Shown: positions 1-64,000 of the stretch, one piece after another
How positions within the stretch are numbered: the stretch's first letter is position 1
Layout of the letters: the number at the start of each line of letters is the position of its first letter
From: a virus
Taxonomy: Duplodnaviria; Caudoviricetes
IMG/VR virus record: IMGVR_UViG_3300019703_000001
Span: 21,079 to 85,078 of that record
Length of the DNA stretch: 64,000 nt
Strand: one strand, 5' to 3'
Position numbers and translations under genes: made by a program
Notes under the pieces: model-generated
What the model saw: the letters and a program-made list of their open reading frames with translations, nothing else
Databases searched by the model: none
What the model was told of the DNA's origin: nothing

Positions 1-373
1 TGTCTGTGGCTACTTGTGACACGTCGTCTTTGTCTTCTGCTGTTTGTATCTGAGCTTCTATTATATCAACCCGTGCGCTTCCGGTTGCAGCGTCAATTGT
101 GATTGTTGTATCTAATGTATTTATTATAGGGGTAATGTCTCCGGATTCCTGTATCCTTTGTTCTCCTGTTCCTGCGGTCACCGTGACTGTCATTCCTGAA
201 TTCTCATAAACTCTTAACCCGGAGGTTATGAGAGCCTTTCCCTGATCAAACATTTGTATTTTATCATTTACGCCTATGTCCCGGACAGATATATCACCGA
301 TTCGTTTGAAGACTTCTATAGAGTCCCCAAGTTGTCCTTTTTGGCCGTTTACTGTTCTTAAATCTCTTGTCAT
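1..373 (-). CDS. Putative baseplate/tail-fibre protein, N-terminal part (runs off the window edge)
   Basis: Not in the ORF track. ATG at 373 with AAGGTG upstream; open frame MTRDLRTVNGQKGQLGDSIEVFK... to the window edge; directly follows the baseplate genes. Confidence 0.6.
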   Translation of the reverse strand, partial: MTRDLRTVNGQKGQLGDSIEVFKRIGDISVRDIGVNDKIQMFDQGKALITSGLRVYENSGMTVTVTAGTGEQRIQESGDITPIINTLDTTITIDAATGSARVDIIEAQIQTAEDKDDVSQVATD

Positions 374-391
374 TTTTTATCACCTTTTTTT

Positions 392-3300
392 TTAAGTCGT
401 TGCTATGGTTAAAAGATATTCAATTCCGTCCGCTACAGTTCTGTCAAGAATGTTTCTGACAGTTGTTAGTTGACTGGATGGTGTGTCATAAAGTATTACC
501 CTTATTGTAAATAATGGGGATGAGGTTTCTTCCATTATTGCCGGTAAAACAAAAATAATTTCCCCGCCGCCCACATCAACCTCATCTTGTAGTGGAATAT
601 CCATATAAGAATAATCCATGAAAAAAGCTTCGAGTTGCGGTCTTTCCACTTCCGGTTCCTGACTGCTGTACGGCCTCATTGAATATATAATGGCTGCTCT
701 TGATAGTTTAGGGTTTAAAACAATAGCCTGCGTCCGGAAAACCCAGTCTGCCTCCGTTTCCCCCTCAAGCTTAAAACTGCCAAAAAAATTTTCCAGCTGA
801 TATTTGAGAAGATCTCCGCTTGCCGTTGAAATAGACAATTGTTTTAATAACTCCAAACCCATATTTTTTAGCCACTCTTGTTGACTCGCAAGTGCCCCGA
901 TTTCAAGATCCCACGGTTTGAAAAACTCTGGGTTTTTCTCTCCTGTGCTTATCGCCGTAACTGCCCCACCTGCTAAAAATAGACTGCCACTTGATGTTAT
1001 TTCTTCAACTAAATTATCTGAAAATTTACCGGTTCTTTGTTCCCAAGTTTTGCCGTCGAAACTTATTGCTGTTTTTCCATTGCCTCCCCCTGCAATGAAT
1101 GTATTTAATCCAAAATGAACCGATTCAATCCCGCTTGTACCAAAATTATTATCTTGCAATTGCCACCTAGTGCCATCTGGACTTGTTGCTATTTTACTTT
1201 CCAGTATGACTGGTAAAAAAGCAACTATTTCATAGGTATATCCAACAAGGACAAATATATCAAAACCGAAAGTTATAGCCCTGAAAATTTTAAGATTAGT
1301 TCCTTCTTCAAAATCAATGTTTTGTTGAGTCCACGTTGAGAGATCCAAGCTAATAAATATTTCTTGCCCAGCTCTTACCATATAAGTTTTATTTCCATAA
1401 ACAATTTCAGATATAGACGCCGCTCCTGAGATTGTCTGTTGTGTCCAATTTACACCATCAACACTTATTGCCAGCTTCCCAGCTGTAGATCCTGCAAAAA
1501 AAATGCCGTTTTCATATCCTAGTATTGTTATTGTTGAAAGCTTGAACCCGGCATCTCGTGAAGTCCAATTTATTCTGTCAGGGCTTGTCACAACACGTCC
1601 ATTATTGCCTCCCACAATGTATAAATTATTTCCAAAATTTAAGGCGGAAATTGATTGAGCTTCAAATTGTGAGACACGGACCTGCCAAAAGCTCGTATCA
1701 CTCGCCGGAGCCTGCGTCAAAATGCCATTTTCCCCAGTTAAAATATATTTTTGACCGCCCGAAGCATAATAAAAAATGCTTTCTATGTTTTTAAGAACAA
1801 AATTTGAATCCCTGTCCGTCCACGTTATCAAGTCATTGCTTTCAGACAATTTCCCCTCATCGCCTGCGATTACATACGCAAAACCATAAGTCACAGTGTT
1901 AATATTTGTTGTTCCAAAAGTTGTTGTCTGCTGTGTCCATGTTATACCGTCGGGGCTTGTGGCTAACTTGCCAGAATTCCCGACGGCTACAAACTGAGCA
2001 TCTGTGGGCTGATAAATTACAGCGTTAATATTATCAACCCCAAAACTTGAAGTTCGGGCGGTCCATGTTGCTCCGTCCGGGCTTGTTGAAAGTTTGCCAT
2101 TGTTTCCAACTGCTACAAAAATACTATTCCCGAAGGTTATTCCATTTATATTATCAGTTCCGAATTGAGGATCCTGTAATGTCCAGTCGTCACCCAGTCC
2201 CGAAGTGGTGGCCAATAGACCCCCTTGTCCTCCGATTATTATTGTTAAAACTAAAGAAACGTAGCTTGACCCTATTGCTAAAATTGAGTTAACCCCGAAT
2301 GGTGTTGCTTTTGAGGTCCATGTAATGCCGTCTGAGCTTGAAGCAAATTTGCCGTCTGCCCCGGCTATTAGTGTGTCAACTATCTGTTGTGTTTCAGAGC
2401 AAAAAATGCCTGAAACACCAAATCCCGGATCTCTGGAAGTCCAAGTCAAGCCGTCTGTACTTGTAGCGAGCCTGCCGTCTGCCCCTGCGATAATTGCCGT
2501 GTTTCCAAGCGTCACGGATCCAGTATATATGGTTTCTCCCGGACCAAGCGGCTGAATCGAATCACTCCAATTGATACCGTCGGGGCTATATTTTAAATCT
2601 CTCCCATTGGTAATCAAAAATAAGTTGTCTCTATCGCTATATGCAACATTAGCTACTTTTTTACCAAGCGGGGATCTGGTTAATCTAAAAACCCAGTTAA
2701 CAAGATCTTCTGTTATTGATATTGGCTCGCCCCGTCCGGATGTTACATAGAGGCCCTCTCCCACGGCGAGCCCTGTGACAATCGTTGAAGGCGAATGATT
2801 ATTATTTATTTGTGTCCAAGTAATCCCGTCGGGACTTGTTGCGACTTGACCTCCTGCCCCGGTTGCGATAAAGGTATTGTTTATAAACTTGACTGAATAA
2901 ATGTCACTTGTACCAAAACTTGAAGTTCGACCGGTCCAATTTACTGTGTCCGGGCTTGTTGAAAGGCTTCCATTGTCTCCGACTGTGACATAAAGTCCAT
3001 TGCCAAAAGTTATATCCCGGACCCAGTCTGACCCGCCAAAACCATCCATAGATTGATAAGCGGTCCAGTTTATTCCATCGGGACTTGTGGAAATATCCCC
3101 GTTGTTATTACCTATCAAAAAAAGGCCATTTTCAAAAGAAGCAGAATAAATGCTCGTTTCATTCGGGGCCGTTCTTGCCGTCCAGTTAACCCCATCTGGA
3201 CTTGTTGCAATGTTGCCAAGTCTTGCTGTTAGCACATAAACTCCATTTCCATATGCTATAGCATGGGATGTTCGACCGAATACAGCAAAGCCGGGAGGCA

Positions 3301-3709
3301 AATTAAGAGTTTGGCGCGTCCAAGTAATCCCGTCGGGACTTGTGGCAAGTTCGGCAGCCAAAAACCAACCACAAGCTAAAAATTGACCTCCCCCAAAAAT
3401 TACACGTTCAAAAGTAGTGCTGAAAGGGACTCCAAAGGGATCAGGGGGGCTGTAAACATCAATATATGTCCAATCGATCCCGTCAGGGCTAACTAAAATC
3501 TGAGCCGTTTCTCCGACCATTACAAAGTTGCCATTACCGTAGGCGACATCCTGAAAATTACCGCTCTCAAATCCCGTGAAAACATTTTCCCACGTCAAGG
3601 GCGGATCCGGTTCAAATCCGGATTCATCAGCAATAACAGATTTATATATTTCATTATCTTTATTTAATACAACTTGAAGATTATTATTGATTCTATCAGG
3701 TATTGACAT
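392..3709 (-). CDS. Baseplate wedge (gpI-like) protein with an internal array of Asp-box/BNR beta-propeller repeats
   Basis: Many S-P-D-G-x-x-W-T repeats over about residues 40-920. The non-repeat C-terminal ~175 aa (QLENFFG...ETEADW...LSRAAI...LDRTVADGIEY) resembles tail protein I. Directly downstream of baseplate J. Confidence 0.7.
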   Translation of the reverse strand: MSIPDRINNNLQVVLNKDNEIYKSVIADESGFEPDPPLTWENVFTGFESGNFQDVAYGNGNFVMVGETAQILVSPDGIDWTYIDVYSPPDPFGVPFSTTFERVIFGGGQFLACGWFLAAELATSPDGITWTRQTLNLPPGFAVFGRTSHAIAYGNGVYVLTARLGNIATSPDGVNWTARTAPNETSIYSASFENGLFLIGNNNGDISTSPDGINWTAYQSMDGFGGSDWVRDITFGNGLYVTVGDNGSLSTSPDTVNWTGRTSSFGTSDIYSVKFINNTFIATGAGGQVATSPDGITWTQINNNHSPSTIVTGLAVGEGLYVTSGRGEPISITEDLVNWVFRLTRSPLGKKVANVAYSDRDNLFLITNGRDLKYSPDGINWSDSIQPLGPGETIYTGSVTLGNTAIIAGADGRLATSTDGLTWTSRDPGFGVSGIFCSETQQIVDTLIAGADGKFASSSDGITWTSKATPFGVNSILAIGSSYVSLVLTIIIGGQGGLLATTSGLGDDWTLQDPQFGTDNINGITFGNSIFVAVGNNGKLSTSPDGATWTARTSSFGVDNINAVIYQPTDAQFVAVGNSGKLATSPDGITWTQQTTTFGTTNINTVTYGFAYVIAGDEGKLSESNDLITWTDRDSNFVLKNIESIFYYASGGQKYILTGENGILTQAPASDTSFWQVRVSQFEAQSISALNFGNNLYIVGGNNGRVVTSPDRINWTSRDAGFKLSTITILGYENGIFFAGSTAGKLAISVDGVNWTQQTISGAASISEIVYGNKTYMVRAGQEIFISLDLSTWTQQNIDFEEGTNLKIFRAITFGFDIFVLVGYTYEIVAFLPVILESKIATSPDGTRWQLQDNNFGTSGIESVHFGLNTFIAGGGNGKTAISFDGKTWEQRTGKFSDNLVEEITSSGSLFLAGGAVTAISTGEKNPEFFKPWDLEIGALASQQEWLKNMGLELLKQLSISTASGDLLKYQLENFFGSFKLEGETEADWVFRTQAIVLNPKLSRAAIIYSMRPYSSQEPEVERPQLEAFFMDYSYMDIPLQDEVDVGGGEIIFVLPAIMEETSSPLFTIRVILYDTPSSQLTTVRNILDRTVADGIEYLLTIATT

Positions 3710-3721
3710 TTTTTTTAATCC

Positions 3722-5137
3722 TTAAATACTTGTTGCTATTGATGCAGTCACGGAAACCGTGCCCCCGGTTCCAACTCCGGTTTGAGCTCGCTCCGATCCG
3801 GCAATAGAAATTGTATCAGAAGGGGTGTTTACTGTAATATCGTACACCGCAGCATTACTGTTTTTTGATACTCGTATTATTTCAGAGACCAAAACATCAG
3901 CCCCTATTTTCTGAGTATTTATATATTGTTCAATTGCAGATTGAACATCAATTTTTATCTCATCAAGATCAACGTCAATTGTTGGGAGTCGAGTAATAGC
4001 AACACCTATGTTGACATCAATTAATGTCGGTACAGTAATTGGATAATCCATGCCGTAAGCTTCTTTTCCGGGATAATTAACAATGTCGTCAGGGTCACCC
4101 TCAAGAATTTTTTCTATTTCGGCTTGTAATTCAGCACTTAAAAAACCTGTACCGTCATCGACTAAAATAGTATTGGTCCCTTTTGTGGGAGTGGCAGGAA
4201 GTAGATCGGCTGATCTGACATCAGGAATGGCCTTTATTGCGGATATAATGCCCAACCTTGTCCCGGCGTTTAAACCGTTTATGGTTTCAACAAATCTTTG
4301 AGCTCTCTCAATTTCAGTTTCTTCCAGTCTTCCGCCCGAAAAAGACGAATCGTTTATGGCATATGATATGCCTTCGATGACTGAATTAATATAACCCTTT
4401 CCTTCAAAAGTGTCAATTGCATTCACTTTTAAATTCCCGTCCAACCCCGGAAGCACTACCCGTGCCGCACACTGTACTCCTGTTTCTCCGGCAAGGAGTG
4501 TATTTTCAGAGGTTGTTAAAACTTCTATGTCATCGATGGTAACCGAATACCCTTCGGGGATAATTATTTCTGTATCACTTGTTAAGGCAATATCCAAACC
4601 ATCTTGATATTTATAATTTTTTGATCCAATTATTTCTTTTGATGTATACTGAAATATTTCAACTGTACTCGCATTATTTATAACCGCAGCGGTCCAATTA
4701 GTCAAAGTGTTAATCGCTTCAACTAAATTATTTGTTGTAGGATATGAAGTATAATCAAAACTGAAATTGTCAGAAACCGCCCCGGTAACAGAGGCCGAAA
4801 AAGTCGAAGCATCGCTATTAATTACAGCACTTGTCCCGGCTCCGGTATAATTTACAGTCATAACCGGCAATCTGTAAGGACGAATAAAACCAATCGCAGA
4901 GGCAGCCGGTTTTTTTGAAAAACCAAGCCCTTCATACAGTGCCGTAGGGATTGCTTTAACCAAACCCTCCTTGAAGTCCATTGCGATACTGGAAACAATT
5001 TCAGAATTGGAGTCAATTATAGATTGCGTTTTGCTTCCTTCATTGAAATCTGTCAATCCAACGTTATCAGAAATTATTTTATTTCTGTAAAAATTTGAAA
5101 GTTGTTCTGCTGTGTAATTTTTTATTATATCAGGCAT
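3722..5137 (-). CDS. Baseplate J-like wedge protein
   Basis: ITDFNEGS-type N-terminus, GGRLEETE..RA.RF, GT..GI...I, and GADVLVSEII motifs typical of gpJ; position in the baseplate module. Confidence 0.9.
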   Translation of the reverse strand: MPDIIKNYTAEQLSNFYRNKIISDNVGLTDFNEGSKTQSIIDSNSEIVSSIAMDFKEGLVKAIPTALYEGLGFSKKPAASAIGFIRPYRLPVMTVNYTGAGTSAVINSDASTFSASVTGAVSDNFSFDYTSYPTTNNLVEAINTLTNWTAAVINNASTVEIFQYTSKEIIGSKNYKYQDGLDIALTSDTEIIIPEGYSVTIDDIEVLTTSENTLLAGETGVQCAARVVLPGLDGNLKVNAIDTFEGKGYINSVIEGISYAINDSSFSGGRLEETEIERAQRFVETINGLNAGTRLGIISAIKAIPDVRSADLLPATPTKGTNTILVDDGTGFLSAELQAEIEKILEGDPDDIVNYPGKEAYGMDYPITVPTLIDVNIGVAITRLPTIDVDLDEIKIDVQSAIEQYINTQKIGADVLVSEIIRVSKNSNAAVYDITVNTPSDTISIAGSERAQTGVGTGGTVSVTASIATSI

Positions 5138-6911
5138 TTGTTGTTACCTCTCGTGTTTCGTCTGTTCCAATAAAAGATATATCTGCCGATAATGACAGCA
5201 CTTCCCCGCTCCAATTAATTTCATCTGTTTTTAGATCCACGGATTCTACTCTCGGTTCGGATTGTATTTGATATATAAAATCATTTATATACTTATTTAT
5301 ATTAACCAATACAGGGGCGTTTGAATTGTTTAACGGTGATACTCCAAAGTTTGGCCGCAATACGTTCAAAGTTCCTTTTTCATTTTGTATTCTGTTTTCT
5401 ACATTTTGAAAGGCATTTTCTAAACCAGTTTGGCCCCTAAGATCCCCTGTTGTAGACAGGAGTAAGTTTTTATTTTCATCAACTGCTAAGTCTGTCCCAT
5501 ATAAAAATTTTATCGGGTCTGTTGTCTCAGCTTCAAAAACAAAGTTGTCAGCCCCCCGGCTTAAAGTTTCAAGAGTGGCGGGAATTTTTATATTTTGACC
5601 TATTAAATTTCCATCTGTGAAATCATTATCAGAAATATTGTTTATTCTTAAAATATCAATAAATTTTTCGCTGTCTTGCAATGTTTTTTGTGCCACACTT
5701 CGGGCCGTGTCACCATCGACAACGGTATAATAAGTGAAAAATGTATTATTTTCAACTCGATTACTATCATCTTCAAACTGCTCTGTTGTCAGTCTGTAGT
5801 CATCTGCATTTTGATAATATTGAGTCTCTCCCTGATTTATGCTTGATCTCAAAATACCATTGAGCCCCTGAGCCTGTAGTTTGACTTTTTGCAGCGCATT
5901 ATAAAAAAACAAAAGATCGAACGATAAAATTTCATCAAGTGTCAAATCTCCGGACTGATAAGAATTGACTTGAAATTCAGTTAAAAAGGTTTGGACTAAA
6001 GAATCAAGAGCGGAGTTTGTTGATGTCAGCAATGTTTGTGTCAAGTCCACAATCGGGCCTGTGAACGTAGTTTGACCTGACTGAATGCTCGTGCTTTCTT
6101 CATTTATTTCATCTATGGTGTCCGATATGGCTAAACACTGAGATAAGAAATCGGTATTTGACGAAATTTCTCCCTGAACACTGTCCAATCTATCTGAGAA
6201 ATTTATTTCCTGTAATTGTGTGTTTGTTAGATCAAGGCGTTCATTAGTTGTTTTTTTAATTTCAGGGCTTGTTAATTTTTGTCTGAGGTCCGGCTCATAG
6301 CATTCAAGTTCTATGCTGTAGTCTATCGCATAAAGTTTTGAATCCGTTTGTGTTGCGCTGAGGTTGGCAACTCTGCAATAAAAATGATCTTCCATGTCGT
6401 AGTCATGGAAAATAACCTTTATTTCATCATACAAGGCCCCTGTTTTTTCCTTAACAAGTTTAGATACTTTTTTGTATAGTGTTTTTATTTGAGAGCTTAA
6501 TCCTGTCAAACTTGAAGGGATTGACACCTCAGCATTACGTGTCATTGTGTAGTCCCTGTATCTTACAAGCATCCATCTAAGGGCTAAAAACCCGTTTAAA
6601 CCGTCAATTGTATTTTCAAAGTTTTCAGGGTTCGGGGCTACCGGATTATCGGGACTTTCTTCCTTTATAAACCACAATTCACCGGATAGGGTAAAAGGCT
6701 TAATTGAGTTTCCGGCATCTAATAAAAAATTGCTCCCGGCTGTTGCGGTAATGCTTGAGCGTGTACCTTCGGTGTTATTCTTGCTTTTCGGGGGAGCAAA
6801 AAGGAATATTTCCGTTATGGTTTCCCTGTCTTTGTCTACAAATTCAAAGGAGTATAGACCGGAAAACTCAAAAGTTCCATAAATTTGTTTAAATAATGTA
6901 GGCAGATTCAT
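5130..6911 (-). CDS. Fused tail-tube initiator-like / LysM / gp25-like baseplate protein
   Basis: LysM-like YTVVDGDTARSVAQK...ILRINNI...GQNIKIP. The C-terminal GTDL...GLENAFQ...PNFG...EPRVESV is gp25/gpW-like. Confidence 0.75.
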   Translation of the reverse strand: MNLPTLFKQIYGTFEFSGLYSFEFVDKDRETITEIFLFAPPKSKNNTEGTRSSITATAGSNFLLDAGNSIKPFTLSGELWFIKEESPDNPVAPNPENFENTIDGLNGFLALRWMLVRYRDYTMTRNAEVSIPSSLTGLSSQIKTLYKKVSKLVKEKTGALYDEIKVIFHDYDMEDHFYCRVANLSATQTDSKLYAIDYSIELECYEPDLRQKLTSPEIKKTTNERLDLTNTQLQEINFSDRLDSVQGEISSNTDFLSQCLAISDTIDEINEESTSIQSGQTTFTGPIVDLTQTLLTSTNSALDSLVQTFLTEFQVNSYQSGDLTLDEILSFDLLFFYNALQKVKLQAQGLNGILRSSINQGETQYYQNADDYRLTTEQFEDDSNRVENNTFFTYYTVVDGDTARSVAQKTLQDSEKFIDILRINNISDNDFTDGNLIGQNIKIPATLETLSRGADNFVFEAETTDPIKFLYGTDLAVDENKNLLLSTTGDLRGQTGLENAFQNVENRIQNEKGTLNVLRPNFGVSPLNNSNAPVLVNINKYINDFIYQIQSEPRVESVDLKTDEINWSGEVLSLSADISFIGTDETREVTTNA

Positions 6912-6964
6912 TTATTATTTGCTCCTCATCATATTGAAAAAGACTGTTCTATTTTTGTCAAGTT

Positions 6965-7810
6965 TTAAAATAAAACAGTCGGATTTTGTGCCGATGTCAT
7001 GTCCGCAATTGATGGAATCGCCGTTGAAACTGTGGGGGATATTATTCCAGGCACTGCGCTTGCTCCCACGGTAGCCGTTGTAATATGAATATGTGTATTA
7101 TATGCAGTTACCAAATTATTCAAATCAGTCCTGAGCGTGTCAAATGCGGTCTTCATTGCTGTATATTTAATTGCAAAGTCTGTACTCCCGTTTAACTGTA
7201 TGTTTGTAGTTCCGGTTATTTTGACAACCGTGCTTTCAATTTCCGCTGCTGCAATAGATTTTAATGAAATCCGAGTGCTGCTTTCCATTTCTAAATCCGT
7301 AATGGATTTAATGGTTACACTTCCCGGCAATTTGGTTGAAGGGGCGACACCGGTATTAAGGCTTATATATGAGCCTGAAAAATGGCCCATTAAGACATCA
7401 GTAGAATGAAATAAATTTTTAGTCAGCGGAGTTGTAAATTTTTCTTCAAAAAGAGTATTGCCCCGGCCCTGATAAGGATACCGGTTTACGACAAAAGGAG
7501 TGCTCTGGTTACCATTTTCAAATCCAACAACCACCTGTTGACCGGGTATAGGCCCCTCATAGGCCCCGTGTAAATTGCCTGAAACAGGATCAAAAAACGC
7601 CCCTGGATAGGCCACACTTGTTATTGATCCACCTCTTGACGGCTTGACAGTAACCATGTTTTGACGAAAAAGGGGCTCAGGCTGAGTTAGGGATATTTCA
7701 CCACTAATCATTTGTAAAGAATCATAAGAACCGCTTCTGAATTTATTATTATCAGCATTTCGGGTGTGGGTATCCATACCCCTGTTTTTATTGTATTTTC
7801 GTTGTCTCAT
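6965..7810 (-). CDS. Baseplate spike (gpV/gp45-like)
   Basis: OB-fold-like P.PGQQVVVGFENG, beta-repeat middle, and C-terminal YNTHIH metal-binding tip motif. Confidence 0.8.
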   Translation of the reverse strand: MRQRKYNKNRGMDTHTRNADNNKFRSGSYDSLQMISGEISLTQPEPLFRQNMVTVKPSRGGSITSVAYPGAFFDPVSGNLHGAYEGPIPGQQVVVGFENGNQSTPFVVNRYPYQGRGNTLFEEKFTTPLTKNLFHSTDVLMGHFSGSYISLNTGVAPSTKLPGSVTIKSITDLEMESSTRISLKSIAAAEIESTVVKITGTTNIQLNGSTDFAIKYTAMKTAFDTLRTDLNNLVTAYNTHIHITTATVGASAVPGIISPTVSTAIPSIADMTSAQNPTVLF

Positions 7811-9564
7811 ATTAAGCTTATTGCATCCCTTGCAGCCTTTAAAATTTTATATTCACCGTCTGCCAATCCGGACTCAGGAGGCAATATTTCAAAGTCAAAT
7901 AGTAAAAGGGCCGATTGTGCCAAAGTCGCCGGTAATGGCACACCTCGAATCAAATTTAATGTTGTTGTTGCCGTAACCGCTTTATCCTCAATACTTCGGT
8001 CCTGAGATAACGAGTCAATATAATAAATTCCTATGTCTCTTAGGTTTTCAACTTTTTTCCCGGATAGTGACGGTAAATATAAACAGTACATCCCCGGACG
8101 TGCCCACGGTTTTTGTTTAGCAAGGACCACCGTTCCCTCCCGGAACCGGGATTGATTGCGGAACCATACAGCAAGTAAATTACTTAATGCATTTTTAGCC
8201 ATTATTTGTGTAGGCAGTCCAAGTTTATTTTTTGCAATTCTTTCGGAGTAACTTAAAGCCGTTCCAAGACCTGTTAGACTCGTGCAGTCAATTGACTGAA
8301 ACATTTCTCTGATTCCAAAAGTGCCGATCCCCCCGCTTGCAAAGGGGTTAAGAGGCCCTACACTCTTAATGCCCTTGTCGGTTAAATCCTGCGCCCCTGA
8401 CATTCCCTTACTTGCATAACGGGTATGGAACACGGTTGACTGGTTGCTTGAGTCATATCCTAACTGCTTATCGGATATATCATCGTCGGTAATTATAACA
8501 AAATCCCCGCCTAAAAGCATTTGTATTGCGGTCAAATCAAAGGCCAGAATTGACGGCAGATGAACAGGATTGACAGTCCCTATCAAAGGGTTTGAGTAAG
8601 GGACTGATCGGGCTATGAGGTAATTAAACCCCGGCAACATTACAGTAGGGGCTCCGATTGCTTCCGTTACAATTGTCCGGCCTCCGGACTCGGTGTACAT
8701 TTCCATCCAAGGATTAGGAATTAAATTTTTTAAAAAGTCCCAAAACGAGTCACCGCCTGAGAGTTGAAACATGCTTGAATCAAAAATCATATTTCGGGCA
8801 TAGGAAAGGCTAGCAATTCCGCCCAAAGGGTTTGGGGCGGTTATAAGTCTTAAAAAAAGCGGGAATCCATCTGATAATGTCATCCTTTGAGCTAAGGTTG
8901 TGACCTTGAATGCTTCAATAAGCATTTGGATTCCTGTGGCAACTGACACACCTTTTATTTGTGATACAAGGTCAAAGGCTGTCTTTATCGCATCAGCAAT
9001 TTGTTTTTGCATCCCATCAGCGACAATTGTGTCTAAAGATAAAATGTTTTGTGTATAAATACTGCCAAGCTCATCAATCACAATATCATAACTGACCATT
9101 TTACTTTTGTCATCGACTGACATCCCCCGCTTGCATGATCTCACGGTCCCAGTCATGACATGGTACCCGTCAATCCATAATTGACAAAGTGTCATAGGTT
9201 TGAAAAGGTCTTCCAAGTCTACGCCTAAAGATCCCCAAATTTTACTATATAAATTACCCGTAAACCGGTCTATTATTTTGACAATATCTTTTATTACTGT
9301 TGCATCGGGGGTAATACTTACAGACAAAAAACCGCCGGGGTTGTTGCGGTCTTTTGTCCATGTCATATCTGTTATAATATCCCCTACATCAGATCCTAAA
9401 ACCTCTATGGGGACAAAGGGCAGACCGAAGGGGGAAAATAATAATTGAACAGTGTTTGTTTTCTCTGTTGTAGGCTCTGCATAGTCAATAGAGGATTCCA
9501 CGCCTGCGTTATATACTATCTTTTTTTTGTATCTTAATGTGTCTAGTGAGATTAAAGATTCCAT
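7807..9564 (-). CDS. Baseplate hub / tail protein (gp27/gpD-like)
   Basis: Lies between tape measure and spike; C-terminal G........WARPG.Y...YYIDSLSQ...TTLNLIRG resembles hub proteins. Confidence 0.7.
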   Translation of the reverse strand: MESLISLDTLRYKKKIVYNAGVESSIDYAEPTTEKTNTVQLLFSPFGLPFVPIEVLGSDVGDIITDMTWTKDRNNPGGFLSVSITPDATVIKDIVKIIDRFTGNLYSKIWGSLGVDLEDLFKPMTLCQLWIDGYHVMTGTVRSCKRGMSVDDKSKMVSYDIVIDELGSIYTQNILSLDTIVADGMQKQIADAIKTAFDLVSQIKGVSVATGIQMLIEAFKVTTLAQRMTLSDGFPLFLRLITAPNPLGGIASLSYARNMIFDSSMFQLSGGDSFWDFLKNLIPNPWMEMYTESGGRTIVTEAIGAPTVMLPGFNYLIARSVPYSNPLIGTVNPVHLPSILAFDLTAIQMLLGGDFVIITDDDISDKQLGYDSSNQSTVFHTRYASKGMSGAQDLTDKGIKSVGPLNPFASGGIGTFGIREMFQSIDCTSLTGLGTALSYSERIAKNKLGLPTQIMAKNALSNLLAVWFRNQSRFREGTVVLAKQKPWARPGMYCLYLPSLSGKKVENLRDIGIYYIDSLSQDRSIEDKAVTATTTLNLIRGVPLPATLAQSALLLFDFEILPPESGLADGEYKILKAARDAISLI

Positions 9565-9565
9565 A

Positions 9566-11362
9566 TTATTCCGTTAAGTTTTCAGTTTTTTTCTTTTTAG
9601 GTGTACCGCCCATCCATGCAGGTAGTGTGTCTTTTATGGCTTGACCTATCGCAGTTCCAATATAGCCTCCGACCCCGCCTTCTTTGCTTACTTCTTTTGA
9701 AAGCTTGACAAGTTCTCCCATTCCTTTTGCCAATTCACCGGTAACAGTTCCAAGGGTTTTTATTCCCTCATTTGCGAAGGGCAAGGTCGTTTTTGCCAAA
9801 TTTATCATTGCTACTTCCATATTTTCAGCACTTCTTGCGAAAGAATCGCCATAAGTCATTACCAAATCCTCCCGTCTGATCTGTCTACGACGGGCCATTC
9901 CTGCGGCTGATTTTTTTACCCCTTTTGCCCTTTCGGATATTATTTTACGGCCTACGCCTTCGACGTCTTTAGGCTCTCCCCTGAGCCCTGTCTGCCATAC
10001 GGCCCGTAATTGTTCAACATTCCCCGACCATCCCATTTGATCAGCCACAGCAGAAAACCTTTGAAAGCCCTCTGGAGTTGCTCCGTATGTTTTTTGTACC
10101 TGCTGAATTGTGCGCCGCATCATTGTTGCCGGGTTTGCTTCAAGGGCTTGCTTTTTGAAAAGAGTCAAGGCCCCGGCTCCGCCAATTGTGCGCTGAATAT
10201 CTTCAAATGTCGCACCCGGTCCAAGGTTCAACATTTTTTCCCTTTGCGCCTTACTGATCACACCCTCTTTTTGCAATCGGCTTAAATACCGCTCCCTTCC
10301 GGTTGTCTCGCCTATTCTTTTACCTTCTTTGTCCAAAATATCGACTTTGGATATATCAGTGACCCGCTCCATTAACATCTCTCGGGTTGCTTTTGCTGCA
10401 AACATACCCTCAAGGCTTCCAAGTTTCCCCCGGCCTAATTGAGTTTTGACCCCCTTGAACCCTCTTATTATGTTCATGGCAGCATCTACAGACTTTGTAT
10501 TTGTTGCAAGGGTTAAGCTTGCCACTTCCCGGCCCATGTCGTTTGCAATACTTGATGAATTGACACCGTTTTTAACAGCTTCTTCAAGTTGTCCGGCTAC
10601 TGCCCCCATGAGTGTCGGGAGTTCGGTTTGAATACCCATTCCCGCCGCCTGTTCTACGGTCCGGGTGTAGCCCCTTTCAGCTCCAGCCCTTTTAAACAGC
10701 CCTCTTTGTCCTAGTGCCTGTTCGGGAGAAAGTCCGAAAATAGTAGTATAATCAAGGGTAGGTTTTAAAGCCACCTGTTCTTTTTTTCGCTCTTTTTTAC
10801 TCTTTTTTGAAAGGTCTAAAAATTCCCCGGTTGCCATAGAGAAAGCTTTCATCCCTGCGCCAAGTTCAGCCCCGGTAAACATGCCACGCCCCCCCCTAAA
10901 GCCTCCGACTCCCACAGATTTAAGCTGCTGACCGGCAAGTTCAATATATGCGTTTCCTATCTGATTTACTTTTTGAATGGTAAAACCAAGGGCTGCAATT
11001 CCTGCGCCTATAACGGGAATACTTGCGCCCATGCGACCAAATCCTGCCGCACCTCCAAATAGACGGCTTGCACCTCTCGGAGCTCCACGCCTGAGTGGTC
11101 CGGGTCTAATAGGCCCACCGCCCCCTCCACTCTGTGATCGAATTGCATTCTCAAGTTTTCTATTGGAGACAATAAGCTTATCTATACTTGTGGTAAGAGT
11201 TTTCATTTGACGGACGGATTGCTGCGCAACTGTGCCCCGTTGCTGCCCTGCTTTTCCCGGTCCACGTTGTGCGGCTTTCTGCGCTGCTTTTACGGCTTGT
11301 TGCCGTACCCCTGCGGCCCTTTTACCGGTCTGTTCATATTTTACTTTTATGTTATAATCCAT
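9566..11362 (-). CDS. Tape measure protein
   Basis: Ala/Gly/Lys-rich and predicted helical; follows the tail chaperones and precedes the hub. Confidence 0.8.
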   Translation of the reverse strand: MDYNIKVKYEQTGKRAAGVRQQAVKAAQKAAQRGPGKAGQQRGTVAQQSVRQMKTLTTSIDKLIVSNRKLENAIRSQSGGGGGPIRPGPLRRGAPRGASRLFGGAAGFGRMGASIPVIGAGIAALGFTIQKVNQIGNAYIELAGQQLKSVGVGGFRGGRGMFTGAELGAGMKAFSMATGEFLDLSKKSKKERKKEQVALKPTLDYTTIFGLSPEQALGQRGLFKRAGAERGYTRTVEQAAGMGIQTELPTLMGAVAGQLEEAVKNGVNSSSIANDMGREVASLTLATNTKSVDAAMNIIRGFKGVKTQLGRGKLGSLEGMFAAKATREMLMERVTDISKVDILDKEGKRIGETTGRERYLSRLQKEGVISKAQREKMLNLGPGATFEDIQRTIGGAGALTLFKKQALEANPATMMRRTIQQVQKTYGATPEGFQRFSAVADQMGWSGNVEQLRAVWQTGLRGEPKDVEGVGRKIISERAKGVKKSAAGMARRRQIRREDLVMTYGDSFARSAENMEVAMINLAKTTLPFANEGIKTLGTVTGELAKGMGELVKLSKEVSKEGGVGGYIGTAIGQAIKDTLPAWMGGTPKKKKTENLTE

Positions 11363-11374
11363 AAAAAATTATCC

Positions 11375-11791
11375 TTAAACCGGTCTATTCCCGTTAAGCA
11401 TATTCAAAACATTCTGTCTTTGTTTCATTTGCTCATTTATATCGGGATCTGCTGTTTCCGGTTCTGGCTCTTTTGGCTCATCAGTTTCAATCCCGTATTT
11501 TTTATTTAGCTTTCTGAGTTCTTTTTGTTTTGCTTCTTTTAAGCGTTTTTGTTTAATTTCGTCAATCTCTTTGCCCTGAAGTTTAGCAAGGTCAATGTCA
11601 GATTTTGAAATTTCAATGTCATTTGGACTCATCGAGTTAATTTTTTTAGACTCTACTTCATAGTCAACTTGTACTGACCATTGATCCATATTCGGGATCG
11701 CCCCCATGAGGTAAATCAAAAAGATTTTCTGTTCGCCAAGTAAATCATTTTTATCTACCCCATCGGGCCAAATCCCAAAATGTTTCAGCAT
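11375..11791 (-). CDS. Tail assembly chaperone, downstream (T-like) frame
   Basis: Between chaperone and tape measure. No clear SD; its frame is open upstream to the A9 run at 11842-11850. Confidence 0.65.
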   Translation of the reverse strand: MLKHFGIWPDGVDKNDLLGEQKIFLIYLMGAIPNMDQWSVQVDYEVESKKINSMSPNDIEISKSDIDLAKLQGKEIDEIKQKRLKEAKQKELRKLNKKYGIETDEPKEPEPETADPDINEQMKQRQNVLNMLNGNRPV

Positions 11792-11810
11792 GAAGCCGTC
11801 AACAAAATAT

Positions 11811-12173
11811 TTACTGTCCGTTGCTTCCTGTACTAAGTCTATTTTTTTTTAACCGGCTTTTCATGTCGGTTGCAAATTTGTAAATTTCTTTTGAGAGCTC
11901 AAAGATTAAGTCCTCATCGTCCCAATCTTCACAGCTCGATTGTGGAAACCCTTCGGGCCATTTTAAATTGTCTGAGCAGATGTCAACTGTTGCAATGGCA
12001 TTATACAGATCAAAATCTGATTGAGTCAAGGCATCGATTGATATACCTCCCTGTAACTGAGCCCTCCTGTTTGAAATTAATATTTGTCTTTTAGGGGATA
12101 TAAAATCAATTACGAATTTAAGTCCCTGCACTATTACAGTCTTTTGCCTCTCTTCTGGAGTTAGTAGATTCAT
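11811..12173 (-). CDS. Tail assembly chaperone (G-like)
   Basis: Position after the tube gene; ends with TTA AAA AAA AAT followed by a short tail. Confidence 0.7.
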   Translation of the reverse strand: MNLLTPEERQKTVIVQGLKFVIDFISPKRQILISNRRAQLQGGISIDALTQSDFDLYNAIATVDICSDNLKWPEGFPQSSCEDWDDEDLIFELSKEIYKFATDMKSRLKKNRLSTGSNGQ

Positions 12174-12439
12174 TTTGTCTTTAGTTCCTTTTTTTGTGTT
12201 ATAGTTTTAATATCAATCGGTCCATTCAAAACACATACTTCAATGTTTTTGTTTTCAAAAAAAGATTGAAATATAGTTGAAAAATCTTCTGAAAAATCTT
12301 CTAATTGTCCAACAGTATAAACCTCTTGACTTGATAAAGAAAAAATTAACAATGTTTTATTTTCTTTATCAATTTTAATCTCATAAAGTCTTGTCTTAAT
12401 TTTAAAAATAAAAAATAGTAATGATTTAATTAATTTCAT
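12170..12439 (-). CDS. Hypothetical protein
   Basis: ORF with AAGGAGG upstream, coupled to the next gene. Confidence 0.55.
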   Translation of the reverse strand: MKLIKSLLFFIFKIKTRLYEIKIDKENKTLLIFSLSSQEVYTVGQLEDFSEDFSTIFQSFFENKNIEVCVLNGPIDIKTITQKKELKTK

Positions 12440-12466
12440 GGTGTTTGCACCTTCCTTAATATTTAT

Positions 12467-12925
12467 CTAACTTGTTGCAAGGCCGGGAACGACCATCCGG
12501 GCTCTCCAACGCGTCTGCCTGTTGTTAATTGCACCCTGCGCAATGGTCAAGTCTCCGCCGCCGTATTGAGCACCCATAACGGTCAGCAACACAGTTAACG
12601 TGTGTACGTCTAAAATTGTAAATGTATACCGACCTGCATTATTTATATTGATAGTCCCGTCCGGCTGCCAACCGGGGAGGGACAAATTACCTGCGACATT
12701 TGCACCTCGAAGTAGAAATGTACCCATTGTCATATTAGCATCATATCCCAGAGAAAGGATTTCCCTAAAACCGTAATATCCTAAAGTCTGGATACCTTCA
12801 AGCATATAGTCCTCTGAAATAGAGAGGTCTGTGGTATATGCAAGAATTGTGTTATCCTGCATCAAAAAACTATCTATGCCCGATCCTATCGGGCCTTGTG
12901 GTTCACCGCCTGTCCTAAAAGCCAT
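12467..12925 (-). CDS. Tail tube protein
   Basis: 152 aa directly after the sheath; predicted beta-rich (EGIQTLG...EILSLGYDANMTM). Confidence 0.85.
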   Translation of the reverse strand: MAFRTGGEPQGPIGSGIDSFLMQDNTILAYTTDLSISEDYMLEGIQTLGYYGFREILSLGYDANMTMGTFLLRGANVAGNLSLPGWQPDGTININNAGRYTFTILDVHTLTVLLTVMGAQYGGGDLTIAQGAINNRQTRWRARMVVPGLATS

Positions 12926-12938
12926 TTTTTAGACCTCC

Positions 12939-14699
12939 TTATATATTTTGTCCCGGTGTTATAAAAGTCAAGAAATTAAACACAAATCTCGGAGTGGTTG
13001 ACATTGTCAGTGTGGCTGTAACAGTAAAAACCTCTCCCTTTTGTGTAAACGAAACATTATCGAATGCTTTTTGACCATCTGGTCCATCAGTGATCCATCC
13101 AAAATCATCTCTATACCTCGGAAAAAGTATAGTAGTTATCCAGTTTTGAATGGTTGATATTATTACACTGTTAGCGACTGTGTCAAGCTGCCTGATCTGC
13201 TGTTCAACTTGCTCCTCAAAGTCTTTTGTAAGTACGTTTATTTCATAGACAACCGCCGGATTTGTCCGTGTTGGCTGACTGCCTTGAAATGTAGTGTTAT
13301 TAGACTGGATTTGAAAGTTTGAAATATTGCTTGAGTTAACTTTTTTAAGCAGATAAGTTCCCCCGGCAATACTATAATCGTCTCGGTCTTGTCTATCCAA
13401 GACATCGATTTTAGACACATTCAAATATTTAAAAAGCAGATCCATTCCAACATTATTTGAATACCTGAACCCTGCAATAAGAGCATAAAGATAATAAGGT
13501 TCAAAATATTTACTTTCTACCTTATTGACATAATCCCGTCTCTCAAATCCCGTAACACAGTATTCAAAATAAGCAGAATTTAAGGCTTTGATCTCTGCAA
13601 GTCTTGCGGCCTTTGTAGTTGTTGCGCTTCCCGCACCTGCTCCGGCCTGCCTGTATTGCTTAACCTGTAAGTCGTTCATGCGCCTTAAATGATCCTCAAC
13701 TAGTAGTTGAATTGTTGAAGATCCTGACATGACAACTATATCATTGAGGTTGAAATCCTCTAATTTTTTAAGCGCATCAGTCCAGTCTTGAGTTGTTGCG
13801 GCTGCGACACTTCCGCCTGTAAAAAACTGATAATCTGTAAGGTTATCCGGGATAAGTCGGGCTGATCCGGTGTGCAATGTGGCAGTTAAATCAGGAATAC
13901 TATTGATTTGTCTGATTATAGCCTCTACAATCGCTAACGCTTCATATGCGCTTGTTTTTATATCCTGTGCGGTTACGGCATCAAAAATAGTTGTAAATTC
14001 GTCACTTTTGCCGGTTAGTGTACAGGTGTATGTGGGTTGGGTGTTTATAAAATTTATTAGACTGCCAAGATCAGAAAAGTCAGCAAGTGTTAATGCTAAA
14101 TCCTCCCCGGTCGTTCCTGTGACTGTTGTTGACAGGGTTGTGGCATCAATTGTCATCGTTGCCGCCGATCCTGCCCCGGTGTATTGTATTTCAAATAGTG
14201 ACAGGTTGACATCGTCTTTGTCAAGGATTGAGGCCCCTCTGTATATAATATCAAGTTTTCGGCCCACATTAGTTCCGGAACTTATTTTTATACCTGTGGT
14301 ATTCCCGTCAACACCCCAAATATTGTTTTTTATATCTATAATAGAAGTTGTAGAGTTTTTTAACTCTGTTTTAGCCTGTTCCATTTGGTTAACAATAAGA
14401 ACACGGGCTACACTGGGAGTCCCAAAGTCCTCTTTTGTTGGAGTTAAATAAAACTCGGTTCCATAATAAGCATCGCCTCCGCCCAAAATACTTAAAGCCT
14501 GATTTTGATCGTTAAAAATATTTATGCAATCATTTACGTCTTCAAAGGCATCAAAAGGGACACCGCCCCTTGCCGCCTCTCCCATAATGACAGCAATACC
14601 CGTGACCGCCCCTGCTCCCTGATCAGAGGGAAAGAGTCTTTTTGTGTATACTCCGGGCTCTGCTATTCTGCGCCCAGCAAAATCATATATAACAGCCAT
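12939..14699 (-). CDS. Tail sheath protein
   Basis: RRIAEPGVY N-terminus, VIMGEAARG, FTGGS...DW..AL..LE, and sheath-like C-terminal domain. Confidence 0.92.
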   Translation of the reverse strand: MAVIYDFAGRRIAEPGVYTKRLFPSDQGAGAVTGIAVIMGEAARGGVPFDAFEDVNDCINIFNDQNQALSILGGGDAYYGTEFYLTPTKEDFGTPSVARVLIVNQMEQAKTELKNSTTSIIDIKNNIWGVDGNTTGIKISSGTNVGRKLDIIYRGASILDKDDVNLSLFEIQYTGAGSAATMTIDATTLSTTVTGTTGEDLALTLADFSDLGSLINFINTQPTYTCTLTGKSDEFTTIFDAVTAQDIKTSAYEALAIVEAIIRQINSIPDLTATLHTGSARLIPDNLTDYQFFTGGSVAAATTQDWTDALKKLEDFNLNDIVVMSGSSTIQLLVEDHLRRMNDLQVKQYRQAGAGAGSATTTKAARLAEIKALNSAYFEYCVTGFERRDYVNKVESKYFEPYYLYALIAGFRYSNNVGMDLLFKYLNVSKIDVLDRQDRDDYSIAGGTYLLKKVNSSNISNFQIQSNNTTFQGSQPTRTNPAVVYEINVLTKDFEEQVEQQIRQLDTVANSVIISTIQNWITTILFPRYRDDFGWITDGPDGQKAFDNVSFTQKGEVFTVTATLTMSTTPRFVFNFLTFITPGQNI

Positions 14700-14702
14700 T
14701 TT

Positions 14703-15020
14703 TTATGCCTCCGTTTTTATTTTTGAATTTGGTTTATTTTCTTTGAGCTTTTCTTTTATCATTTTGTTTTCTTTTGGGTTTTCTTCCTTTATAATGGTTT
14801 TTTTAGGGGCATCCTGCCTATCCTTTTCGGTTTCACCAAAAAAATTGCTGATAATCCCGTCCCACTCTTCTTTTGACTTTTGGTCATTATTCATTTTCTT
14901 GTTATCGCCCTGACAGTACCAATTGATTATAATGCTGTCAAGATTTTTAGCTGGTGAATGGTTGGCTAAATATAATTTAATGTTCATTGTCGTCTCCCGG
15001 TGTTCTAAAGGTAAAATCAT
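14703..15020 (-). CDS. Small hypothetical protein (true start may be near 14894)
   Basis: KSKEEWDGIISNFF segment followed by a Lys/Glu-rich tail; lies just before the sheath. Confidence 0.45.
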   Translation of the reverse strand: MILPLEHRETTMNIKLYLANHSPAKNLDSIIINWYCQGDNKKMNNDQKSKEEWDGIISNFFGETEKDRQDAPKKTIIKEENPKENKMIKEKLKENKPNSKIKTEA

Positions 15021-15750
15021 GTTCTACGTCTGTTACTCTCGGATCTAATTTGACTACATAATTAACAAATGTATTTAAAAAGGTCAAGGAGAATTCTGTG
15101 CCGTGCAGAGTTCTTCCAAATCTTATATTATTCAGTCCTCTGTGGACCTTAATGGACATTTTTTTTATTGCTGAATTGTCTCCTGGATCTCCGATCTGTA
15201 TTTCGGTTAAAACAGAGTCAATCAAAATTGTCAACAGATTTGTTATATCTGCGCTTTCTGCCCATACTGAAATATTTATTTCTTCATCTCTGTGATATTC
15301 TTTTGTCTCAAGGAGCATGCCCTTTTCAGGGGCTCGCTTGTATGCCGATAAAATCAACTCTATTTGTTTTTTTGTAATTAACCCCTGTTGCTGTATTTCT
15401 TTATCTGACAAATCTAAAAGGGCCTTGAGTTCGTTTATATATTCATCCTCAATTATTTCAGTTTTGGGGCTTTTTGAAAAGGTAAAGCCGTCAGGGGGCA
15501 TATTGCCGGGAAGTACCGCAATGCTCGGCAAAACTCCGGATTCACGATCGGAAGCACTTCGGGTCTGATTATTAACTACTTTTTGAGTCAAGACAACTAA
15601 AGGATGTTCTTTTAAAACAGGAACAATTTCAACTCGACCATGTGTTAAATTTGGCAGATCCCTGATAATCATTTCATCTTTGATTTTTTGAATAAAAAAT
15701 TCAATCGATTGAATCGCATAATCAGAGTATTTTGTTATTATCTCAGCCAT
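14977..15750 (-). CDS. Putative tail terminator/completion protein
   Basis: Between neck and sheath genes; PSIAVL and INISVWAES motifs. Confidence 0.6.
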   Translation of the reverse strand: MAEIITKYSDYAIQSIEFFIQKIKDEMIIRDLPNLTHGRVEIVPVLKEHPLVVLTQKVVNNQTRSASDRESGVLPSIAVLPGNMPPDGFTFSKSPKTEIIEDEYINELKALLDLSDKEIQQQGLITKKQIELILSAYKRAPEKGMLLETKEYHRDEEINISVWAESADITNLLTILIDSVLTEIQIGDPGDNSAIKKMSIKVHRGLNNIRFGRTLHGTEFSLTFLNTFVNYVVKLDPRVTDVEHDFTFRTPGDDNEH

Positions 15751-16916
15751 TAGTTTATCAAGTCCGTAATATTTTTTTTGTCTGTCTTTGTCCAGCTTTT
15801 CGCAAGTACCGTTTTAGGGTATGCCTTGTTTTCAAGATTATTTGGTTCGGGGTTATCCTCAAAAATAATATATGAAGGCTTATACCCGTACCTGATTGAT
15901 ATTGTTGTGTCTAAGTTGGGCTTATTGTCTGAGATCCATTTAATATTTCGGTCCTGTAAGATATAGTCAACCCCTATGTTGTATACTGTCCCATCTGATC
16001 CCAAAATTACATCATTTAATTCAAAAATTTCAATTTCAAATAACCGGTCCAAATCCCCTCTATGTGTTAAAGATTCGTTTCTCCAGAGAGTGGACCCGGT
16101 TAAAATTATAATATCCCCTATCGTGACATCCCAAAAGGGGTAAAGAGACATTTTTACTTGACCGGATTGAAGAGCATGTGTCCAGTCCTCTGAGTCGTTT
16201 TTATTGGCAATATCCCCCGCTATTATTTGTGTCAAATCTGCGTAATAATATTCAGCGTACATTTTATCAGGTTCTATTGTTTCGCTTGTCTGTATTGTAC
16301 GTCCGTCAAATGTATAATTAGTGATTTCCTGTTCGGTGTCTATATTCCAAATTTTTACTACTCGGGTAATATCAGCATAAGCGTTTAGAGGGTTACTGCT
16401 TTGATAACCTGCGTCAAAAACATTTTGATTTGTGTACATCAGGCCGTTGTCTGCGTCAACTGTCAATTTATCTGATTCAACATATGTCCAACCATCAAAA
16501 TAATATGTAACTCGTTTTTTAAATATATCGCTCACTTCTTCTGTCAGGATTATTTCAGTATCAGTAAACGAGTCAACTTCAATGTCACGGATTCCACACT
16601 GGCTCTCAGCCCCTACGACCTGAACTTTTTCAACTCCAAGGATCGGAGTTCTGAAAGGATAAATCTTATCCCCGCAAGAGGGGCTATTTTCATCAGTTAC
16701 CAAAAAACGCCGTTGTGGTCGATAGACATAGCCGTCTCCTTTGCATATTTTACAAAAATAATCAACAGATCCCGAATTGTCCGCCGCACAAGGACAAATC
16801 ATAGCTTGTTTTATTTTTGACAGAACGCCGTGGTTTGTAATCAGCTTAATAAAAGATTCAGGATTCCCAAAAACTGTAACCGCCGCCTGTTGTCCTATGT
16901 TAGCATTCTGGCCCAT
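15750..16916 (-). CDS. Neck / head-closure protein
   Basis: CPC....S.....CKIC.GDG Zn motif, DVTIGDIIIL, and C-terminal ISIRY...PSYII, as in large-myophage neck proteins. Confidence 0.7.
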   Translation of the reverse strand: MGQNANIGQQAAVTVFGNPESFIKLITNHGVLSKIKQAMICPCAADNSGSVDYFCKICKGDGYVYRPQRRFLVTDENSPSCGDKIYPFRTPILGVEKVQVVGAESQCGIRDIEVDSFTDTEIILTEEVSDIFKKRVTYYFDGWTYVESDKLTVDADNGLMYTNQNVFDAGYQSSNPLNAYADITRVVKIWNIDTEQEITNYTFDGRTIQTSETIEPDKMYAEYYYADLTQIIAGDIANKNDSEDWTHALQSGQVKMSLYPFWDVTIGDIIILTGSTLWRNESLTHRGDLDRLFEIEIFELNDVILGSDGTVYNIGVDYILQDRNIKWISDNKPNLDTTISIRYGYKPSYIIFEDNPEPNNLENKAYPKTVLAKSWTKTDKKNITDLIN

Positions 16917-17281
16917 TACTCAACGATCCTTACGCCGGTTATATCGGTTTTTGTTGTTATATCATTTATGCCCTTTAAAAAATCGTTAGGGTTAATATTA
17001 GCCTTTGTTTCTCTTTGGATACGGTTTAAAAATTCTCTGGTCTGAGTTTTTTGATTTTCGATTAATTTCTGTCTGTGGTCGATTAAATTTTCAGGAATAA
17101 ATGTCTCTTTATTTTTTTGAGTCTCTGTGACGATAAACTTAACAAGGTCTTGATAACTCGGGACTTGTTTTCCATTTACAAAAAAACAGGTTTGAGGCTG
17201 ACCGTTTTTCATTTCTTCTATTGATTCAGCGGTTTCGATCCGGATTTTATTTTTTCCCTGAGAAAATTCTTGTTTTATCAT
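16916..17281 (-). CDS. Hypothetical protein
   Basis: Coupled ORF within the neck cluster. Confidence 0.6.
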   Translation of the reverse strand: MIKQEFSQGKNKIRIETAESIEEMKNGQPQTCFFVNGKQVPSYQDLVKFIVTETQKNKETFIPENLIDHRQKLIENQKTQTREFLNRIQRETKANINPNDFLKGINDITTKTDITGVRIVE

Positions 17282-18222
17282 CCCAACCGCCCGATTAGAG
17301 TTCTGCTGTATTTTTGAGTATTTACGTCAAACCACTCTTTAATCTCTTTTCTGTATTGCATTATCCTTGCGCCGAATGTGGCACTTGTTGCGGACAATGT
17401 TGTATTGATAGACTCAGAGACGTTGTTCAAGTTAACTGACCGGCTGGCAATTGCGGCAAGTTTTCCGTCGCCGTAAATATTCATCAGGGTTACTGCTGCC
17501 AATTTTTTAACAATATTTCGGAACTCATCAGGGACAGTTTGACAATTTTCATAGCCTGTTTCGTAATCAATTCTAATTATATCTCTTAAATTTTTAAAAT
17601 AAGGCATTACCAAAAAATTGTTCCATATATATAAAAACCGACTGCTTCCGGTTGTTGAGTGTCTCGGTCTAAAATTACACACAGAAGAAAATCCTTTTCG
17701 TTCCATTCTGTACGGCATTAAATCAATGATTGTAGAGCCTCGGTATGGGTCAACAAAGTTTACATTTAATACATTTCTCAGAGGCCGCCTGCGTAACTTT
17801 ATACGCATTTCCTGACGGGCTTGTGTAAGTAAATAAGGATAGCCCTCTTCACGGATATATAAATCACCTTTTTGTTTTACGGTCATTTGAGATGTGTAGG
17901 CTGCGTCTTCATTAGCTATATCAAGTCTGGGGATCTCATTTCCATCCTCTCCAATAGGATCCTGAAAGCGTATTCGTCGGGGTAAAATATCAATATTAAG
18001 TCTTTCTTCCAAATATGCAATTGCAACTCTTGCATAATCTAAAAGCTGATCGTCTGTAATTACCTGACTATCAGATTCGGCGATCAAAGCGTTTCCGAAC
18101 ATTTCGTCAAACCGCAATTCGTCGTAAGATACCAAAAGCCCCCATCTGGGGGCATGGTAATCACTTGTAGTGTCGGGGTTGTTAAAAGCAAATCCGACTC
18201 TTGTTTCTTGACAAATACTCAT
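17278..18222 (-). CDS. Head-tail adaptor/connector protein
   Basis: IDYETGY....VPDEF..IVKKLAA and SRSVNLNNVSES motifs typical of gp6/gp15-like adaptors. Confidence 0.75.
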   Translation of the reverse strand: MSICQETRVGFAFNNPDTTSDYHAPRWGLLVSYDELRFDEMFGNALIAESDSQVITDDQLLDYARVAIAYLEERLNIDILPRRIRFQDPIGEDGNEIPRLDIANEDAAYTSQMTVKQKGDLYIREEGYPYLLTQARQEMRIKLRRRPLRNVLNVNFVDPYRGSTIIDLMPYRMERKGFSSVCNFRPRHSTTGSSRFLYIWNNFLVMPYFKNLRDIIRIDYETGYENCQTVPDEFRNIVKKLAAVTLMNIYGDGKLAAIASRSVNLNNVSESINTTLSATSATFGARIMQYRKEIKEWFDVNTQKYSRTLIGRLG

Positions 18223-18228
18223 GTGGTT

Positions 18229-18648
18229 TTATACCTTGTATTCGATTAGGATAATCCCTCGATCATCTGCGCCGTTTGAAATAACCTGTAATCCGTCTAC
18301 GCCTACAGTCGTTACAGCATCGTCAATCGTACCGGCATAAACTACAACCTTGTCAACTGCGCAAATCATTGCATCAGTTATCGCGACCGGTGTTGTTGCA
18401 TTCGTTCTGAGTTGCAATGTTCCGCTTGCATTTGCAGCGGTACAAATTACTCTTGCGCCGATTATTCGTGCATTCAGCGGAACGCCTGTAATTTCCAGAG
18501 CTCCGGTTGCGTCCGCCGTGACAGCGAATTCTTTTGTATATGTTATTTCTGCAACCTTTTCAGGGGGCAGATTCTCCTGGAACCATTGCAAGACCTGTAA
18601 ACCGGGGTTGCCAAAACTTGTGTCAAAAGGGCCTTTTGGTTTAGCCAT
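18229..18648 (-). CDS. Putative virion structural (decoration) protein
   Basis: Beta-rich Ala/Thr/Val/Gly composition; downstream of the capsid gene. Confidence 0.5.
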   Translation of the reverse strand: MAKPKGPFDTSFGNPGLQVLQWFQENLPPEKVAEITYTKEFAVTADATGALEITGVPLNARIIGARVICTAANASGTLQLRTNATTPVAITDAMICAVDKVVVYAGTIDDAVTTVGVDGLQVISNGADDRGIILIEYKV

Positions 18649-18958
18649 TGTTTTCCTCCATTATTTGAGTTGAAACCTGACTTTCAATTTCTTTTATTTT
18701 CAGGATAAGATCAAGAGAAGCAAAAGGCAATTGCCTTGTGCTATCTCTTAAATTAATTTCCTGTAAAAGGAATTTAATTTCATCCTGTGAAAATTCAATC
18801 TTAATCAAATCAGGATTATTTATAGACACAACATCACTTTCTGATAGTTGTGTCTTGATTAAAATACTCCGCACAAGCATCAGTTCTGAAAGCGATGCCT
18901 GCGCAGGTAGTAACTGAGCAAATTGTGCCTTTTCCTGTTGCGTTAATTCCAAAATCAT
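18641..18958 (-). CDS. Hypothetical protein
   Basis: Coupled ORF in the head cluster. Confidence 0.6.
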   Translation of the reverse strand: MILELTQQEKAQFAQLLPAQASLSELMLVRSILIKTQLSESDVVSINNPDLIKIEFSQDEIKFLLQEINLRDSTRQLPFASLDLILKIKEIESQVSTQIMEENNG

Positions 18959-19266
18959 ATCAGCACTCCGGGAACTTCAAACCCTTTCGCAATCTCTACG
19001 TTTCCGGTTATAGTCAAGCCCTTTTCACATTTCATGGGTGAATGCTCTTGACTGAAACCGGTCAAACCGCTGATCATTGCCCTTCCTGTTCCGTCTGTCA
19101 ATGTGACTGTTTCTCCGGAAGGAACCACAATCAATTCAAGCATAAAAAAACCGCTTTCTACTTTAATCGATTGATCGGTCCCGCTAAAGATAACCTGATT
19201 AACATGCCGCCTGACATCCGGATTTATTTCAAAAGGGGATTGATTTTCTGCTCTATATACTGCCAT
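18955..19266 (-). CDS. Hypothetical (possible minor structural) protein
   Basis: ORF immediately after the major capsid gene. Confidence 0.6.
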   Translation of the reverse strand: MAVYRAENQSPFEINPDVRRHVNQVIFSGTDQSIKVESGFFMLELIVVPSGETVTLTDGTGRAMISGLTGFSQEHSPMKCEKGLTITGNVEIAKGFEVPGVLI

Positions 19267-19279
19267 GATTTTTTATACC

Positions 19280-20812
19280 TTATACAATATTATAAATATT
19301 CTGTCTGGCTTGTTCAATTCCAATGTTTCGTATCTCAATTAATACATTCGGCCTATAGTAAATCGGAGCGACATAAAGATTGATTAAACCCTGTTCAAAT
19401 CGTCCGATTTTTGCCAAGTTTACATTGTGTATAGGAAGAAGCTGAGACATTGCCATACAGCGACTTTCTCCGGCTGTTGTCTGATCCACAATGAACATCC
19501 TTGCAGTGCCGGGTATATAGTCGTTTTTATCCTGATACGTTACAGCAGTTAAAGAGTTTGAACTGTTTGCCGGAACCGTATACAGATATTTAAAGTCCCC
19601 TGAGCCTGAAACTTTTTCTGAATAAATTTCAAAACAAGTAGGAAGCTTAGACCCTGCGTCAAGTTGATTTGGTGTGATGGTTAGGGTTATCGCCCCACCT
19701 GCTGCCACAGCCGCTGAGGATTCCACCGATACACTTGCAACAGAGCGACCATACTCGTTCATTGCCGCAACCCTGTAGTTGTATTTCACACCGGAGGGTC
19801 TTGTGGTTGACGCACTAAAATTAGATCCGGTAACGCCGGTATTATTAGCAAGGGTCACAGTAGGAATGCTCGGAGCCTTTTCGCTTGTAGCTCCCTCTTT
19901 ACTTGTTCCAGTGTTTCTGTCGTAGTATACCGGTACACCTCGGGCCTCATAACTCAGGCCAAGAAGCTTGTCAATTCTCGGAGTCATCGAACCAAAACTT
20001 GTCATGATTCTGCCGATGTTACCACCGATTGTCTGACCGGCTGCTCCCATAGTGGTGTTTTTACGTACCAATTGGCCTTCTGCGGACTGTTCGATGATGT
20101 TATGCAAGTTTGTCACAGCTGCGGGACTCATATAAACTCTACTGTTGTCAGGCTGTCCATTTCCTTCCATTATGAGCTGTGCCGATGTATTGAAAACGCT
20201 CATGGTCAAGTTTCCGCCTCTCAGGTCTCTTACCTGATCGGACGATTGACCGGCAATAGTGGCCTCAAGGCCGTCGAACGCTTTAGGGACCCATGCAGAA
20301 TTTGATCTATACATAGCCATGTCCACGTTACGCATAAGCCTCAGCATTGCGGCTTTTTGAGCAAATGCCTTTCGTTCGATAATAGATGCAACATTCATTT
20401 CTACATCTCCGACGGTCCAACCCTCTGACAGATACTTCATAATTACAATTTTCTTCTCAAAATCGGGGTCTCTGAATTCAGGATTCTCCATTTGATTAAC
20501 AAACCCTCCGTCACTTATGCCGGAACCGGTCTCTTGATCGAACTCATGCACAGAACTACTTGCGTTTGTTTTGTTGACATCCTGCCAAAAAGTAAAGTCA
20601 TTTGCATTTAGAGTCAGACTGGCAAGGGTATTCTCAAGACTTTGCTTGGCAATAACACCGCCTGCATCTTGATATAATGCGTTTACGGACTCAGGGGCCA
20701 AAAGAGCTTTTGAAAGTTCCTGAACTTGAGATAAAGACATTGAGTCTATACCATTTTGACTGTCAGACAGACCGCCTGTTCCTTGTAAAAGAGCCAAAAT
20801 TTCTTCATTCAT
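19280..20812 (-). CDS. Major capsid protein, SPO1/Twort-like
   Basis: KA...GVIAKQSLE..L..LT.N.NDF.FW.D parallels the phage K/SPO1 capsid N-terminus; Ig-like insertion (YNYRVAAMNEYG); ends with VLIEIRNI. Confidence 0.9.
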   Translation of the reverse strand: MNEEILALLQGTGGLSDSQNGIDSMSLSQVQELSKALLAPESVNALYQDAGGVIAKQSLENTLASLTLNANDFTFWQDVNKTNASSSVHEFDQETGSGISDGGFVNQMENPEFRDPDFEKKIVIMKYLSEGWTVGDVEMNVASIIERKAFAQKAAMLRLMRNVDMAMYRSNSAWVPKAFDGLEATIAGQSSDQVRDLRGGNLTMSVFNTSAQLIMEGNGQPDNSRVYMSPAAVTNLHNIIEQSAEGQLVRKNTTMGAAGQTIGGNIGRIMTSFGSMTPRIDKLLGLSYEARGVPVYYDRNTGTSKEGATSEKAPSIPTVTLANNTGVTGSNFSASTTRPSGVKYNYRVAAMNEYGRSVASVSVESSAAVAAGGAITLTITPNQLDAGSKLPTCFEIYSEKVSGSGDFKYLYTVPANSSNSLTAVTYQDKNDYIPGTARMFIVDQTTAGESRCMAMSQLLPIHNVNLAKIGRFEQGLINLYVAPIYYRPNVLIEIRNIGIEQARQNIYNIV

Positions 20813-21612
20813 TATTTGGCCTCCAGTTGTTCTATAATATTTGCTATTTTTTGTCGAGTATCTGGAGGTATTTTATTCACATCTTTACCTCTGGACTCAA
20901 AAACTACAACCATGTCATCAGCTCCGGGAATTCCTTGCTTTACAGCCTTCATCAAGGATGTAAGAACCTGCTTATTAGCTTCTGGGGTAATCGTCCCTTG
21001 TGGTGTTGCGGCCTTTTGTAGAGGGGCCTGCATTCCTGTTATGCCTTTCCTGCCGTTAGACTTAGACATGGCTTGATTAAGGTTCTGAAAAATTTCAGCT
21101 TGATCCGCTGTAACACTTGCGGCCTTTTGCATGAGGTCAAATGTTTTTTCGTTTTGACCTTTGACCATAGTAAGCTCCTCATTAATATTGACGATTGCCT
21201 TTACCATGCCTTCCAGTACCGGTGTTATTCCTGTAAAGGTCTCCATGAAGGGGGCAAGATTTTTTGTTTCAAGAAGATAGTCGCCATCTTCGTCAAAATC
21301 TTCAAGAGCTTTTTTCATGTCCTCTGAATAATCGCCCATTTCTTTCATCATTTTAGCACAGGCTTTCTTGTTTTCTTTCATATAACGCCGCATGTTTTTT
21401 TCCATATACTCCGGGTTATAATCGTCGTCCTTTCCTTCCTTATCCGGTTCGTCATCCCCTTCCGAAGCCTTGGCCTTAGAGAGGTCCAGCTCCTTTTTTA
21501 GAGCAAGAAGGGGATTTTCGGGCTCATTGTTCGCTTGAGCGTCTAAGGCTTGTGCTACTTTTTCCGCCTCTTCCGGAGAAAATCCTTTTTGTAACAGTTC
21601 TTCTTTTGTCAT
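20812..21612 (-). CDS. Capsid scaffolding protein
   Basis: Acidic and predicted helical; between protease and capsid; multiple [LM]xK|A/S sites. Confidence 0.75.
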   Translation of the reverse strand: MTKEELLQKGFSPEEAEKVAQALDAQANNEPENPLLALKKELDLSKAKASEGDDEPDKEGKDDDYNPEYMEKNMRRYMKENKKACAKMMKEMGDYSEDMKKALEDFDEDGDYLLETKNLAPFMETFTGITPVLEGMVKAIVNINEELTMVKGQNEKTFDLMQKAASVTADQAEIFQNLNQAMSKSNGRKGITGMQAPLQKAATPQGTITPEANKQVLTSLMKAVKQGIPGADDMVVVFESRGKDVNKIPPDTRQKIANIIEQLEAK

Positions 21613-21613
21613 G

Positions 21614-22492
21614 TTACATGCTCCTTTTATTGTTGTATTGTGTTATAAGGGAATAAATTTTATCCCCCGTACTACGCTTGTTTATTTTTTCAAACAGATT
21701 TAAGAATTGATCCTTATCTGTTGGAATTTCATTTTTATTTAGACGCATTAATGTTTCTATCAGTAACAATGTTTCATCTTCATTTAACGTTAATTTTGAA
21801 ACTGATTTCTCAAGGTCTTGTTTGGCAATTACACCGCTGGGGGATTCGTAAAGATCCGATACTGATTCAGGAGCAAGGAGAGCCTTGTGTAATGCCTCTT
21901 CTTTTTGCATAAGTGCCGGAGCGTTAGAAATAAATGTGTCCATGTTATCAAATTCAAGGCACAAATCGTTTGCCTTCCTTAATAGCTTTACATTTACGCC
22001 AGGCTCTCTGTTTATTACAGAGTTTCGGGGGGCAATAGCAAGGTGATCAAATTTTATTTGAGGGATAACTCGTTTTTTTTGTCCTTCGGGGCTTGCCACT
22101 TCAAGGACCATTTTGGACCCTCCGACACTTGCCGCATACAATGGGTTATTTGCCTCAAGGTGAGGTAACATCTCTTGTACTCGGGGATGGCTTTTTGTTA
22201 GCTCTGCGGTAACTATGGGTTTTCCGCCTTCCCACCGATAACTTACAGGCTTGCCCATCAGAGCTTGGTTTTTTTCTTCTTTTGTAAGTCGGGGATTTCT
22301 GGATTCATGCCAATATTCTATGACACCCACATCAATAAATTTTTTCATTGTGGGATCATCAAAGGCTTCTTTCAGGATTATTTCACCCTCTTCATCTTCT
22401 GTCAGATGATTGGCGACAATATCGACAAAAACAGTTTTGTCATTTGCTTTTTGTAGTGGTTTTATGTCCAATCCGTAAACGTGGAAAAGCAT
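21614..22492 (-). CDS. Prohead protease
   Basis: D.EGE, EYWH, ASVGG (catalytic Ser region) and HLAIAPRNSVIN motifs of the HK97/SPO1-type protease fold. Confidence 0.88.
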   Translation of the reverse strand: MLFHVYGLDIKPLQKANDKTVFVDIVANHLTEDEEGEIILKEAFDDPTMKKFIDVGVIEYWHESRNPRLTKEEKNQALMGKPVSYRWEGGKPIVTAELTKSHPRVQEMLPHLEANNPLYAASVGGSKMVLEVASPEGQKKRVIPQIKFDHLAIAPRNSVINREPGVNVKLLRKANDLCLEFDNMDTFISNAPALMQKEEALHKALLAPESVSDLYESPSGVIAKQDLEKSVSKLTLNEDETLLLIETLMRLNKNEIPTDKDQFLNLFEKINKRSTGDKIYSLITQYNNKRSM

Positions 22493-22576
22493 GTATTATT
22501 ACCTCAAATTTTTTAAACATGTTTTCCGTAGATAAGACGTGGATTATTTACATATTATTTTTTTTAAAAAATTATG

Positions 22577-22813
22577 TCAAGCTATATTTATAACTTTGTC
22601 ACAGCTGCGACATTTGGCTGTTATCGTTTGCCCATTCGGGGTATTTTTTATGTGTACATTGTAAACATTTATAAATAGATATTCAGTATCATTCTTTATA
22701 CAAATAGTTTTATTATATTTACAATGCGGACACTTGATTTCTATACCGTTTTCAATCTTTATTTTTTGGCTCAATTTTCTTCTTCCTTTTGATATTTTCT
22801 CCGGTCTGTTCAA
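22577..22813 (-). CDS. Zinc-ribbon protein
   Basis: CPHC ... KCRSC motifs. Confidence 0.6.
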   Translation of the reverse strand: MNRPEKISKGRRKLSQKIKIENGIEIKCPHCKYNKTICIKNDTEYLFINVYNVHIKNTPNGQTITAKCRSCDKVINIA

Positions 22814-23144
22814 TTGCCTGACCGGCTGGAGTTACTGTGTCTTTTCCTGACATTGCGTCAGCAAGCATTTCTGCTATTTTCTTGAAAATCCCTCTCAGTT
22901 GAGTTTTTTGTTTATCAGGGATTGTTTTCTTGTCTTTATCTTTAGAGTCTTTGGTTTTTTCGGGCTTTTTGTCTTTTGATTCAGTTACGGGAACCCATTT
23001 CCCTTCGGCGACTTTCTTCCTTTTAATACCGTCTTTACCGGTTCTGACTTCTCCGATCCCTGCCCTTTTGCCCTTTTGCATGTCGTCAAGTTTCAAAAAG
23101 ATTGTTCGTCCATCTTCTTCTTTGTATAGTTTTAATAATTGCAT
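22752..23144 (-). CDS. Putative head-packaged basic protein
   Basis: MQK|G followed by AGIGEVRTGKDG...KKVAEGKW motif; Lys-rich. Confidence 0.55.
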   Translation of the reverse strand: MQLLKLYKEEDGRTIFLKLDDMQKGKRAGIGEVRTGKDGIKRKKVAEGKWVPVTESKDKKPEKTKDSKDKDKKTIPDKQKTQLRGIFKKIAEMLADAMSGKDTVTPAGQAIEQTGENIKRKKKIEPKNKD

Positions 23145-23248
23145 TTACAATGCCTCATTTTTCGTTATATAAACATAAATAAGAACAAAGGTTTATTTTT
23201 GTCAAGGATAAAAAAAAATGATTTTTTTTAAAAAAAGTGAGAAAAGAC

Positions 23249-23277
23249 TTGACAAAGATAAGACAAGTTGTTATATT
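23249..23277 (+). promoter_or_regulatory. Sigma70-like promoter of cassette A with (AYAAG)2 motif in the spacer
   Basis: TTGACA-17-TATATT; spacer aagATAAGACAAGttgt. Confidence 0.85.
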
Positions 23278-23323
23278 GTATGTATAAATAAGGCGGCGGC
23301 CATAAAACGCAAGGAGAACAATT

Positions 23324-23557
23324 ATGGAAAAAAGAATAACAAAAAAAAAGATTTCACTTGGTGTTGTAGTGGAAAGAAAAGGTTTTAGTGATTACTATTA
23401 CAGTTATTGTCATGAGGGAACTTGGATGTATGCGGACAGTTTCGGCGGCCCTGTAGTTTGTATTTCTAATGCGGTTTTCCCCGGCATAGAAAATGATAAA
23501 GTATGGTGTAAAAACGACTTTGTAAATGCAATACAAAAATATTTGTCTAAGTTTTAA
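23324..23557 (+). CDS. Hypothetical protein (cassette A gene 1)
   Basis: AAGGAG RBS; follows the promoter. Confidence 0.75.
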   Translation: MEKRITKKKISLGVVVERKGFSDYYYSYCHEGTWMYADSFGGPVVCISNAVFPGIENDKVWCKNDFVNAIQKYLSKF

Positions 23558-23631
23558 CCCCTACACTCGGCCCCTTCGGGGGCTTTATGTAAGCGTTAAA
23601 ATTAAATTAAAATTTCAGGAGAATGATTATG
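23552..23631 (+). repeat. Stem-loop cassette repeat, copy 1 (others at 28950-29031, 32212-32291, 33609-33680)
   Basis: TTTTAACCCCTACA-x-x-CGGCCCC-loop-GGGG-x-x-TT-x-TG-x-AAGCGTTAAAA...AGGAGAAT; copy 4 lacks the middle part. Confidence 0.9.
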
Positions 23632-24192
23632 AATATCAAAGTTGAACAAAAAGAAGAAAAACTACAAATCTACACCCCTTACAATAAAAATTTTGTATCT
23701 GACTTAAAACAGTCAGTTTCTACAGCAAAATGGTCAGGGTCCTGTTGGGAAGTTTCTATCGAAGCAAAAGAGCTCATTGACGGTCTATTAAAAGAACACT
23801 ATGGATATAATCCGGGACAACCTAAAGTCAAAATTGAGATTACTGCGAAAGAAGAAATTGAAGAAATGACAGGTTCCGTAAACTTTGCAGGGTGTCCGGT
23901 AGCATATGCAAGAGGTCGGGACACGGGGGCTAAAGTTTGTGACGGTATCATTAAAATGTCAGGGAATATCAGATCAGGAGGATCGGCCCGATATTATAAA
24001 ACAATTGTTGAAAAGGGAGCTACTTTTCGTCTTGAAACATATAAAAACATTATCGACGAAAAAACATATGATGAAAGCATATGGGATGTCAAGACATTAA
24101 GTGAGTCCATAGATAGGGAGGCCCTTCTTTCAGAAAAAGAACAGCTTTTAAAAAGGTTAAATGAAATTGAAAAACAGTTGCAAAGTAATTAG
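23629..24192 (+). CDS. HARP-like domain protein
   Basis: N-terminal TPYNKNFV.DLK....AKW....WEV pattern; C-terminal coiled coil. Start moved to the ATG behind AGGAGAATGATT. Confidence 0.55.
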   Translation: MNIKVEQKEEKLQIYTPYNKNFVSDLKQSVSTAKWSGSCWEVSIEAKELIDGLLKEHYGYNPGQPKVKIEITAKEEIEEMTGSVNFAGCPVAYARGRDTGAKVCDGIIKMSGNIRSGGSARYYKTIVEKGATFRLETYKNIIDEKTYDESIWDVKTLSESIDREALLSEKEQLLKRLNEIEKQLQSN

Positions 24193-24198
24193 TTTTTA

Positions 24199-24223
24199 AA
24201 GCCCCTTCGGGGGCCTTTACTTT
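24199..24223 (+). terminator. Intrinsic terminator
   Basis: GCCCC-TTCG-GGGGC followed by a T-rich tract. Confidence 0.7.
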
Positions 24224-24248
24224 TAAACCAATAAAGGAGAATAATTTT

Positions 24249-24452
24249 TTGAAAACATTTGAAATAAAATTTAAAACCGGTGTTGTCATTTTGTTTAAAG
24301 GGGCCTCTTTACTTTCGGCCCTCAAAGAGCTCGAAGGGCTAAAATGGACAATGGAGGATATTATAGAAGCAAAAGAGATAAATATTGACGACAGAATAAA
24401 TGAGCTCAAAAAAGAAATTGATAGACTGGAAAATGATAAAATAAATTTATAA
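24249..24452 (+). CDS. Hypothetical protein (TTG start)
   Basis: AAGGAGAATAAT RBS. Confidence 0.65.
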   Translation: MKTFEIKFKTGVVILFKGASLLSALKELEGLKWTMEDIIEAKEINIDDRINELKKEIDRLENDKINL

Positions 24453-24456
24453 TATT

Positions 24457-24486
24457 AAAGCCCCCTAAGCAGGGGCTTTGTTTTTT
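24457..24486. terminator. Bidirectional terminator
   Basis: AAAGCCCC-7-GGGGCTTT between convergent genes. Confidence 0.75.
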
Positions 24487-27400
24487 ATTATATATTTTTT
24501 CCCGCCTATTTTTACCACTCGGGCTTTGCCTTCTTTGTTTTCGCAAAAAAATGCTTTGAGCATACTGTCCCGTTCTTTTAAAAATTGTTCACACAATGGA
24601 TAAATTTCTTTCATAAAAGTTTGATGGTTTACATAAATTCCAAATTTATTTTGAGTTTCATATAAAACATTATCAGTTCCCTGCTTTATAGCATAATATT
24701 GCTCCATTGCTCTTGCAAAGGTTTCACATGTCCTTAAATAATAATTCTGAGAGCCTTCTTTGATCTCACTACTGAGTTTCAATCTGTTTCTAAAACTTGA
24801 AGCAATTTTATTTTCAATTGAACCATCTTTATCAGATGCATAATTATAGCCAGTTTTTTCTCCAAGGTACGAATCCATAAAGTGTGTAAATTCATGTGCA
24901 AAAGTAAACCCACGTCCTTCTATCCCGTCATCAGAAATAGCTATTGTTTTATACTTGGGAACGTAAAGCCCGACTGATTTAGAAGCATGCATTTTTTTCT
25001 TGCCTGCATACGAAACTTTAAGATTCGATTTTTTGGCCATCTCTTTTCTGTTTCCAAATACAGAATAAAGATCTTCTATCAATAAGCCTATTTTTGTAAC
25101 ATCCTGTTCATCTATTTCAGAACCATTTTGTCTTTTGACTTTAACTCCAAAAGATTCTATTAAATCATTTTTAGTCCCGCCTTCTCCATATGCAGTTTCT
25201 TTGCCTTTTTGATATGTATCTGATTCAATATCGAACTCTTTTTGTATCCTTAAATCATTTATTTTATAATTTAATTCTTTGAGCATTGTCTGGTAATTTT
25301 CAAAAAATTGCCTGTTTGCTTCTGTAGCTCCCTCAAGTTCTTTAATCGTAAATGGCTTTTTTGTAAAATCTTGAATCATAAACGCCTGAGAGAAAGACAT
25401 GAATTGAGATTTAGGTTGTACTTTTTTTTGTCGAAAAGCCTTTCTTTTAAATGGCGCATATGTCCACTTTTCCCCTTTTTCCTCGGTTTTCTTTTTTTGT
25501 TTATTATACCATTCCTCTTCTCTATCTTGATCCTGCTCATGCAATTCTTGCTGTTTTGCTCTATATAATTTACGATAATAATCCCATGTAGCAGCGAGTG
25601 TTTCGGCATTCATCAAATAATAATTTATTTTTTCAGTTTCCTTGTCGGTATCAAGCTCTCTTTTATCTCTTGCTAGTCCTTGTCTTTGAATGGGATACCT
25701 TTTTTCTGATATTATATATTGATTATTGTCTAATCTGACTATATCAAATTTCTGTTCCCTCCCCTTGTATCCAGCGAAAGCTGTAAGATCCATATCTGGA
25801 ATATATGATGGTCTTGGAACTTGCAATATTGTATCTTCATCTGAAAGATACACGTCTTTAGGGTGAACTTTTGAATAATCTGAAATATTAAAAGTTCGAG
25901 TCGTTTCACCGGATGGAAGTTCGGATCCTCCACCAAGTATTATTTTTTGTTTAAATGACTTGGGTTTGTAATTTGGATCGGGAATGTTCATTTTTTTCAC
26001 ATCTTCTTTCATTATATCAGGATAATCGGTTAGCACATTTGCAGGAATCACCTTACCATCTTTAATAGCTTTTTTTATTAAACGTTCATGTTCCTTTTTT
26101 AACTTGTTTTCACGAATAGATAATTTTCTTTTTAAAGATTTAGCTTCTTTTGAATTTTTGTTTTCTATTTCATTATATTGTTTTTGAATATAATCCCATG
26201 ATGGATTAGGTTTTAATTTATTATCTATTTTACCATCAATATAATCTTTTAAAACGGTTTTGTATTCTTTCAATTTTTTTTCAACCCATGATCCGTAACT
26301 CACCCCTCTTTTGTTTTCGCTTTTATCTTTTGCCGCCAACTCTTCAAATGTTTTAGTATAATGGTTAACCCAATCATTTAATTGTTTAATTATAGATTCA
26401 TCTCTAAAATTCATTGTTTTATTCTTAAATTCATCAAAAGTCATCCCCCAAGATTCTTTTTTGTCCCCCATTACCTCCATGCTTTTATCTGCTCTATTTT
26501 CAGGGGTTGAATCATTTAATATTTTAGTTGTCTTTTTGTCTTTTTTTATTCCTGCTGTAGTTTGCTGTTTTTCTTCAACTTTGGCCTCTTTTTTTACCTC
26601 TTCTTGCTTTCCATATAACCCATGTATAAGACGCATAACAGAAAGGTTGACCTTGCTATCCTTTTTGACGACAAGTTTCTTTTCCTTCTCTTTTTTAGGT
26701 TTTTTATCAATAGGTTTTTTGTCTTTTTTTTCTGTTTTTTGTTCAAAAAATTTAGTCCATTTTTCTTTATTTTTAAAATATTCAGACAAATGATTTTTCC
26801 AGCCGTCCCATGATAGGTTGAATTTTGAGTCAATTTTATTCTTTTTGTAATCGGCTTCAATTCGTCGCATTGCTTCACCACGACTTTTAAAAGAAAAAAT
26901 ATCCATTAAATTCTCTACCCAAGATGCGCCTTTTTTATCTGCTTTCTTGTCATCCGGATATGTATAATCATAACCTCCCCCCGGTTTAAGCGTTCTTTTT
27001 GTGTATTTATGCTGTTTCGCCTTCACTAAGAATTTATTCGGGGCTATTTTCAAAAGCCATTTCTTGTTGGATGTCATGTCCTGCGCCTCCTGAGCTTTTT
27101 GCAATTCGTTATTTAATCTCAATTGTTCAAAAAAATTATCAAATAATTCATTTAATCTTTTGCGGTCTGATCCTTGAGGATATAATATTTTACCGTGGGC
27201 CTCAAGAGTCTTTTTTGGTGTTACCAAATATGAGTTTTTTCTCTTTGCGGCTAACATTTTATCCGTTACATAAGCCTCAAAGGACCGGGCAAAGGTTTCG
27301 GCAATGTCACTAATGTCGGGATCTTTTTCCAAGGTACTCCTGACATCTTCATTATCTATCTGACTAATCTGACTGTTGAAATTCCTTTTACTCAAATCAG

Positions 27401-28082
27401 CAATGCGCCGGGCTAACCGCTTATATTCAGGCTCATTGTCCATGTCAATTGCCGTATGGGACAGCTCATCCCGCCCCATACCCGTAAGGGCATTGTCGAT
27501 AAAATGTGCCCATTCGTGGGCAAGTGAAGCCTTTCCCTGCTTAATTAAATTTATTGTCTTTTCATTTCTATCGTACCATTTTTCTTTATGACCATATCGA
27601 AAAGCAAGCTTACCATTGCCTGACACCTCCTGAATGGGCAGCTTTAAAATATCTGCAAGGTCTGACATCCCTGCAATTGTGCACTTTATATGGTAATCTA
27701 CTTCTTTAGGCCCCAAAGAGACATCATGGTCAATATTCCTGATCTTAAAATCACATTGTAATTTTTCTTTCATCTGTGGGATTGTTAAATTATCAAAACT
27801 CATTCCCCCTACACGCTCAAATTCAGGCTTTATTATTTCTTTTTTTTGCTTCTTTTTGTCATTATCATAGAAATAATTCCACTTGCCATTTGCGCCCCGG
27901 CTTCTCCGCTTATATTTTGTAAAAAAGGCTTTATTCATGGGAATTAAATTGTCATAATAATGGGGGTCTTTTTTTAGGTTTCTGAGGGCTATTCCTGCGG
28001 CAAGCATTCCGTTAGGGTTTCTTTCTAACTCTTTTTCTATGGCATCCCGTAAGAGCTGAGGGGTGAATGTATCAAATTTCAT
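24465..28082 (-). CDS. Large polyvalent protein with two HExxH + LPD1-like modules
   Basis: LAHEWAHFID...ETFARSFEAY...YPQG and FAHEFTHFMD...ETFARAMEQY. Start set at ATG 28082 behind AGGAG (track start is 28124). Confidence 0.8.
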   Translation of the reverse strand: MKFDTFTPQLLRDAIEKELERNPNGMLAAGIALRNLKKDPHYYDNLIPMNKAFFTKYKRRSRGANGKWNYFYDNDKKKQKKEIIKPEFERVGGMSFDNLTIPQMKEKLQCDFKIRNIDHDVSLGPKEVDYHIKCTIAGMSDLADILKLPIQEVSGNGKLAFRYGHKEKWYDRNEKTINLIKQGKASLAHEWAHFIDNALTGMGRDELSHTAIDMDNEPEYKRLARRIADLSKRNFNSQISQIDNEDVRSTLEKDPDISDIAETFARSFEAYVTDKMLAAKRKNSYLVTPKKTLEAHGKILYPQGSDRKRLNELFDNFFEQLRLNNELQKAQEAQDMTSNKKWLLKIAPNKFLVKAKQHKYTKRTLKPGGGYDYTYPDDKKADKKGASWVENLMDIFSFKSRGEAMRRIEADYKKNKIDSKFNLSWDGWKNHLSEYFKNKEKWTKFFEQKTEKKDKKPIDKKPKKEKEKKLVVKKDSKVNLSVMRLIHGLYGKQEEVKKEAKVEEKQQTTAGIKKDKKTTKILNDSTPENRADKSMEVMGDKKESWGMTFDEFKNKTMNFRDESIIKQLNDWVNHYTKTFEELAAKDKSENKRGVSYGSWVEKKLKEYKTVLKDYIDGKIDNKLKPNPSWDYIQKQYNEIENKNSKEAKSLKRKLSIRENKLKKEHERLIKKAIKDGKVIPANVLTDYPDIMKEDVKKMNIPDPNYKPKSFKQKIILGGGSELPSGETTRTFNISDYSKVHPKDVYLSDEDTILQVPRPSYIPDMDLTAFAGYKGREQKFDIVRLDNNQYIISEKRYPIQRQGLARDKRELDTDKETEKINYYLMNAETLAATWDYYRKLYRAKQQELHEQDQDREEEWYNKQKKKTEEKGEKWTYAPFKRKAFRQKKVQPKSQFMSFSQAFMIQDFTKKPFTIKELEGATEANRQFFENYQTMLKELNYKINDLRIQKEFDIESDTYQKGKETAYGEGGTKNDLIESFGVKVKRQNGSEIDEQDVTKIGLLIEDLYSVFGNRKEMAKKSNLKVSYAGKKKMHASKSVGLYVPKYKTIAISDDGIEGRGFTFAHEFTHFMDSYLGEKTGYNYASDKDGSIENKIASSFRNRLKLSSEIKEGSQNYYLRTCETFARAMEQYYAIKQGTDNVLYETQNKFGIYVNHQTFMKEIYPLCEQFLKERDSMLKAFFCENKEGKARVVKIGGKKYIIKNKAPA

Positions 28083-28152
28083 GTAGAGGCTCCTGATATG
28101 TATTTTTTTTATTCTGATACACATATTTTTTTTGTCAATAACAAATTTATTG

Positions 28153-28181
28153 TTGACAAGGATATGACAAGAATATATATT
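28153..28181 (+). promoter_or_regulatory. Sigma70-like promoter (cassette B)
   Basis: TTGACA-17-TATATT; spacer contains ATATGACAAG. Confidence 0.8.
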
Positions 28182-28209
28182 GTTTTTATATTAAACAAGG
28201 GGAAAAACT

Positions 28210-28662
28210 ATGCAAACATATTTTACTGACCTTAATGTAGTCTATTCATTTAAAAATTTGGACAACAAAAGACTTGCGGGGCAGCGCCGGGAATTATGCC
28301 AATTGGTTAATTATTTGCTATTACACCCGGATAGAACCGGCAGTTATGCAAATCACACAGTCGTCCGCATGTGGCGGGGATATGAGTCATATCTGGTAAA
28401 GGTTTATATGAAACAAATAATAACCGAATGGGAGAACAGGGGATATAATAATATCAAGATTTTAGAGTATTACAATGATTGCATTAAATTAGTCAAAAAC
28501 AAACCTGTAATTCGTCCTGAGTGGTTAGATGAAGAAATGATTACAATGTTCAAATCAAAACTCATTAGCAAGAATCCTGAATATTATCAAAAGTTATGGC
28601 CCGACGTTCCATCAGATATTGAGTTCATTTGGCCGGTTGCTGAATTAAGCAAAAAAAATTGA
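28210..28662 (+). CDS. denV: Pyrimidine-dimer DNA glycosylase / T4 endonuclease V family
   Basis: LDNKRL.GQRRE..Q, H..V.MWRGYE, EW..RGY and P.WL motifs. Confidence 0.8.
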   Translation: MQTYFTDLNVVYSFKNLDNKRLAGQRRELCQLVNYLLLHPDRTGSYANHTVVRMWRGYESYLVKVYMKQIITEWENRGYNNIKILEYYNDCIKLVKNKPVIRPEWLDEEMITMFKSKLISKNPEYYQKLWPDVPSDIEFIWPVAELSKKN

Positions 28663-28690
28663 TTTTTTTTAAAAAAAATAGAGAAAAGAC

Positions 28691-28719
28691 TTGACAATGG
28701 CAAGATAAGTTGTTATATT
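28691..28719 (+). promoter_or_regulatory. Sigma70-like promoter (cassette C)
   Basis: TTGACA-17-TATATT; spacer contains GCAAGATAAG. Confidence 0.85.
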
Positions 28720-28759
28720 GTTAGTATACTTAATAACAAAAACAAACAGGAGACTAATT

Positions 28760-28948
28760 ATGAACGCAAATTTAACTCAATCACAAAAATTCGTAAAAGA
28801 TCAACTAAGACATTCAGCCTCAATTGATGCTCCGATAGAATTTCATAGAAACGCCATGAAATGGAGTGAAAATTATTTAAGAGAAGTATCAAAAAAATTA
28901 GGCGGATTTTTTTATGTGAAAAAAGATAAAGCTTATTTTTCAATATAA
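28760..28948 (+). CDS. Hypothetical protein
   Basis: ATG 28760 behind CAGGAG. Confidence 0.7.
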   Translation: MNANLTQSQKFVKDQLRHSASIDAPIEFHRNAMKWSENYLREVSKKLGGFFYVKKDKAYFSI

Positions 28949-29022
28949 TTTTTAACCCCTACACACGGCCCCTTCCGGGGGCCTTATGTAAGCGTTAAAA
29001 ATTAATTTAAAATAAAAGGAGA

Positions 29023-29220
29023 ATGCATATGACATCGGAAATACTACAGACAATAGTTGAACATTGGGAAAAAGCCTCAAAAGAAACTTTGATTATTTCA
29101 GTTGTTGCCTATGGAGAATTTTTAAGATTAAAAGGACTCAATGAAGAGTTTGTGGAATTTTTTCGAGGCATAAATGAGGAAGCCAAAACTCTAAAAGCTC
29201 AAGAGACGAAAAAACACTAA
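29023..29220 (+). CDS. Hypothetical protein
   Basis: AAGGAG RBS at the end of cassette repeat copy 2. Confidence 0.7.
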   Translation: MHMTSEILQTIVEHWEKASKETLIISVVAYGEFLRLKGLNEEFVEFFRGINEEAKTLKAQETKKH

Positions 29221-29380
29221 TCCCTTCTAAGTGCCCGGCTAAACCGGGTATTTAAAAGGGATTAACCCTTTATGCCACGGCAGACCTTTGGCTCACGTGG
29301 TAACATCAAACAGATATAGCAGGGCGGTGAACTTCTTTGCTAGTTCTTCGCCGCCCTGCGATTTTTTCAGGAGGTTAATT

Positions 29381-29665
29381 ATGCAAAATGCACATATACA
29401 AAATTTGACCCGTGAAGAAAAGATCGAAAAAGCCGCAAAAAGAGCAAGATTGGTTTTGAACAAACACCATAACGGCAAAATAACAGGCATGGATTGTGTC
29501 ATTGTGGAAACCCGAATAAATGGAAGAAAGCCCTTTTTCCATATGCGCTTTTTTAGGCCAAATAACTACAGACTAAAAATATGGGACAAAAACCTATATG
29601 AATGTGAAAGTCAAAATTTGTTCAGATTAGAAGATTATGAAGAAAAAAATATTGACAAAAGATAA
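29381..29665 (+). CDS. Hypothetical 94-aa protein behind a structured leader
   Basis: AGGAGG RBS and ATG at 29381. The track start (29288) lies within the hairpin-rich leader. Confidence 0.7.
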   Translation: MQNAHIQNLTREEKIEKAAKRARLVLNKHHNGKITGMDCVIVETRINGRKPFFHMRFFRPNNYRLKIWDKNLYECESQNLFRLEDYEEKNIDKR

Positions 29666-29771
29666 GATTGAAACAACTATGTCTTATGTTTTTGCATAAT
29701 TTAACCTCCTTTAAAATTTAAGTTTCATTACAAAAAAGGGAGGCAGGTTATAGGTTCCTGTCTCCCTTTTT
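29652..29771 (+). ncRNA. Candidate antisense sRNA 1 (promoter, anti-RBS seed, terminator)
   Basis: TTGACA-17-AACTAT at 29652-29680; 29690-29710 is complementary to 29369-29388; hairpin terminator at 29733-29771. Confidence 0.55.
29733..29771. terminator. Bidirectional terminator
   Basis: AAAAAGGGAGGCAGG-9-CCTGTCTCCCTTTTT. Confidence 0.85.
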
Positions 29772-29774
29772 GCT

Positions 29775-31766
29775 TTAAAAAGCAATTTGCGTACTGCCTT
29801 CTTTTAACCATTTTCTGAGCTTCTTTGTGTTGGTCTGTTTTATTGCCCCCAAACCTTTCCAACCTTTTTGATAATTTGCCAAATATGCCGCCCTCGCTTC
29901 TTCAATATCTTTAAATCCAAGCATTATTTTATGCTCACCAAATAGTCCCGAAACAGGATTATTCTGATTTACTACAAAGGCAAGACTTCCGTTTGTGTCA
30001 CCTATAAAACAGTCAATAGGATCAAAATCAGCCCCTTCGGTCCCGGTAATATATCCGTAATGATGTTTCATTCTGGTAATCCACTTTTTACCGTTTTCAT
30101 CAAATCCGAACCTTAAAGACCCTTTCGGGTTTTCTATCCTTATATCAAGACCCTTGAAGACAATTTTACCCTTTTTATAATTGCCTGACTCTTTTTGGGC
30201 TTCGGTCGGTTCCGTATTGACTTTTATTTTATCAAGCTGTGTTTTTAAATCTTTTTCAGGATTAAAGGCTTCTTCTATTGTCTTTAATATTTTAGAGTTT
30301 TTGAGGCTTGAATTGATTGCCGTTCCGCCTGCTTCGGCCCAAGGCTTTAAATTGTAGCCCATATCGTCGATTAAAATACTTTTGTCGTCAATAACATGCT
30401 TATATTTGTCATGACAGAATATTACATCATAAACTCCGAAATTGTCAAGAATCCAATTGATTTTATCCCGTCTACATTCGGGGATCTCATCCATAGGACT
30501 GGTTAAAAATACAATATTATAGTCATCCTTTAAAGCTTCGACAAGCTCCGCCCCTTTTTCAAGTACAGGGAGGTTATAAAAGAAATGTGGGACTGTTGAA
30601 ACAAATTGTTTTATAGTAAATGGGTCATCCTTGTCAGCACTTCGATCAAATGCCTGTTTATACCCTGCTCTAAAATCAGCGACAACCCCGTCCATGTCTA
30701 CATATACAATAGGTTTTGACGCAGCTTTCTGCATAGGGGTTTCAAGCATTATTTTATTATTTTTGACCGGGATAATAAAATCTTTGCCGCCTTGTCTATA
30801 TTCGACACCTTTTTCCAATTTAACTATTTTTGCACTATCCGGGACTATTGTATTTTTTACAACCTCTGAGTCTTCTGCGGACCTGACAAACCTACCTGTC
30901 GAAACATCCTGTCGGGGGTGAAAATAATTTTTTATAGCCTTTTGGTTTATTTCCCATGTAGCATTTAAGATCCTGTCTTTTGAAATTCGGTCTAAAATTT
31001 CTTTGAAAAGCGCAAACCCTTTTGGCTCTTCATGCTCTAAAATATTCATAAAGGCATTATTTATAAAAAGGCTTTTCATGTACCATTTGTAGATAGTACA
31101 GAAAAACTCTTCAACGTCTGACCGCTCCCACTCGTATTCATAAATAGCAGACATTTTTAGGTTTTCAAATATACCCTGAAAAGCCTCTTTTTCGTCCGCC
31201 CTGACACAAGTACGCCAAAATAAGTGGCCTATTTCATGGAATACATTGTCAAGGAATCTATCAGGGGAATACATTTCAATGTTAACTCCTGCCAATGCAG
31301 AAACAATTTTTTCTTTTTTCTCCTTTTCGGTTTGCTCCATTAAATTAAGAATTACAGAGTGAGGGGGTAAAAAAGGCTCTCCCACAAAAAGTTTTTGAAG
31401 TATGGGCATTTCAGCAGGGACCGCTTGCCATTTGTCCTGCCCCATTATAATAAATGGATCTCTTTGCTGCTGAACAGGTTCAGGGGATGTTTTGTTTTCT
31501 GATTCAACAATTATTGCATCAGTGGGTCTTTGCAATCTTACCTCATTTCCTTCATCACTTGAAAAAATATCATTTCCTTTATAACCGACGATAAAATGAC
31601 CGGGAATAAAAAAAGGTTTTTTGTCATTTATTAAGGCTTTTTTTAAATCTGAAACTTCATATTTTCCGAAGCTTATTTCAAAATTTTCAAGTTTTCCTTT
31701 GGTCTCTGATAAATTTTTGGAGTGGATTTTCTGGTCAGAAATTTTTTTTATTGTGGTCTTTTCCAT
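29775..31766 (-). CDS. Polyvalent protein: HExxH metallopeptidase-like + NT5C-type HAD nucleotidase + inorganic pyrophosphatase-like domain
   Basis: FHEIGHLFW; VYVDMDGVVADF...FLTSP...ILIDD; IENPKGS.R...HYGYI.GT.GAD.DPIDCF...EHKIMLGF. Confidence 0.82.
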   Translation of the reverse strand: MEKTTIKKISDQKIHSKNLSETKGKLENFEISFGKYEVSDLKKALINDKKPFFIPGHFIVGYKGNDIFSSDEGNEVRLQRPTDAIIVESENKTSPEPVQQQRDPFIIMGQDKWQAVPAEMPILQKLFVGEPFLPPHSVILNLMEQTEKEKKEKIVSALAGVNIEMYSPDRFLDNVFHEIGHLFWRTCVRADEKEAFQGIFENLKMSAIYEYEWERSDVEEFFCTIYKWYMKSLFINNAFMNILEHEEPKGFALFKEILDRISKDRILNATWEINQKAIKNYFHPRQDVSTGRFVRSAEDSEVVKNTIVPDSAKIVKLEKGVEYRQGGKDFIIPVKNNKIMLETPMQKAASKPIVYVDMDGVVADFRAGYKQAFDRSADKDDPFTIKQFVSTVPHFFYNLPVLEKGAELVEALKDDYNIVFLTSPMDEIPECRRDKINWILDNFGVYDVIFCHDKYKHVIDDKSILIDDMGYNLKPWAEAGGTAINSSLKNSKILKTIEEAFNPEKDLKTQLDKIKVNTEPTEAQKESGNYKKGKIVFKGLDIRIENPKGSLRFGFDENGKKWITRMKHHYGYITGTEGADFDPIDCFIGDTNGSLAFVVNQNNPVSGLFGEHKIMLGFKDIEEARAAYLANYQKGWKGLGAIKQTNTKKLRKWLKEGSTQIAF

Positions 31767-31870
31767 TTTTTTTTGCCTTTATAAGGGATATTTTTTTTAT
31801 TTTCGTAAAGATATTTTTTTTGTCAAGGATAAAAAAAATTGATTTTTTTTAAAAAAAAGTGAGAAAAGAC

Positions 31871-31899
31871 TTGACAAAGACAAGATAAGTTTGTATATT
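31871..31899 (+). promoter_or_regulatory. Sigma70-like promoter (cassette D)
   Basis: TTGACA-17-TATATT; spacer contains ACAAGATAAG. Confidence 0.85.
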
Positions 31900-31933
31900 G
31901 TATGTATAACTAAAACAAAACAGGAGACTGATT

Positions 31934-32209
31934 ATGAACGCAACAACAAAAGAAATAAGCTTAGAAGAAATCCAGAAAAGGTATAGTAACTGGGTAACTG
32001 TACAAAGTGCCGAAACAGTTCTTTTTTTAGAAAAGAACTCAACAAGACCCGAACATATGAGGGTTTTAAAGATAGAAATTACTGATGGACATATAACACA
32101 AATTTGGTATTCAGTAGAATCTAAAAGGGATGAAAATCCTCACTGGGTAGCCATGAAAGAATATAAAACAGATAAAGAAGCTGTTTTGGATTGTGTCAAT
32201 TGGTATTAA
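31934..32209 (+). CDS. Hypothetical protein
   Basis: CAGGAG RBS; first gene after the promoter. Confidence 0.75.
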   Translation: MNATTKEISLEEIQKRYSNWVTVQSAETVLFLEKNSTRPEHMRVLKIEITDGHITQIWYSVESKRDENPHWVAMKEYKTDKEAVLDCVNWY

Positions 32210-32288
32210 GATTTTAACCCCTACATTCGGCCCCTCCGGGGGTCTTGTGCAAGCGTTAAAATTAAAATTAAATTTCAGGAGAATCATT

Positions 32289-32435
32289 ATGACACTACAA
32301 CAAAAAGCAAACTTGCGACAACTGGAAATCAGGGAAAATGAAAGGTTACTCAGGGACCTTCCCTATCAAATCAGAATTCGGCCAAAAAGGAAAAAAATAA
32401 ACAGCCTTGAACGTCGAATCATAGCAGCAAAGTAA
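32289..32435 (+). CDS. Small basic hypothetical protein
   Basis: ATG 32289 behind CAGGAGAATCATT of repeat copy 3. Confidence 0.65.
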   Translation: MTLQQKANLRQLEIRENERLLRDLPYQIRIRPKRKKINSLERRIIAAK

Positions 32436-32442
32436 CACAATA

Positions 32443-32471
32443 GGCCCGGACCATAAAAAGTTCGGGCTTTA
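32443..32471. terminator. Bidirectional terminator
   Basis: GCCCGGAC-8-GTTCGGGC between convergent genes. Confidence 0.7.
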
Positions 32472-33248
32472 TTTTTTTGAAAAATCCTTCACAACTTCCT
32501 TTGCAAAATCCCCTATTATCTCACCTATCCGCTTGTTGACATATTTAAGAACCGAAGGGAAAACGGGTTGAGGTGATTTATTCGGATACTCCCACCCTTC
32601 ACTGTTTTCCGTAACAACTCTAAATATACCATACTGAGCTTGAAATTTTTTTGTATTATATTTAGTTAGCCCTGAAACATCCTCTCCGGTTGGCAGTGTT
32701 CCCGCTTTTAATCGGCCCCCTGATTTGACAATTTTATGCATCTCTGTGGTCATTTCTCTTTTACCAAAGTGGCGCGCCATTTTTCCAGAGTCTTCATTTC
32801 GAGGAGTGGCAACAGGGAAAGGAACTATTATATATTTGGTCCCGTCTTTTGAGGTTTTCGCTTTGTCACTTGCTAAAAGAGCGTCCCTGATAGACCATGT
32901 ATCAACACCCTTTTCAACCATCATTGCAAACATTTCAAAAGGCTTTTTACTTCCTTTAGAATCAATTTTAGATTCATCAAGGTAAACCTCCCCCTCAATT
33001 CCTGCATATTCGTAGGCTATAGCCTGAGCGTATTTACGGCCCCATCCCCCGGAGTTATGAGCATCTGTGCGCCATTTGTCAGCAGCTTCACGGGTAATTA
33101 GCCCTACAATGCTAGGCATAGACTTGTCAACCACTTCAACAAGTTCAGCGTAAAGGGCCTCAGAAGCAACCATCCCTGCGGCCTCCAGACCATCAAGAAT
33201 TGACTCTAAAATTGTTTCATCTTCTATATCAAAAATCATAATAATCAT
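32469..33248 (-). CDS. Putative neck/virion morphogenesis protein
   Basis: YIIVPF...FRVVTENS.GW.YP pattern, as in large-myophage neck proteins. Likely start at 33239. Confidence 0.6.
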   Translation of the reverse strand: MIIMIFDIEDETILESILDGLEAAGMVASEALYAELVEVVDKSMPSIVGLITREAADKWRTDAHNSGGWGRKYAQAIAYEYAGIEGEVYLDESKIDSKGSKKPFEMFAMMVEKGVDTWSIRDALLASDKAKTSKDGTKYIIVPFPVATPRNEDSGKMARHFGKREMTTEMHKIVKSGGRLKAGTLPTGEDVSGLTKYNTKKFQAQYGIFRVVTENSEGWEYPNKSPQPVFPSVLKYVNKRIGEIIGDFAKEVVKDFSKK

Positions 33249-33350
33249 ACTTTAAAAAAGTGAAAAAAATTTGTCAAATACAAAAAAAATGCAGAAAAGA
33301 CTTGACAAAGACAAGACAAGTTGTTATATTGTATGTATAACTAAAACAAA
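33248..33350. repeat. ~100 bp divergent-promoter repeat (second copy 36998-37100; related copies at 23190-23285 and 31815-31918)
   Basis: Near-identical copies with about 4 mismatches, all in the promoter spacer. Contains minus-strand TTGACA-17-TAAAGT and plus-strand TTGACA-17-TATATT (33302-33330; 37052-37080). Confidence 0.92.
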
Positions 33351-33362
33351 AGGAGAATGATT

Positions 33363-33614
33363 ATGAGCGCAAATAACACTGTTACTGAAATCAATAAAGC
33401 TCAAAGGGCGGGAGTAAAAGCTTTTAATAATGGCAAGGATCGTGCACCTGCTTTGAATCAAGCTTTTTTAAAAGAGGCTTGTTCTTCTAAAATTAATACA
33501 ATAGCATTATTAGATGCATATCTTCACGGATGGGACATTGCCAACTTGGCTAATGGAGAAACAAATCAAGACTTGCCAAGTGTTATTGAGCTTAAAAGAA
33601 TATTAAGTTTTTAA
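33363..33614 (+). CDS. Hypothetical protein
   Basis: AGGAGAATGATT RBS. Confidence 0.75.
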   Translation: MSANNTVTEINKAQRAGVKAFNNGKDRAPALNQAFLKEACSSKINTIALLDAYLHGWDIANLANGETNQDLPSVIELKRILSF

Positions 33615-33677
33615 CCCCTACACCCGGCCCCTCCGGGGGCCTCTAAATTACAAAAAAACAATTTCAGGAGAAATAAA

Positions 33678-34337
33678 ATGACACAAACAAATCAAGATAA
33701 TACTTACAAAAAATATTGCCCAAACGTCTTTGTTGCACAATGCCCCGAAAAACACGAAAAGGGTGACTTGATTATCCTTAAAACCAAATATGGAAAAGAG
33801 AATGAGTGTGAAGTACATAACTTAGTAGCTGAAAAGAATGGCTTTTATTACTATTCTATCACCCGAACCGATGGTTTTAATAGTCAGGAGAGAGCAAAAA
33901 GAAGGGCTGAACGACTAAACGGTTGGGCTGATTCTGCTGACAAAAGAAGTGCCGAATGGATGGAAAAGAGTCAAGAAGGAAAAGACTTTTTATCCCTTGC
34001 TGAACCTATTAAAGTCGGTCATCATAGCGAAAAAAGACACCGGGCTTTAATTGATCGCAATTGGAACAGGATGGGCAATGCTGTAAAAGAACAGGATAAG
34101 GCGGAAGCCTACAGGGACCGGATGGAATATTGGGAAAGCATGGCAAAAAAGATTGACTTATCAATGCCTGAAAGTCTGGAATTTTTCCAAATTCAGCTTG
34201 AAGAAGCTATCGAATACCACAAGGGATTAAAAGACGGCAGCATTAAACGTGAACACTCTTACTCCCTTACTTATGCAAAAAAAAGAGTAAACGAACTCAA
34301 GAAAAAATGTAAAACAGCTGAGATTCTATGGGCGTAA
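33678..34337 (+). CDS. DUF3560-like protein
   Basis: RAKRRAERL..WA.SA, EPIKVGHHSEKRHR and M..AV...KAE.Y..R motifs. Confidence 0.85.
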   Translation: MTQTNQDNTYKKYCPNVFVAQCPEKHEKGDLIILKTKYGKENECEVHNLVAEKNGFYYYSITRTDGFNSQERAKRRAERLNGWADSADKRSAEWMEKSQEGKDFLSLAEPIKVGHHSEKRHRALIDRNWNRMGNAVKEQDKAEAYRDRMEYWESMAKKIDLSMPESLEFFQIQLEEAIEYHKGLKDGSIKREHSYSLTYAKKRVNELKKKCKTAEILWA

Positions 34338-34343
34338 TCAATT

Positions 34344-34363
34344 AGCCCCTTCGGGGGCTTTTA
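34344..34363 (+). terminator. Intrinsic terminator
   Basis: AGCCCC-TTCG-GGGGCT-TTT. Confidence 0.75.
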
Positions 34364-34389
34364 CTTAAAATAAAATAAAAGGACACAAA

Positions 34390-34644
34390 ATGAACAAAAT
34401 ATCACAAACAACATTAAAAGAAGTCGTAACCGAACTTGAAAAATCTTTTGAGAAATGGCCTTTCAGAGAAAATATTTTCAAACAATTGGCCGTATTGACA
34501 GAAGAAGCCGGAGAATTATCACAAGCCATTTTACAGTATCAGGATGAGGGCCTCGCCCCCGAACACGCAAGATTTGAGGCTATTCAAACAGCTGCAATGG
34601 CTTTAAAAATGATAATGTATATTGATAAAAAAGGACTGGAATAA
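34390..34644 (+). CDS. MazG-like NTP pyrophosphohydrolase domain protein
   Basis: LTEEAGELSQAIL...EAIQTAAMAL. Confidence 0.7.
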   Translation: MNKISQTTLKEVVTELEKSFEKWPFRENIFKQLAVLTEEAGELSQAILQYQDEGLAPEHARFEAIQTAAMALKMIMYIDKKGLE

Positions 34645-34645
34645 A

Positions 34646-34888
34646 ATGGAACCCAATAAAGAAGCAGTAAAACAGATAGTACAACAAAGATTATTGACTG
34701 AAATGAAGTTTAATACACCGTTAGAATTTTTACTAAATGTCCAAACCGCTGTAAGAATTCACGGTGAAATAATATTTCAACAAAATGAACTTCTTTGGTC
34801 TTGTCAGTATTTACAAAGACTGTCAAAAAAGTATCACTATTTAAGTATAAATAAAATACCAAAAACTAATAAAATTCGTTTTTGGTAA
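34646..34888 (+). CDS. Hypothetical protein
   Basis: ATG 34646 behind AAGGA. Confidence 0.6.
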   Translation: MEPNKEAVKQIVQQRLLTEMKFNTPLEFLLNVQTAVRIHGEIIFQQNELLWSCQYLQRLSKKYHYLSINKIPKTNKIRFW

Positions 34889-34909
34889 TAAAATAAAAGG
34901 AGAATAATT

Positions 34910-35314
34910 ATGGTAATACCAAAAGAAGGGACTTATAAGGTTGTACCGGTGTTTTATGCTTTTCAAGACGGTCTTAGAGGTAGGGGGTTAATCGATTCAA
35001 CCATTTTGATCCCATTAAAAGATTTTGAAAGGTATATAAAAGCAGGTGATTTGTGGCTTGTCGTAAAAGATGAACTTGATTTTTTCTTAAATCTGCCTAT
35101 TATGACAAGAAATTACAAAGATTTTGATCTTAAGGATGACATGACCGATATGTTTAAAAAGCTAATTGAAATATCAGGTATTGAGTTTGGAGAAGACGCC
35201 GGGGGATGGGATGAGCTTTTTGAGGCATTGAATGGAAAGATTTTTGAATTGATTGTGACCTATAAAGAGATAGGGACATTTATTGAAGTTGAATATGATA
35301 TTAACAAAATTTAA
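34910..35314 (+). CDS. Hypothetical protein
   Basis: AAGGAGAATAATT-ATG. Confidence 0.75.
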   Translation: MVIPKEGTYKVVPVFYAFQDGLRGRGLIDSTILIPLKDFERYIKAGDLWLVVKDELDFFLNLPIMTRNYKDFDLKDDMTDMFKKLIEISGIEFGEDAGGWDELFEALNGKIFELIVTYKEIGTFIEVEYDINKI

Positions 35315-35331
35315 ACAGAGGGGGTTAGGTT

Positions 35332-35565
35332 ATGGCAACAAAAACAGATGAAAAGGGACACGCCGCTTGCACTTTTTGCAGGGGATTCCTTGAATATTTC
35401 GACCGTATAGAGTCAGGTAAAAAATATTATTATTGTTTTCACAATTGTTCAGGATCAGGATGCGGCGGTTTTTCTTTTTCGATAAAACACGCCGATGAAA
35501 ATGTTCTACACAAACGCATTAAAGTAGATTGGGACAAGATGCATACTGAATACTTAAAATCTTAA
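35332..35565 (+). CDS. Cys-rich (zinc-ribbon/Lar-like) small protein
   Basis: CTFC ... C..C....C. Confidence 0.6.
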   Translation: MATKTDEKGHAACTFCRGFLEYFDRIESGKKYYYCFHNCSGSGCGGFSFSIKHADENVLHKRIKVDWDKMHTEYLKS

Positions 35566-36992
35566 ACCCGCTTAGCATTTCCAAAAATAGCCTTATAATC
35601 AGTGCTGTTTTTGTCAACAGGGATAGGAAGTTGTGGATTGTTTAACCATTCTTCCTTTTTCTGTTTATATTGCTGAGGCTCCACTGCTTCATAAATATTG
35701 TTATTATATCTCACAAGGCCCGACTCCAAATAAACCGGTTTACGGTCCTCGACTTCCTGCGGTGATTTAAAGCTATAATCAACCTGCTGAGGGATGTATT
35801 TTTCTTTTTTCTGCCTTTCTTCAACCCGGTCAGTTTTTGGATTATACACCTGAGTTTCTAAATTTATGGGGGATAGTGTGGCGACATTGTAGGGATGTGC
35901 CGGAGTACACACCCGCCATTCGTGAACATTTTTTGTTTCCTTAAATCCTATATTATTCTTGCCGGGCCATACGGCTATATCGGTGTTGGGATCTTTTATC
36001 CCCATGCTTTTCAGACTGTCCCTTGTTGTGTCCGTAACTATTTCAGCCGGGACTAACCGAACCAAAGATCCCTGATGAGCCAAGCACCATTTACACGAAC
36101 CGCCTGTAAATACAAAATACTGAGCTCTTGAGGGATCTTTCAGGCTTTCCATAGCCTCATCGATATAACCAGATAATAAACCGGCCTCATAAACACTTGC
36201 TGTTTCAGTTGTGGATATTCTATACCAATTTTTCCGTAATGCCTCAGAGGTATATTTATTGACTAAATTTTGATTCTTTTGAACTTCCCAGTATAAATCA
36301 CTCGCTATTTGAACACTTGTTTTGTTGTTATCAATGCCGGTTTGGATCTGCTGCCTTATAGCTTCTTTAATCTCATTATTTGTTTTAGTAACCTCTGTGG
36401 CTATGTTTGAAAATGAAGTATTTAAAGCTCTTTTTTCTGCGGTCTTGAAGTCATACTGTTTATATACCTGACTGAGAGACTCGGGCATTTTGCCGCCGTA
36501 TTGATCGAACTCCACTTGATACAATGATTTGTTCTTGTAGGGCTTCTTTTCCCGTCTGTAATCAGTCGTCTCTTTGCCTAAAAAGAACCCCTTGACCGCC
36601 ATGTCTTCTGTAATTTTTTCAGTGTTTTTCTTCCAATAATCGTCAATTGTTTTATTGAATTTATCCCACTGCTTAGGGGTTAATGGTTCACCTTTATTAT
36701 ATAGTTTCTTTTCAATTCTAAACTTTGGAATTTTATAATTAAATACTTTTTTAAACTTATCAAAGACGCTTGAAAAAAAGTCTGCTTTCTCTAATTTTCC
36801 GGGTTTATTTTTAGCCAGCCGGTAAGCTTCTTTTGAGGTCAGCCCTAAGTTTATACCTATGCCCACATATATCTCGTTAATGAGTGCGAACATGTAGGCG
36901 TCCCAAAACTCGTTTAATTCCCTGATATATTTGACGTCCTGAACTTCGCCTTTTTGGTGTTTTTCTTCAAATTCTTTGTCTATTGTAGCCAT
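35562..36992 (-). CDS. Head morphogenesis protein (Mu gpF / SPP1 gp7-like)
   Basis: RI..TETAS, C..C, and PAHPYN motifs. Confidence 0.75.
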   Translation of the reverse strand: MATIDKEFEEKHQKGEVQDVKYIRELNEFWDAYMFALINEIYVGIGINLGLTSKEAYRLAKNKPGKLEKADFFSSVFDKFKKVFNYKIPKFRIEKKLYNKGEPLTPKQWDKFNKTIDDYWKKNTEKITEDMAVKGFFLGKETTDYRREKKPYKNKSLYQVEFDQYGGKMPESLSQVYKQYDFKTAEKRALNTSFSNIATEVTKTNNEIKEAIRQQIQTGIDNNKTSVQIASDLYWEVQKNQNLVNKYTSEALRKNWYRISTTETASVYEAGLLSGYIDEAMESLKDPSRAQYFVFTGGSCKWCLAHQGSLVRLVPAEIVTDTTRDSLKSMGIKDPNTDIAVWPGKNNIGFKETKNVHEWRVCTPAHPYNVATLSPINLETQVYNPKTDRVEERQKKEKYIPQQVDYSFKSPQEVEDRKPVYLESGLVRYNNNIYEAVEPQQYKQKKEEWLNNPQLPIPVDKNSTDYKAIFGNAKRV

Positions 36993-37116
36993 GAGATTAC
37001 TTTAAAAAAGTGAAAAAAATTTGTCAAATACAAAAAAAATGCAGAAAAGACTTGACAAAGATAAGATAAGTTTGTATATTGTATGTATAACTAAAACAAA
37101 TTAAAGGAGACTTGCT

Positions 37117-37320
37117 ATGGCTTTACTAACAGTAAAATGCGATTCTTGTGAAACAGGAACCATTGTTTTAAGAGCGAAAGATATTTCTTTCAAAGAAGAA
37201 GAACAAACATACATTTCTACCTATGAATGCCTATGTGATACCTGTGGGAAATCAAAAGAGGATTATGTACTAAAACAAAAAATGCAAAAAATACAAGTTA
37301 AAAAGGAGAATAACCCATGA
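37117..37320 (+). CDS. Zinc-ribbon small protein
   Basis: CDSC ... CDTC; AAGGAG RBS. Confidence 0.7.
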   Translation: MALLTVKCDSCETGTIVLRAKDISFKEEEQTYISTYECLCDTCGKSKEDYVLKQKMQKIQVKKENNP

Positions 37321-37589
37321 GCAATAATAATTTAATAATTGAAATTGACGGAAAAGAAAAACGTGTAAACCCTATGTTGCAAAGGGTTATAACAGAACCG
37401 GTCCCACTAAATAGCGGAGACTACAACTCTATCGCTGTTAAATTTGATTATTTTGGCAATCCGGAAATTTTGAACGGCTGCGATATAGATAAAAATATAT
37501 TAAAATTAAGTGAAGAAAATAAACTCAAAGTCGCTGAGTTTATGACCCAAAGATGGTCTGAGTATGCAAATAAATTAAAAGGAGAGTGA
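37317..37589 (+). CDS. Hypothetical protein
   Basis: AAGGAG RBS; coupled to the previous gene. Confidence 0.65.
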   Translation: MSNNNLIIEIDGKEKRVNPMLQRVITEPVPLNSGDYNSIAVKFDYFGNPEILNGCDIDKNILKLSEENKLKVAEFMTQRWSEYANKLKGE

Positions 37590-37593
37590 TATT

Positions 37594-37914
37594 ATGGACA
37601 ATTTCGCAACTGCAACAGTAGAGGGATTTGTGGCCTTCTATGATGAGGAAGTAAGAACCACAAAAACAGATAAGAAGATTTTTAATTTCACCCTGATCGT
37701 AGAACACCGACCGGGTGAAGGAATGCCGCCCCAAACGTCTTACATTGATATTGAGGCATGGGAAAAGCTGGCTGAAATAGCCTATGAGAGGATCAGAGAA
37801 AAAATGCCCCTTATGGTTATAGGCCGATTAACACAGGAAAGGTGGGAGGATAAACATGGCGAACCCTGCCAAAGGATTAAAGTAATTGCCCATGACATAA
37901 GACTCAAAAAATAA
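37594..37914 (+). CDS. ssb: Single-stranded DNA-binding protein (no acidic tail)
   Basis: YIDIEAWEKLAE, V.GRL.QERWEDK.G...RIKVIA. Confidence 0.88.
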   Translation: MDNFATATVEGFVAFYDEEVRTTKTDKKIFNFTLIVEHRPGEGMPPQTSYIDIEAWEKLAEIAYERIREKMPLMVIGRLTQERWEDKHGEPCQRIKVIAHDIRLKK

Positions 37915-37920
37915 TCAAAA

Positions 37921-37950
37921 AAAAGCCCTTCTTAACCGGAGGGCTTTTTA
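37921..37950 (+). terminator. Intrinsic terminator
   Basis: AAAAGCCC...GGGCTTTTT. Confidence 0.75.
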
Positions 37951-38009
37951 AATTGTACTTGAAAAAAATCTCTTGTTAGTGCATATTTACATTAACAGGA
38001 GTAAATAAA

Positions 38010-38339
38010 ATGAATATCTTTTCAAACATAGTTATTCAAGGATTTGCTGCAAACACTCCACAAGAACAAAATCATAATAATAAAAAATATTACACATTCT
38101 CTTTAGTCTTACGCATTCAATCTGTTTATAACAATCAATCTTATATAGATGTTGAAACATGGGACAATGATATAGTTAACGACATTCAAATAGGGTCTAA
38201 GCTATGTATAACAGGCAATGTGTCAATTGACAGCATGAAGGGACAAAGCGGGATCGAATATCAGAGAATAAAAATTGTAGCTCATTCAATAAGAAAGGCC
38301 CTCCATGTCAAAGAGGACCTTTTTACTATTCCGGTTTAA
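38010..38339 (+). CDS. ssb: Second, divergent SSB-like OB-fold protein
   Basis: N..VIQG, YIDVETW, G....ITG......RIKIVA. Confidence 0.7.
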   Translation: MNIFSNIVIQGFAANTPQEQNHNNKKYYTFSLVLRIQSVYNNQSYIDVETWDNDIVNDIQIGSKLCITGNVSIDSMKGQSGIEYQRIKIVAHSIRKALHVKEDLFTIPV

Positions 38340-38345
38340 GTCATT

Positions 38346-38804
38346 TTAAAGCGGTATCGGTTTAGAGAAGGACGAAAACGCCCAACCTCCCGAACCTTTC
38401 ACGGTTTCACTGTTTTGGCTGATTGTATTTAGATTTAATACTGAGCCTATAATAACGTTATATTTTAATTTTGCCGTTCCGGCCTTTTTAACAGTCATCT
38501 TTGCTGTTAAATTTTTTAGCCCCTCAATTGCCGGGATTTTGGGTTTGTTAAAACAATAAATGTCGAATCCGGGATCGTAAGGTTTTGAGTCAAAAAAGTT
38601 AAATCTAGGTCTTATTGGTGCTGATTCAATCCCTGACACAATGCCACTGTCACAAGTGATAACCCCCTCAGTAAAAGAGAAATCGACTGTTTGAATAATT
38701 TTGATTTGACTTTCAGGCACTACATGAACCGCAAAAAGAGACGCGGCAAACGCAGCAAAAAAGACGAAAATCAAGAGAACGATAGAAAATATTTTTATTC
38801 TCAT
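38346..38804 (-). CDS. Putative secreted/periplasmic protein
   Basis: Basic N-terminus, long hydrophobic stretch, and SLFA as a possible signal peptidase I site. Confidence 0.6.
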   Translation of the reverse strand: MRIKIFSIVLLIFVFFAAFAASLFAVHVVPESQIKIIQTVDFSFTEGVITCDSGIVSGIESAPIRPRFNFFDSKPYDPGFDIYCFNKPKIPAIEGLKNLTAKMTVKKAGTAKLKYNVIIGSVLNLNTISQNSETVKGSGGWAFSSFSKPIPL

Positions 38805-38835
38805 TAGTACCTCCGTTTAATTGTTTTTGTTGTTA

Positions 38836-38952
38836 TTAAATAGTCCTTATTATTTTATTATTTTGGTTGCATTTAGCTTCAAACGATTTTACAGTCATAA
38901 AAGAAACATAAATCAATAAAACAAAAAGCACTACAAAAAAGACTCCTTTCAT
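38836..38952 (-). CDS. 38-aa membrane peptide (not in the ORF track)
   Basis: GGAG RBS; MKGVFFVVLFVLLIYVSFMTVKSFEAKCNQNNKIIRTI. Confidence 0.5.
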   Translation of the reverse strand: MKGVFFVVLFVLLIYVSFMTVKSFEAKCNQNNKIIRTI

Positions 38953-38978
38953 TAAACATCTCCATTTAATTGTTTTAA

Positions 38979-39152
38979 TTAATCTTCAACATAATCCAAT
39001 ATTTTAGGTATGTTCATGATACCCTCTACCAACTCTATACTTGTTGATGTAACAATTGCGGACATATGAGGGTGACCATTTTCGTTTAAATATTTAATTA
39101 AAGGCATTGCAGCCTCTTTTAACATATCCAAACGTTCCTGTTCTTTTGGCAT
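38979..39152 (-). CDS. 57-aa hypothetical phage protein (not in the ORF track)
   Basis: GGAGG RBS; MPKEQERLDMLKEAAMPLIKYLNENGHPHMSAIVTSTSIELVEG...; upstream TTGACA-17-TATCTT. Confidence 0.7.
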   Translation of the reverse strand: MPKEQERLDMLKEAAMPLIKYLNENGHPHMSAIVTSTSIELVEGIMNIPKILDYVED

Positions 39153-39235
39153 TTACTATCCTCCATTTGGTGTGTATTATTTTGTTCTTAACAAATACAA
39201 GATAAGATTAAAGGTGGTTTATGTCAAGAAAAAAA

Positions 39236-39496
39236 TCATTTTTTTCTAAAAATATTTCTAATTACTTCTATTTTTGAGGGCTTACAAAATACTGATGTAA
39301 CATACTCGTCTGAGCGGCTTGTTAATACATAAACTTTCCTATTTTGTCTATGACATTCAGAAATTCTTTTCTCTACAATATTATCAGGTATCGCAGGGGA
39401 TGGCTCCGGGATAAGCGGTTTTAAAGAATATAAAACATATCCCAGAGTGAAACAGATTACAACTATTTTGAAAAAACTTATAACTTCTTTAATCAT
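39236..39496 (-). CDS. Membrane-anchored small protein (lysis-adjacent)
   Basis: N-terminal hydrophobic helix and two Cys. Confidence 0.5.
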   Translation of the reverse strand: MIKEVISFFKIVVICFTLGYVLYSLKPLIPEPSPAIPDNIVEKRISECHRQNRKVYVLTSRSDEYVTSVFCKPSKIEVIRNIFRKK

Positions 39497-39599
39497 TTTT
39501 TATTTATCCTTTTGTGGTCTTTTTTGGGATCTGAAAAATAATATGTTGAAACAAGTGCGGAGATCAAGAGAGCTATTATAATGTATAATATTAAGCTTA

Positions 39600-39836
39600 T
39601 CATTTTTCACCTCCCTTTAATTCAACCGGATCGGCTTTTATTTCAATCCCCTGTTTTGTCGTTACGGAAAATGAAAGGTTTAATATTAGCCACATCAAAA
39701 AACCGAATACAAGAATCACAGCAATAAATTTAATGGTATGATTCATTGCAGCCCATGCAACATAGGCGTACCAGCTCTGATTTACAGGCAGTTCGGGGGG
39801 CTCGATGCATTCGGTTTTTTTCTTTTTTCGTGGCAT
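39600..39836 (-). CDS. Holin/antiholin-like membrane protein
   Basis: Hydrophobic helix; in the lysis cluster. Confidence 0.5.
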   Translation of the reverse strand: MPRKKKKTECIEPPELPVNQSWYAYVAWAAMNHTIKFIAVILVFGFLMWLILNLSFSVTTKQGIEIKADPVELKGGEK

Positions 39837-39852
39837 ATTTTTTAATCCTTTT

Positions 39853-40167
39853 TTAACCCCTTGAAACTGTCATTGTCTGCATGGGGTTAGTTGTATTGTC
39901 ATCTTCTCTGACAAATTCTCTGACAAAAATAGGGGGTTTTTTGTCAGGAGCAAAGTTTGAGGTGGCCTTTGCGGTCCATGTAATGCCTAACCCGGCCATA
40001 GCAGAACCCAAAACGGTAGTTGTCATGGGGTGTATCTTACCTGTCCTAACATATTCAATAATGACCAATACGGTTAAAACAAAAACAACAAACATGCATA
40101 GTCTTGACCATTCAAGGCCAATCTTCTTCCCTGTAGTTAAGGGTTTCATTTCTTCTTTGGTGTCCAT
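39853..40167 (-). CDS. Holin-like protein
   Basis: Two hydrophobic helices; directly after the endolysin. Confidence 0.6.
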   Translation of the reverse strand: MDTKEEMKPLTTGKKIGLEWSRLCMFVVFVLTVLVIIEYVRTGKIHPMTTTVLGSAMAGLGITWTAKATSNFAPDKKPPIFVREFVREDDNTTNPMQTMTVSRG

Positions 40168-40835
40168 TCTTCTGCTCCCTTTAGTGGTTTAAAAAACAGT
40201 GCGCTTATATGATTGGGCTTTGCCTTCCGTCCGAAAATAGTTTCCTGATAACGAACCATAGCAGCCTTGACCATATTCTGTTCATAAAAAACATTATTCC
40301 CGCTGTCAATAGTTCGATTTTTGTAGTTTCGGTTAGCATCACCCCGAGGATCTAAAACCCTAAAGTGTTCATGCTCCCACCCGGCAATGTTTATAAAATG
40401 ACCGCCTTTAAGTGTTGCCAATTTATAGACATTAGTCATGACCGGCCCTTTTTGCAGTTGGATCAAAAAATCCTCCCAACTCATTTGGAGGTCAAGCTCA
40501 AATCGTCCGGGAACATTGTGGATTTGCATTAAATGGTTTAGACCGTTTTGCAAAACAACCCACCATTGGCTCGTATAGCCCTTAACCCACGGCATTTTAT
40601 TAATAATTTCAAGTGCCCATTCAGCCCTCGGATTTATTTTTATTTCAACCTGCTTCAATACCCATTCAAGCTGCTGATCATTAGACCCGTCTAATCTATC
40701 ACTGTAATGGCCACCTATTGACATCATGGCTGTTACATTGCACTGAGCATATTCTCTGTATTTCCCTTTGAATGTAGGATTATCATCTTGCCAGTTGTAT
40801 TCTGTCATATGATGATCGAATTGATTTTGATACAT
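40146..40835 (-). CDS. Endolysin, papain-like (C39-like) cysteine peptidase
   Basis: QCNVTAM (Cys), GGHFINIAG (His) and VLDPRG (Asp) form a catalytic triad pattern; next to holin-like genes. Confidence 0.7.
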   Translation of the reverse strand: MYQNQFDHHMTEYNWQDDNPTFKGKYREYAQCNVTAMMSIGGHYSDRLDGSNDQQLEWVLKQVEIKINPRAEWALEIINKMPWVKGYTSQWWVVLQNGLNHLMQIHNVPGRFELDLQMSWEDFLIQLQKGPVMTNVYKLATLKGGHFINIAGWEHEHFRVLDPRGDANRNYKNRTIDSGNNVFYEQNMVKAAMVRYQETIFGRKAKPNHISALFFKPLKGAEEWTPKKK

Positions 40836-40852
40836 TTTTCTCTCCTTGCCTT

Positions 40853-41269
40853 TTATTTTATGGCGTCATAGGCTATTTTGGTCAAAAGTGTTATGACTAT
40901 CCCCACAAACGGTTTTGCGAAGGATTTCCACATTTGCGCTTTTATTTGATTTTCCAGAGTAAACAAGGCGTTTTTCATAGAATCTATTGTCACATATTCT
41001 TTTTGAATGCCTACAACCATTCCCTCTGTTTTGTCAAATCTTCTTGACATGTCCTCTTTGTCGTCTTTTATTTCTCGCTGCAAAGTCGTTATGGAGTTTT
41101 GCATTATACCGATCCTCTCCTGGTGTTTTGCTTGATTTCCTTCTATTGATGTGATTCTGTCTTCAATTTTTTTCATGCTTGATTTAACTTCCGTTATGTC
41201 ATTACGGATGAAGCCTTGATTCTCTAAGACCCGATCCATAAACATATTTAACCGTTCTGCTGATTCCAT
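40853..41269 (-). CDS. Coiled-coil protein with C-terminal membrane helix (XhlA/holin-associated-like)
   Basis: Heptad-rich with a hydrophobic C-terminus; in the lysis cluster. Confidence 0.5.
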   Translation of the reverse strand: MESAERLNMFMDRVLENQGFIRNDITEVKSSMKKIEDRITSIEGNQAKHQERIGIMQNSITTLQREIKDDKEDMSRRFDKTEGMVVGIQKEYVTIDSMKNALFTLENQIKAQMWKSFAKPFVGIVITLLTKIAYDAIK

Positions 41270-41337
41270 GTCTCATCTCTCTTATCTCTTATTTTTTTTG
41301 TGTTTCTATATGTATGTGATATATTTGCTTCTAAAGT

Positions 41338-42186
41338 TCATCCGCGCGGCCTATAAATATAGCCATTAACTTTTACTTTAAGACGCTTAATGCCGCGAGC
41401 CGCAAGAGTTAAATTGTCCTGGATGTGCAATTCAAATGCATCATTAGTCCGGGCCAGCAGTTCAAGAGAAATGCCCGACTTCTCAGCCCCGTTTATAGTC
41501 TTTCTGACTCTGATACCCCAGTCAGTAGCAGGGGTTTGTCTTTCCGCATAAGTTAAGTCGTACGCACTATCAGCAAGCTCTCCATTATCAATTATATTTA
41601 CTTGATATTCACTCGTGGTGTCACTTTTTACGCCGAAAAATATTCCATTGGTTAAGGGATCGCCTGCGCCGAACAACCCATCGGTAGGTTTTGAGTTTAC
41701 AATAAATGTAATCAATATCCTGTTAATTCTCCAAATCAAATTATCAGGGGGAAATGTCGAAAAAACTTGTTTTATTGTTGACCCGTCCACAGCCATGTTT
41801 GTGTCAACTCTATAAGCGTAAGTGATGAAACTTGGATTTGAAATAGCGAAAGGAATGTCAATTCCTACTGTTATTGTATCATCAGTAACACTTGTAACTC
41901 GTGTTTGAAAATACCTTGGGAAGTCTGTTCCATCATCATAATGTATAACAAGAAAATCCTCAATAAAATCAGCTCTATTGGGATTTGTAAAACCGTGCCC
42001 CGGAGCAAGGTTTAATGTCCTGCTATATTGAGGCACAGGATCCAAAACGGTAAATGCGTTTTGTTCTTTATATAAATAATTTTCAACGGGAAAACCGGTC
42101 AGGTCTTCTCTTTTTGCAAAGATTTCACCATCTTCTTTAAGTCCCGCCGGTTGGTTTCCAATTACAACAGATTTTTCATTAGTCAT
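41338..42186 (-). CDS. Putative virion structural protein
   Basis: Beta-rich; FGAGDPLTNG motif; late-strand position. Confidence 0.45.
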   Translation of the reverse strand: MTNEKSVVIGNQPAGLKEDGEIFAKREDLTGFPVENYLYKEQNAFTVLDPVPQYSRTLNLAPGHGFTNPNRADFIEDFLVIHYDDGTDFPRYFQTRVTSVTDDTITVGIDIPFAISNPSFITYAYRVDTNMAVDGSTIKQVFSTFPPDNLIWRINRILITFIVNSKPTDGLFGAGDPLTNGIFFGVKSDTTSEYQVNIIDNGELADSAYDLTYAERQTPATDWGIRVRKTINGAEKSGISLELLARTNDAFELHIQDNLTLAARGIKRLKVKVNGYIYRPRG

Positions 42187-42458
42187 GAAACAACCCCCAG
42201 TAAGCCGTCATTATTAACAGGCTTAACATAAACATCCATAGCGGCATCATTATCAAATATAACCGTATCCGAAAAGACCTCTCCGCCGATATAGTTTACA
42301 TCGGGAGCAGGATCGCCCGTGTCAACATATGTGACCAGATATTCTGTTGGTTCGTTATCCTGTTCAATTACATGAATTTTGCCTTTGTTTATAACATTAG
42401 ACAAAACCAATGTCCAAACGTCTTTAGTTAAAACTGTAGGTGTTGGTTTTCCACTCAT
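42183..42458 (-). CDS. Hypothetical protein
   Basis: Coupled ORF. Confidence 0.6.
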   Translation of the reverse strand: MSGKPTPTVLTKDVWTLVLSNVINKGKIHVIEQDNEPTEYLVTYVDTGDPAPDVNYIGGEVFSDTVIFDNDAAMDVYVKPVNNDGLLGVVS

Positions 42459-42461
42459 TTT

Positions 42462-43553
42462 TTATACTCCAAAACTTGTTTTTTGTACCCTCTGGATTTG
42501 TGGAGTCGCGCTTCCTTGTTCAACTATGATTCTTCCGACCAATATTGATGATTCTTTTATCTCATCAGGGAGGTCGGTTTCTGCTGCGCTTTCTTTTGCA
42601 CTGCTTACATCTGCAAATTTATTTGATAATTTAACAAATAGTAGTTGTTTTGATCCATCAATTACCCTGTAAATACTATTTACCACAAATTCACCGGCCC
42701 CAAGCGTGGTAAGACCGCTCGCTGATTGATACTGTAAATTATCTATTTGGGCAATTTTTGTTGTCTGCCAAACACTCGAATTATCCCTGTAATACAAATA
42801 CATGTCATTGTCTACAAAGGCGGTGTCTATTGCCTCCGTAGTTGTCTCATTAACCCCATTAGACACGATTAGCTCAGACAATACAACATAGTTAACGTTT
42901 GTTGTCAGGGTGAAGGGATCAATTATTTCATAATTTCGGCGTCTTTCGATAACTTCTAAAAGCTTTTCAGGGAGTCCATAACCGGTCTGACCGATAGGAA
43001 TAACATAAATTGAAGTTGAAAATTTAAGAATTGCCAACACAGGAATAACACTTGAAAAATTATAGGTTCTATCAGACAGTATGGTCCATATAGGCTCACC
43101 GCTGTTATAGTCAATTGCAATGTAATTCATGCCGTCCGTTAGCGGCAAGTCAAGTGCTGCCACTGAGTATTCACCAAAGAATCCGGCAAAAAGTGGCTCT
43201 GAATACAAAAAGGCTGTAGTAGCCGGACACTGATAATTTCCCCCGACAAGAGCAGTGGGGAAGGTGGGCGAAGTTCCCGATATACCGGCATAACGGGGGA
43301 CATCCATGAATGAGCTCTGCGGTGAGGGCAAGTAAACAAAGTTATTAACATCTTTTGATGTTATAATCTCAGTCGCGTCTTTATTTTTTATTAATGCCTC
43401 CGGCAGGTCTAAAGTTGATCCGAATTTATCAAGTGCCCATTCTTGTAATATATTATTAACTTCATCAAGGTCATCTACTGCGATCATAACATCATAATAG
43501 TTTCCATTATAAAGGACTTCGCAGTATCTTAAATTCTTCTTGTTTAAAGCCAT
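42462..43553 (-). CDS. Putative structural/fibre-associated protein
   Basis: Beta-rich; NYIAIDYNSG.P; C-terminal ILVGRIIV.QG. Confidence 0.45.
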   Translation of the reverse strand: MALNKKNLRYCEVLYNGNYYDVMIAVDDLDEVNNILQEWALDKFGSTLDLPEALIKNKDATEIITSKDVNNFVYLPSPQSSFMDVPRYAGISGTSPTFPTALVGGNYQCPATTAFLYSEPLFAGFFGEYSVAALDLPLTDGMNYIAIDYNSGEPIWTILSDRTYNFSSVIPVLAILKFSTSIYVIPIGQTGYGLPEKLLEVIERRRNYEIIDPFTLTTNVNYVVLSELIVSNGVNETTTEAIDTAFVDNDMYLYYRDNSSVWQTTKIAQIDNLQYQSASGLTTLGAGEFVVNSIYRVIDGSKQLLFVKLSNKFADVSSAKESAAETDLPDEIKESSILVGRIIVEQGSATPQIQRVQKTSFGV

Positions 43554-43554
43554 T

Positions 43555-44091
43555 TTATGCCTCCGCTTTCAGGATATTATCTGTCACAACCTGCATTTCT
43601 TCCGGGTGTTTTATTTCCTTTTTGACGCCGTTTATAAATGTTATTTCATAGTAGCTCTCACCGGGGATCGTTTCTGTTTTTACTGAATAATATTTTTTTT
43701 CAGTATCAGCTTTTTCAAGTTTTTCAATATAGGATTCAAGATCAGGTGATCCTGTAATATTAAAAAGGTCTTGAATTGGTTTTAATTTATTTATTTTTTC
43801 AGTATAAACCTTACTTTGTTGCCGAAGATCGTCTAATTCTTTTGTCAATTGATTATATTCTTCATTTTTGTCCTTATCACCTTTTAAAGTTTCTATTTGT
43901 TTTTTTATAGAGTCTCTTTTGTTTTTCAGCTCATCTTGAAGTCTTATTCCTTCTTGAATATCTTTTAAAAGACCCATTTTGTCTAATTTTAAATCAATTT
44001 CTTTTCCTTCTTCCCCTGTTATTAATTCAACGTCCTGAATAAACCCTTTATTTATCCAAGTCGTATCATTTATTTGTATCATTTGGTTCAT
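43555..44091 (-). CDS. Coiled-coil hypothetical protein
   Basis: Long Lys/Glu heptad region. Confidence 0.6.
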   Translation of the reverse strand: MNQMIQINDTTWINKGFIQDVELITGEEGKEIDLKLDKMGLLKDIQEGIRLQDELKNKRDSIKKQIETLKGDKDKNEEYNQLTKELDDLRQQSKVYTEKINKLKPIQDLFNITGSPDLESYIEKLEKADTEKKYYSVKTETIPGESYYEITFINGVKKEIKHPEEMQVVTDNILKAEA

Positions 44092-44116
44092 TTGATTTCT
44101 CCTTTGTTTTATGAGT

Positions 44117-44332
44117 CTATCTTAGTTTTTGTTTTTTTTGATAATTTTCATTAATAAAATTACATTTCACAATTTTTAAATTATAATCTATTCCTTCAAA
44201 ATAATCACACTCCGTGCACCATGCAGAACCTACACGTGCCTTCATATATTCTTTTTTAGTAAAGAAGGCAATATCTTTTAAATTTTTACACGTTTTTTTT
44301 AAAAAGAAAAATTTTTTTATTTTTATTAACAT
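44117..44332 (-). CDS. Small Cys-containing hypothetical protein
   Basis: AAGGAG RBS; C.ECDYF...C. Confidence 0.55.
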   Translation of the reverse strand: MLIKIKKFFFLKKTCKNLKDIAFFTKKEYMKARVGSAWCTECDYFEGIDYNLKIVKCNFINENYQKKQKLR

Positions 44333-44349
44333 CTGTAGTCTCCTTTGTT

Positions 44350-45960
44350 TTATATCAACATCACAGCCTTTTCCAAGGCTTCATCTATTAAACTATCTGT
44401 TTCGTCCTCAGAGAACCCTCCAAAGCCCTCTTCTTCTGATTCCCCGCCTTCTCCCATGCCCTGCATCATTTGTACATTTTGAGCATAAACAGGATCAAGA
44501 ATTATATCCCCTTTTTCTCCCAGAGAAGGGAGGTCCATTTCTTTTCTGATTTCATTAACTGTCTTGACCGACTTAACGTTTTTGGTTCTTAAGTCAGCTT
44601 CAAAGGATTTGTCTTCTGTTTCAACACCGTTAAATTTGAATTTAAAATCCTTTGCGAAGTCATAGCCGGATAGAGCAAGCCATTTATTAACTATATCAGC
44701 AAGGCCGCCGAGCAAATCTTTAAGGCCCCGGCTTTTTGAGAATAACTGCTTTGCGTCCTGGTTATCATTAAGCACATTTTGCGCCTGATTAAGCCTCAAT
44801 CCGAGTTCAGCAGGGTCCGCGCCCATACAGGAGCAAACTAACGCCCCTGAGAATTGCATAAATTCATTATATTCCATATCCCTATTACTAGGAAACATAT
44901 TTAATACTTTAGCGTCTCCATTCAATAAGGGGATATTCCATTGACCGTCTGTTCCCTCAAAGTTTGCGGCCCACTCATCCTGCATATCTTCAAGCTGCTC
45001 CGGTGTATAACTATTATCTTTGCCTAAAGAGATCCCTACTTTGGGAATAGAGCCTTTTGAAAGCCCCGTGAGGTTATATGTGAGAGAGTTTATAAAGGCA
45101 GTTACGGCAAGATTAGCCTTTTCTACCACAGAAAGGCCCTGTTTGTAGAATCTTACATCATTTAACTCATTTGAAAGGTCATATATTAGATCTTTGTCGT
45201 CGAATGCTGCAACTACCCCGCCGCCGCCCATATTATAAAGCAGCTCCTGAACAAAACGTATTTCTTCCGGGGGAGGCGTGGACTCTACACGCAATTTGGA
45301 TATAACATCTTCTATTTTGCTATACCCCCTTGACCCGCCTACTTGAGAAGGGGAGCCATAAAAACCGCCGGGAAGTACTGGGAAAATAGTCGCACCGTCC
45401 AAAACCCACAGTGCAATCGATTTGCCACTTTGGTCTGTTTCATTTTCCCACGTTATTTTATCTATTAATAGTCGGTCTCTGGTGTATTTTGTGGCTATGC
45501 TTTTAAAATTATCAGGGGTTTCAATTCCGACGTAGTCTTCACGGTGTCCGCATTCAAGGAAGTTCTCTAAAAATTCTTTTTGCTTTTCCTTATCACCGCT
45601 TATTTGCTCTTTTTCGTCTTTTAAAACAAATTCCCAACCGGGAATATCCTTATCATGTGATATTTTTACGAATTCCATCATCTGCTGTATTCGTAAAGTG
45701 ATTACACCCCCGACAAGGGGATTTCGGGGTTCAATCAATCTTAATAAATTATCGGGAATTTTTCCAAGGGGGTATACAATATTATTCGGATTCGTTCTGT
45801 TTACCGAATCATATTGCATACCCCTATTGACAGACTTGAAGACTTTTTTGTCTAAATGCTTAAGGGTTTGTTTCGCTTCTTGTACTGCTGCGGCGTAATC
45901 GAGGGCGTGTTTTTCTTGCCTTGTAGGATTACTTCGCTGCTTTTCCTTTTTCTTTGCCAT
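44350..45960 (-). CDS. Portal protein, SPO1/Twort-like
   Basis: RDRLLIDKIT.E, DGATI, EQLEDMQ.EW...G..GQW.IPLL, DMEY..F...C...GADPAELG and KTVNEIR motifs. Confidence 0.92.
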   Translation of the reverse strand: MAKKKEKQRSNPTRQEKHALDYAAAVQEAKQTLKHLDKKVFKSVNRGMQYDSVNRTNPNNIVYPLGKIPDNLLRLIEPRNPLVGGVITLRIQQMMEFVKISHDKDIPGWEFVLKDEKEQISGDKEKQKEFLENFLECGHREDYVGIETPDNFKSIATKYTRDRLLIDKITWENETDQSGKSIALWVLDGATIFPVLPGGFYGSPSQVGGSRGYSKIEDVISKLRVESTPPPEEIRFVQELLYNMGGGGVVAAFDDKDLIYDLSNELNDVRFYKQGLSVVEKANLAVTAFINSLTYNLTGLSKGSIPKVGISLGKDNSYTPEQLEDMQDEWAANFEGTDGQWNIPLLNGDAKVLNMFPSNRDMEYNEFMQFSGALVCSCMGADPAELGLRLNQAQNVLNDNQDAKQLFSKSRGLKDLLGGLADIVNKWLALSGYDFAKDFKFKFNGVETEDKSFEADLRTKNVKSVKTVNEIRKEMDLPSLGEKGDIILDPVYAQNVQMMQGMGEGGESEEEGFGGFSEDETDSLIDEALEKAVMLI

Positions 45961-46198
45961 TCATTTCAGCCTTTTTGTCTTTTTTGGCTGCCGTTAATGG
46001 CGTTGATTTTATACCGGGTTCCCCGTTTTCAAGAGTCTCTATTTCGACTATATCGTCAAGACCCCCGTTGTGGAGTGCCTTAGCGATTACACTCCAAGTA
46101 AAAGCTACAATATTCATAGTGGCTTTTGTTACTTCAAATTTCGGATTTTTTTCTAAACGTTCCGAAACTGTTTCGTTGAAAGCTTCTCTGAAATTCAT
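45929..46198 (-). CDS. Hypothetical protein
   Basis: AAGGA RBS; overlaps the portal start. Confidence 0.55.
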   Translation of the reverse strand: MNFREAFNETVSERLEKNPKFEVTKATMNIVAFTWSVIAKALHNGGLDDIVEIETLENGEPGIKSTPLTAAKKDKKAEMNGKEKGKAAK

Positions 46199-46201
46199 AT
46201 T

Positions 46202-46627
46202 TTATCCTTTTAATTTACTCATTATTTTGCCGTTTTTGAACTCAGCCATATGCTCATCATTTGTCCTTTTTTTAATATACTCAAACGCTAAAGAATTTGT
46301 CAACTTTATTATGCCTGTTTTATTAAAAAAAGAATCAAAAAAAGGAACTGAGCCGAAGTCCTTAATATATTCTAATAATTTATTACCCTTTATTGGAAAT
46401 ACGTTTGGGTTTTTTTCCATTGGCATTTTAGCAAGCTCTTTTTTTTGAGCGAGTAAGGGCAGCGTTAAAATTTTATTGTATTCCCTTTGGTCCCTTTCAG
46501 AGAGCTGCTGCCTGCCGTCTTCCGGGAGCTCAGATATTCCGGTCCCTCCGCTGTATGCCAAATAATATACACTGTTCAAGTATATAGTATAGTTACCTAT
46601 TTTTTCACATGGATTGTGTTGTGACAT
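46202..46627 (-). CDS. Hypothetical protein
   Basis: GGGG RBS. Confidence 0.6.
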   Translation of the reverse strand: MSQHNPCEKIGNYTIYLNSVYYLAYSGGTGISELPEDGRQQLSERDQREYNKILTLPLLAQKKELAKMPMEKNPNVFPIKGNKLLEYIKDFGSVPFFDSFFNKTGIIKLTNSLAFEYIKKRTNDEHMAEFKNGKIMSKLKG

Positions 46628-46667
46628 TATTCCCCCTTATAATTTTTATTCTTGTTTTGCGGTTTTA

Positions 46668-47132
46668 TCATTGTACAGTCTCAGTATTAAAGCGCTCAAG
46701 AAAATCTTTTTGTCGTTCGTCTTTTGTTTCTTCTATTTTTTCGTTAATTAGTTCACACAAATTTTCTTTGAACTGTAAGAAGTCATCCAAAAGATTATTT
46801 TTCATTAAAAAATGTGTCATTTCAGAAATGGAACCTAAAATATTATATATTTCAAGAACGTTGAACTCTTCAACTTGATTTTCTATTATTTTACATATAA
46901 CAGCAAGGTCCGCCTCTTCTGTCGAAGTGTCAGTTAATTTAAAATTTTCCAGCCTGCTTTTAATATTCTTGCTGAAAGAATTATAGAGATAGAAATACAG
47001 CAGGAATAAGATTATATAACATGCGGTTGTCAAAATGAAAAAAGCAGGGTGTAATTTATCCTTAAAAATAAGCATGGCTATAAATGAAACTATGTGAAAA
47101 GCTACAAATAAAATAGTGTATAATGATTTCAT
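46668..47132 (-). CDS. Membrane protein (two N-terminal helices)
   Basis: Hydrophobic N-terminus; CAGGAG RBS. Confidence 0.65.
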   Translation of the reverse strand: MKSLYTILFVAFHIVSFIAMLIFKDKLHPAFFILTTACYIILFLLYFYLYNSFSKNIKSRLENFKLTDTSTEEADLAVICKIIENQVEEFNVLEIYNILGSISEMTHFLMKNNLLDDFLQFKENLCELINEKIEETKDERQKDFLERFNTETVQ

Positions 47133-47135
47133 GCT

Positions 47136-47402
47136 TTATCTTCTCCTGTCTTTGTATTCTACACTGAAAGTATTAAATTTATTAAGGTTCAAACTTATTT
47201 TAGCAAATTTATTAATTTTAATTTGGTCTTCTGGATAACAATAAAATGTAATAACAATACGGGTTTTGTCGCAATCCGACGGTCTAACCCTATACGACAA
47301 GAAAATATTATTTTTTTTTGAAAATAGTGTAATTCTTTTTTGTACAATTGACAGAGCCATTTGATCAAATTTTTTGAATTTATGCAAACTTATGTCTATC
47401 AT
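47136..47402 (-). CDS. Hypothetical protein
   Basis: ORF in a co-oriented cluster. Confidence 0.55.
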   Translation of the reverse strand: MIDISLHKFKKFDQMALSIVQKRITLFSKKNNIFLSYRVRPSDCDKTRIVITFYCYPEDQIKINKFAKISLNLNKFNTFSVEYKDRRR

Positions 47403-47678
47403 TTAACTTTCTTCCTGTATTTTACTACACCATTCTTTAGCATCTTCATACCATTCATTGGATTCAATGCCTGTTGTGCCATACTGACTTAAAAGCTCAT
47501 AAGCCTTATTAACTTTTTCTTCAAGCCATTTGCGATATTCTTTATTATATTTAATTAGATCATGCGTATAGAGGGCATAAGCTTTATCAAATAGCTTAAA
47601 GTCGAAAAAGTCCTTAGAATGTGGCAAGATGGGCTCTTTTAGCCCTGCTTCTTTTTCAAATTGTTTTTTATATTCCAT
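47403..47678 (-). CDS. Hypothetical protein, paralog of 54506-54769
   Basis: ATG 47678 behind AAGGAG; MEYKKQFEKEAGLKEP...EY.KWLE. Confidence 0.65.
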   Translation of the reverse strand: MEYKKQFEKEAGLKEPILPHSKDFFDFKLFDKAYALYTHDLIKYNKEYRKWLEEKVNKAYELLSQYGTTGIESNEWYEDAKEWCSKIQEES

Positions 47679-47811
47679 TACACACTCCTTTTTAAAATAA
47701 GAATTGCCTCCCCGCCTAGTGAGAAAAGCAGGGAGGCTCTTAACCCGCCACACTACATGTAACTACAGTACATGCCCTTGATTTAGCGCGCTGTTATATT
47801 TTAAGAAAAAA

Positions 47812-48012
47812 TTATAAGCCTTCTTCAAAATTTTTTATCATTGTATCACCTTCTTCTTTAGTTATTTTATGATAAGTGACACGCTTTCCGGTTTCCTCTT
47901 CTTTAACAAAATTACCATTTTTCAATTCATGTATTTTGTGCATTCGGGAAACGGTTTCTCCGAATTCACGACTTATTGCTACTCCAAAATAACTTTTTAT
48001 AATCTCTGACAT
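47812..48012 (-). CDS. Hypothetical protein
   Basis: GGAGG RBS; flanked by 15-bp direct repeats. Confidence 0.65.
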   Translation of the reverse strand: MSEIIKSYFGVAISREFGETVSRMHKIHELKNGNFVKEEETGKRVTYHKITKEEGDTMIKNFEEGL

Positions 48013-48247
48013 ATTGAGCCTCCATTTTGACTTATATTTTAAGAAACAAGGCAGTCTGACCGTCGCAAACCCCCTACAGTTTTTAATTTTAATCAGACTC
48101 CCATTGTTTCAATAAAAACAATAATACTTTTATCTTGTCATATGTCAACAATTTTTTAATATTTTTTTCAAATCTGTATAAAAATCAAAATTGTAAAACA
48201 TACGGCAAGAATAATAGCAAAAATAAACTCTACATCTAATTTAATCT

Positions 48248-48760
48248 TCATTGTCTCATCCCTTCAAAGGGTTTTCCCTTCGGTCTTTCATAAAGTTGTT
48301 TTTTACTGTCATCATTGGCAAAGATTTGATCGGGATCTAAAACACTGATTGTATATTCAGTATCAGCCGCTACACAAAAACGGTATAAATAATCTTTTGG
48401 AGGTCTTACCATGACAATAAATTCTTTGTTTCTAAATTCAAAAACGTGTTTGTCATATTTATAAAGCTTGACAACCTGATCTCCGAAGTCTTTTAAAAAA
48501 TCTTCTTTCCAGTGTTCGGGAATTAATGATAAATAAAAAAACAAGTCCCGATTTATCGTCTTTTGTCCCATGATTTCATCATGTATAAATTGCATTGCTT
48601 CTTTAAGAAAATCTTTAAATTCTCTAACCGATTTAAAAAAATCAATCTGTTTGCCTCGCTCTTTGCCGCTTTTATAAAAATACACAATAGTATTATTTTC
48701 AGTGTTCATAAACCCAAAATACTTAACGCCTTCAATTTCTGTTTCAAAAAATTTTATCAT
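48248..48760 (-). CDS. Hypothetical protein
   Basis: GGAGG RBS. Confidence 0.7.
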   Translation of the reverse strand: MIKFFETEIEGVKYFGFMNTENNTIVYFYKSGKERGKQIDFFKSVREFKDFLKEAMQFIHDEIMGQKTINRDLFFYLSLIPEHWKEDFLKDFGDQVVKLYKYDKHVFEFRNKEFIVMVRPPKDYLYRFCVAADTEYTISVLDPDQIFANDDSKKQLYERPKGKPFEGMRQ

Positions 48761-48800
48761 TATTAAACCTCCCCTATATCTTTAATCTTTTGTAGCATAT

Positions 48801-49256
48801 TTATTTTTCTCCCGGCTCACCTACTTGCCTCTCTTTAAACATACACCATATTTCTTTATCCTTTGGGAAATGATTACATTTGTAAGGACACTTGTTGACA
48901 CAATACTGAGATCCAATTGAAACTTTTTTTACAATTCCATGTTGTCCGGTCCTCCCAATAAAAGGACAATCGGGAGTACTGATATTAGTTCCATCTAAAA
49001 CAGTGTAATAAAGCAGCAAAGGATATGCTTTGCTGTCTTCTTTATCCTCAAAAAAAGTCTCTTCTGTAAGCTGATCAAGTGAGTCAGTTAGTTCTGCCGC
49101 CTCTATTTTATCATGCTCAATATGATTTATTTCATTTTTTGAAGATATTATTTCATCAGCTAAACAACCAAAAAGAGCAGGTGGTATTGATTGTTTTCCA
49201 CCAACTTCATCTTTAGAAAAATTCTCTATTATTTTTAACAGTTTTTCTTTGTTCAT
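48801..49256 (-). CDS. Hypothetical protein with C-terminal Cys cluster
   Basis: GAGG RBS; C..KCPYKC...C. Confidence 0.65.
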   Translation of the reverse strand: MNKEKLLKIIENFSKDEVGGKQSIPPALFGCLADEIISSKNEINHIEHDKIEAAELTDSLDQLTEETFFEDKEDSKAYPLLLYYTVLDGTNISTPDCPFIGRTGQHGIVKKVSIGSQYCVNKCPYKCNHFPKDKEIWCMFKERQVGEPGEK

Positions 49257-49507
49257 AATTTATTCAACCTCACTTGGTATAATTTCAATAAATTTATTAT
49301 TTTCAAATAAAGGCTCACATTCGCAATGATTTACACTTTCATTTGTACAACCCCCTGAACATCCATATTCTTTTTCTAAGTCTTCTAAAAAATATTCATC
49401 ATGATATTTAATTATTTCCAAAAGAGAATACTCTCTTGTTATAATTCCATTATCTAATTTTAATTTAAACCTTATATCTTTATTCATAATTTATTCAACC
49501 TCACTTG
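49252..49507. repeat. 25-bp direct repeat flanking gene 49260-49487
   Basis: TTCATAATTTATTCAACCTCACTTG is identical at 49252-49276 and 49483-49507. Confidence 0.9.
49260..49487 (-). CDS. Small YopX-N-like/Cys-containing protein
   Basis: M.KDIRFK start resembles YopX; ends in SEVE like its neighbour. Confidence 0.55.
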   Translation of the reverse strand: MNKDIRFKLKLDNGIITREYSLLEIIKYHDEYFLEDLEKEYGCSGGCTNESVNHCECEPLFENNKFIEIIPSEVE

Positions 49508-49901
49508 ACATGAGTTCAGGGTTTTCAAATATATTACCTATAATTTCATACGTTAATAAAAAATCATGTAAAGACGGGTTCCATGGCCCTCCTGTGTTAA
49601 CTCGAAAACAACATTTATCTTTATGCCATTCAACAACACCGCGAGTGTTCAAATTTTCATTATCTTTGTGAAATATGCTTACTATATCGCCCTCATAAAT
49701 ATCTTTTCCTGTTGAGTCTTTGAGGCCGGTATATTGCATTATTTTTAAAAATTTATCACAATAATCATCCAACCCCATTAAAGAATCAATAAAATACAAA
49801 TGAAGTTGTCTTAAACGTGTTTTAGGTGTTTTAGAATTTTTAGAATGGTACAATATTTTTGCTTGTGTATCCCGTATCCTGAATTTAATTTCTCTTGTCA
49901 T
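49491..49901 (-). CDS. YopX family protein
   Basis: MTREIKFR...MQYTGLKD..GK.IYEGDIV...EIIGNIFENPEL. Confidence 0.9.
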   Translation of the reverse strand: MTREIKFRIRDTQAKILYHSKNSKTPKTRLRQLHLYFIDSLMGLDDYCDKFLKIMQYTGLKDSTGKDIYEGDIVSIFHKDNENLNTRGVVEWHKDKCCFRVNTGGPWNPSLHDFLLTYEIIGNIFENPELMSSEVE

Positions 49902-50188
49902 TTTTTTATTCTCCCTATGGTTCCAGTTTTTATTATTGGAATATAAAGACTTCTGAGTAAACTAAAGGTTATAAGCCATCTTTGCAACTTCATTTTAAAT
50001 GAAAAATTAAACAAGGTTAAACTGATAACTATTCCCGGACATGCATTATTATTTACACAAAAATCAAACAAATGAAAAGCAGAGCTACAACAAATTTTAA
50101 TTTGAATCATATTAGGACTATCTAATATTTGAACCTTTATTAATGTAAAATAATACATAAAATTATAAAATCTTTGTTTTAAGTTCAT
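49898..50188 (-). CDS. Hypothetical protein
   Basis: AGGAGAATAATT-ATG. Confidence 0.65.
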   Translation of the reverse strand: MNLKQRFYNFMYYFTLIKVQILDSPNMIQIKICCSSAFHLFDFCVNNNACPGIVISLTLFNFSFKMKLQRWLITFSLLRSLYIPIIKTGTIGRIKK

Positions 50189-50202
50189 AATTATTCTCCT
50201 GA

Positions 50203-50598
50203 TTAGTTTTTGTTAATATCTATTTCACATAAAACATCAATCTTCATGTTTTCGACCTTACAATTGTCCGCTTTGCCGCCTCTAAAATCGGGGTGATCTC
50301 TGAATTCTTTTTTTAAGATCCACTGAATTTCTTTTGTATTTCCGCAATAGGGACAAGTCTGATTGTTGTAACACCCCTCATATGCCCGGCCACAAACAAG
50401 ACAAATTAAGGTAAAGGGATTTCCACCGTCTGCTTTCTCAAGCTCATAAATATATGTATTCACGTTACTCATGTGTTCTTTCATAACTTCCCTTAGAGTT
50501 TCCAAGTTTTCAAAAATTTCTTTTTCAGTCATTTCACCAGAAAAAGCTCTATTAAACAACTCTGCTTTTTCCGCTCGTTTTAAATCCTGATCATCCAC
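50203..50598 (-). CDS. Zinc-ribbon protein (GTG start)
   Basis: GTG 50598 behind AAGGAGAATAATT; CLVC ... CPYC. Confidence 0.65.
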   Translation of the reverse strand: MDDQDLKRAEKAELFNRAFSGEMTEKEIFENLETLREVMKEHMSNVNTYIYELEKADGGNPFTLICLVCGRAYEGCYNNQTCPYCGNTKEIQWILKKEFRDHPDFRGGKADNCKVENMKIDVLCEIDINKN

Positions 50599-50600
50599 AA

Positions 50601-50894
50601 TTATTCTCCTTTGCTGAAACGCAATGTCCCATTGAACCAATTGCCTTTAATCGAATATCTTTTTTTATTTTTGAAAACAAGTTTCAATTCAAACCAATGA
50701 TCATTTGTAAATGATTCATAACTCTCCATACCTATATCATATAATACTTTAAGTAATTCGTCAACTCTTTGATAATGAAGGTTTATGAATTCCCTATGTC
50801 CATCTAAAACCCTCCACAACTTAGGGCTATTGTTTATTGTCAATCTGTTCAATTTGACACTCCTTTCTCTATATACTTTTAAATAATATTGCAT
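50601..50894 (-). CDS. Hypothetical protein (true start probably TTG near 50853)
   Basis: AAGGAG precedes the in-frame TTG. Confidence 0.55.
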   Translation of the reverse strand: MQYYLKVYRERSVKLNRLTINNSPKLWRVLDGHREFINLHYQRVDELLKVLYDIGMESYESFTNDHWFELKLVFKNKKRYSIKGNWFNGTLRFSKGE

Positions 50895-50899
50895 CCTAC

Positions 50900-51048
50900 A
50901 AAAAAATCAGAGGGAGCGACAAACAATAAAAAGGTTGGCCTGTCATGACCGCCGCCCCCTCAAAACTATGATAGGAGTTAAACTATGAAAATGAAAGTTA
51001 AATCAGTAAGTCTTTAAACAATATAATAACTTGTCTTATTTGTGTCAA
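50900..51048 (-). ncRNA. Candidate anti-RBS RNA 2 or structured leader
   Basis: TTGACA-17-TATATT (51048-51020); antisense of AGGAGTTAAACTATGAAAATG; 11-bp stem with long loop, then a T-run. Confidence 0.45.
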
Positions 51049-51077
51049 CACAAAAAATAAAAAAAACGAAAAAAATA

Positions 51078-51220
51078 CAAAAAAACCCGGATAAGGGCTT
51101 ATCCGGGTTTTTCCTTTCAGGATTAGAGTGTGTGAAAATTGTATACTGGGTGTAGCTATATAATTATAGGAGAATAATTATTGTCACTTATAATATAACA
51201 AAATTAAATCAAATCGTCAA
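51078..51220 (-). ncRNA. Candidate antisense sRNA 3 (~105 nt)
   Basis: TTGACG-17-TATATT with extended TG; no start codon before the terminator hairpin; 5' hairpin ATAATTAT-TCTCCT-ATAATTAT; perfect terminator at 51081-51112. Confidence 0.7.
51081..51112. terminator. Intrinsic terminator
   Basis: AAAAACCCGGATAAG / CTTATCCGGGTTTTT perfect inverted repeat. Confidence 0.9.
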
Positions 51221-51224
51221 GTCC

Positions 51225-52001
51225 TTATCTTGCTTTTTTTATTTTTTTTATCCTATCCTCTGTAACATCCACCCATGTCCAGCCATAATATTTGTTATCT
51301 TTATCACATCGGCCATTGTCGATGCCTATAAAATTTCTATTGTTTTTAATCGCAGCTATCCCGGTTGATCCTGAACCACAAGTAAAATCAAGGATAGTGT
51401 CTCCGGGTTTAGTATAGGTCTTGACCAAATATTCCATTAAAGCAACAGGTTTTTGTGTATCGTGATAATTTTCTTTCAAAATGTCACGTTTAAACTTTAA
51501 TATTTGAGTAGGGTATCTCAACCCATTGTCTCTGTATTCAAAAACCGGCTTTTTTTGAGAATCGGTCAAAACGCCCATTTTACCGTTTTTAACCTTATTG
51601 CCCCTTTTTGGGCCAGAGTATTCAACCATTTGAGGATCGTAAAAACACTGTTTCTCATAAAAGACAGATATTGTTTCAATAACCTTTCCCGGACGGTTTT
51701 TGACCTGAGCAATATTTGTTAGTCTCTCCTTTTCCCAGTAACAATCGTATTTATACTGACTTAAATTAGATGCTCTTAAAAGACTTGAAAAAGGTTCTTG
51801 TCCAAAAAGTATAACAGGAGTGTTTTTATTTCTTTTCATTTGACTCAATCGGTCCCACATGGGGCCAAAAGGTATAATCACATCCCATAAACACTTAGTG
51901 GTTCCATAAGGAATGTCTGTTATTACAGCGTCAACCCGAATCCCTTCTTTTATCAAAAGATCCATTTGGTCTAATGTGTCGTTAAAAAATAATTTATACA
52001 T
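51225..52001 (-). CDS. DNA methyltransferase, N4/N6 class (beta order)
   Basis: TDIPYG, H.TQKPVAL and ILDF..GSGSTG motifs. Confidence 0.92.
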   Translation of the reverse strand: MYKLFFNDTLDQMDLLIKEGIRVDAVITDIPYGTTKCLWDVIIPFGPMWDRLSQMKRNKNTPVILFGQEPFSSLLRASNLSQYKYDCYWEKERLTNIAQVKNRPGKVIETISVFYEKQCFYDPQMVEYSGPKRGNKVKNGKMGVLTDSQKKPVFEYRDNGLRYPTQILKFKRDILKENYHDTQKPVALMEYLVKTYTKPGDTILDFTCGSGSTGIAAIKNNRNFIGIDNGRCDKDNKYYGWTWVDVTEDRIKKIKKAR

Positions 52002-52031
52002 GAGCTAACAATAAATAAACGCCTTATCTTG

Positions 52032-53441
52032 TCAACTTTTTTTTCGCTGACTTCTCAATAAGTCCCGTTTTTTCTGCTGCTGCTTCTTTTTAACCTCTCT
52101 GAGCTTCTTTCTTTCTTCTTTTTTCACATCAAGGAGCTTTTTCTTTTGATCTGACAAAGTGCCTGATATAGTCCCCGGCTTGCCCTGAGCTCTTGAGAGG
52201 GGTTCCAACGCATACATACAAGCTTTTATCCCATCATCAAAAACATCAACTGGCTTGTTTTCTATAGGCTCCCCGTCTTTATCTTTTTGTAGTTCATAAA
52301 TTTCGACTTCCTGAGCAAGTCGGGGACACTTATCAGGATCAATAATCCACTCCTGAGAGCGAATAAAGTCAATACCCCTTGAAACACTATCCCCGCCCTT
52401 TTTAGCAGGAATAACAGAATAATCCTGCTGCTGCCACTCCTTGATCCTTGATGGTTCAGCACTATCGGCCCTACATAGCTCATGCGGTTTGAGTATATCA
52501 TATTCTCGGTTGGTCTGAATGAACTCCATGTTTGTAGGATTTTTGTAATGCTTATGTTCTTCACCGCCCACCATCAGCTCATTATACGACCACATTTTAC
52601 CATCTTTGAACCCTATCTTTTCTATTACACTGGGGTGTGTGCTTCCAAAGTCCATACCAATATAAATAGCGTCAAAATCTTCTTCTTTATAAAAACACCT
52701 TTGAAGAGAGTAGTTATCAAATATAACACTTCCAAAATTTCCCCATTCCCCAAGGCAGTAGACCCTATAAAACTCGTAATTGGTGTGCTTGTAGCCCTGC
52801 AAAACGGCCTCATAGTTTTCATCAATAAACCTGTTATCAAGGTAGGTGGAATGAACAATAAAAACCTCAGTAGTCTCTTGATAGGACCGTTTGTCAAAAA
52901 ATTCTTTTTTAATCCAATGTTTGTTGGAAATAGGATTGAGCATTAATGTAATCTGAAAAGGCTGAGGGGCCTGCCCCCTGAGCCTTGCGTTTAACTGGTC
53001 AAAATCCCCCTGTGTTATTTCGCTCGCTTCTTCAATTACTACGTCAGTCAGGGGACCGCTGGGAAATGTGATTGATTTCACCTTTTCAATGTCATCAAGG
53101 CCCGTGAGTACTGCCATGTTGCCATTGTGCCGCACCGTGAAACTCATTTCGGTTTTATTTATATTAAAAAGGGTCTCTACCCCTAGACCCCCCTCGCCGT
53201 CCCCTATAAGCTGTTTAAATAGGGCATACGTGGAGATCCTATTAGTGTTTGCCACTTTTCTACAAATTAAATAATTATGCCCCGGTTCAGCAATCATTTT
53301 ATAAATAATTTCTTGAAATTCAAAATAACTTTTCCCGGACCCTGCCCCGCCTACAAGTATTCTGATACGGGATTTATTTTTAAAAAAATCCCAAAATTTT
53401 TCATTCATTATTAAATGAAATTTTCTAAAATCTACTTTCAT
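52032..53441 (-). CDS. terL: Terminase large subunit, PBSX family
   Basis: GGAGSGKS Walker A, VVIEEASE Walker B, LNP coupling motif; nuclease GMDFG..HP, ADSAEP and DD...A..Y. Confidence 0.95.
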   Translation of the reverse strand: MKVDFRKFHLIMNEKFWDFFKNKSRIRILVGGAGSGKSYFEFQEIIYKMIAEPGHNYLICRKVANTNRISTYALFKQLIGDGEGGLGVETLFNINKTEMSFTVRHNGNMAVLTGLDDIEKVKSITFPSGPLTDVVIEEASEITQGDFDQLNARLRGQAPQPFQITLMLNPISNKHWIKKEFFDKRSYQETTEVFIVHSTYLDNRFIDENYEAVLQGYKHTNYEFYRVYCLGEWGNFGSVIFDNYSLQRCFYKEEDFDAIYIGMDFGSTHPSVIEKIGFKDGKMWSYNELMVGGEEHKHYKNPTNMEFIQTNREYDILKPHELCRADSAEPSRIKEWQQQDYSVIPAKKGGDSVSRGIDFIRSQEWIIDPDKCPRLAQEVEIYELQKDKDGEPIENKPVDVFDDGIKACMYALEPLSRAQGKPGTISGTLSDQKKKLLDVKKEERKKLREVKKKQQQKKRDLLRSQRKKS

Positions 53442-53443
53442 GT

Positions 53444-53698
53444 TTAAACTTTAGTCTTTTGCTCCTGCTTATGAATCTTATTCAAATTATTTAAAAAATC
53501 CTGAATATCCTTAAGACATCCCGAATTAAATATGGTATCCGGTTCAGGGAAGAAACAGTATTGAAACCATTGTCCAAACCATTTGGCTTCCCCGATTGTC
53601 TCCCGGCTGTTTAGGGTTTTACATTGGTAAATTACCGTTTTCCCGGTTATCGACTCCCCGTATAGTTTAAAAAATATGTATTTATATTTTGTTTTCAT
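53444..53698 (-). CDS. Hypothetical protein
   Basis: KWFG.W.QYCF.P...TIFN..CL.DI pattern seen in small phage proteins. Confidence 0.6.
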   Translation of the reverse strand: MKTKYKYIFFKLYGESITGKTVIYQCKTLNSRETIGEAKWFGQWFQYCFFPEPDTIFNSGCLKDIQDFLNNLNKIHKQEQKTKV

Positions 53699-54393
53699 TA
53701 GTTAATAGCGGCCCAGTCTCCAAATTTATAAACTGATTCATAACCTGTGTTTAAAGAACCCATATTATCAAGGGAGCTTTTATGATTTTCGTCAAGAAAC
53801 TCATTATCCTTATACGTAGAGTGAACAGTAAAAACAGAATTACCGAAATAACTTGCCTGATTGTATAATTTTGCTTTTATCCAACTTTTCTCATCTTTAT
53901 CAAGAATAGGATTTAAAACAAGTGTTATTTGCCTTAAGTTCCTTCCTGCAAAAAGTACCGCAAATTCTGCTTCCGTCAAGGTATGAGCATCTTCAACTAT
54001 TACATGATTAAAAATAACACATCCAACTCTTCTGCAATTTAAGTAATTTCTAATGTCCGAAAAAGTTTTATATTCCATACAATCAATTATATTATTTCCG
54101 GCCTGAATTGTCAGCGGAATAATATTTGTATCAAATTGACCCTTAACACCCAAAATCTCAGCAGCCATTAAAAGAGACGGCCACGTTGAGACCTTGCTGA
54201 CTCCGGCTTTTCCTTTTTTTACAACAAGACATTTATACTCAGGAATATTTATGGCGTCAAGTATAGCCTTTTGAAAAACTGAAATAGTTTTCCCCGATGC
54301 TGCCCCTCCGACTGAGACAAGTATTTCTTCTTTTGCTTTAAACAGCGGCAAGAATTTTTTGTTAATTTTATCTTCATATTGATTTATATTCAT
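53698..54393 (-). CDS. Terminase-large-subunit ATPase-domain-only paralog
   Basis: GGAASGKT, VIVEDAH, LVLNP, WIK, VHSTYKDNEF and YKFGDW align colinearly with TerL residues ~1-235; no nuclease domain. Confidence 0.85.
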   Translation of the reverse strand: MNINQYEDKINKKFLPLFKAKEEILVSVGGAASGKTISVFQKAILDAINIPEYKCLVVKKGKAGVSKVSTWPSLLMAAEILGVKGQFDTNIIPLTIQAGNNIIDCMEYKTFSDIRNYLNCRRVGCVIFNHVIVEDAHTLTEAEFAVLFAGRNLRQITLVLNPILDKDEKSWIKAKLYNQASYFGNSVFTVHSTYKDNEFLDENHKSSLDNMGSLNTGYESVYKFGDWAAIN

Positions 54394-54402
54394 GGTTTCA
54401 CC

Positions 54403-54636
54403 TCACTTTTCTTTTTTTTTATTTGAAATAATTTCCCTGATTCTTTTTATGTAATTGTCTACAATCTGCCTTTGTACAGACAATAGATTTTCTTTTTCAC
54501 TCATGTTACTGCCCCTTTTTAACCAATCTCCACCTTCTGCATGACATAGGAAAACAAGTGGGAAGCTTGCCATTTCCACAGATTTTAAGAAGATCGCAGT
54601 TCCGGCATGAGGTTTTTTCATTATTTCTATCTTCAA
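54403..54636 (-). CDS. Hypothetical protein (uncertain start; overlaps its neighbour)
   Basis: Only the C-terminal half (MSEKEN...) has a plausible start. Confidence 0.35.
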   Translation of the reverse strand: MKIEIMKKPHAGTAIFLKSVEMASFPLVFLCHAEGGDWLKRGSNMSEKENLLSVQRQIVDNYIKRIREIISNKKKEK

Positions 54637-54769
54637 GCCATTTAATATAGTGGCTCATATATTCATCCATCTCCATTGTAAATTTTATCCAATGAAAAGA
54701 TCCTTTAAATTCAGGTTCGTTCATCCCTGTTTCGGCCTCAAATTCTTTCCTATATTTCATCTTCACCAT
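54506..54769 (-). CDS. Hypothetical protein, paralog of 47403-47678
   Basis: MKYRKEFEAETGM.EP...Y.KWLE; C-terminal Cys cluster. Confidence 0.6.
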   Translation of the reverse strand: MVKMKYRKEFEAETGMNEPEFKGSFHWIKFTMEMDEYMSHYIKWLEDRNNEKTSCRNCDLLKICGNGKLPTCFPMSCRRWRLVKKGQ

Positions 54770-55085
54770 CCTTTAATTTTTTAAGATATTCTTTTAACGC
54801 ATTCAAAAGATTTTCTATGCCCTTTCGGGCCTTCTCTTCATTCTTATTATTTTCAGGGTGATAGACAAACCCCTGCCATACTCTAAAGCCCTTGCTCATG
54901 CATTGAGACAAAGGGCAATTAGAGCAGTCGTAATAATTACAGCAAGGGCAGTGGTTATCCATTTGTTCTATCTTATCCCACATCGAAAGCTCTTCTTTAG
55001 TTTTTGGAAAGTCGTCAACAAGCTCCTGAACCATTTCAATACTTAAATCAATAGTTTCAATTTCTGTTGGTCTCGACATAATCAC
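54750..55085 (-). CDS. Cys-rich hypothetical protein
   Basis: CPCC...CSNCPL..C. Confidence 0.6.
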   Translation of the reverse strand: MIMSRPTEIETIDLSIEMVQELVDDFPKTKEELSMWDKIEQMDNHCPCCNYYDCSNCPLSQCMSKGFRVWQGFVYHPENNKNEEKARKGIENLLNALKEYLKKLKDGEDEI

Positions 55086-55648
55086 CCCTCCTTATCTTTT
55101 TTATCCGACTTTTCATTTAATATTTCAGCCGGTATTATTTCAATGTTTACGTCTAATTTCTCCCGTGGGTCTGTCATCTTAAGCACATTTAATTTTTGAG
55201 CTAAGGCTGTTGTTTTAGGATGAAGCTTTACGTCAACAACCCTTGTTACACCGTCTTTGTTTTCAACCTCCGTTTGTTTGAGGCTTTGAATAACCCTTGT
55301 ATCTATATCCTTAAAGTCTTTAACAACTAACCCTTTTACGGGGTCATAATCCACAATGTCATTAATATCGCTTGTAGCCAAATTATGAACAGCCCCCAAG
55401 GTTTCACCCCTCATCTGCTGTCTATTTTCCCAAAATTCTTCATCCATTTCGGCTATAGCCTGTTTAATGCAAGGCTTTGCTAGCAATTTAGGCGCATTTG
55501 CTCTCGCTGTGTCATATTTAGACTTTGTATACACCCGCATATAAGCCTTTGTTCCATTCCTCAAGTGAAAGTATTCAATCAAAAAAGCTCTATGTTTTTC
55601 GCTTTTAATTTTTTTGAGTGCGGGACTTCCTGTCGGTGCATAATCCAT
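55082..55648 (-). CDS. terS: Terminase small subunit
   Basis: FLIEY....NGT.AY..VY....DTAR.NA.KLL.KP.IK.AI helix-turn-helix and VKL..K..AL motifs. Confidence 0.88.
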   Translation of the reverse strand: MDYAPTGSPALKKIKSEKHRAFLIEYFHLRNGTKAYMRVYTKSKYDTARANAPKLLAKPCIKQAIAEMDEEFWENRQQMRGETLGAVHNLATSDINDIVDYDPVKGLVVKDFKDIDTRVIQSLKQTEVENKDGVTRVVDVKLHPKTTALAQKLNVLKMTDPREKLDVNIEIIPAEILNEKSDKKDKEG

Positions 55649-55671
55649 TTTACTATCCTTTTAATCTCTTT

Positions 55672-56046
55672 TTAATCTCTTTTTGGTTTCCAATTATCAC
55701 AAACAAGACCATCAAAATAATCTTTACAGTCTTGGCAAACGAATCTTTTAATACATGGAGTTCCGTAAAGGGGACAGGTTGAACATTCTATAAAATGTCT
55801 ACAATCAGCACATTTTTTTTCTCCCCAATCTTCTGGAATTAGTTCCATAAAAGCTTTGACGTCTTCTTCTCCAAAAAGTTTTACTTTAGATTTAAATTGT
55901 TCTACACTTGTGAAGATACGATCTACAATACATATATCATTGCAATAGTGTCGCGTATCGCCTTTATCATAAAAAGCGAAAGCATGTTCTCCAATTACTT
56001 CTGTTAAATCTACAAACTTTATTTTACTCATATCATGTGTTGTCAT
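55672..56046 (-). CDS. Cys-rich hypothetical protein
   Basis: CADCRHF..C..CP...C...C.DC. Confidence 0.6.
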   Translation of the reverse strand: MTTHDMSKIKFVDLTEVIGEHAFAFYDKGDTRHYCNDICIVDRIFTSVEQFKSKVKLFGEEDVKAFMELIPEDWGEKKCADCRHFIECSTCPLYGTPCIKRFVCQDCKDYFDGLVCDNWKPKRD

Positions 56047-56171
56047 TGTCTTTACCTACAATTTTTTTTTGATTATCTATACTATTTAAGAAGTCTTTTA
56101 AATATTTATCTAAATAATATTTAGGTTCTATCCTTGGATAGGCTCCAACATAAAACACACTTTTTTTATTT

Positions 56172-56405
56172 TCATGATTTGTCACTGTCATCACCCACTT
56201 CCCTTTTAACACCTGTTAGTTTTTCATAAACATCATTATTAAATATTTTTTGAGTTGTCAGCTCAATTGCTGCGATCATGCCCTGTTCCAATTTAATATT
56301 ATTATCTAAAATAATTTGGACCATGTTTGAAATAATCCCTGTCATGCTTTGAACTTGCAGGGTAAGAACTGCCGTTTGTTCAGCTCTTGTCTTTTTTTTG
56401 CTCAT
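56172..56405 (-). CDS. Hypothetical protein
   Basis: GAGGGG RBS. Confidence 0.6.
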   Translation of the reverse strand: MSKKKTRAEQTAVLTLQVQSMTGIISNMVQIILDNNIKLEQGMIAAIELTTQKIFNNDVYEKLTGVKREVGDDSDKS

Positions 56406-56406
56406 T

Positions 56407-56835
56407 TTAAACCCCCTCTGGTATTATAATCTCAATTTCTGTTCGTGGCTCCATGCTGTAATATTTCGCCAATCGTCCTTCACAAACCTGGTTGTCGTCA
56501 GCAAATACAAGTTTATTAAATGCGTCTAAAACCCATTTATCTAAATTATCCCTGTCGGGTTTTTTAGTATAATATATTTCTTCACCATTATTAAGCCTTT
56601 TCATAAATTTTTTAGTTTGCTGCTGTTTTTTCGTAGGCATAAAATAAAACGTACAATTAACGATAACAGGCTTATTCTTTTCTATTGGCTTAAATCCAGT
56701 AGGAAGTTGGCTCTTGACTAATCTTTGAAACCTGTGTTTATATTTAATTTGCGGGTCATAATATTTCTCGCCGGTACGACCTGCTCTCTGTTTTGCCACC
56801 GGGTTTCCCGGTATTGTTATGTATATTATATCCAA
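56407..56835 (-). CDS. rusA: RusA-family Holliday junction resolvase
   Basis: G.PVAKQR, KPDRDNL.K..LDA.N...F.DD.QV motifs. Confidence 0.92.
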   Translation of the reverse strand: MDIIYITIPGNPVAKQRAGRTGEKYYDPQIKYKHRFQRLVKSQLPTGFKPIEKNKPVIVNCTFYFMPTKKQQQTKKFMKRLNNGEEIYYTKKPDRDNLDKWVLDAFNKLVFADDNQVCEGRLAKYYSMEPRTEIEIIIPEGV

Positions 56836-56838
56836 TTA

Positions 56839-57480
56839 TTATAGTACCTTGTATATTGTTCTCATTTTCGCATTTCGTTTTTGATGCTCGACCTTGATCC
56901 GCTCGCTTGAAATTAACTCCTCAAGCATGGCTTTACGGGCATTTTTCGAAACCTTTGAGGATCTAACCTTCTGAGTCTTTCTTGTTAATTGTGATAATGT
57001 TATCCCTTCCGGACCTGCTGACTTTATAACATCATAAATTTTATTTGTCATAAATTCGGGATCAAACAATTGACTTTGTCCCACTGCCGGTTGTATTATA
57101 AATTTTTTTTTAATTCTTTGAGCTTTTAAAATAACGATATAAATCTTTGTTTCATTCAGTTGTAGGTTGAATTGTGCTTCAAATGCTACGCGCTTTGTGT
57201 TATTAAATTTATCGAAAAATAAATCAACCTCTTTTATGAATTCAGATTGAACCTCTGCAAATTTCATTTTAACACTTGTCCGCATTAAAAAATTAACCTC
57301 AAGTGATACATTGAAAAATTTTTGATTACCAAAATCAAGAAACAGATTTTCGTTATAATTATAATTGCCTTCACTATAATTTTTAAAAAATTCCTGTATA
57401 ATAAAAAGGATAGACTCACCGCCTCTCAGCCGTCTATAATCGGGTTCTGTGACTTGAGGGATTGCCATATTCATGATCAC
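56839..57480 (-). CDS. Protein with C-terminal winged-helix domain
   Basis: IYDVIKSAG..GITLSQL...TQ...LEELI.S.RI pattern. Confidence 0.55.
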   Translation of the reverse strand: MIMNMAIPQVTEPDYRRLRGGESILFIIQEFFKNYSEGNYNYNENLFLDFGNQKFFNVSLEVNFLMRTSVKMKFAEVQSEFIKEVDLFFDKFNNTKRVAFEAQFNLQLNETKIYIVILKAQRIKKKFIIQPAVGQSQLFDPEFMTNKIYDVIKSAGPEGITLSQLTRKTQKVRSSKVSKNARKAMLEELISSERIKVEHQKRNAKMRTIYKVL

Positions 57481-57677
57481 ACCATATTAAATTTTTCAGA
57501 GAATTCTTTTAAGTCATTAGGATGTATAAGCCACTCTCTACCTCCTTTTTTTTGAGCTTTAAGTTTTATGATTTTTTTTTCAGAATTTTTTAATCCGTTT
57601 ACTATCCACAATCTGATTGTGTTTGAAGATACACCTTTTTCGGATGCCGCTTGTTTTGCAGTCAATAAATCGCTCAT
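57477..57677 (-). CDS. Excisionase/MerR-like helix-turn-helix protein
   Basis: LLTAKQAA...GVS..TIR.WI..G, GGREWLI; start set at ATG 57677 behind AAGGA. Confidence 0.8.
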   Translation of the reverse strand: MSDLLTAKQAASEKGVSSNTIRLWIVNGLKNSEKKIIKLKAQKKGGREWLIHPNDLKEFSEKFNMV

Positions 57678-57770
57678 AATATTTCCTTTTGTGATTTTTG
57701 ATTTTATAACACATAAAGTGCAAAAAGGCCATTTGTCAACAAAAAAAATAAAAAAATTAAAAAAAATAGA

Positions 57771-58300
57771 ATGTTCAAAATTCACCGCATTCTAAAAATG
57801 TACAAATATTCTGTATGTACATTTTGGCCTATTTTGACAAGTGTATGATAAGTTAAGTACTCTTATATAGTTATTATATATATAGTATTATATATATAAT
57901 AGTATTATATATAAACAGTAATAATATATATGTATATAAATAGACAATAAAAAAAACGATAACAATAAGATGTTCAAAATTCATTGCAAAAAGTGTGAAA
58001 TTTCGACTTTTTTGAGGGGGTACTTTTCCTAGGCGATTTTTGCCCCAGAAAAACACCCCCTCGAAAAACGCGTTTTTTCGCGACTTTTGCAATGAATTTT
58101 GAACATCCTATTGTTTTTATTTTTTTCGCCCTTATGAGAGTTTTTTGAGAAGTGATTGTGATAATATGATTTACTTAAATTTACATTTTTTTGCGTATTG
58201 TCGGAAAAGTCGCCTTGTCTTTCACTTGTCAGACTACATTTTGGAGTTTTAGAGCTTAAAGTTTTATTTAGCTCTAAATAGTTTGCAATGAATTTTGAAC
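57771..58300. other. Candidate replication origin: AT-rich tract, iteron-like repeats and a large inverted repeat
   Basis: GATGTTCAAAATTCATTGCAAAA at 57969-57991 with a perfect inverted copy at 58085-58107; partial copies at 57771 and 58282; TA-rich tract at about 57862-57940. Confidence 0.55.
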
Positions 58301-58488
58301 TTTCTCCAAAAGAAAACCCGCTTGTAAAAAGCGGGTTTATAGTGGGTTTGTGATTTTTAGTGCAATTTCGCCGAATCAAGCTTTTTTGCTCCCTGTTAAA
58401 TTTTTTAGAAAAATACAATCAATTAGCTATTATCTACAATTAAACATATGGCAAGTTAAATGTCAAGAGTTATTTTTGTCTAAAAACA

Positions 58489-58532
58489 AAAAACCCCCTT
58501 CTGAGTTGGGATGTCTCAAGAAGAGGGTTTTA
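58489..58532 (-). terminator. Hairpin/terminator downstream of the primase
   Basis: AAAACCC..CTTCTGAG / CTC.AGAAG.GGGTTTT with a T-run on the minus strand. Confidence 0.6.
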
Positions 58533-58636
58533 GGTCATATGAGCAAAAAGTTTTTGTGGGTGTAAAGCGTATTGAAACTACAAGAAAAAGTAAATACATT
58601 AAGACTTTTAATGAAAATTTTGTCAAGATTTTTTAT

Positions 58637-60913
58637 TTAATTTTTACCGATCTGTTTCTTTTCATTCGGAGAATAAACAACAGTTTCTCTCCCTGTTTCC
58701 TTCGATCTGATAGAGGATTCAACAATTTTTTTACTCATTTTTAAATGTTCTACTATATCCGCTATTGATCTAGTGTTCATGTTTTGTGTTTGGCTGAATA
58801 ACTCACTTATTGTAATATGCCCCGACGTTCTAATCAGGTTTAATATTCTTTGCAGTGAGTATTCATATTCATTATCTGAAATATAGTTTTCAGTTATATA
58901 CATCATATTGTCAGTAAGATACTTAATTAATTTTATACTATACTCGATTTCAGTTTCCGTTATAATAGGCTGATCAATATCCTTTCCGGTTGCTAAAATT
59001 AACGCAATCTTCATGACCATCATGGGAGCCCTTCCATAAAGCTCATTATTTCGACCATCCTCCCTCAATTCGGCCCTGAATTTTGATATATACATCTTGA
59101 ACTCCTTTAAAAGCCCTGCTGCCGCTGGTGTCTCCTCTACTATCAGTGGATTGCAATTAGTATGATCAATATTGCCTTGAGGATCACAATTAATTGGTTT
59201 TTTAGATAACACTTTTATTTGTGTCAACAAAGACGACGGGGGCAGTCTTCTTATATCAATATCCTGCTCCGGCGGATCTTCATTCTCTGACTCAAATATT
59301 AGCATCCTTGATAACAAACCATCCCTGATATTTTCCGGGCTAAGCCCCTTGTATAGCGTATCCGGGACCGTTGTTCCGTAAAGGCATAAACAAGGGCGGT
59401 CTATTACAATTTGGTTTTCTTTGTCTGCATAAGTTTTACCGTAATAAACCTGATCCGAACTTGAAAACAATGTTAACAATGTAGGGACAATATTAACTCT
59501 ATAAGACGCCTGCTGCCGTACTTTGTTCGTACTCTTGAAAAAATGCCCTATCTCATCCATCAACAGCAGTGTGGATTGCTCTACAGTAAGCGCCGTATTG
59601 ATCGCACTATCAGAGGCTACATTCTCATTTGCGGCCATCATTTCACATCCGGCATCCTTAAAACATCTTTTAATTACCTTCCGTGCAAAGTCCTTGCCGC
59701 AAGACTGCGCTCCCACTCCCATTGTATACAAGTTTGGAGCAAGGCCTGTCTTTGTCTGTACTTTCCGCCCAGCAAGACATCCGACCGCTGTTAGAGCTGC
59801 ACCCAGCGCAAGAATGGGCTGCGGTTTAATAGACTGCATGTTGATATAATCGATTAAATCCCCCACCAACCCCCCAGGATTGAGCAATTCCTTTAAAAAA
59901 GGCTTTCTATCCGGCATATGGTACTCAATCCGGGCCTTAGACCGCTCTAATGCGTCAAAATGGTCTTCTGTGACAACATAAACATTATTGTCCGAAACAG
60001 CAGGTGTTTTCCCGGAAATAACATTTTGACTTTCATTTTTTTTGAGCGTAGAGACCCAACCATACTGCTTCTCTGCAATGTAAAAAATGGTCCCGAGTGT
60101 AATGTCCCCACGTGGTTTCAGTCCTTTCCAACGTCTTTCAATATCATTCGGATCATATTGGTCCGACTTGCTGGACCACTCAACCCACAGGGGTTTTGCA
60201 GAGGGACACCCGGTATTTTTAAGGGCTGTTCCTATATTAACCCATAAATCCCTATCGTCGGAAGGGATCGCCTGTAGTGCTGATCTTATCTCAATACGTT
60301 CAGCCTCCGGCAAGATTACCCCCGATGCCGGTTCTATTGCCTCAGACGGGGGCTTTTTATAAGCCTCTATCCAATCAGGCATAACAGTGCACCTGTGATA
60401 TAAATCCAGTATCCCAAGACCATTTACATCATCATAAACTTCGTATCCACTAACCCCATCAGGAGCGCACACATAGCCCCCATTTGCCCTAATATCTACC
60501 GGCAATGTTCTGTCTAAAAACCGGGCCTTTGATGACAGTTTTGTCGTTTCTTTTAACCTGTAATAGTAGTGAATGCCTCCGGACGGTGTTTGAACCATGT
60601 ATGTCTCCGGCAGGGGGCCGAAGTCCGCTTCAACCGCTTCTTTTAACTCTTCAACGCTTCGGGGATCTATGGGACTATTTTTGTCTGATATATCAATAGG
60701 TTTGTTTATATCAAAATCAATAACCACAATCCCGTTCATATTTCCCGTCGGAAGTCCGATCAAAGGGTTTGAAGTCCTTTGAAATTGACCCTTTAAAACG
60801 TTTAAATCGGTTGTTGCATCATAAAACCCTAAGTTCGTGACCGGTTTTTTTTCTCTATTACAGGCAAAAATTTTTAATCCTTGATTAATATAGCAATTGA
60901 TGTATTTTTCCAA
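58637..60913 (-). CDS. Bifunctional primase-polymerase + PriCT-2 + DUF3987-like helicase-type domain
   Basis: IGLPTG..NGIVVIDFD, TPSGG.HYYY, DIRANGGYV; DDRD.WVNIG.AL...WSSKS..Y; LLMDEIG, PCLCLYGTT.P, DGLLSR. Confidence 0.9.
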   Translation of the reverse strand: MEKYINCYINQGLKIFACNREKKPVTNLGFYDATTDLNVLKGQFQRTSNPLIGLPTGNMNGIVVIDFDINKPIDISDKNSPIDPRSVEELKEAVEADFGPLPETYMVQTPSGGIHYYYRLKETTKLSSKARFLDRTLPVDIRANGGYVCAPDGVSGYEVYDDVNGLGILDLYHRCTVMPDWIEAYKKPPSEAIEPASGVILPEAERIEIRSALQAIPSDDRDLWVNIGTALKNTGCPSAKPLWVEWSSKSDQYDPNDIERRWKGLKPRGDITLGTIFYIAEKQYGWVSTLKKNESQNVISGKTPAVSDNNVYVVTEDHFDALERSKARIEYHMPDRKPFLKELLNPGGLVGDLIDYINMQSIKPQPILALGAALTAVGCLAGRKVQTKTGLAPNLYTMGVGAQSCGKDFARKVIKRCFKDAGCEMMAANENVASDSAINTALTVEQSTLLLMDEIGHFFKSTNKVRQQASYRVNIVPTLLTLFSSSDQVYYGKTYADKENQIVIDRPCLCLYGTTVPDTLYKGLSPENIRDGLLSRMLIFESENEDPPEQDIDIRRLPPSSLLTQIKVLSKKPINCDPQGNIDHTNCNPLIVEETPAAAGLLKEFKMYISKFRAELREDGRNNELYGRAPMMVMKIALILATGKDIDQPIITETEIEYSIKLIKYLTDNMMYITENYISDNEYEYSLQRILNLIRTSGHITISELFSQTQNMNTRSIADIVEHLKMSKKIVESSIRSKETGRETVVYSPNEKKQIGKN

Positions 60914-60929
60914 TCATTTCACCTATAAT

Positions 60930-61403
60930 TTATTTAAAAAATTTTTTTCGCTTCACCTTTTTTTCTTTTTTTGCTTTTTTGGGCTCTGTTTCCGGCTCTT
61001 CTGTAGGCATAGTAAGAGGCAGATCAAGCCCTAAGCCCCAAGCCTGATTCAAAACATCACAGACAGCAAGGTTTCTACTCCCTGTCTTGTTTATTATCTC
61101 TATGAAACTTTCAGATAATGTATATGTCTTTTTTACAAGTCCAGAGCCTTTTTTCTGGCGTCTTCGGCATGAATAGACCTCTTGCATGAGGTGAATGTTC
61201 TCAGTGACTACCTCCTCAATTAATGCGGAAGCGTTATTGTCCTCTCGTTTCGGGGCCTCCACAGCAATTCTGTCAACAATTGCCTGATCCAGCATTAGGG
61301 TTGCGGAAAAATAAGCCTCCCCCTCCTTTTTGCGGTGTCTTTTGTTTGCGTCTCGGTTGCGTTTATCCATTGAGCTCTCCTGTTTTGACGTTTTTAACAT
61401 CAA
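60930..61403 (-). CDS. Putative DNA-binding protein with two ribbon-helix-helix-like units
   Basis: FSATLMLD..IVDRI...NASALIEEV and KKTYTLSES..EII...AVCDVL. Confidence 0.5.
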   Translation of the reverse strand: MMLKTSKQESSMDKRNRDANKRHRKKEGEAYFSATLMLDQAIVDRIAVEAPKREDNNASALIEEVVTENIHLMQEVYSCRRRQKKGSGLVKKTYTLSESFIEIINKTGSRNLAVCDVLNQAWGLGLDLPLTMPTEEPETEPKKAKKEKKVKRKKFFK

Positions 61404-61492
61404 ATTTTTTGGTTGTTTTATTTTTAAACAGATATTTTCTTAAAAAAAATCCTGATATTAAGCCGATTATATAAATTATTAAATAATCCATA

Positions 61493-61882
61493 TCACCCCC
61501 CTTTGGACGTTATTTTCTTAGTTTTTTTGGTTTTTTTGTTTAACCGTCTATGCAGATGTGTTATTTGTTCAGTATGACTTAATATAGGTTGTTGTTTTTT
61601 ATACAATTCTTTCAAAACCTGTATTGAGTGGTCTTTTGCCTTATATAAGGCGTTATTCATCTCATCAACTAAATGTATATAGCCGTCAAGATTTTTATCA
61701 ATTTTTTTTACATGATTTTTGAGTTTTTTTATCTCATTATCTTTTTTTTTCTGCTCTTTTAAAAATTTTTTTTCTATTTCAGAAATTTTTTTTTGATATT
61801 GTCGGGCTGTAATTTCAGATCCGTTTTTAAATCCATTATCAAAAACTTTTTTTTTGCCTTTTAAGTAGTTTATTATATTCAT
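61493..61882 (-). CDS. Basic coiled-coil hypothetical protein
   Basis: AAGGGTG RBS; Lys-rich heptads. Confidence 0.55.
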   Translation of the reverse strand: MNIINYLKGKKKVFDNGFKNGSEITARQYQKKISEIEKKFLKEQKKKDNEIKKLKNHVKKIDKNLDGYIHLVDEMNNALYKAKDHSIQVLKELYKKQQPILSHTEQITHLHRRLNKKTKKTKKITSKGG

Positions 61883-62020
61883 AAAATCACCCTTTTCTTA
61901 TCTATTTCCACACTGTGGTTTCTAAACCGCACTTTTTGCAGTCGTATATTACTTTTTTACCGCTGCTTTTCTCTTCATTTTTTGTCATTTTTGTACTGCA
62001 TTTGTAACATGTCATATCTT

Positions 62021-62569
62021 TTACACCTCATTTCCCCAAACGTCCCAGCCTTCGACCTTTTCTCTTGCGAATAATTCGATCCTGGGTATATCTCCCATCA
62101 GTTCAACTATTCTTTTTCGGGCTTCATCGGGTTTTTTGCTGTGTTTCTCAATAGGGCTATATATTACAGAGTGAACAGCGGCACTTATCCTTTTAGGCTT
62201 GCCCCTTGTTGCAATTAAACAAAGCTCTGCATTTGCTCTTGTAAAACTTCCCATTCCCCAAAAAAAGGAATTTGCTTTCTTATTTTTCTTTATCCACGTG
62301 AAAGCCGATGTTTTATATTCAAAGCCCCATTTTTCGATTAACTGCCAACATTCATTTAATTTCGGCATAGTTACCCATAGAAATAAAGCGCAGTCATCTT
62401 CTGCTATATTTTTAACAGGCAAGTTGTCAATCCAATCCTTTGATTGTGTTGGATATTTGAAGGCAGCCCCCCGGTTCCCCGCTTTTGCTTTATCTTTATA
62501 TGACCACGGCGGATCTGCATAAATTATATTATATTTTTTATTCGGAAAAGGATTTATTATTTCACCCAT
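62021..62569 (-). CDS. MT-A70 family adenine methyltransferase
   Basis: IYADPPW, LFLWVT, GF.YKT..F.WIK, R.N.E.CLIA..G, HSKKP, RIELFAR. Confidence 0.93.
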   Translation of the reverse strand: MGEIINPFPNKKYNIIYADPPWSYKDKAKAGNRGAAFKYPTQSKDWIDNLPVKNIAEDDCALFLWVTMPKLNECWQLIEKWGFEYKTSAFTWIKKNKKANSFFWGMGSFTRANAELCLIATRGKPKRISAAVHSVIYSPIEKHSKKPDEARKRIVELMGDIPRIELFAREKVEGWDVWGNEV

Positions 62570-62735
62570 GTAATTTGATAACTCCCCCGCCGCACAAAGT
62601 GGCGAATCCCCGGATAATAACTTTGCATCCGGTATTTTTAGTCATTTCCAAAAGATCGTTGAATGGATACCGTGTGTCAACTTCATCTTTGTTTACAAAA
62701 AATGTTGTTTTTGGTTTTTTCTTTTTTAATTTCAT
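62562..62735 (-). CDS. 57-aa hypothetical protein (not in the ORF track)
   Basis: AAGGAGG RBS; MKLKKKKPKTTFFVNKDEVDTRYP...; upstream TTGACA-17-TATTTT (62795-62767). Confidence 0.6.
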   Translation of the reverse strand: MKLKKKKPKTTFFVNKDEVDTRYPFNDLLEMTKNTGCKVIIRGFATLCGGGVIKLHG

Positions 62736-62766
62736 AACTCAAACCTCCTTATCCTTATTTTATTAC

Positions 62767-62843
62767 AAAATAATATCTTATCATGTTTTTGTCAACAAAA
62801 AAATAGAAAAAACATTGACAAAAATAAGACAAGCTTGAACTAT
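62767..62843. promoter_or_regulatory. Divergent promoter pair with ATAAGACAAG motif
   Basis: Minus strand TTGACA-17-TATTTT; plus strand TTGACA (62815)-17-AACTAT. Confidence 0.65.
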
Positions 62844-62874
62844 TGCCGCAATAACTAATTACAGGAGGTTCTTT

Positions 62875-63201
62875 ATGGAAACAGAAGTAAAAGTCAAATT
62901 TAACGGTGTTCTGATTGATAATTTGCAGGATGAGAATACTTGTAAAAAATACGGGATGCAAATAATAGAAATTAAAAATATGCAACCGGGACAAACGGGA
63001 ATTGTTTTGAATATACAACATAATCAAAATACAATTCCGCCTAGTAAAGGACATATTGTAATGAGATCGTTAAGGTCTGATCAATTTGAAGTTATGGATT
63101 TAAGTGATTTCAATAAAGATTCAATTTGGCTTTCAACTTGTACTCTTGCTGTAGCCATACTACCAAAAGGCTCAGAACTTGAATTTAGAGTTAAGTATTA
63201 A
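62875..63201 (+). CDS. Hypothetical protein
   Basis: CAGGAGG RBS. Confidence 0.7.
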   Translation: METEVKVKFNGVLIDNLQDENTCKKYGMQIIEIKNMQPGQTGIVLNIQHNQNTIPPSKGHIVMRSLRSDQFEVMDLSDFNKDSIWLSTCTLAVAILPKGSELEFRVKY

Positions 63202-63212
63202 GGAGGTTTCTT

Positions 63213-63395
63213 ATGGATTTTAGAACAAAGTTAAAAAAAGGGGCTGATTACTGGACAACAAAAAACGATCAAGCTTACATTTTTAGCCCGACATTAAGGC
63301 GTAAATTTGACGCACTGCTTGCCTTAAAAGTCCCGGACCCCACCCCTATGCAGGAAATAGGCGGAATATGGCAAATAGAAACGGCCCCTCAATAG
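63213..63395 (+). CDS. Hypothetical protein
   Basis: AAGGAGG RBS. Confidence 0.65.
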   Translation: MDFRTKLKKGADYWTTKNDQAYIFSPTLRRKFDALLALKVPDPTPMQEIGGIWQIETAPQ

Positions 63396-63410
63396 GGGCC
63401 TTTCTTTTTT
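63383..63410. terminator. Bidirectional terminator
   Basis: GGCCCCT-CAAT-AGGGGCC followed by a T-tract. Confidence 0.75.
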
Positions 63411-63993
63411 ACAAATCATTTAATAACTCCATAGCCTGACCTATTAAGGTCATAGCAGAATGAAGCTTGCGGTTAATTTCATCTATTTTTGGCTCTACAG
63501 TCGAATTTTTTAAAAGATTAGAAACAAACATATTTTCTCCTGTTTGTTCTTTAACAATAAGTCTTATGTTTTTGACAATTATCATAGCTCCGTCCAAAAC
63601 CTTTGGGCCTACCAGAGGAGTTTTTATCAAATCACTTTGCAGCAGTGCATCTTTATAATTTTCCCCAACGTACAAAACATTCGGGTATTCATCATATAGC
63701 GTATAATGTACATCAATAAGTATTTCTATTTCTTTTTCGATTGTTTTACTTATAGGCAGCGGATCAAGACCGTTAGGCATAGGGTTGAAACCGTGTCTTT
63801 TTCTCCTTTGATTTATTGTTTCGGGTTTTGTTTCTTCACTGCTGCATTCAGCCGGTCTTTCTTTGGCTCGTGTTACGTAGCAAACGGAATATTCTGACAT
63901 TCTTAATTTAAGTGGTTTTATTAAATACTTCTTTATGTCGTCATCATTTGATATTTTTTTTAAATCATATAAATAAAACCCTCCAATTACCAA
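63409..63993 (-). CDS. Hypothetical protein (start uncertain at the window edge)
   Basis: 194-aa ORF in the track. Confidence 0.5.
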   Translation of the reverse strand: MVIGGFYLYDLKKISNDDDIKKYLIKPLKLRMSEYSVCYVTRAKERPAECSSEETKPETINQRRKRHGFNPMPNGLDPLPISKTIEKEIEILIDVHYTLYDEYPNVLYVGENYKDALLQSDLIKTPLVGPKVLDGAMIIVKNIRLIVKEQTGENMFVSNLLKNSTVEPKIDEINRKLHSAMTLIGQAMELLNDL

Positions 63994-64000
63994 AGTGTCA

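Follow-up and report, generated by a model that had tools for sequence, protein, structure and literature searches.

Candidate anti-ribosome-binding-site RNAs of an uncultured phage, a possible off-switch for early-gene translation

Early-to-late switching in phages is usually ascribed to proteins, namely sigma factors, repressors, and antiterminators. RNAs with a related action are c4, which forms a cloverleaf and has dedicated target boxes within its own operon, and sar of phage P22, a short promoter-terminator RNA complementary to a translation start. The c4 RNA of P1 and P7 is a trans-acting phage RNA with loop-displayed seeds, which blocks a ribosome-binding site (RBS) on phage mRNA (PMC12197685). 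Two more short RNAs that run from a promoter to a terminator and are complementary to the start of a translated region are IsoA (PMC6733600) and art200 of IS200 (PMC4513863). In Bacillota, sRNAs such as RsaE/RoxS and those of the RNAIII type use single-stranded C-rich seeds to pair with Shine-Dalgarno (SD) sequences and thereby block initiation on several mRNAs (PMC5419742). Two further arrangements are relevant here: the 5'-3' long-distance interaction of hok/aapA mRNAs, by which a far-downstream anti-SD occludes the mRNA's own RBS (PMC6733600), and the early termination ahead of an operon that gives StxS and lambda 6S, short RNAs with sRNA function (PMC7547250).

The window analyzed here comprises 64,000 nt of the IMG/VR record IMGVR_UViG_3300019703_000001, which represents an uncultured phage with a genome of about 92 kb and a major capsid protein at most about 29% identical to those of cultured phages. 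It contains three ORF-less units, U1 (29652-29771, plus strand), U2 (51048-50900, minus strand), and U3 (51220-51078, minus strand), for which a preliminary description had claimed a single plan; both coordinates and layout proved correct. In each, a sigma70-type promoter is followed by a mostly unpaired segment that is complementary to an SD sequence, spacer, and start codon, and then by a hairpin with a U-tract, so that the antisense 5' segments and the hairpins are as described before. The sequences of the three units are unrelated, and the term "family" in the sense of homology had to be abandoned. The promoters, previously termed sigma70-like throughout, have the form TTGAC-17-TATATT at U2 and U3, and U1 combines a perfect -35 with a poor -10 element (AACTAT); likewise, the AYAAG motif attributed to all three promoters is present in tandem at U2 and U3 but at U1 only as one forward and one inverted copy.

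As is typical for trans-encoded base-pairing sRNAs, the units have their own promoter (weaker in the case of U1) and an intrinsic terminator and lack an ORF. Fold z-scores are -3.9 for U1, -1.9 for U2, and -4.5 for U3, with terminator-like hairpins and U-tracts in all three, and the predicted folds leave a C-rich seed complementary to SD sequences accessible. In this respect they resemble RsaE/RoxS, which, however, form conserved families encoded by the host and have several C-rich regions each; the phage units carry one anti-SD each, their seed extends over the spacer and the start codon, and they are phage-encoded and apparently aimed at phage genes. None of the Rfam covariance models, including those for RsaE/RoxS and c4, matched the units at gathering score, a tRNA scan assigned them to no family, and blastn against GenBank phages returned no homolog. 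The literature searched, in which few subscription papers were covered, holds no description of the promoter/anti-RBS/terminator arrangement. Unlike c4, the three RNAs are unrelated and dispersed and would read the SD-spacer-start region itself on many genes.

The difference to sar, art200, and IsoA is that these are encoded opposite a real target gene, with which they overlap, whereas the phage units face only 5-13 unconserved codons and have their putative targets elsewhere. This bears on the idea that the actual product is an opposite-strand minigene or small toxin and the RNA its cis-antisense antitoxin, as in aapA/IsoA. The opposite strand does read SD-ATG, and the same search pattern returns Helicobacter loci resembling aapA/IsoA, whose opposite ORF is hydrophobic and 22 aa long, but we regard this idea as very improbable: the opposite ORFs have 6, 10, and 5 codons and are not hydrophobic, their length is not conserved (13 codons for U2 in a strain relative; 22 versus 9 in an orthologous pair of units from the phages G003 and G005), no good opposite-strand promoter was found, and the bidirectional terminator of U1 would be in the way.

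The reading we favor, with a probability of roughly 0.55, is that U1, U2, and U3 are antisense RNAs which lower translation across the class of early cassette genes. Judged from sequence, they would be transcribed as independent small RNAs and occupy, on phage mRNAs, the stretch bound by the 30S initiation complex: the 16S-tail-like CCUCCU would pair with the SD, and CAU or AUAAU would match the spacer and start codon. Instead of having single partners, the RNAs would target the RBS class shared by early cassette genes, which are swapped rapidly, and by acting on this class in vivo they would reduce or stop early translation but spare virion genes. Because of the anti-RBS front ends and the recurrence of the same layout in related and unrelated phages, we infer that this layout is probably an RNA off-switch for early-gene translation.

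The bias in target class is seen in the rightward small-gene cassettes, which are interleaved with the head module (23324-38339, plus strand): 8 of 19 cassette genes have an RBS of the class matched by U3, as opposed to none of 47 virion genes. U1, U2, and U3 each pair more strongly with cassette than with virion RBSs (Mann-Whitney p 3-5e-4). When targets were compared with shuffled controls, U1 and U3 performed better and U2 did not. The earlier assignment of the phage's own early cassette genes as targets stands insofar as the best partners are small early or cassette genes and not virion genes, the targets of U2 being non-significant. Neither the target proteins nor the product of 62875, a candidate regulator gene, belongs to an informative family.

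Any anti-SD in an A-rich genome pairs with many RBSs, which weakens the favored reading. Alternatively, the units might be generic mimics of the 16S tail directed chiefly at host mRNAs, with host shut-off as their function and the phage matches as a by-product. The seeds are indeed complementary to a consensus SD-spacer-ATG-AAA context, and those of U2 and of the G003 and G005 units show no specificity for their own genome. On the other hand, among 10 genomes the own genome is the best pairing partner of U1 and U3, the RBS class matched by U3 has a spacer peculiar to this phage (11 sites, versus 0-1 in each of nine distant relatives, the 11 being partly duplicated modules and not independent), and the strong late SDs of the phage would be expected among the targets of any generic mimic; we therefore consider host shut-off quite improbable as the main function.

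Modules of promoter and RBS are duplicated across the genome, and cassettes turn over fast. The match of the units to the phage's own RBS class would thereby be explained if they were neutral relics, i.e., RBS modules copied in inverse orientation, or stumps of such modules, which cassette shuffling has left by accident between a promoter and a terminator. The lack of a significant target for U2 is in line with such an origin. Since three cases occur in one genome and the same spacing is found in three other phages, two of which, with a protein identity of about 55%, carry an orthologous pair, and since the conservation and control data given below also speak against it, we judge this origin rather improbable.

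U1 is preceded by a promoter at 29652-29680 (plus strand), whose 17-nt spacer holds one AYAAG copy and which overlaps the final codons of gene 29381-29665. A second occurrence of its combination of -35, 17-nt spacer, and -10 lies at 62815, ahead of gene 62875; as the chance expectation is about 0.05 copies, the U1-type promoter probably represents a real class. The predicted RNA of about 85 nt (29686-29771, plus strand) contains the anti-start codon (29695-29697), the anti-SD (29705-29710), and the bidirectional terminator (29733-29771). Loop display of the anti-SD in an AU-rich stem, previously proposed for U1 and U3, is evident in U3; in U1, CCUCC is unpaired with a probability of 0.89-1.0, but the stem around it is weak. 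U1 is complementary over about 20 bp, with one bulge, to the RBS and start of gene 29381-29665 (29369-29388, plus strand). The 94-aa product of this gene gave no match in Pfam, PHROG, or Atlas, and no homologs past near-identical ones were found. The best predicted trans target is the RBS region (35302-35348, plus strand) of gene 35332-35565 (77 aa), with a predicted energy of -31.5 kcal/mol, which is lower than the mean for the genome by about 4 sd. For both genes the pairing is better than with shuffled sequences (p<0.01), U1 surpassing 120 of 120 shuffles. U1 would silence 35332 in trans, and 29381 either in trans or by fold-back.

For U1, fold-back on the RBS of its own gene is a strong alternative at the level of modeling: in predicted transcripts of 461-1046 nt, U1 pairs in cis with the SD/RBS of 29381 with a probability of 0.9-1.0, so that it may fold back on its own mRNA. 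Extended to all units, a mainly cis-acting arrangement would make U1 the 3' UTR of 29381, locking its own RBS in the manner of hok/aapA, U2 an attenuated leader of genes 50852-48248, and U3 mostly the terminase terminator region. The weak -10 element of U1 fits this arrangement, but the promoter form recurs at 62815 and the best partner, 35332, lies in a different operon. The likeness to hok/aapA concerns U1 alone, and even there 29381 encodes, instead of a small membrane toxin, a protein without known family, and the anti-SD segment comes with a promoter-like element of its own. Taking U2 and U3 into account as well, we consider the mainly cis arrangement unlikely.

The U2 promoter (51020-51048, minus strand) belongs to the early class, has tandem AYAAG in its spacer, and is 90% like the promoter at 23249. 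The RNA of about 115 nt (50900-51013, minus strand) would comprise an anti-start codon (50987-50985), an anti-SD (50977-50973), and a GC-rich hairpin with U-tract. For genes 50852 to 48248, U2 is the sole promoter-leader detected, and no other promoter was found between 51048 and 48148. U2 probably serves the downstream operon as leader too, as the cis arrangement would have it; in the strain relative, against that arrangement, the gene that follows U2 is a different one and U2 is unchanged. Its best targets (-25.8 kcal/mol, predicted) lie inside a 6.6-kb segment absent from G000 and were not better than shuffles (p about 0.11). U2 may best be viewed as a probably terminated leader from an early-class promoter that is able to double as an sRNA. 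Its position fits the precedent of StxS and lambda 6S, from which it differs in its early cassette-class promoter, its anti-RBS seed, and the fact that no Q-like antiterminator was identified.

U3 has an extended -10 promoter (51192-51220, minus strand) with tandem AYAAG just upstream of the -35 element (51233). In the RNA of about 108 nt (51078-51186, minus strand), the anti-SD is located in the loop of an 8-bp AU stem (51181-51160), and the predicted unpaired probabilities are 0.99-1.0 for the loop and 0.01-0.13 for the stem. The exposed loop would nucleate pairing, after which the palindromic stem would open by strand exchange. Perfect 14-nt complements to the seed are the RBSs of genes 34910-35314 (34898-34911, plus strand) and 50188-49898 (50187-50200, minus strand), and a third one is found at -12473, outside the window; U3 is better than flank-shuffled seeds (p about 0.01). 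The perfect terminator of U3 (51114-51079) also ends the terL/methylase transcript, and in the strain relative U3 follows directly after terL, which suits a terminator region acting in cis. Against this, U3 is served by a promoter of its own and lacks a target in cis, and no gene separates it from U2, with which it stands in tandem. As the 3' end of the terminase transcript is likewise formed by U3, we propose that U3 could build up late.

All three units are kept in the strain relative, in which neighboring genes and several targets have been swapped. U3 and U2 together are 97.7% identical, even though neither the flanking methylase nor gene 50601-50852 is present in this relative. The promoter and seed of U1 are identical, and its stem has four changes which all keep pairing (three pair-preserving changes, one on both sides). 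Seeds are invariant in this relative while perfect targets have been replaced, in cassettes that turn over quickly, and the comparison gives no sign of seeds co-varying with targets, which counts against the favored reading; the retained pairing and the invariant seeds are not what neutral relics would lead one to expect. A search for relatives at intermediate distance yielded none.

Among nine distant relatives, three (G003, G004, and G005) have a unit of the same plan and spacing, and six show no such unit. Those of G003 and G005 are syntenic and, folded singly, have the same terminator; a search for further orthologs retrieved only these two and unrelated matches. The seeds of G004 and G005 beat shuffles on their own genes, the G003 unit does not. 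A match in G007 proved to be a real gene encoded opposite, and two further candidates, in G002 (30954) and G001 (4380), were excluded because they lacked a -35 element or an anti-start codon. Across 96 intergenic promoters from the 10 phages of the group, an anti-SD in the first 60 nt was followed by a terminator before any gene in 5 of 5 cases, compared with 11 of 91 other promoters (Fisher p 7e-5); the five cases include U2 and U3, and one of them relied on a 20-nt spacer permitted post hoc.

No U1-like or U3-like unit turned up elsewhere when the exact seeds were searched for. In a scan of IMG/VR with the layout, 8 of 11 distinct promoter-linked matches had no opposite gene (opposite ORFs of at most 26 aa), and their hairpins ranged from -10.6 to -33.7 kcal/mol. 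With a scrambled promoter, none of four matches lacked an opposite gene, i.e., only real genes were returned, which is a further argument against relics. A broader pattern also collects cis leaders and type I antitoxins, and outside this phage group few units have a clear nearby target. It is possible, though we put it forward tentatively, that phages widely and convergently use minimal promoter/anti-(SD + start codon)/terminator RNAs to switch translation at the level of a gene class, the interchangeable early genes being marked by a signature in the RBS spacer. If so, a matching RNA would switch off the whole class, and new cassette genes would inherit control by carrying the signature; such an RNA layer would explain how dozens of fast-turnover accessory genes are controlled although no regulator is specific to any one of them. 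A simple pattern suffices to search for the layout, which recurs in unrelated phages and prophages at places left blank by gene callers and Rfam.

Small RNAs carrying anti-Shine-Dalgarno (anti-SD) sequences and antisense control in phages are known kinds of regulation. Three short units free of open reading frames (ORFs), namely U1 (29652-29771, plus strand), U2 (51048-50900, minus strand), and U3 (51220-51078, minus strand), are present as the preliminary description had set out, and each ends in a hairpin followed by a U-tract. The three-unit feature is real, and an anti-RBS mechanism, in which a seed complementary to the SD sequence and start codon of a ribosome-binding site (RBS) is used, is probable for U1, U2, and U3 on sequence grounds. 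The sigma70-like promoters ascribed to all units are near consensus in U2 and U3, which lie in tandem with no gene separating them; in U1 the -10 is poor, though a second, identical copy of its -35/17/-10 combination lies upstream of gene 62875 (about 0.05 copies expected). The anti-SD is predicted to be unpaired in all three units, but its display in the loop of a stable stem, claimed for U1 and U3, was found in U3 only. A family in the sense of homology is not supported, the three units differing in sequence; an Rfam search with them gave no family match, and the papers searched held no description of three unrelated minimal RNAs that read an RBS signature shared by early genes. Two GC-rich hairpins built on a similar plan, at 29320-29367 and 50961-50900, each with GA and a U-run behind it, lie ahead of genes without a promoter of their own and are possibly read-through or processing signals.

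The units lie in an 85-kb phage contig, to which an ENA assembly (L134) adds 6.6 kb without counterpart (L134:11127-17759, window-equivalent 64001-70633) between two similar genes. With this addition, the genome appears to be circular and of about 91.7 kb, and the contig is a collapsed assembly or a deletion variant. The major capsid protein shares 87% identity with that of the strain-level relative G001 and about 55-62% with those of a group of 75-92-kb uncultured phages; for cultured phages the identity does not exceed about 29%. The head module is oriented leftward and interleaved with rightward small-gene cassettes, which are preceded by duplicated TTGACA-17-TATATT promoters bearing tandem AYAAG repeats. 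This 5-bp tandem repeat (n = 19; among others at 23249, 28153, 28691, 31871, 33302, 37052, 48148, 51048, 52035, 62795, and 62815) lies nearly always within or beside sigma70 promoters and is likely an operator; dyads readable as dif-like sites may also be operators, since they contain AYAAG-related arms. In a search for the AYAAG regulator, gene 57477-57677 gave a weak HTH_17 match. A non-coding region adjoining the primase gene (57740-58340) is probably the replication origin; it contains an inverted repeat of 79 nt along with AT-rich tandem repeats and repeated motifs.

The U3 seed is exactly complementary over 14 nt to the RBS of genes 34910, 50188, and -12485; matches of 12 nt occur at 24249 and 50598. 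The RBS class matched by U3 is found in 8 of 19 cassette genes, 3 of 79 other small genes, and 0 of 47 virion or packaging genes, these sites not being independent because they belong partly to duplicated modules, and it occurs 0-1 times in each of nine distant relatives. The best predicted partner of U1 is gene 35332 (-31.5 kcal/mol), followed by gene 29381 (-29.0), the upstream neighbour of U1. When the flanks were shuffled around a fixed anti-SD core, U1 outperformed every one of 120 shuffles, while U3 ranked above about 99% of its shuffles and U2 above only about 89%. Compared with nine other genomes, the phage's own genome gave the better pairing for U1 and U3 but not for U2, the genome used then lacking the extra 6.6 kb. 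The top three partners of U2 are neighbouring genes in this ENA-only segment, a clustering that is suggestive only. With folding included, all three units prefer cassette leaders over virion leaders, early and late classes being set by gene position and promoter type, not by expression.

Seed conservation in a relative had been named beforehand as a check, and promoter and seed of U1 are indeed unchanged in G001; four of five substitutions fall into the terminator stem with pairing kept, including one A-U to G-C change. U3 and U2 are retained there at 97.7% directly behind terL, although the methylase gene that precedes U3 and the gene that follows U2 are both missing. This DNA methyltransferase gene (51248-52038) has a short AYAAG-containing stretch at both borders, which together with its absence from G001 suggests a putative cassette exchange at promoter modules. 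The predicted targets 35332, 34910, and 50188 are absent from the 53 kb of G001, and the replacement genes bear the same RBS class, which fits class-level targeting but is not co-variation. G001 also carries about 480 bases missing from the window (L039:3865-4400) with tRNA-like fragments, in which ARAGORN called no tRNA. A single unit of 60-70 nt, whose seed is entirely unpaired, is present in each of three distant relatives (G003, G004, G005); those of G003 and G005 are syntenic orthologs, and the G004 seed is predicted to pair with adjacent convergent early genes. No such unit was seen in six other relatives.

Most likely, the RNAs would occupy the SD, spacer, and start codon and thereby exclude the 30S subunit, as RoxS acts at SD sequences (PMC5419742) and c4 at a phage RBS (PMC12197685). 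Opposite-strand minigenes are an unlikely product, since they comprise 5-13 codons and are not conserved in length. As to the timing of the proposed regulatory RNAs, we infer that U3 could remain on while early promoters are repressed, because it doubles as the 3' end of the terminase transcript and the AYAAG repeat lies outside its core promoter, and that U2, with the repeat in its spacer, should rise along with the early genes. In addition, U2 stands at the head of an operon, as StxS does (PMC7547250). U1 is able to fold back on its own mRNA (predicted probability 0.9-1.0) and could act in this way, similar to the long-distance interaction of aapA (PMC6733600).

Of 96 intergenic promoters in ten phages of this group, five carry an anti-SD in their first 60 nt, and each of these is followed by a terminator ahead of any gene, versus 11 of the 91 others (p = 7e-5), a count that takes in U2 and U3, the units of the original discovery, as well as one case with a relaxed spacer; with U2 and U3 left out, the ratio is 3/3 versus 11/91 (p about 0.003, our own arithmetic). 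In IMG/VR, the pattern promoter/anti-ATG/anti-SD gave 11 distinct matches, of which eight, one being U2 of the strain relative, combine a hairpin downstream with an opposite ORF no longer than 26 codons, whereas all four distinct matches of the scrambled-promoter control were real gene starts with weak folding (8/11 versus 0/4, p about 0.03, our own arithmetic). In metagenomes, short opposite ORFs were found in 37 of 66 distinct matches, with a terminator in 12 of these 37 versus 3 of 23 with long ORFs, this wider set being mixed and including cis leaders and aapA/IsoA-like loci. The same promoter/anti-RBS start occurs at prophage-like loci, mostly in Clostridia genomes (L104, L108, L124, L128, L131, L132, L166, L233), where it is followed by a conserved structured RNA without Rfam match, often upstream of tRNA genes or of terminase-small-subunit-like or methylase-like genes; this RNA is possibly an undescribed ncRNA family. 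Four Helicobacter loci (L101, L109, L127, L129), of which L109, the one scanned, gave no Rfam match, carry a hydrophobic ORF of 22 aa overlain by an antisense promoter and resemble type I toxin-antitoxin modules such as aapA/IsoA.

Follow-up and report, generated by a model that had tools for sequence, protein, structure and literature searches.

The genome of an uncultured phage of ~85 kb contains, between a DNA methyltransferase gene and orphan small genes downstream, a short unit (sRNA 3) in which a hairpin lies between a promoter and a terminator. The question raised by this locus is whether the unit encodes a regulatory RNA and, if so, which genes that RNA controls. We analyzed a 64,000-nt window (the whole stretch of DNA considered here) that takes up positions 21079-85078 of a virus record 85,078 bases long, whose completeness is estimated at 99%. 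An N6/N4 methyltransferase gene (51225-52001) is located directly upstream of the unit and a PBSX-type terminase gene (52032-53441) is also upstream. No DNA similar to this phage was found among GenBank phages; the closest terminases in genome bins are 46-47% identical and come from Spirochaetia and Bacteroidetes bins. The phage encodes a XerD-like tyrosine recombinase outside the 64-kb window; however, a search of the phage genome for an HTH_3 repressor found none, and the recombinase is not enough to class the phage as lysogenic.

The sigma70-type promoter originally proposed for the unit is present on the minus strand (51192-51220), with its -35 at 51220-51215 separated by a 17-nt spacer from an extended -10 at 51197-51192; the resulting TTGACG-17-TATATT, with extended TG, matches the consensus at 10 of 12 positions. 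Ten genome positions carry such a promoter, and ~0.2% of strand positions lie equally close behind one. From normal promoter spacing we infer that transcription would start at the G at 51185, which follows a T. This would give a non-coding RNA of ~107 nt (51079-51185, minus strand) that is free of ORFs from promoter to terminator. The intrinsic terminator (51079-51114, minus strand) has a 16-pair stem, in agreement with what had been proposed, and is the first one predicted after the terminase and methyltransferase genes. As no terminator is predicted between the terminase and the sRNA unit, late read-through from the terminase/methyltransferase operon would carry the seed too, and would likewise end at this terminator. 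The statement that the unit lacks ATG, GTG and TTG holds within the RNA but not immediately in front of it, where a GTG at 51187-51185 overlaps the putative +1 and would yield seven codons if transcribed; because the likely +1 is 51185, this GTG falls outside the RNA.

The 5' part of the RNA is predicted to fold into a hairpin (51160-51181, minus strand) of 8 bp, all of them A-U, in which palindromic arms (51181-51174 and 51167-51160) present a UCUCCU anti-SD loop (51173-51168). This stem had been read directly from the sequence, and it is also the fold predicted for the first 36 nt of the sRNA, where it makes up 76% of the ensemble at -3.7 kcal/mol; over the whole RNA the folding z is -4.9, with the terminator contributing most. 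The 5' arm and the loop together make up a 14-nt seed (51168-51181, minus strand). The AAGAY-type tandem box, CAAGATAAG, reported upstream of the -35 at 51224-51232 (minus strand, about -48 to -40) is real, and has 5 copies in the window versus 0.73 expected. In five cassette promoters and both sister units (see below) the AAGAY box lies inside the promoter spacer, whereas here it lies upstream of the -35, a difference in placement which hints that the sRNA unit is perhaps regulated differently. Candidates for binding this tandem box are a 61-aa protein with weak ribbon-helix-helix matches (E~0.02; L001:16626-16811, plus strand) and a 66-aa HTH_17 protein (57477-57677, minus strand).

We defined the start box as the complement of the seed, AGGAGAATAATTAT, and counted it at the AGGAG sites that precede ORFs in the whole genome (n=63). 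Three of these sites are perfect, 10 have at most one deviation and 13 at most two, compared with 0.01, 0.17 and 1.2 expected from pooled spacer composition and 0.06, 0.70 and 3.7 expected under a stricter null, a column shuffle that keeps the position bias of the motif, although independence is overstated here because some box copies share ancestry via duplicated cassette leaders. The original prediction had made target specificity depend on the 14-mer matches exceeding what the RBS consensus would give, and for perfect and near-perfect sites they do so under both nulls. Several box copies lie in duplicated promoter and hairpin cassettes; the three perfect copies, however, are located in unrelated leaders. 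With up to two mismatches allowed, AGGAGAATAATTAT occurs 14 times in the window versus 2.0 expected. All 13 sense copies with at most two deviations are at gene starts, none of them structural, and the sole antisense copy in the genome at this threshold lies within the sRNA unit. No other 9-mer covers as many sites as the nine seed bases after AGGAG (10 sites; runner-up 7). No box site within one deviation was found in the five family relatives scanned, and the perfect 14-mer was found once in an unrelated AT-rich phage (G021). The enrichment over the nulls and the zero count in the five relatives therefore indicate that the box is lineage-specific rather than a generic AT-rich RBS.

Pairings at individual genes were checked base by base. 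The perfect pairing claimed for genes 34910 (34898-34911, plus strand) and 50188 (50187-50200, minus strand) extends over 14 of 14 positions in both, and a third perfect site (genome C1:8592-8605) is one of two further box sites outside the window. Genes 23629 (23617-23630) and 33363 (33351-33364), both on the plus strand, pair over 14 nt with one G-U, and 23324 (23312-23325, plus strand) pairs at 13 of 14 positions, all as proposed. The 12-nt pairing claimed for two other genes applies to 24249 (24235-24248, plus strand; 12 contiguous, 13/14) but not to 50598 (50597-50610, minus strand), which pairs over 14 nt with one G-U. Absent from the earlier target list were the two sites outside the window and four plus-strand genes: 32289 (32277-32290) and 28760 (28748-28761), both at 13/14, and the weaker boxes of 31934 (31922-31935) and 29381 (29369-29382), each with two deviations, the latter start being matched better by the sister unit 29652. 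In the leader of 34910 (34880-34925, plus strand) a stem can form between TTTTGGTA and TACCAAAA, and the start box would then lie entirely within its large loop.

We ranked the ~140 called gene starts by predicted binding to the seed, with the cost of opening the hairpin included; only the seed was folded because cofolding of the whole RNA was noisy, the C-rich linker pairing with G-rich SDs. All six of the strongest predicted binders are box genes, at -13.6 to -14.8 kcal/mol net, and the mean is -11.6 kcal/mol for box genes versus -5.9 kcal/mol for other AGGAG starts, although this ranking is not independent evidence as it partly restates the sequence match. The seed duplex is predicted at -17.7 to -18.9 kcal/mol versus -7.4 to -8.7 kcal/mol for a generic 16S tail, and spans the SD, the spacer and two start-codon bases; the sRNA lacks the extra C that bulge-free pairing to the G of AUG would need. 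Among 16 genomes, the top five targets of the sRNA 3 seed in its own genome rank first. When 14 seeds were compared in this way across 16-17 genomes, the best top-five targets of six of them, that of sRNA 3 included, lay in the seed's own genome, a result that is suggestive only and may be inflated by base composition.

Conservation could be followed in a single close relative, G001, a 53-kb record that is 62% complete and encodes a terminase with 97% identity; protein searches found no relative between ~64% and ~97% protein identity. G001 retains exactly the two-unit tandem block, bounded by the promoter and the second terminator, at 97.7% identity, which is weak evidence when set against the ~95% genome identity. 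It lacks the methyltransferase on one flank of the block and the next downstream gene on the other. The sRNA differs by one linker substitution and one extra tail U and its promoter by one spacer change, and the seed is unchanged, so that the comparison for seed-box covariation comprises a single close relative with an identical seed. A search for the promoter plus seed pattern found only G001 among viral contigs and no match in metagenomes, and one for the cassette-promoter pattern found only G001 and one identical fragment. A second exact match to the hairpin (L014) was put down to chance, since it belongs to an unrelated phage without this promoter. The methyltransferase (51225-52035, minus strand) has its own promoter and, on its flanks, A-runs and AAGAY boxes, which suggests that it may have been gained or lost through short-homology recombination.

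The target sites are less stable. No perfect box was seen in G001 (62% complete), in which gene 34910 is absent at this position and gene 50188 is also missing, its slot being occupied by another gene with a 10-nt match. Gene 50598 has a new, unrelated RBS there (predicted binding -14.2 to -1.8) and the box of 28760 is weakened by three deviations (-10.2 to -5.2); 23324 has more box deviations, yet its predicted binding is not weaker. Genes 23629 (identical) and 32289 keep their boxes, and two newly inserted G001 genes in slots bear boxes with one deviation. This turnover, with new genes bearing boxes, fits control of slots rather than genes, and it weakens any claim of tight co-evolution. The plus-strand cassettes at 23190-38340 are variable gene slots, with leaders shared and recombined between G000 and G001 and the genes behind them swapped.

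We conclude that sRNA 3 is probably a trans-acting RNA that blocks translation of box-marked accessory genes. It has the features of such an RNA, i.e. its own promoter and terminator, no ORF, and an SD-complementary seed that is predicted to be accessible. The earlier proposal of a multi-target silencer of early genes is supported in part: the anatomy, the box statistics and the predicted binding favor a multi-target RNA that blocks RBSs, but the target sites are not stably retained in G001. In the proposed mechanism, host RNA polymerase would transcribe the ~107-nt RNA from 51185 to the terminator, and the weak A-U hairpin would expose UCUCCU to pair first with the AGGAGA Shine-Dalgarno core. 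The 5' arm would then give up its partner and pair instead with the spacer and with the start codon's first two bases, and the resulting 14-bp duplex would shield the SD and start codon from the ribosome. As seen for several slots, the box appears to belong largely to the slot leader, so that swapped-in genes would inherit control; what the sRNA seems to address is a type of gene slot, not particular genes. Its most likely role would be the damping of early or accessory genes late in infection or in a carrier state. That the targets are early is suggested by three things: the cassette promoters are of the sigma70 type, no structural gene is among the targets, and a single distant homologue of 23629 lies directly behind a Mu-like prophage repressor.

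The RNA could be a real anti-RBS RNA and yet have been selected against other targets, i.e. mRNAs of the host or of competing phages, or AGGAG sites broadly; the match to the phage's own box would then exist only because the seed originated as an inverted copy of one of its gene starts. The seed has stayed constant while the phage's own targets turn over in G001, RBS-like 14-20-mers recur among unrelated phages, and neither the tandem sister unit nor 8 of the 14 seeds examined have an outstanding target in their own genome. We nevertheless consider this unlikely, as the seed mirrors the box of this phage at its central consensus rather than any arbitrary member of it, and an RNA in the same cell could hardly escape ten near-perfect phage sites. 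It is less probable that there is no functional RNA, the hairpin being only the operon terminator and the seed a decayed plus-strand gene start or a neutral inverted copy of an RBS. The terminator is indeed the first one predicted after the terminase, the plus strand does read SD-spacer-ATT/TTG, and conservation at ~95% genome identity is weak evidence. However, the unit has a dedicated 10/12 promoter with an extended -10 lying 7 nt before the hairpin, and real RBSs lack the duplicated arm that here puts the anti-SD into a loop. Over 51079-51185 the plus strand has no credible gene and no fitting promoter: its frames are 5 codons long, or start at ATT and run into the methyltransferase, which is absent from G001, and the terminator hairpin would stop plus-strand read-through.

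Two further readings do without pairing to mRNA, and we give each of them very little weight. A protein, either a translational activator or a repressor, might bind the box and be titrated by the sRNA through the palindromic AUAAUUAU arms; a protein of this kind is among the options proposed for the start-associated sequences (SAS) of Cluster K mycobacteriophages. Because the arms are self-complementary the RNA does hold the spacer half of the box twice, and Pope et al., in their treatment of SAS, left both RNA and protein open (PMC3203893), but the loop is the complement of the SD rather than a copy of it, whereas a decoy would display AGGAGA, and no candidate RNA-binding protein was identified. 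Alternatively, the 8-6-8 inverted repeat at 51160-51181 might act as DNA, either as an operator or as a tyrosine-recombinase core, with the boxes serving as crossover points for gene swaps. The XerD-like recombinase would fit, as would the fact that G000/G001 gene swaps break at or near the box. The sense copies, however, have no second arm and keep a strict orientation relative to start codons; two of their deviations would still pair as G-U, and the repeat is flanked by a promoter and a terminator.

The arrangement has a counterpart in the SAS of Cluster K mycobacteriophages, an extended AGGAG-containing box that precedes many non-structural genes in one orientation, has a single opposite-strand copy away from a gene start, and, in the sections of the 2011 and 2024 papers that deal with it, is left without an assigned role (Pope et al. 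2011, PMC3203893; Adephagia 2024, PMC11373665). The box described here is likewise a repeated, oriented, phage-specific extended RBS at the starts of non-structural genes, with a lone reverse-oriented copy away from a gene start. The likeness is one of analogy only, since neither the 13-bp consensus of Cluster K nor its ESAS inverted repeats are matched here, the phage family is another, and the present box is AT-rich and reaches into the start codon. In addition, the hairpin whose loop holds the reverse copy here has a promoter on one side and a terminator on the other, whereas those sections describe no RNA for the SAS reverse copy.

Among phage antisense RNAs, c4 (P1/P7, RF01695) and P22 sar pair at the ribosome-binding region and block translation, c4 displaying its complementary sequences in loops (PMC12197685). 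Each acts on one antirepressor operon that it adjoins or overlaps, whereas sRNA 3 has ~10 dispersed targets. A c4-like operon plan was rejected, as the neighbors are the methyltransferase and orphan genes and no antirepressor family was present among the targets scanned, and so was cis-antisense of the P22 sar type, for want of a credible plus-strand gene or promoter. Searches against Rfam 15 (including C4, IsrB and CyaR) gave no match at gathering score, nor for C4 at E<=5, and the best sub-threshold matches were driven by the terminator; CyaR was rejected at 21 bits versus a cut-off of 47. A type I toxin-antitoxin plan was also rejected for sRNA 3, because its seed matches many dispersed genes over 14 nt, rather than one adjacent small toxin ORF over a long stretch.

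In bacteria, C-rich loops of S. aureus RNAIII and RsaE pair with Shine-Dalgarno sequences. The seed of CyaR similarly pairs with the Shine-Dalgarno of ompX, impeding ribosome binding (PMC11795201). Such anti-SD sRNAs are host-encoded and have targets unrelated in sequence, whereas the targets of sRNA 3 share one box. In T4-type phages, repeated promoter/stem-loop cassettes (PeSL) flank swappable small genes, and in the part of that report concerned with them PeSL are cis DNA modules, with no antisense RNA to their RBS seen (PMC2839356). The duplicated promoter and hairpin cassettes of the present phage, beside swappable genes, resemble PeSL and would explain part of the spread of the box. In our literature searches, whose coverage was incomplete, no description of a phage sRNA directed against a box at multiple targets came to light. 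The T4 RegB endoribonuclease shuts down early mRNAs at GGAG Shine-Dalgarno motifs; it is a protein nuclease and not an RNA.

Two sister units share the general plan. The tandem sister unit (50897-51048, minus strand) has its own promoter, an anti-RBS/anti-start 5' part and a terminator. Its best match in its own genome is the 23629 start, which does not rank above those in other genomes, and exact viral matches to its seed were rejected as RBS-like stretches of unrelated phages. The second sister unit (29652-29771, plus strand) is a putative anti-RBS RNA matching the starts of 29381 and 35332, its predicted pairing with the 35332 start being at least as strong as with the adjacent 29381; it fits a type I toxin-antitoxin plan better than sRNA 3 does. 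In G001 this unit has four pair-preserving terminator substitutions and an invariant 5' part, and the tandem sister unit has a G-U to G-C change (minus strand); these pair-preserving changes support the reading of the units as RNAs. The tandem sister unit may double as an attenuated leader, since in G001 it is not separated from the next operon by a clear promoter. An ENA contig of 91.6 kb (L022), 6.5 kb longer than the 85,078-base record, carries an identical terminase and both tandem units.

Family relatives (54-62% terminase identity) contain promoter-terminator units of 64-75 nt with the reverse complement of SD-spacer-ATG; the opposite strands of these units hold unrelated frames of 14-25 codons. 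Short anti-start units were noted in relatives at L015:4009-4118, G004 C1:6782 and L039:5232, the last of which encodes a 25-aa hydrophobic frame on its opposite strand and is a possible type I toxin-antitoxin. A scan of a viral database for a promoter followed by anti-start and anti-SD gave 33 matches, about 22 of them distinct, and the units with this plan include some from unrelated phages. In about ten, the terminator ends at +54 to +75 and the opposite strand holds frames of just 3-44 codons; of the 9 usable cases from a control motif scan, one had a later terminator. At the preset cut the enrichment of terminators was not significant (7/23 vs 1/9, p=0.39); it looks stronger only under a cut set after the fact (end no later than +80, -8 kcal), at about 10/22 vs 0/9, which is a lead and not proof. 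One unit in an unrelated phage, G018 (L211:2231-2294), matches a gene start of its own genome (G018 C1:10116) over ~28 nt, with a duplex of -34 kcal/mol versus about -21 in other genomes; this is a single striking target. We tentatively suggest, at somewhat less than even probability, that sRNA 3 could be an RNA master repressor of a swappable-gene regulon and a member of a widespread, undescribed class of 'anti-start-box' RNAs.

To our knowledge, the phage antisense RNAs c4, sar and OOP each control a single gene or operon. If sRNA 3 acts as proposed, a dispersed and fast-changing set of accessory genes would be turned down together by one RNA, and incoming genes would join the regulon automatically through the slot box. 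It also makes the SAS question of 2011 testable, i.e. the function of start boxes and of a lone reverse copy, and suggests that many short phage intergenic units may be overlooked regulators.

Elsewhere in the window, a second ORF with a terminase-large-subunit N-terminal (Terminase_3; 231 aa, 53698-54393, minus strand) lies upstream of the full-length terminase. A possible replication origin lies at 57834-58130, a region of AT-rich repeats with promoter-like sites arranged back to back and an inverted repeat of 79 nt (57950-58028 / 58048-58126); similar AT-rich tracts are present in the relatives L019 and L039.

Follow-up and report, generated by a model that had tools for sequence, protein, structure and literature searches.

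Truncated copies of the large terminase (TerL) encoded beside terL have been described in Rak2-like and phiM12-type phages (PMC5259590; PMC7760394), and T4 encodes vs.8 (219 aa; Evans et al. 2026, PMC13601566), a protein homologous to the ATPase domain of gp17. In Parabacteroides phage phiPDS1 (PMC10773633) terL itself is split, with the two halves constituting the sole terminase; a search of the literature on paralogous, duplicate or truncated large terminases returned only this split terminase and nothing on function. The ATPase domain of the PBSX family (Pfam Terminase_3, PF04466) is represented by the structures of Sf6 gp2 (4IDH) and D6E TerL (5OE8–5OEE). Arg158 of D6E TerL is a biochemically proven trans-arginine finger, an alternative finger site lies between helix 2 and strand 3 in P74-26 and Sf6, and the C-terminal arm of D6E and other TerLs is used for portal contact (PMC5727402). 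Lambda TerL hydrolyzes more slowly when its catalytic glutamate is replaced by aspartate (E179D), a change that is lethal (PMC6379665).

The gene studied here belongs to an 85,078-bp IMG/VR virus (CheckV completeness estimate 99%) whose DNA is found in freshwater-sediment metagenomes, and lies in a 64,000-nt stretch of that record that is called the window below. Located between terS and terL on the minus strand (53698..54393), it encodes a 231-aa, ATPase-only TerL homologue, referred to as the paralog. An earlier note on this DNA had picked it out as such and had proposed a decoy against terminase-sensing immunity or a regulator or poison of the packaging motor. We find a gene with well-conserved ends and a strongly diverged center that has lost residues needed by the motor and that, in our tentative reading, serves packaging in some capacity other than that of a motor subunit.

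Results and Discussion

The gene is a genuine open reading frame encoding a homologue of the TerL ATPase domain, as ORF analysis, BLASTP, Pfam and AF2/Foldseek confirm. Its frame runs for 231 codons free of internal stops and frameshifts, as the earlier note had stated, and since the remaining five reading frames of the gene are full of stops (10–38 across two alleles), this openness is not an effect of composition. Residues 10–228 align to residues 12–234 of the adjacent TerL with 32% identity (BLASTP, E 3e-27), and the protein ends 3 residues past the GDW motif, followed in TerL by the linker that leads to the nuclease domain; the proposed colinearity with TerL residues ~1–235 and termination at the ATPase/nuclease linker are thereby borne out, and the whole ATPase domain, core and lid, is covered. 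Pfam Terminase_3 is matched over residues 22–215 at 57.5 bits, with a cut-off of 23.2. The AF2 model (pLDDT 78.6, pTM 0.81) has the fold of a TerL ATPase domain with lid, its best solved Foldseek match being Sf6 gp2 (4idh, E 7e-12, TMq 0.73), with D6E TerL also matched (E 2e-8), and an ESM Atlas model (pTM 0.87) superimposes on terminases with TM 0.82–0.85. A PDB sequence search with the paralog gave no match at E up to 1, and PADLOC matched no family for the paralog, orf84, orf111, orf87 or orf77.

One further member was found among 5.8 billion proteins: P0002, of 239 aa and 66–70% identical to the paralog, which scores 53.7 bits with Terminase_3. It sits on metagenome contig Ga0193982_1000007 (L016), the DNA of which is ~92–94% identical to the window on both flanks of the paralog and carries terS, small genes, the paralog, an orf84 homologue and the start of terL in the same order as the window. 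Start and stop of the paralog are the same in both alleles. The L016-type allele also occurs in one further sediment run. All four sequencing runs with the paralog are DNA, contigs of freshwater-sediment metagenomes, with no RNA run among those listed; one of them, X4, is a possible third allele, with 80% likeness over an initial portion of the gene, to which its coverage is limited.

The paralog is part of a string of minus-strand genes headed by the small terminase gene terS (55082..55648; Pfam Terminase_2, 7.5e-18). Three small genes, of 111, 87 and 77 codons, separate terS from the paralog, those of 111 and 87 codons being Cys-rich, and the paralog is followed by orf84 (53444..53698), whose ATG overlaps the paralog stop (TAATG) and whose own stop lies 2 nt before the start of terL. 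The TerL encoded there (52032..53441) is a 469-aa protein with an ATPase domain and an RNase H-like nuclease domain (Terminase_3 and Terminase_3C), the latter being the one nuclease domain found in the 85-kb genome. Next come an N6/N4 DNA methyltransferase gene (51225–52001) and, 6 kb beyond it, the portal gene (44350–45960), whereas on the other side of terS lie a Cys-rich 124-aa gene (55672–56046), RusA (56407–56835) and a primase-helicase (58637–60913), all likewise on the minus strand. The Cys-rich 124-aa gene is a single copy in the window and a tandem pair (128 aa and 124 aa) at L016:7699–8472. orf84 is kept alongside the paralog in L016. No family was found for it in Pfam, PADLOC or other searches, the Atlas gave only unnamed viral clusters, BLASTP against TerL was not significant (E 11–18), and the AF2 model (pLDDT 53) is unusable.

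Read from the sequence, a Shine–Dalgarno-like GAGGTG (54399..54404, minus strand) precedes the paralog ATG by 5 nt. In a consensus scan, which is the sole basis for these sites, a strong terminator-like hairpin after the methyltransferase gene (51079..51114, minus strand) ends the leftward unit and the preceding one lies at 58314–58338 (minus strand); from 58314 to 51114 the minus strand has no strong terminator-like site, so terS, the paralog and terL share one terminator-free stretch. The paralog is predicted to be translationally coupled to the genes downstream of it. Promoter-like sites around the paralog were not above shuffled expectation. A sigma-70 promoter match of 11/12 (CTGACA-17-TATAAT) is seen at 54086–54114 (minus strand), inside the variable center of the paralog.

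Selection on the paralog was estimated by Nei–Gojobori counts from one pairwise comparison, that of the two alleles from these closely related phages, and differs markedly along the gene. Codons 1–84 (54142..54393, minus strand), holding the N-terminal helices, strand 1, the P-loop, helix 1, strand 2 and helix 2, are conserved, with 90% amino acid identity to the L016 allele, dS 0.27 and dN/dS 0.19 (binomial p 9e-4). Codons 85–153 (53935..54141, minus strand) hold a β-hairpin, helix 111–122, the Walker B strand and helix 141–148, stand where canonical TerLs have the GLDD-EK-KS and RLRG motifs, and are highly diverged: 32% identity in amino acids and 52% in nucleotides, dS 0.82 and dN/dS 0.92 (not significant). 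Codons 154–231 (53698..53934, minus strand), with the C-motif strand (QITLVLNP), the HSTYKDN motif and the lid helices, are again conserved, at 79% amino acid identity, dS 0.36 and dN/dS 0.35 (binomial p 0.011). Among the conserved ends are residues 1–28 and, at the C-terminus, the HSTYKDNEFLDEN...YKFGDWAAIN block. Over the whole paralog dN/dS is 0.55, versus 0.03–0.38 in neighboring genes. The indels between the alleles, three of them in the central segment, are all multiples of three (4/4), and a stop-free run of the 69 central codons has a probability of 0.014–0.027 under neutral simulation at 40–50% divergence; the joint chance of in-frame indels and a stop-free center is roughly 1e-3 or less.

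Judged from these counts, the paralog is kept by purifying selection in its N- and C-terminal thirds, with the central segment either relaxed or diversifying, a dN/dS of ~0.9 in the center alone being indistinguishable from neutrality. A decaying duplicate, unique to this contig and evolving neutrally, had been named in the earlier note as the outcome that would speak against its proposal; what is found instead is an ortholog on L016 and dN/dS values of 0.19 and 0.35 in the end thirds. From about codon 85 to 195 dS is ~3-fold above that of codons 1–84, a difference suggesting that the central segments of the two phages were drawn from a deeper allele pool and that the gene is a mosaic. Codons 196–231 (53698–53805), in turn, have zero synonymous differences between the phages, with dS in the flanking genes at 0.15–0.28, pointing either to recombination that recently ended here or to a DNA- or RNA-level constraint where the gene meets orf84. 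A template repeat as expected for a DGR was not found: a blastn search of the window with the gene as query (word size 7) gave only a 50-nt, 74% match in terL.

The losses were audited in an alignment of both alleles with 22 canonical TerLs related to that of the phage. Among the 34 ATPase-domain positions conserved in at least 20 of these 22, the two alleles keep 20 and 21. Kept are (TerL numbering) the P-loop, the first Walker B acid, F147, the NP C-motif, W176, T199, D202, N203 and the G-x-W end, and the Walker A sequence, GGAASGKT (residues 29–36; 54286..54309, minus strand), is identical in both alleles. Lost from both are G114, E119, K122 and S123, which belong to the GLDD-EK-KS motif, as well as E138 and E141. 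G114, K122 and S123 are invariant in the relatives, and in their place the alleles carry unrelated, mutually different sequence. The catalytic glutamate of TerL, E138, is invariant in 22/22 relatives and an aspartate in both alleles, as Asp135 of the Walker B strand VIVED (residues 131–135; 53989..54003, minus strand). R153 and R155, also invariant in the relatives, are A and R in the window allele and L and N in the L016 allele, so that no position of R153-L-R155-G156 is kept by both (R155 is all that remains in the window allele, and G156 all that remains in the L016 allele), and the RLRG loop is ~7–9 residues shorter in the paralog alleles.

The motif substitutions quoted in the earlier note are thus present, with GGAASGKT, VIVED for VVIEE in TerL, FAGRNL for ARLRG and YKFGDW for YCLGEW, and the Walker B Glu-to-Asp change and the loss of RLRG are common to both alleles. 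The further change of CRK into VKK holds for the window allele and does not extend to P0002, which keeps the arginine (VRK), making the Arg-to-Lys replacement allele-specific. R153 of TerL lies 15 residues past the catalytic glutamate, the same spacing as E143–R158 in D6E TerL, and the K122 region may correspond, by position only, to the alternative finger site of P74-26 and Sf6. The paralog is also without a nuclease domain and without a C-terminal arm. With the residues needed by the motor gone, the alignment indicates that the paralog is not a working terminase: nucleotide binding is probably retained, whereas the requirements for a ring-translocase subunit are missing, and with it DNA cutting and the uses of the C-terminal arm. 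In the TerL clade of the window phage (TerL at 52032–53441 and its relatives in the alignment) Walker A reads GGAGSGKS, lacking the P-loop arginine ("arginine toggle" or sensor) conserved in the T4, Sf6, D6E and lambda terminases.

With respect to origin, the full-length protein nearest to the paralog is the phage's own TerL, at 33.8% identity, with 133 others reaching at most 32.4%. The two alleles sit on a very long stem (1.59 substitutions/site) of a quick ML tree, in an unresolved position, and constraining the pair to group with the TerL lineage of the phage itself gives a log-likelihood 18 above that of the quick free tree and is not rejected (AU p 0.67). Base composition and codon use of the paralog give no sign of foreign origin. 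Together with the existence of relatives of the same synteny that have no paralog, the proximity to its own TerL and the constrained tree make a duplication of the ATPase half of terL inside this phage lineage, followed by fast divergence, the most likely origin, though not a proven one.

By these database searches the paralog is restricted to a narrow lineage. Among 1.84 billion representative proteins a profile search gave nothing further below 1e-30, the next matches, from 8e-16, being ordinary full-length TerLs, and no second TerL-like place was seen in 906 deposited phage records that have a homologous TerL. More distant relatives were compared at loci L035–L038, in which the portal is 55–62% and TerL 40–59% identical. 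L038, from an 80-kb contig, has terS and then terL, the small genes that separate them being different ones, and carries no second ATPase copy; L035 has the same arrangement, again without a second copy, and a J-domain protein in the terS–terL slot; L036 and L037 have a single terminase ATPase match each. As these relatives presumably package their DNA without such a gene, the paralog is, by this comparison, dispensable for the PBSX-type terminase of the group. In this phage group the terS–terL gap serves as a slot for variable accessory genes (window 54403–55085; L016:9065–9981; L038:6370–6989; L035:5201–5797), filled with Cys-rich small proteins in the window and L038, a different gene of 157 aa in L016 and a J-domain protein with HPD motif in L035.

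Several short TerL-like proteins (P0008, P0014, P0029, P0037, P0043, P0070, P0124 and P0129) were considered as further paralogs and set aside, as they keep the canonical EE, GLDD and RLRG motifs; three that were looked up are on contigs of 0.8–5.4 kb and several others continue into the start of the nuclease domain, and we treat the whole set as probable fragments or split genes. P0077 is of another kind. This 207-aa Terminase_3 metagenome protein has IWIEDA for IEEA, ends in FGDWD and is without K-x-KS and RLRG; a singleton on a 1,961-bp contig and in a different branch of the TerL family, it may be a second, independent ED-type ATPase-only form. Two observations on the TerLs themselves came out of the same comparisons. 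The TerL of L035 (5801–8251; 59% identical to that of the window) owes its length of 816 aa to an intein with a homing-endonuclease-like insert within Walker A (GSGK|C...HN|S). On gut/rumen-type loci L004–L009 and L017–L028 (e.g., L022:9989–11482) the ATPase half of TerL is 42–47% identical to that of the window and the C-terminal half has no tblastn similarity to it, a pattern which suggests that nuclease domains have been exchanged between terminase lineages.

Our preferred reading, put forward tentatively and as one that may well prove wrong, is that the paralog, a separately encoded copy of the TerL ATPase domain with impaired catalysis, acts as a non-motor accessory in packaging. It would have lost the functions of a ring motor (trans-activated hydrolysis, the subunit interface, DNA cutting and portal docking) while retaining its ability to bind nucleotide and the surfaces of its N-terminal and lid regions. 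Produced together with the terminase, it could act as an ATP-binding subunit with slow or no hydrolysis that engages TerS, TerL or DNA and so tunes initiation or motor assembly, with no DNA translocation by the paralog itself; the variability of the central segment would follow from its release from motor-interface constraints. A complex prediction of the paralog with TerL 1–425 and orf84 scored 0.00 without controls and is evidence neither for nor against such contacts. Since the same terS–terL slot carries unrelated accessory genes in relatives, the position of the gene would suit a packaging factor no better than a gene for host interaction or competition.

The alternatives have to be set against the same data. 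We hold it unlikely that the gene is a functionless relic, left by duplication or by recombination with the terS–terL module of another phage and drifting to loss, its frame open by chance or only since its translation aids expression of orf84 and terL. A relic would account for the occurrence in only two closely related phages and the absence from L035–L038, for the loss of invariant catalytic motifs, for the very long stem branch and for a dN/dS of 0.92 in the center and 0.55 overall against 0.03–0.38 in the neighbors; it sits poorly with the purifying selection seen in codons 1–84 (0.19, p 9e-4) and 154–231 (0.35, p 0.011), with four out of four indels in frame and an AT-rich center that is 52% identical and nevertheless stop-free (P ~0.02), with the identical start and stop of the two alleles, and with a ribosome site of its own. 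Recruitment as a P-loop NTPase outside packaging (in DNA metabolism, transcription or host takeover), with the proximity to terL a mere trace of origin, has a parallel in T4 vs.8, which lies far from gene 17, next to denV among other vs genes. The paralog, however, is embedded between terS and terL, with no strong terminator-like site and coupled to the genes that follow, and we regard such a role as very improbable.

A role in conflict with hosts or other phages is to be considered as well. An anti-defense factor would block sensors of the TerL ATPase (Avs1–3, Upx), for instance by binding without oligomerization, and its center would be an arms-race surface. The location in a variable accessory slot, the lineage restriction and a center that is highly diverged yet in frame are in line with this, and terminase-like activators that are not terminases, T4 vs.8 included, have been raised as possible anti-defense proteins that the sensors would have come to recognize (PMC13601566). 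That Avs sensors recognize the terminase ATPase fold, as the earlier note had it, is supported by the same work, which at the same time turns the expectation for a decoy around: ATPase domains alone gave >1000-fold depletion with EcAvs2 and were enough to activate Upx, and vs.8 is toxic with EcAvs2 (PMC13601566). An added ATPase domain is thus expected to be a trigger and not the shield that had been suggested. The parts contacted by Avs2, namely the nucleotide site and Walker motifs (PMC13601566), are moreover those conserved in the paralog, and no PADLOC or other family link was found for it; we consider this explanation, too, unlikely. As a weapon against competitors, the paralog would be a dominant-negative subunit that enters the terminase ring of related co-infecting phages or of satellites and stalls it, the phage's own TerL being insensitive. 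One would then expect what is seen in the catalytic glutamate and trans-finger motifs, which are gone from a fold that is kept, and the variable segment spans, by inference, the subunit-interface region of canonical TerLs. The same loss of interface motifs argues equally against entry into a ring, the proposal is purely inferential and no precedent was found in the literature searched, so that we give it little credence. The broader idea of a counter-defense or competition device, in which a nucleotide-bound TerL-like scaffold would present a swappable arms-race center to Avs1–3/Upx or to rival rings, strikes us as rather improbable; if true, phages of many groups would have arrived repeatedly and convergently at the same solution in the form of truncated terminase copies.

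Conclusions

Truncated packaging-ATPase copies beside terL occur in several unrelated phage groups. To these the paralog adds, as far as its sequence can tell, a particular pattern of loss, in which nucleotide binding and the lid are kept and the catalytic glutamate, both candidate finger motifs, the nuclease and the portal arm are lost. Should truncated terminases modulate motor assembly, they would represent a new control layer on a textbook machine, and should they act on terminase-sensing immunity, they would bear on how phages cope with Avs and Upx.

The paralog and the PBSX-family ATPase domain agree in fold, in domain boundaries and in having a lid, and both carry Walker A, the NP C-motif, the TYKDN motif and the first acid of Walker B; the paralog differs from PBSX TerLs in having Asp for the catalytic glutamate and in being without GLDD-EK-KS, RLRG, the nuclease domain and the C-terminal arm. 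Like the first part of the split terL of phiPDS1, it is an ORF ending at the ATPase/nuclease boundary. In contrast to that phage, in which the two halves are all the terminase there is, this genome has a complete TerL and no second nuclease domain; the paralog as one half of a split terminase was rejected on the grounds that a complete TerL follows it and that the 85-kb genome has no separate nuclease ORF. T4 vs.8 is similar in its length of ~220 aa, its terminase-type P-loop ATPase fold without nuclease, the presence of an intact TerL in the phage and its lineage restriction. The two have, however, no detectable similarity past the P-loop (BLASTP E 0.083), and vs.8 has a canonical DE Walker B, where the paralog has ED, and an 88-residue N-terminal extension; it ends ~40 residues after Walker B, without the C-motif and lid that the paralog has, and is encoded far from gene 17 and not between terS and terL. 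Activation of EcAvs2 has been reported for vs.8 (PMC13601566).

The Rak2-like and phiM12 copies resemble the paralog in arrangement, with a partial set of TerL domains beside an intact terL, conserved within a phage group; in the present case one 84-aa gene stands between paralog and terL. Those copies derive from the T4-type gp17 of jumbo/T4-superfamily myoviruses, as opposed to the PBSX/Terminase_3 TerL of an 85-kb phage. Membership in Terminase_3 and a nearest relative in its own PBSX-type TerL point to an independent origin for the paralog, set apart from the Rak2/phiM12 copies by the descriptions of the latter. The paralog is, then, a probably independent PBSX-family example of an already described class, and as such a modest addition to it; specific to it are the full ATPase domain with lid, the Glu-to-Asp replacement together with the loss of both candidate finger motifs, and the combination of conserved ends with a diverged center.
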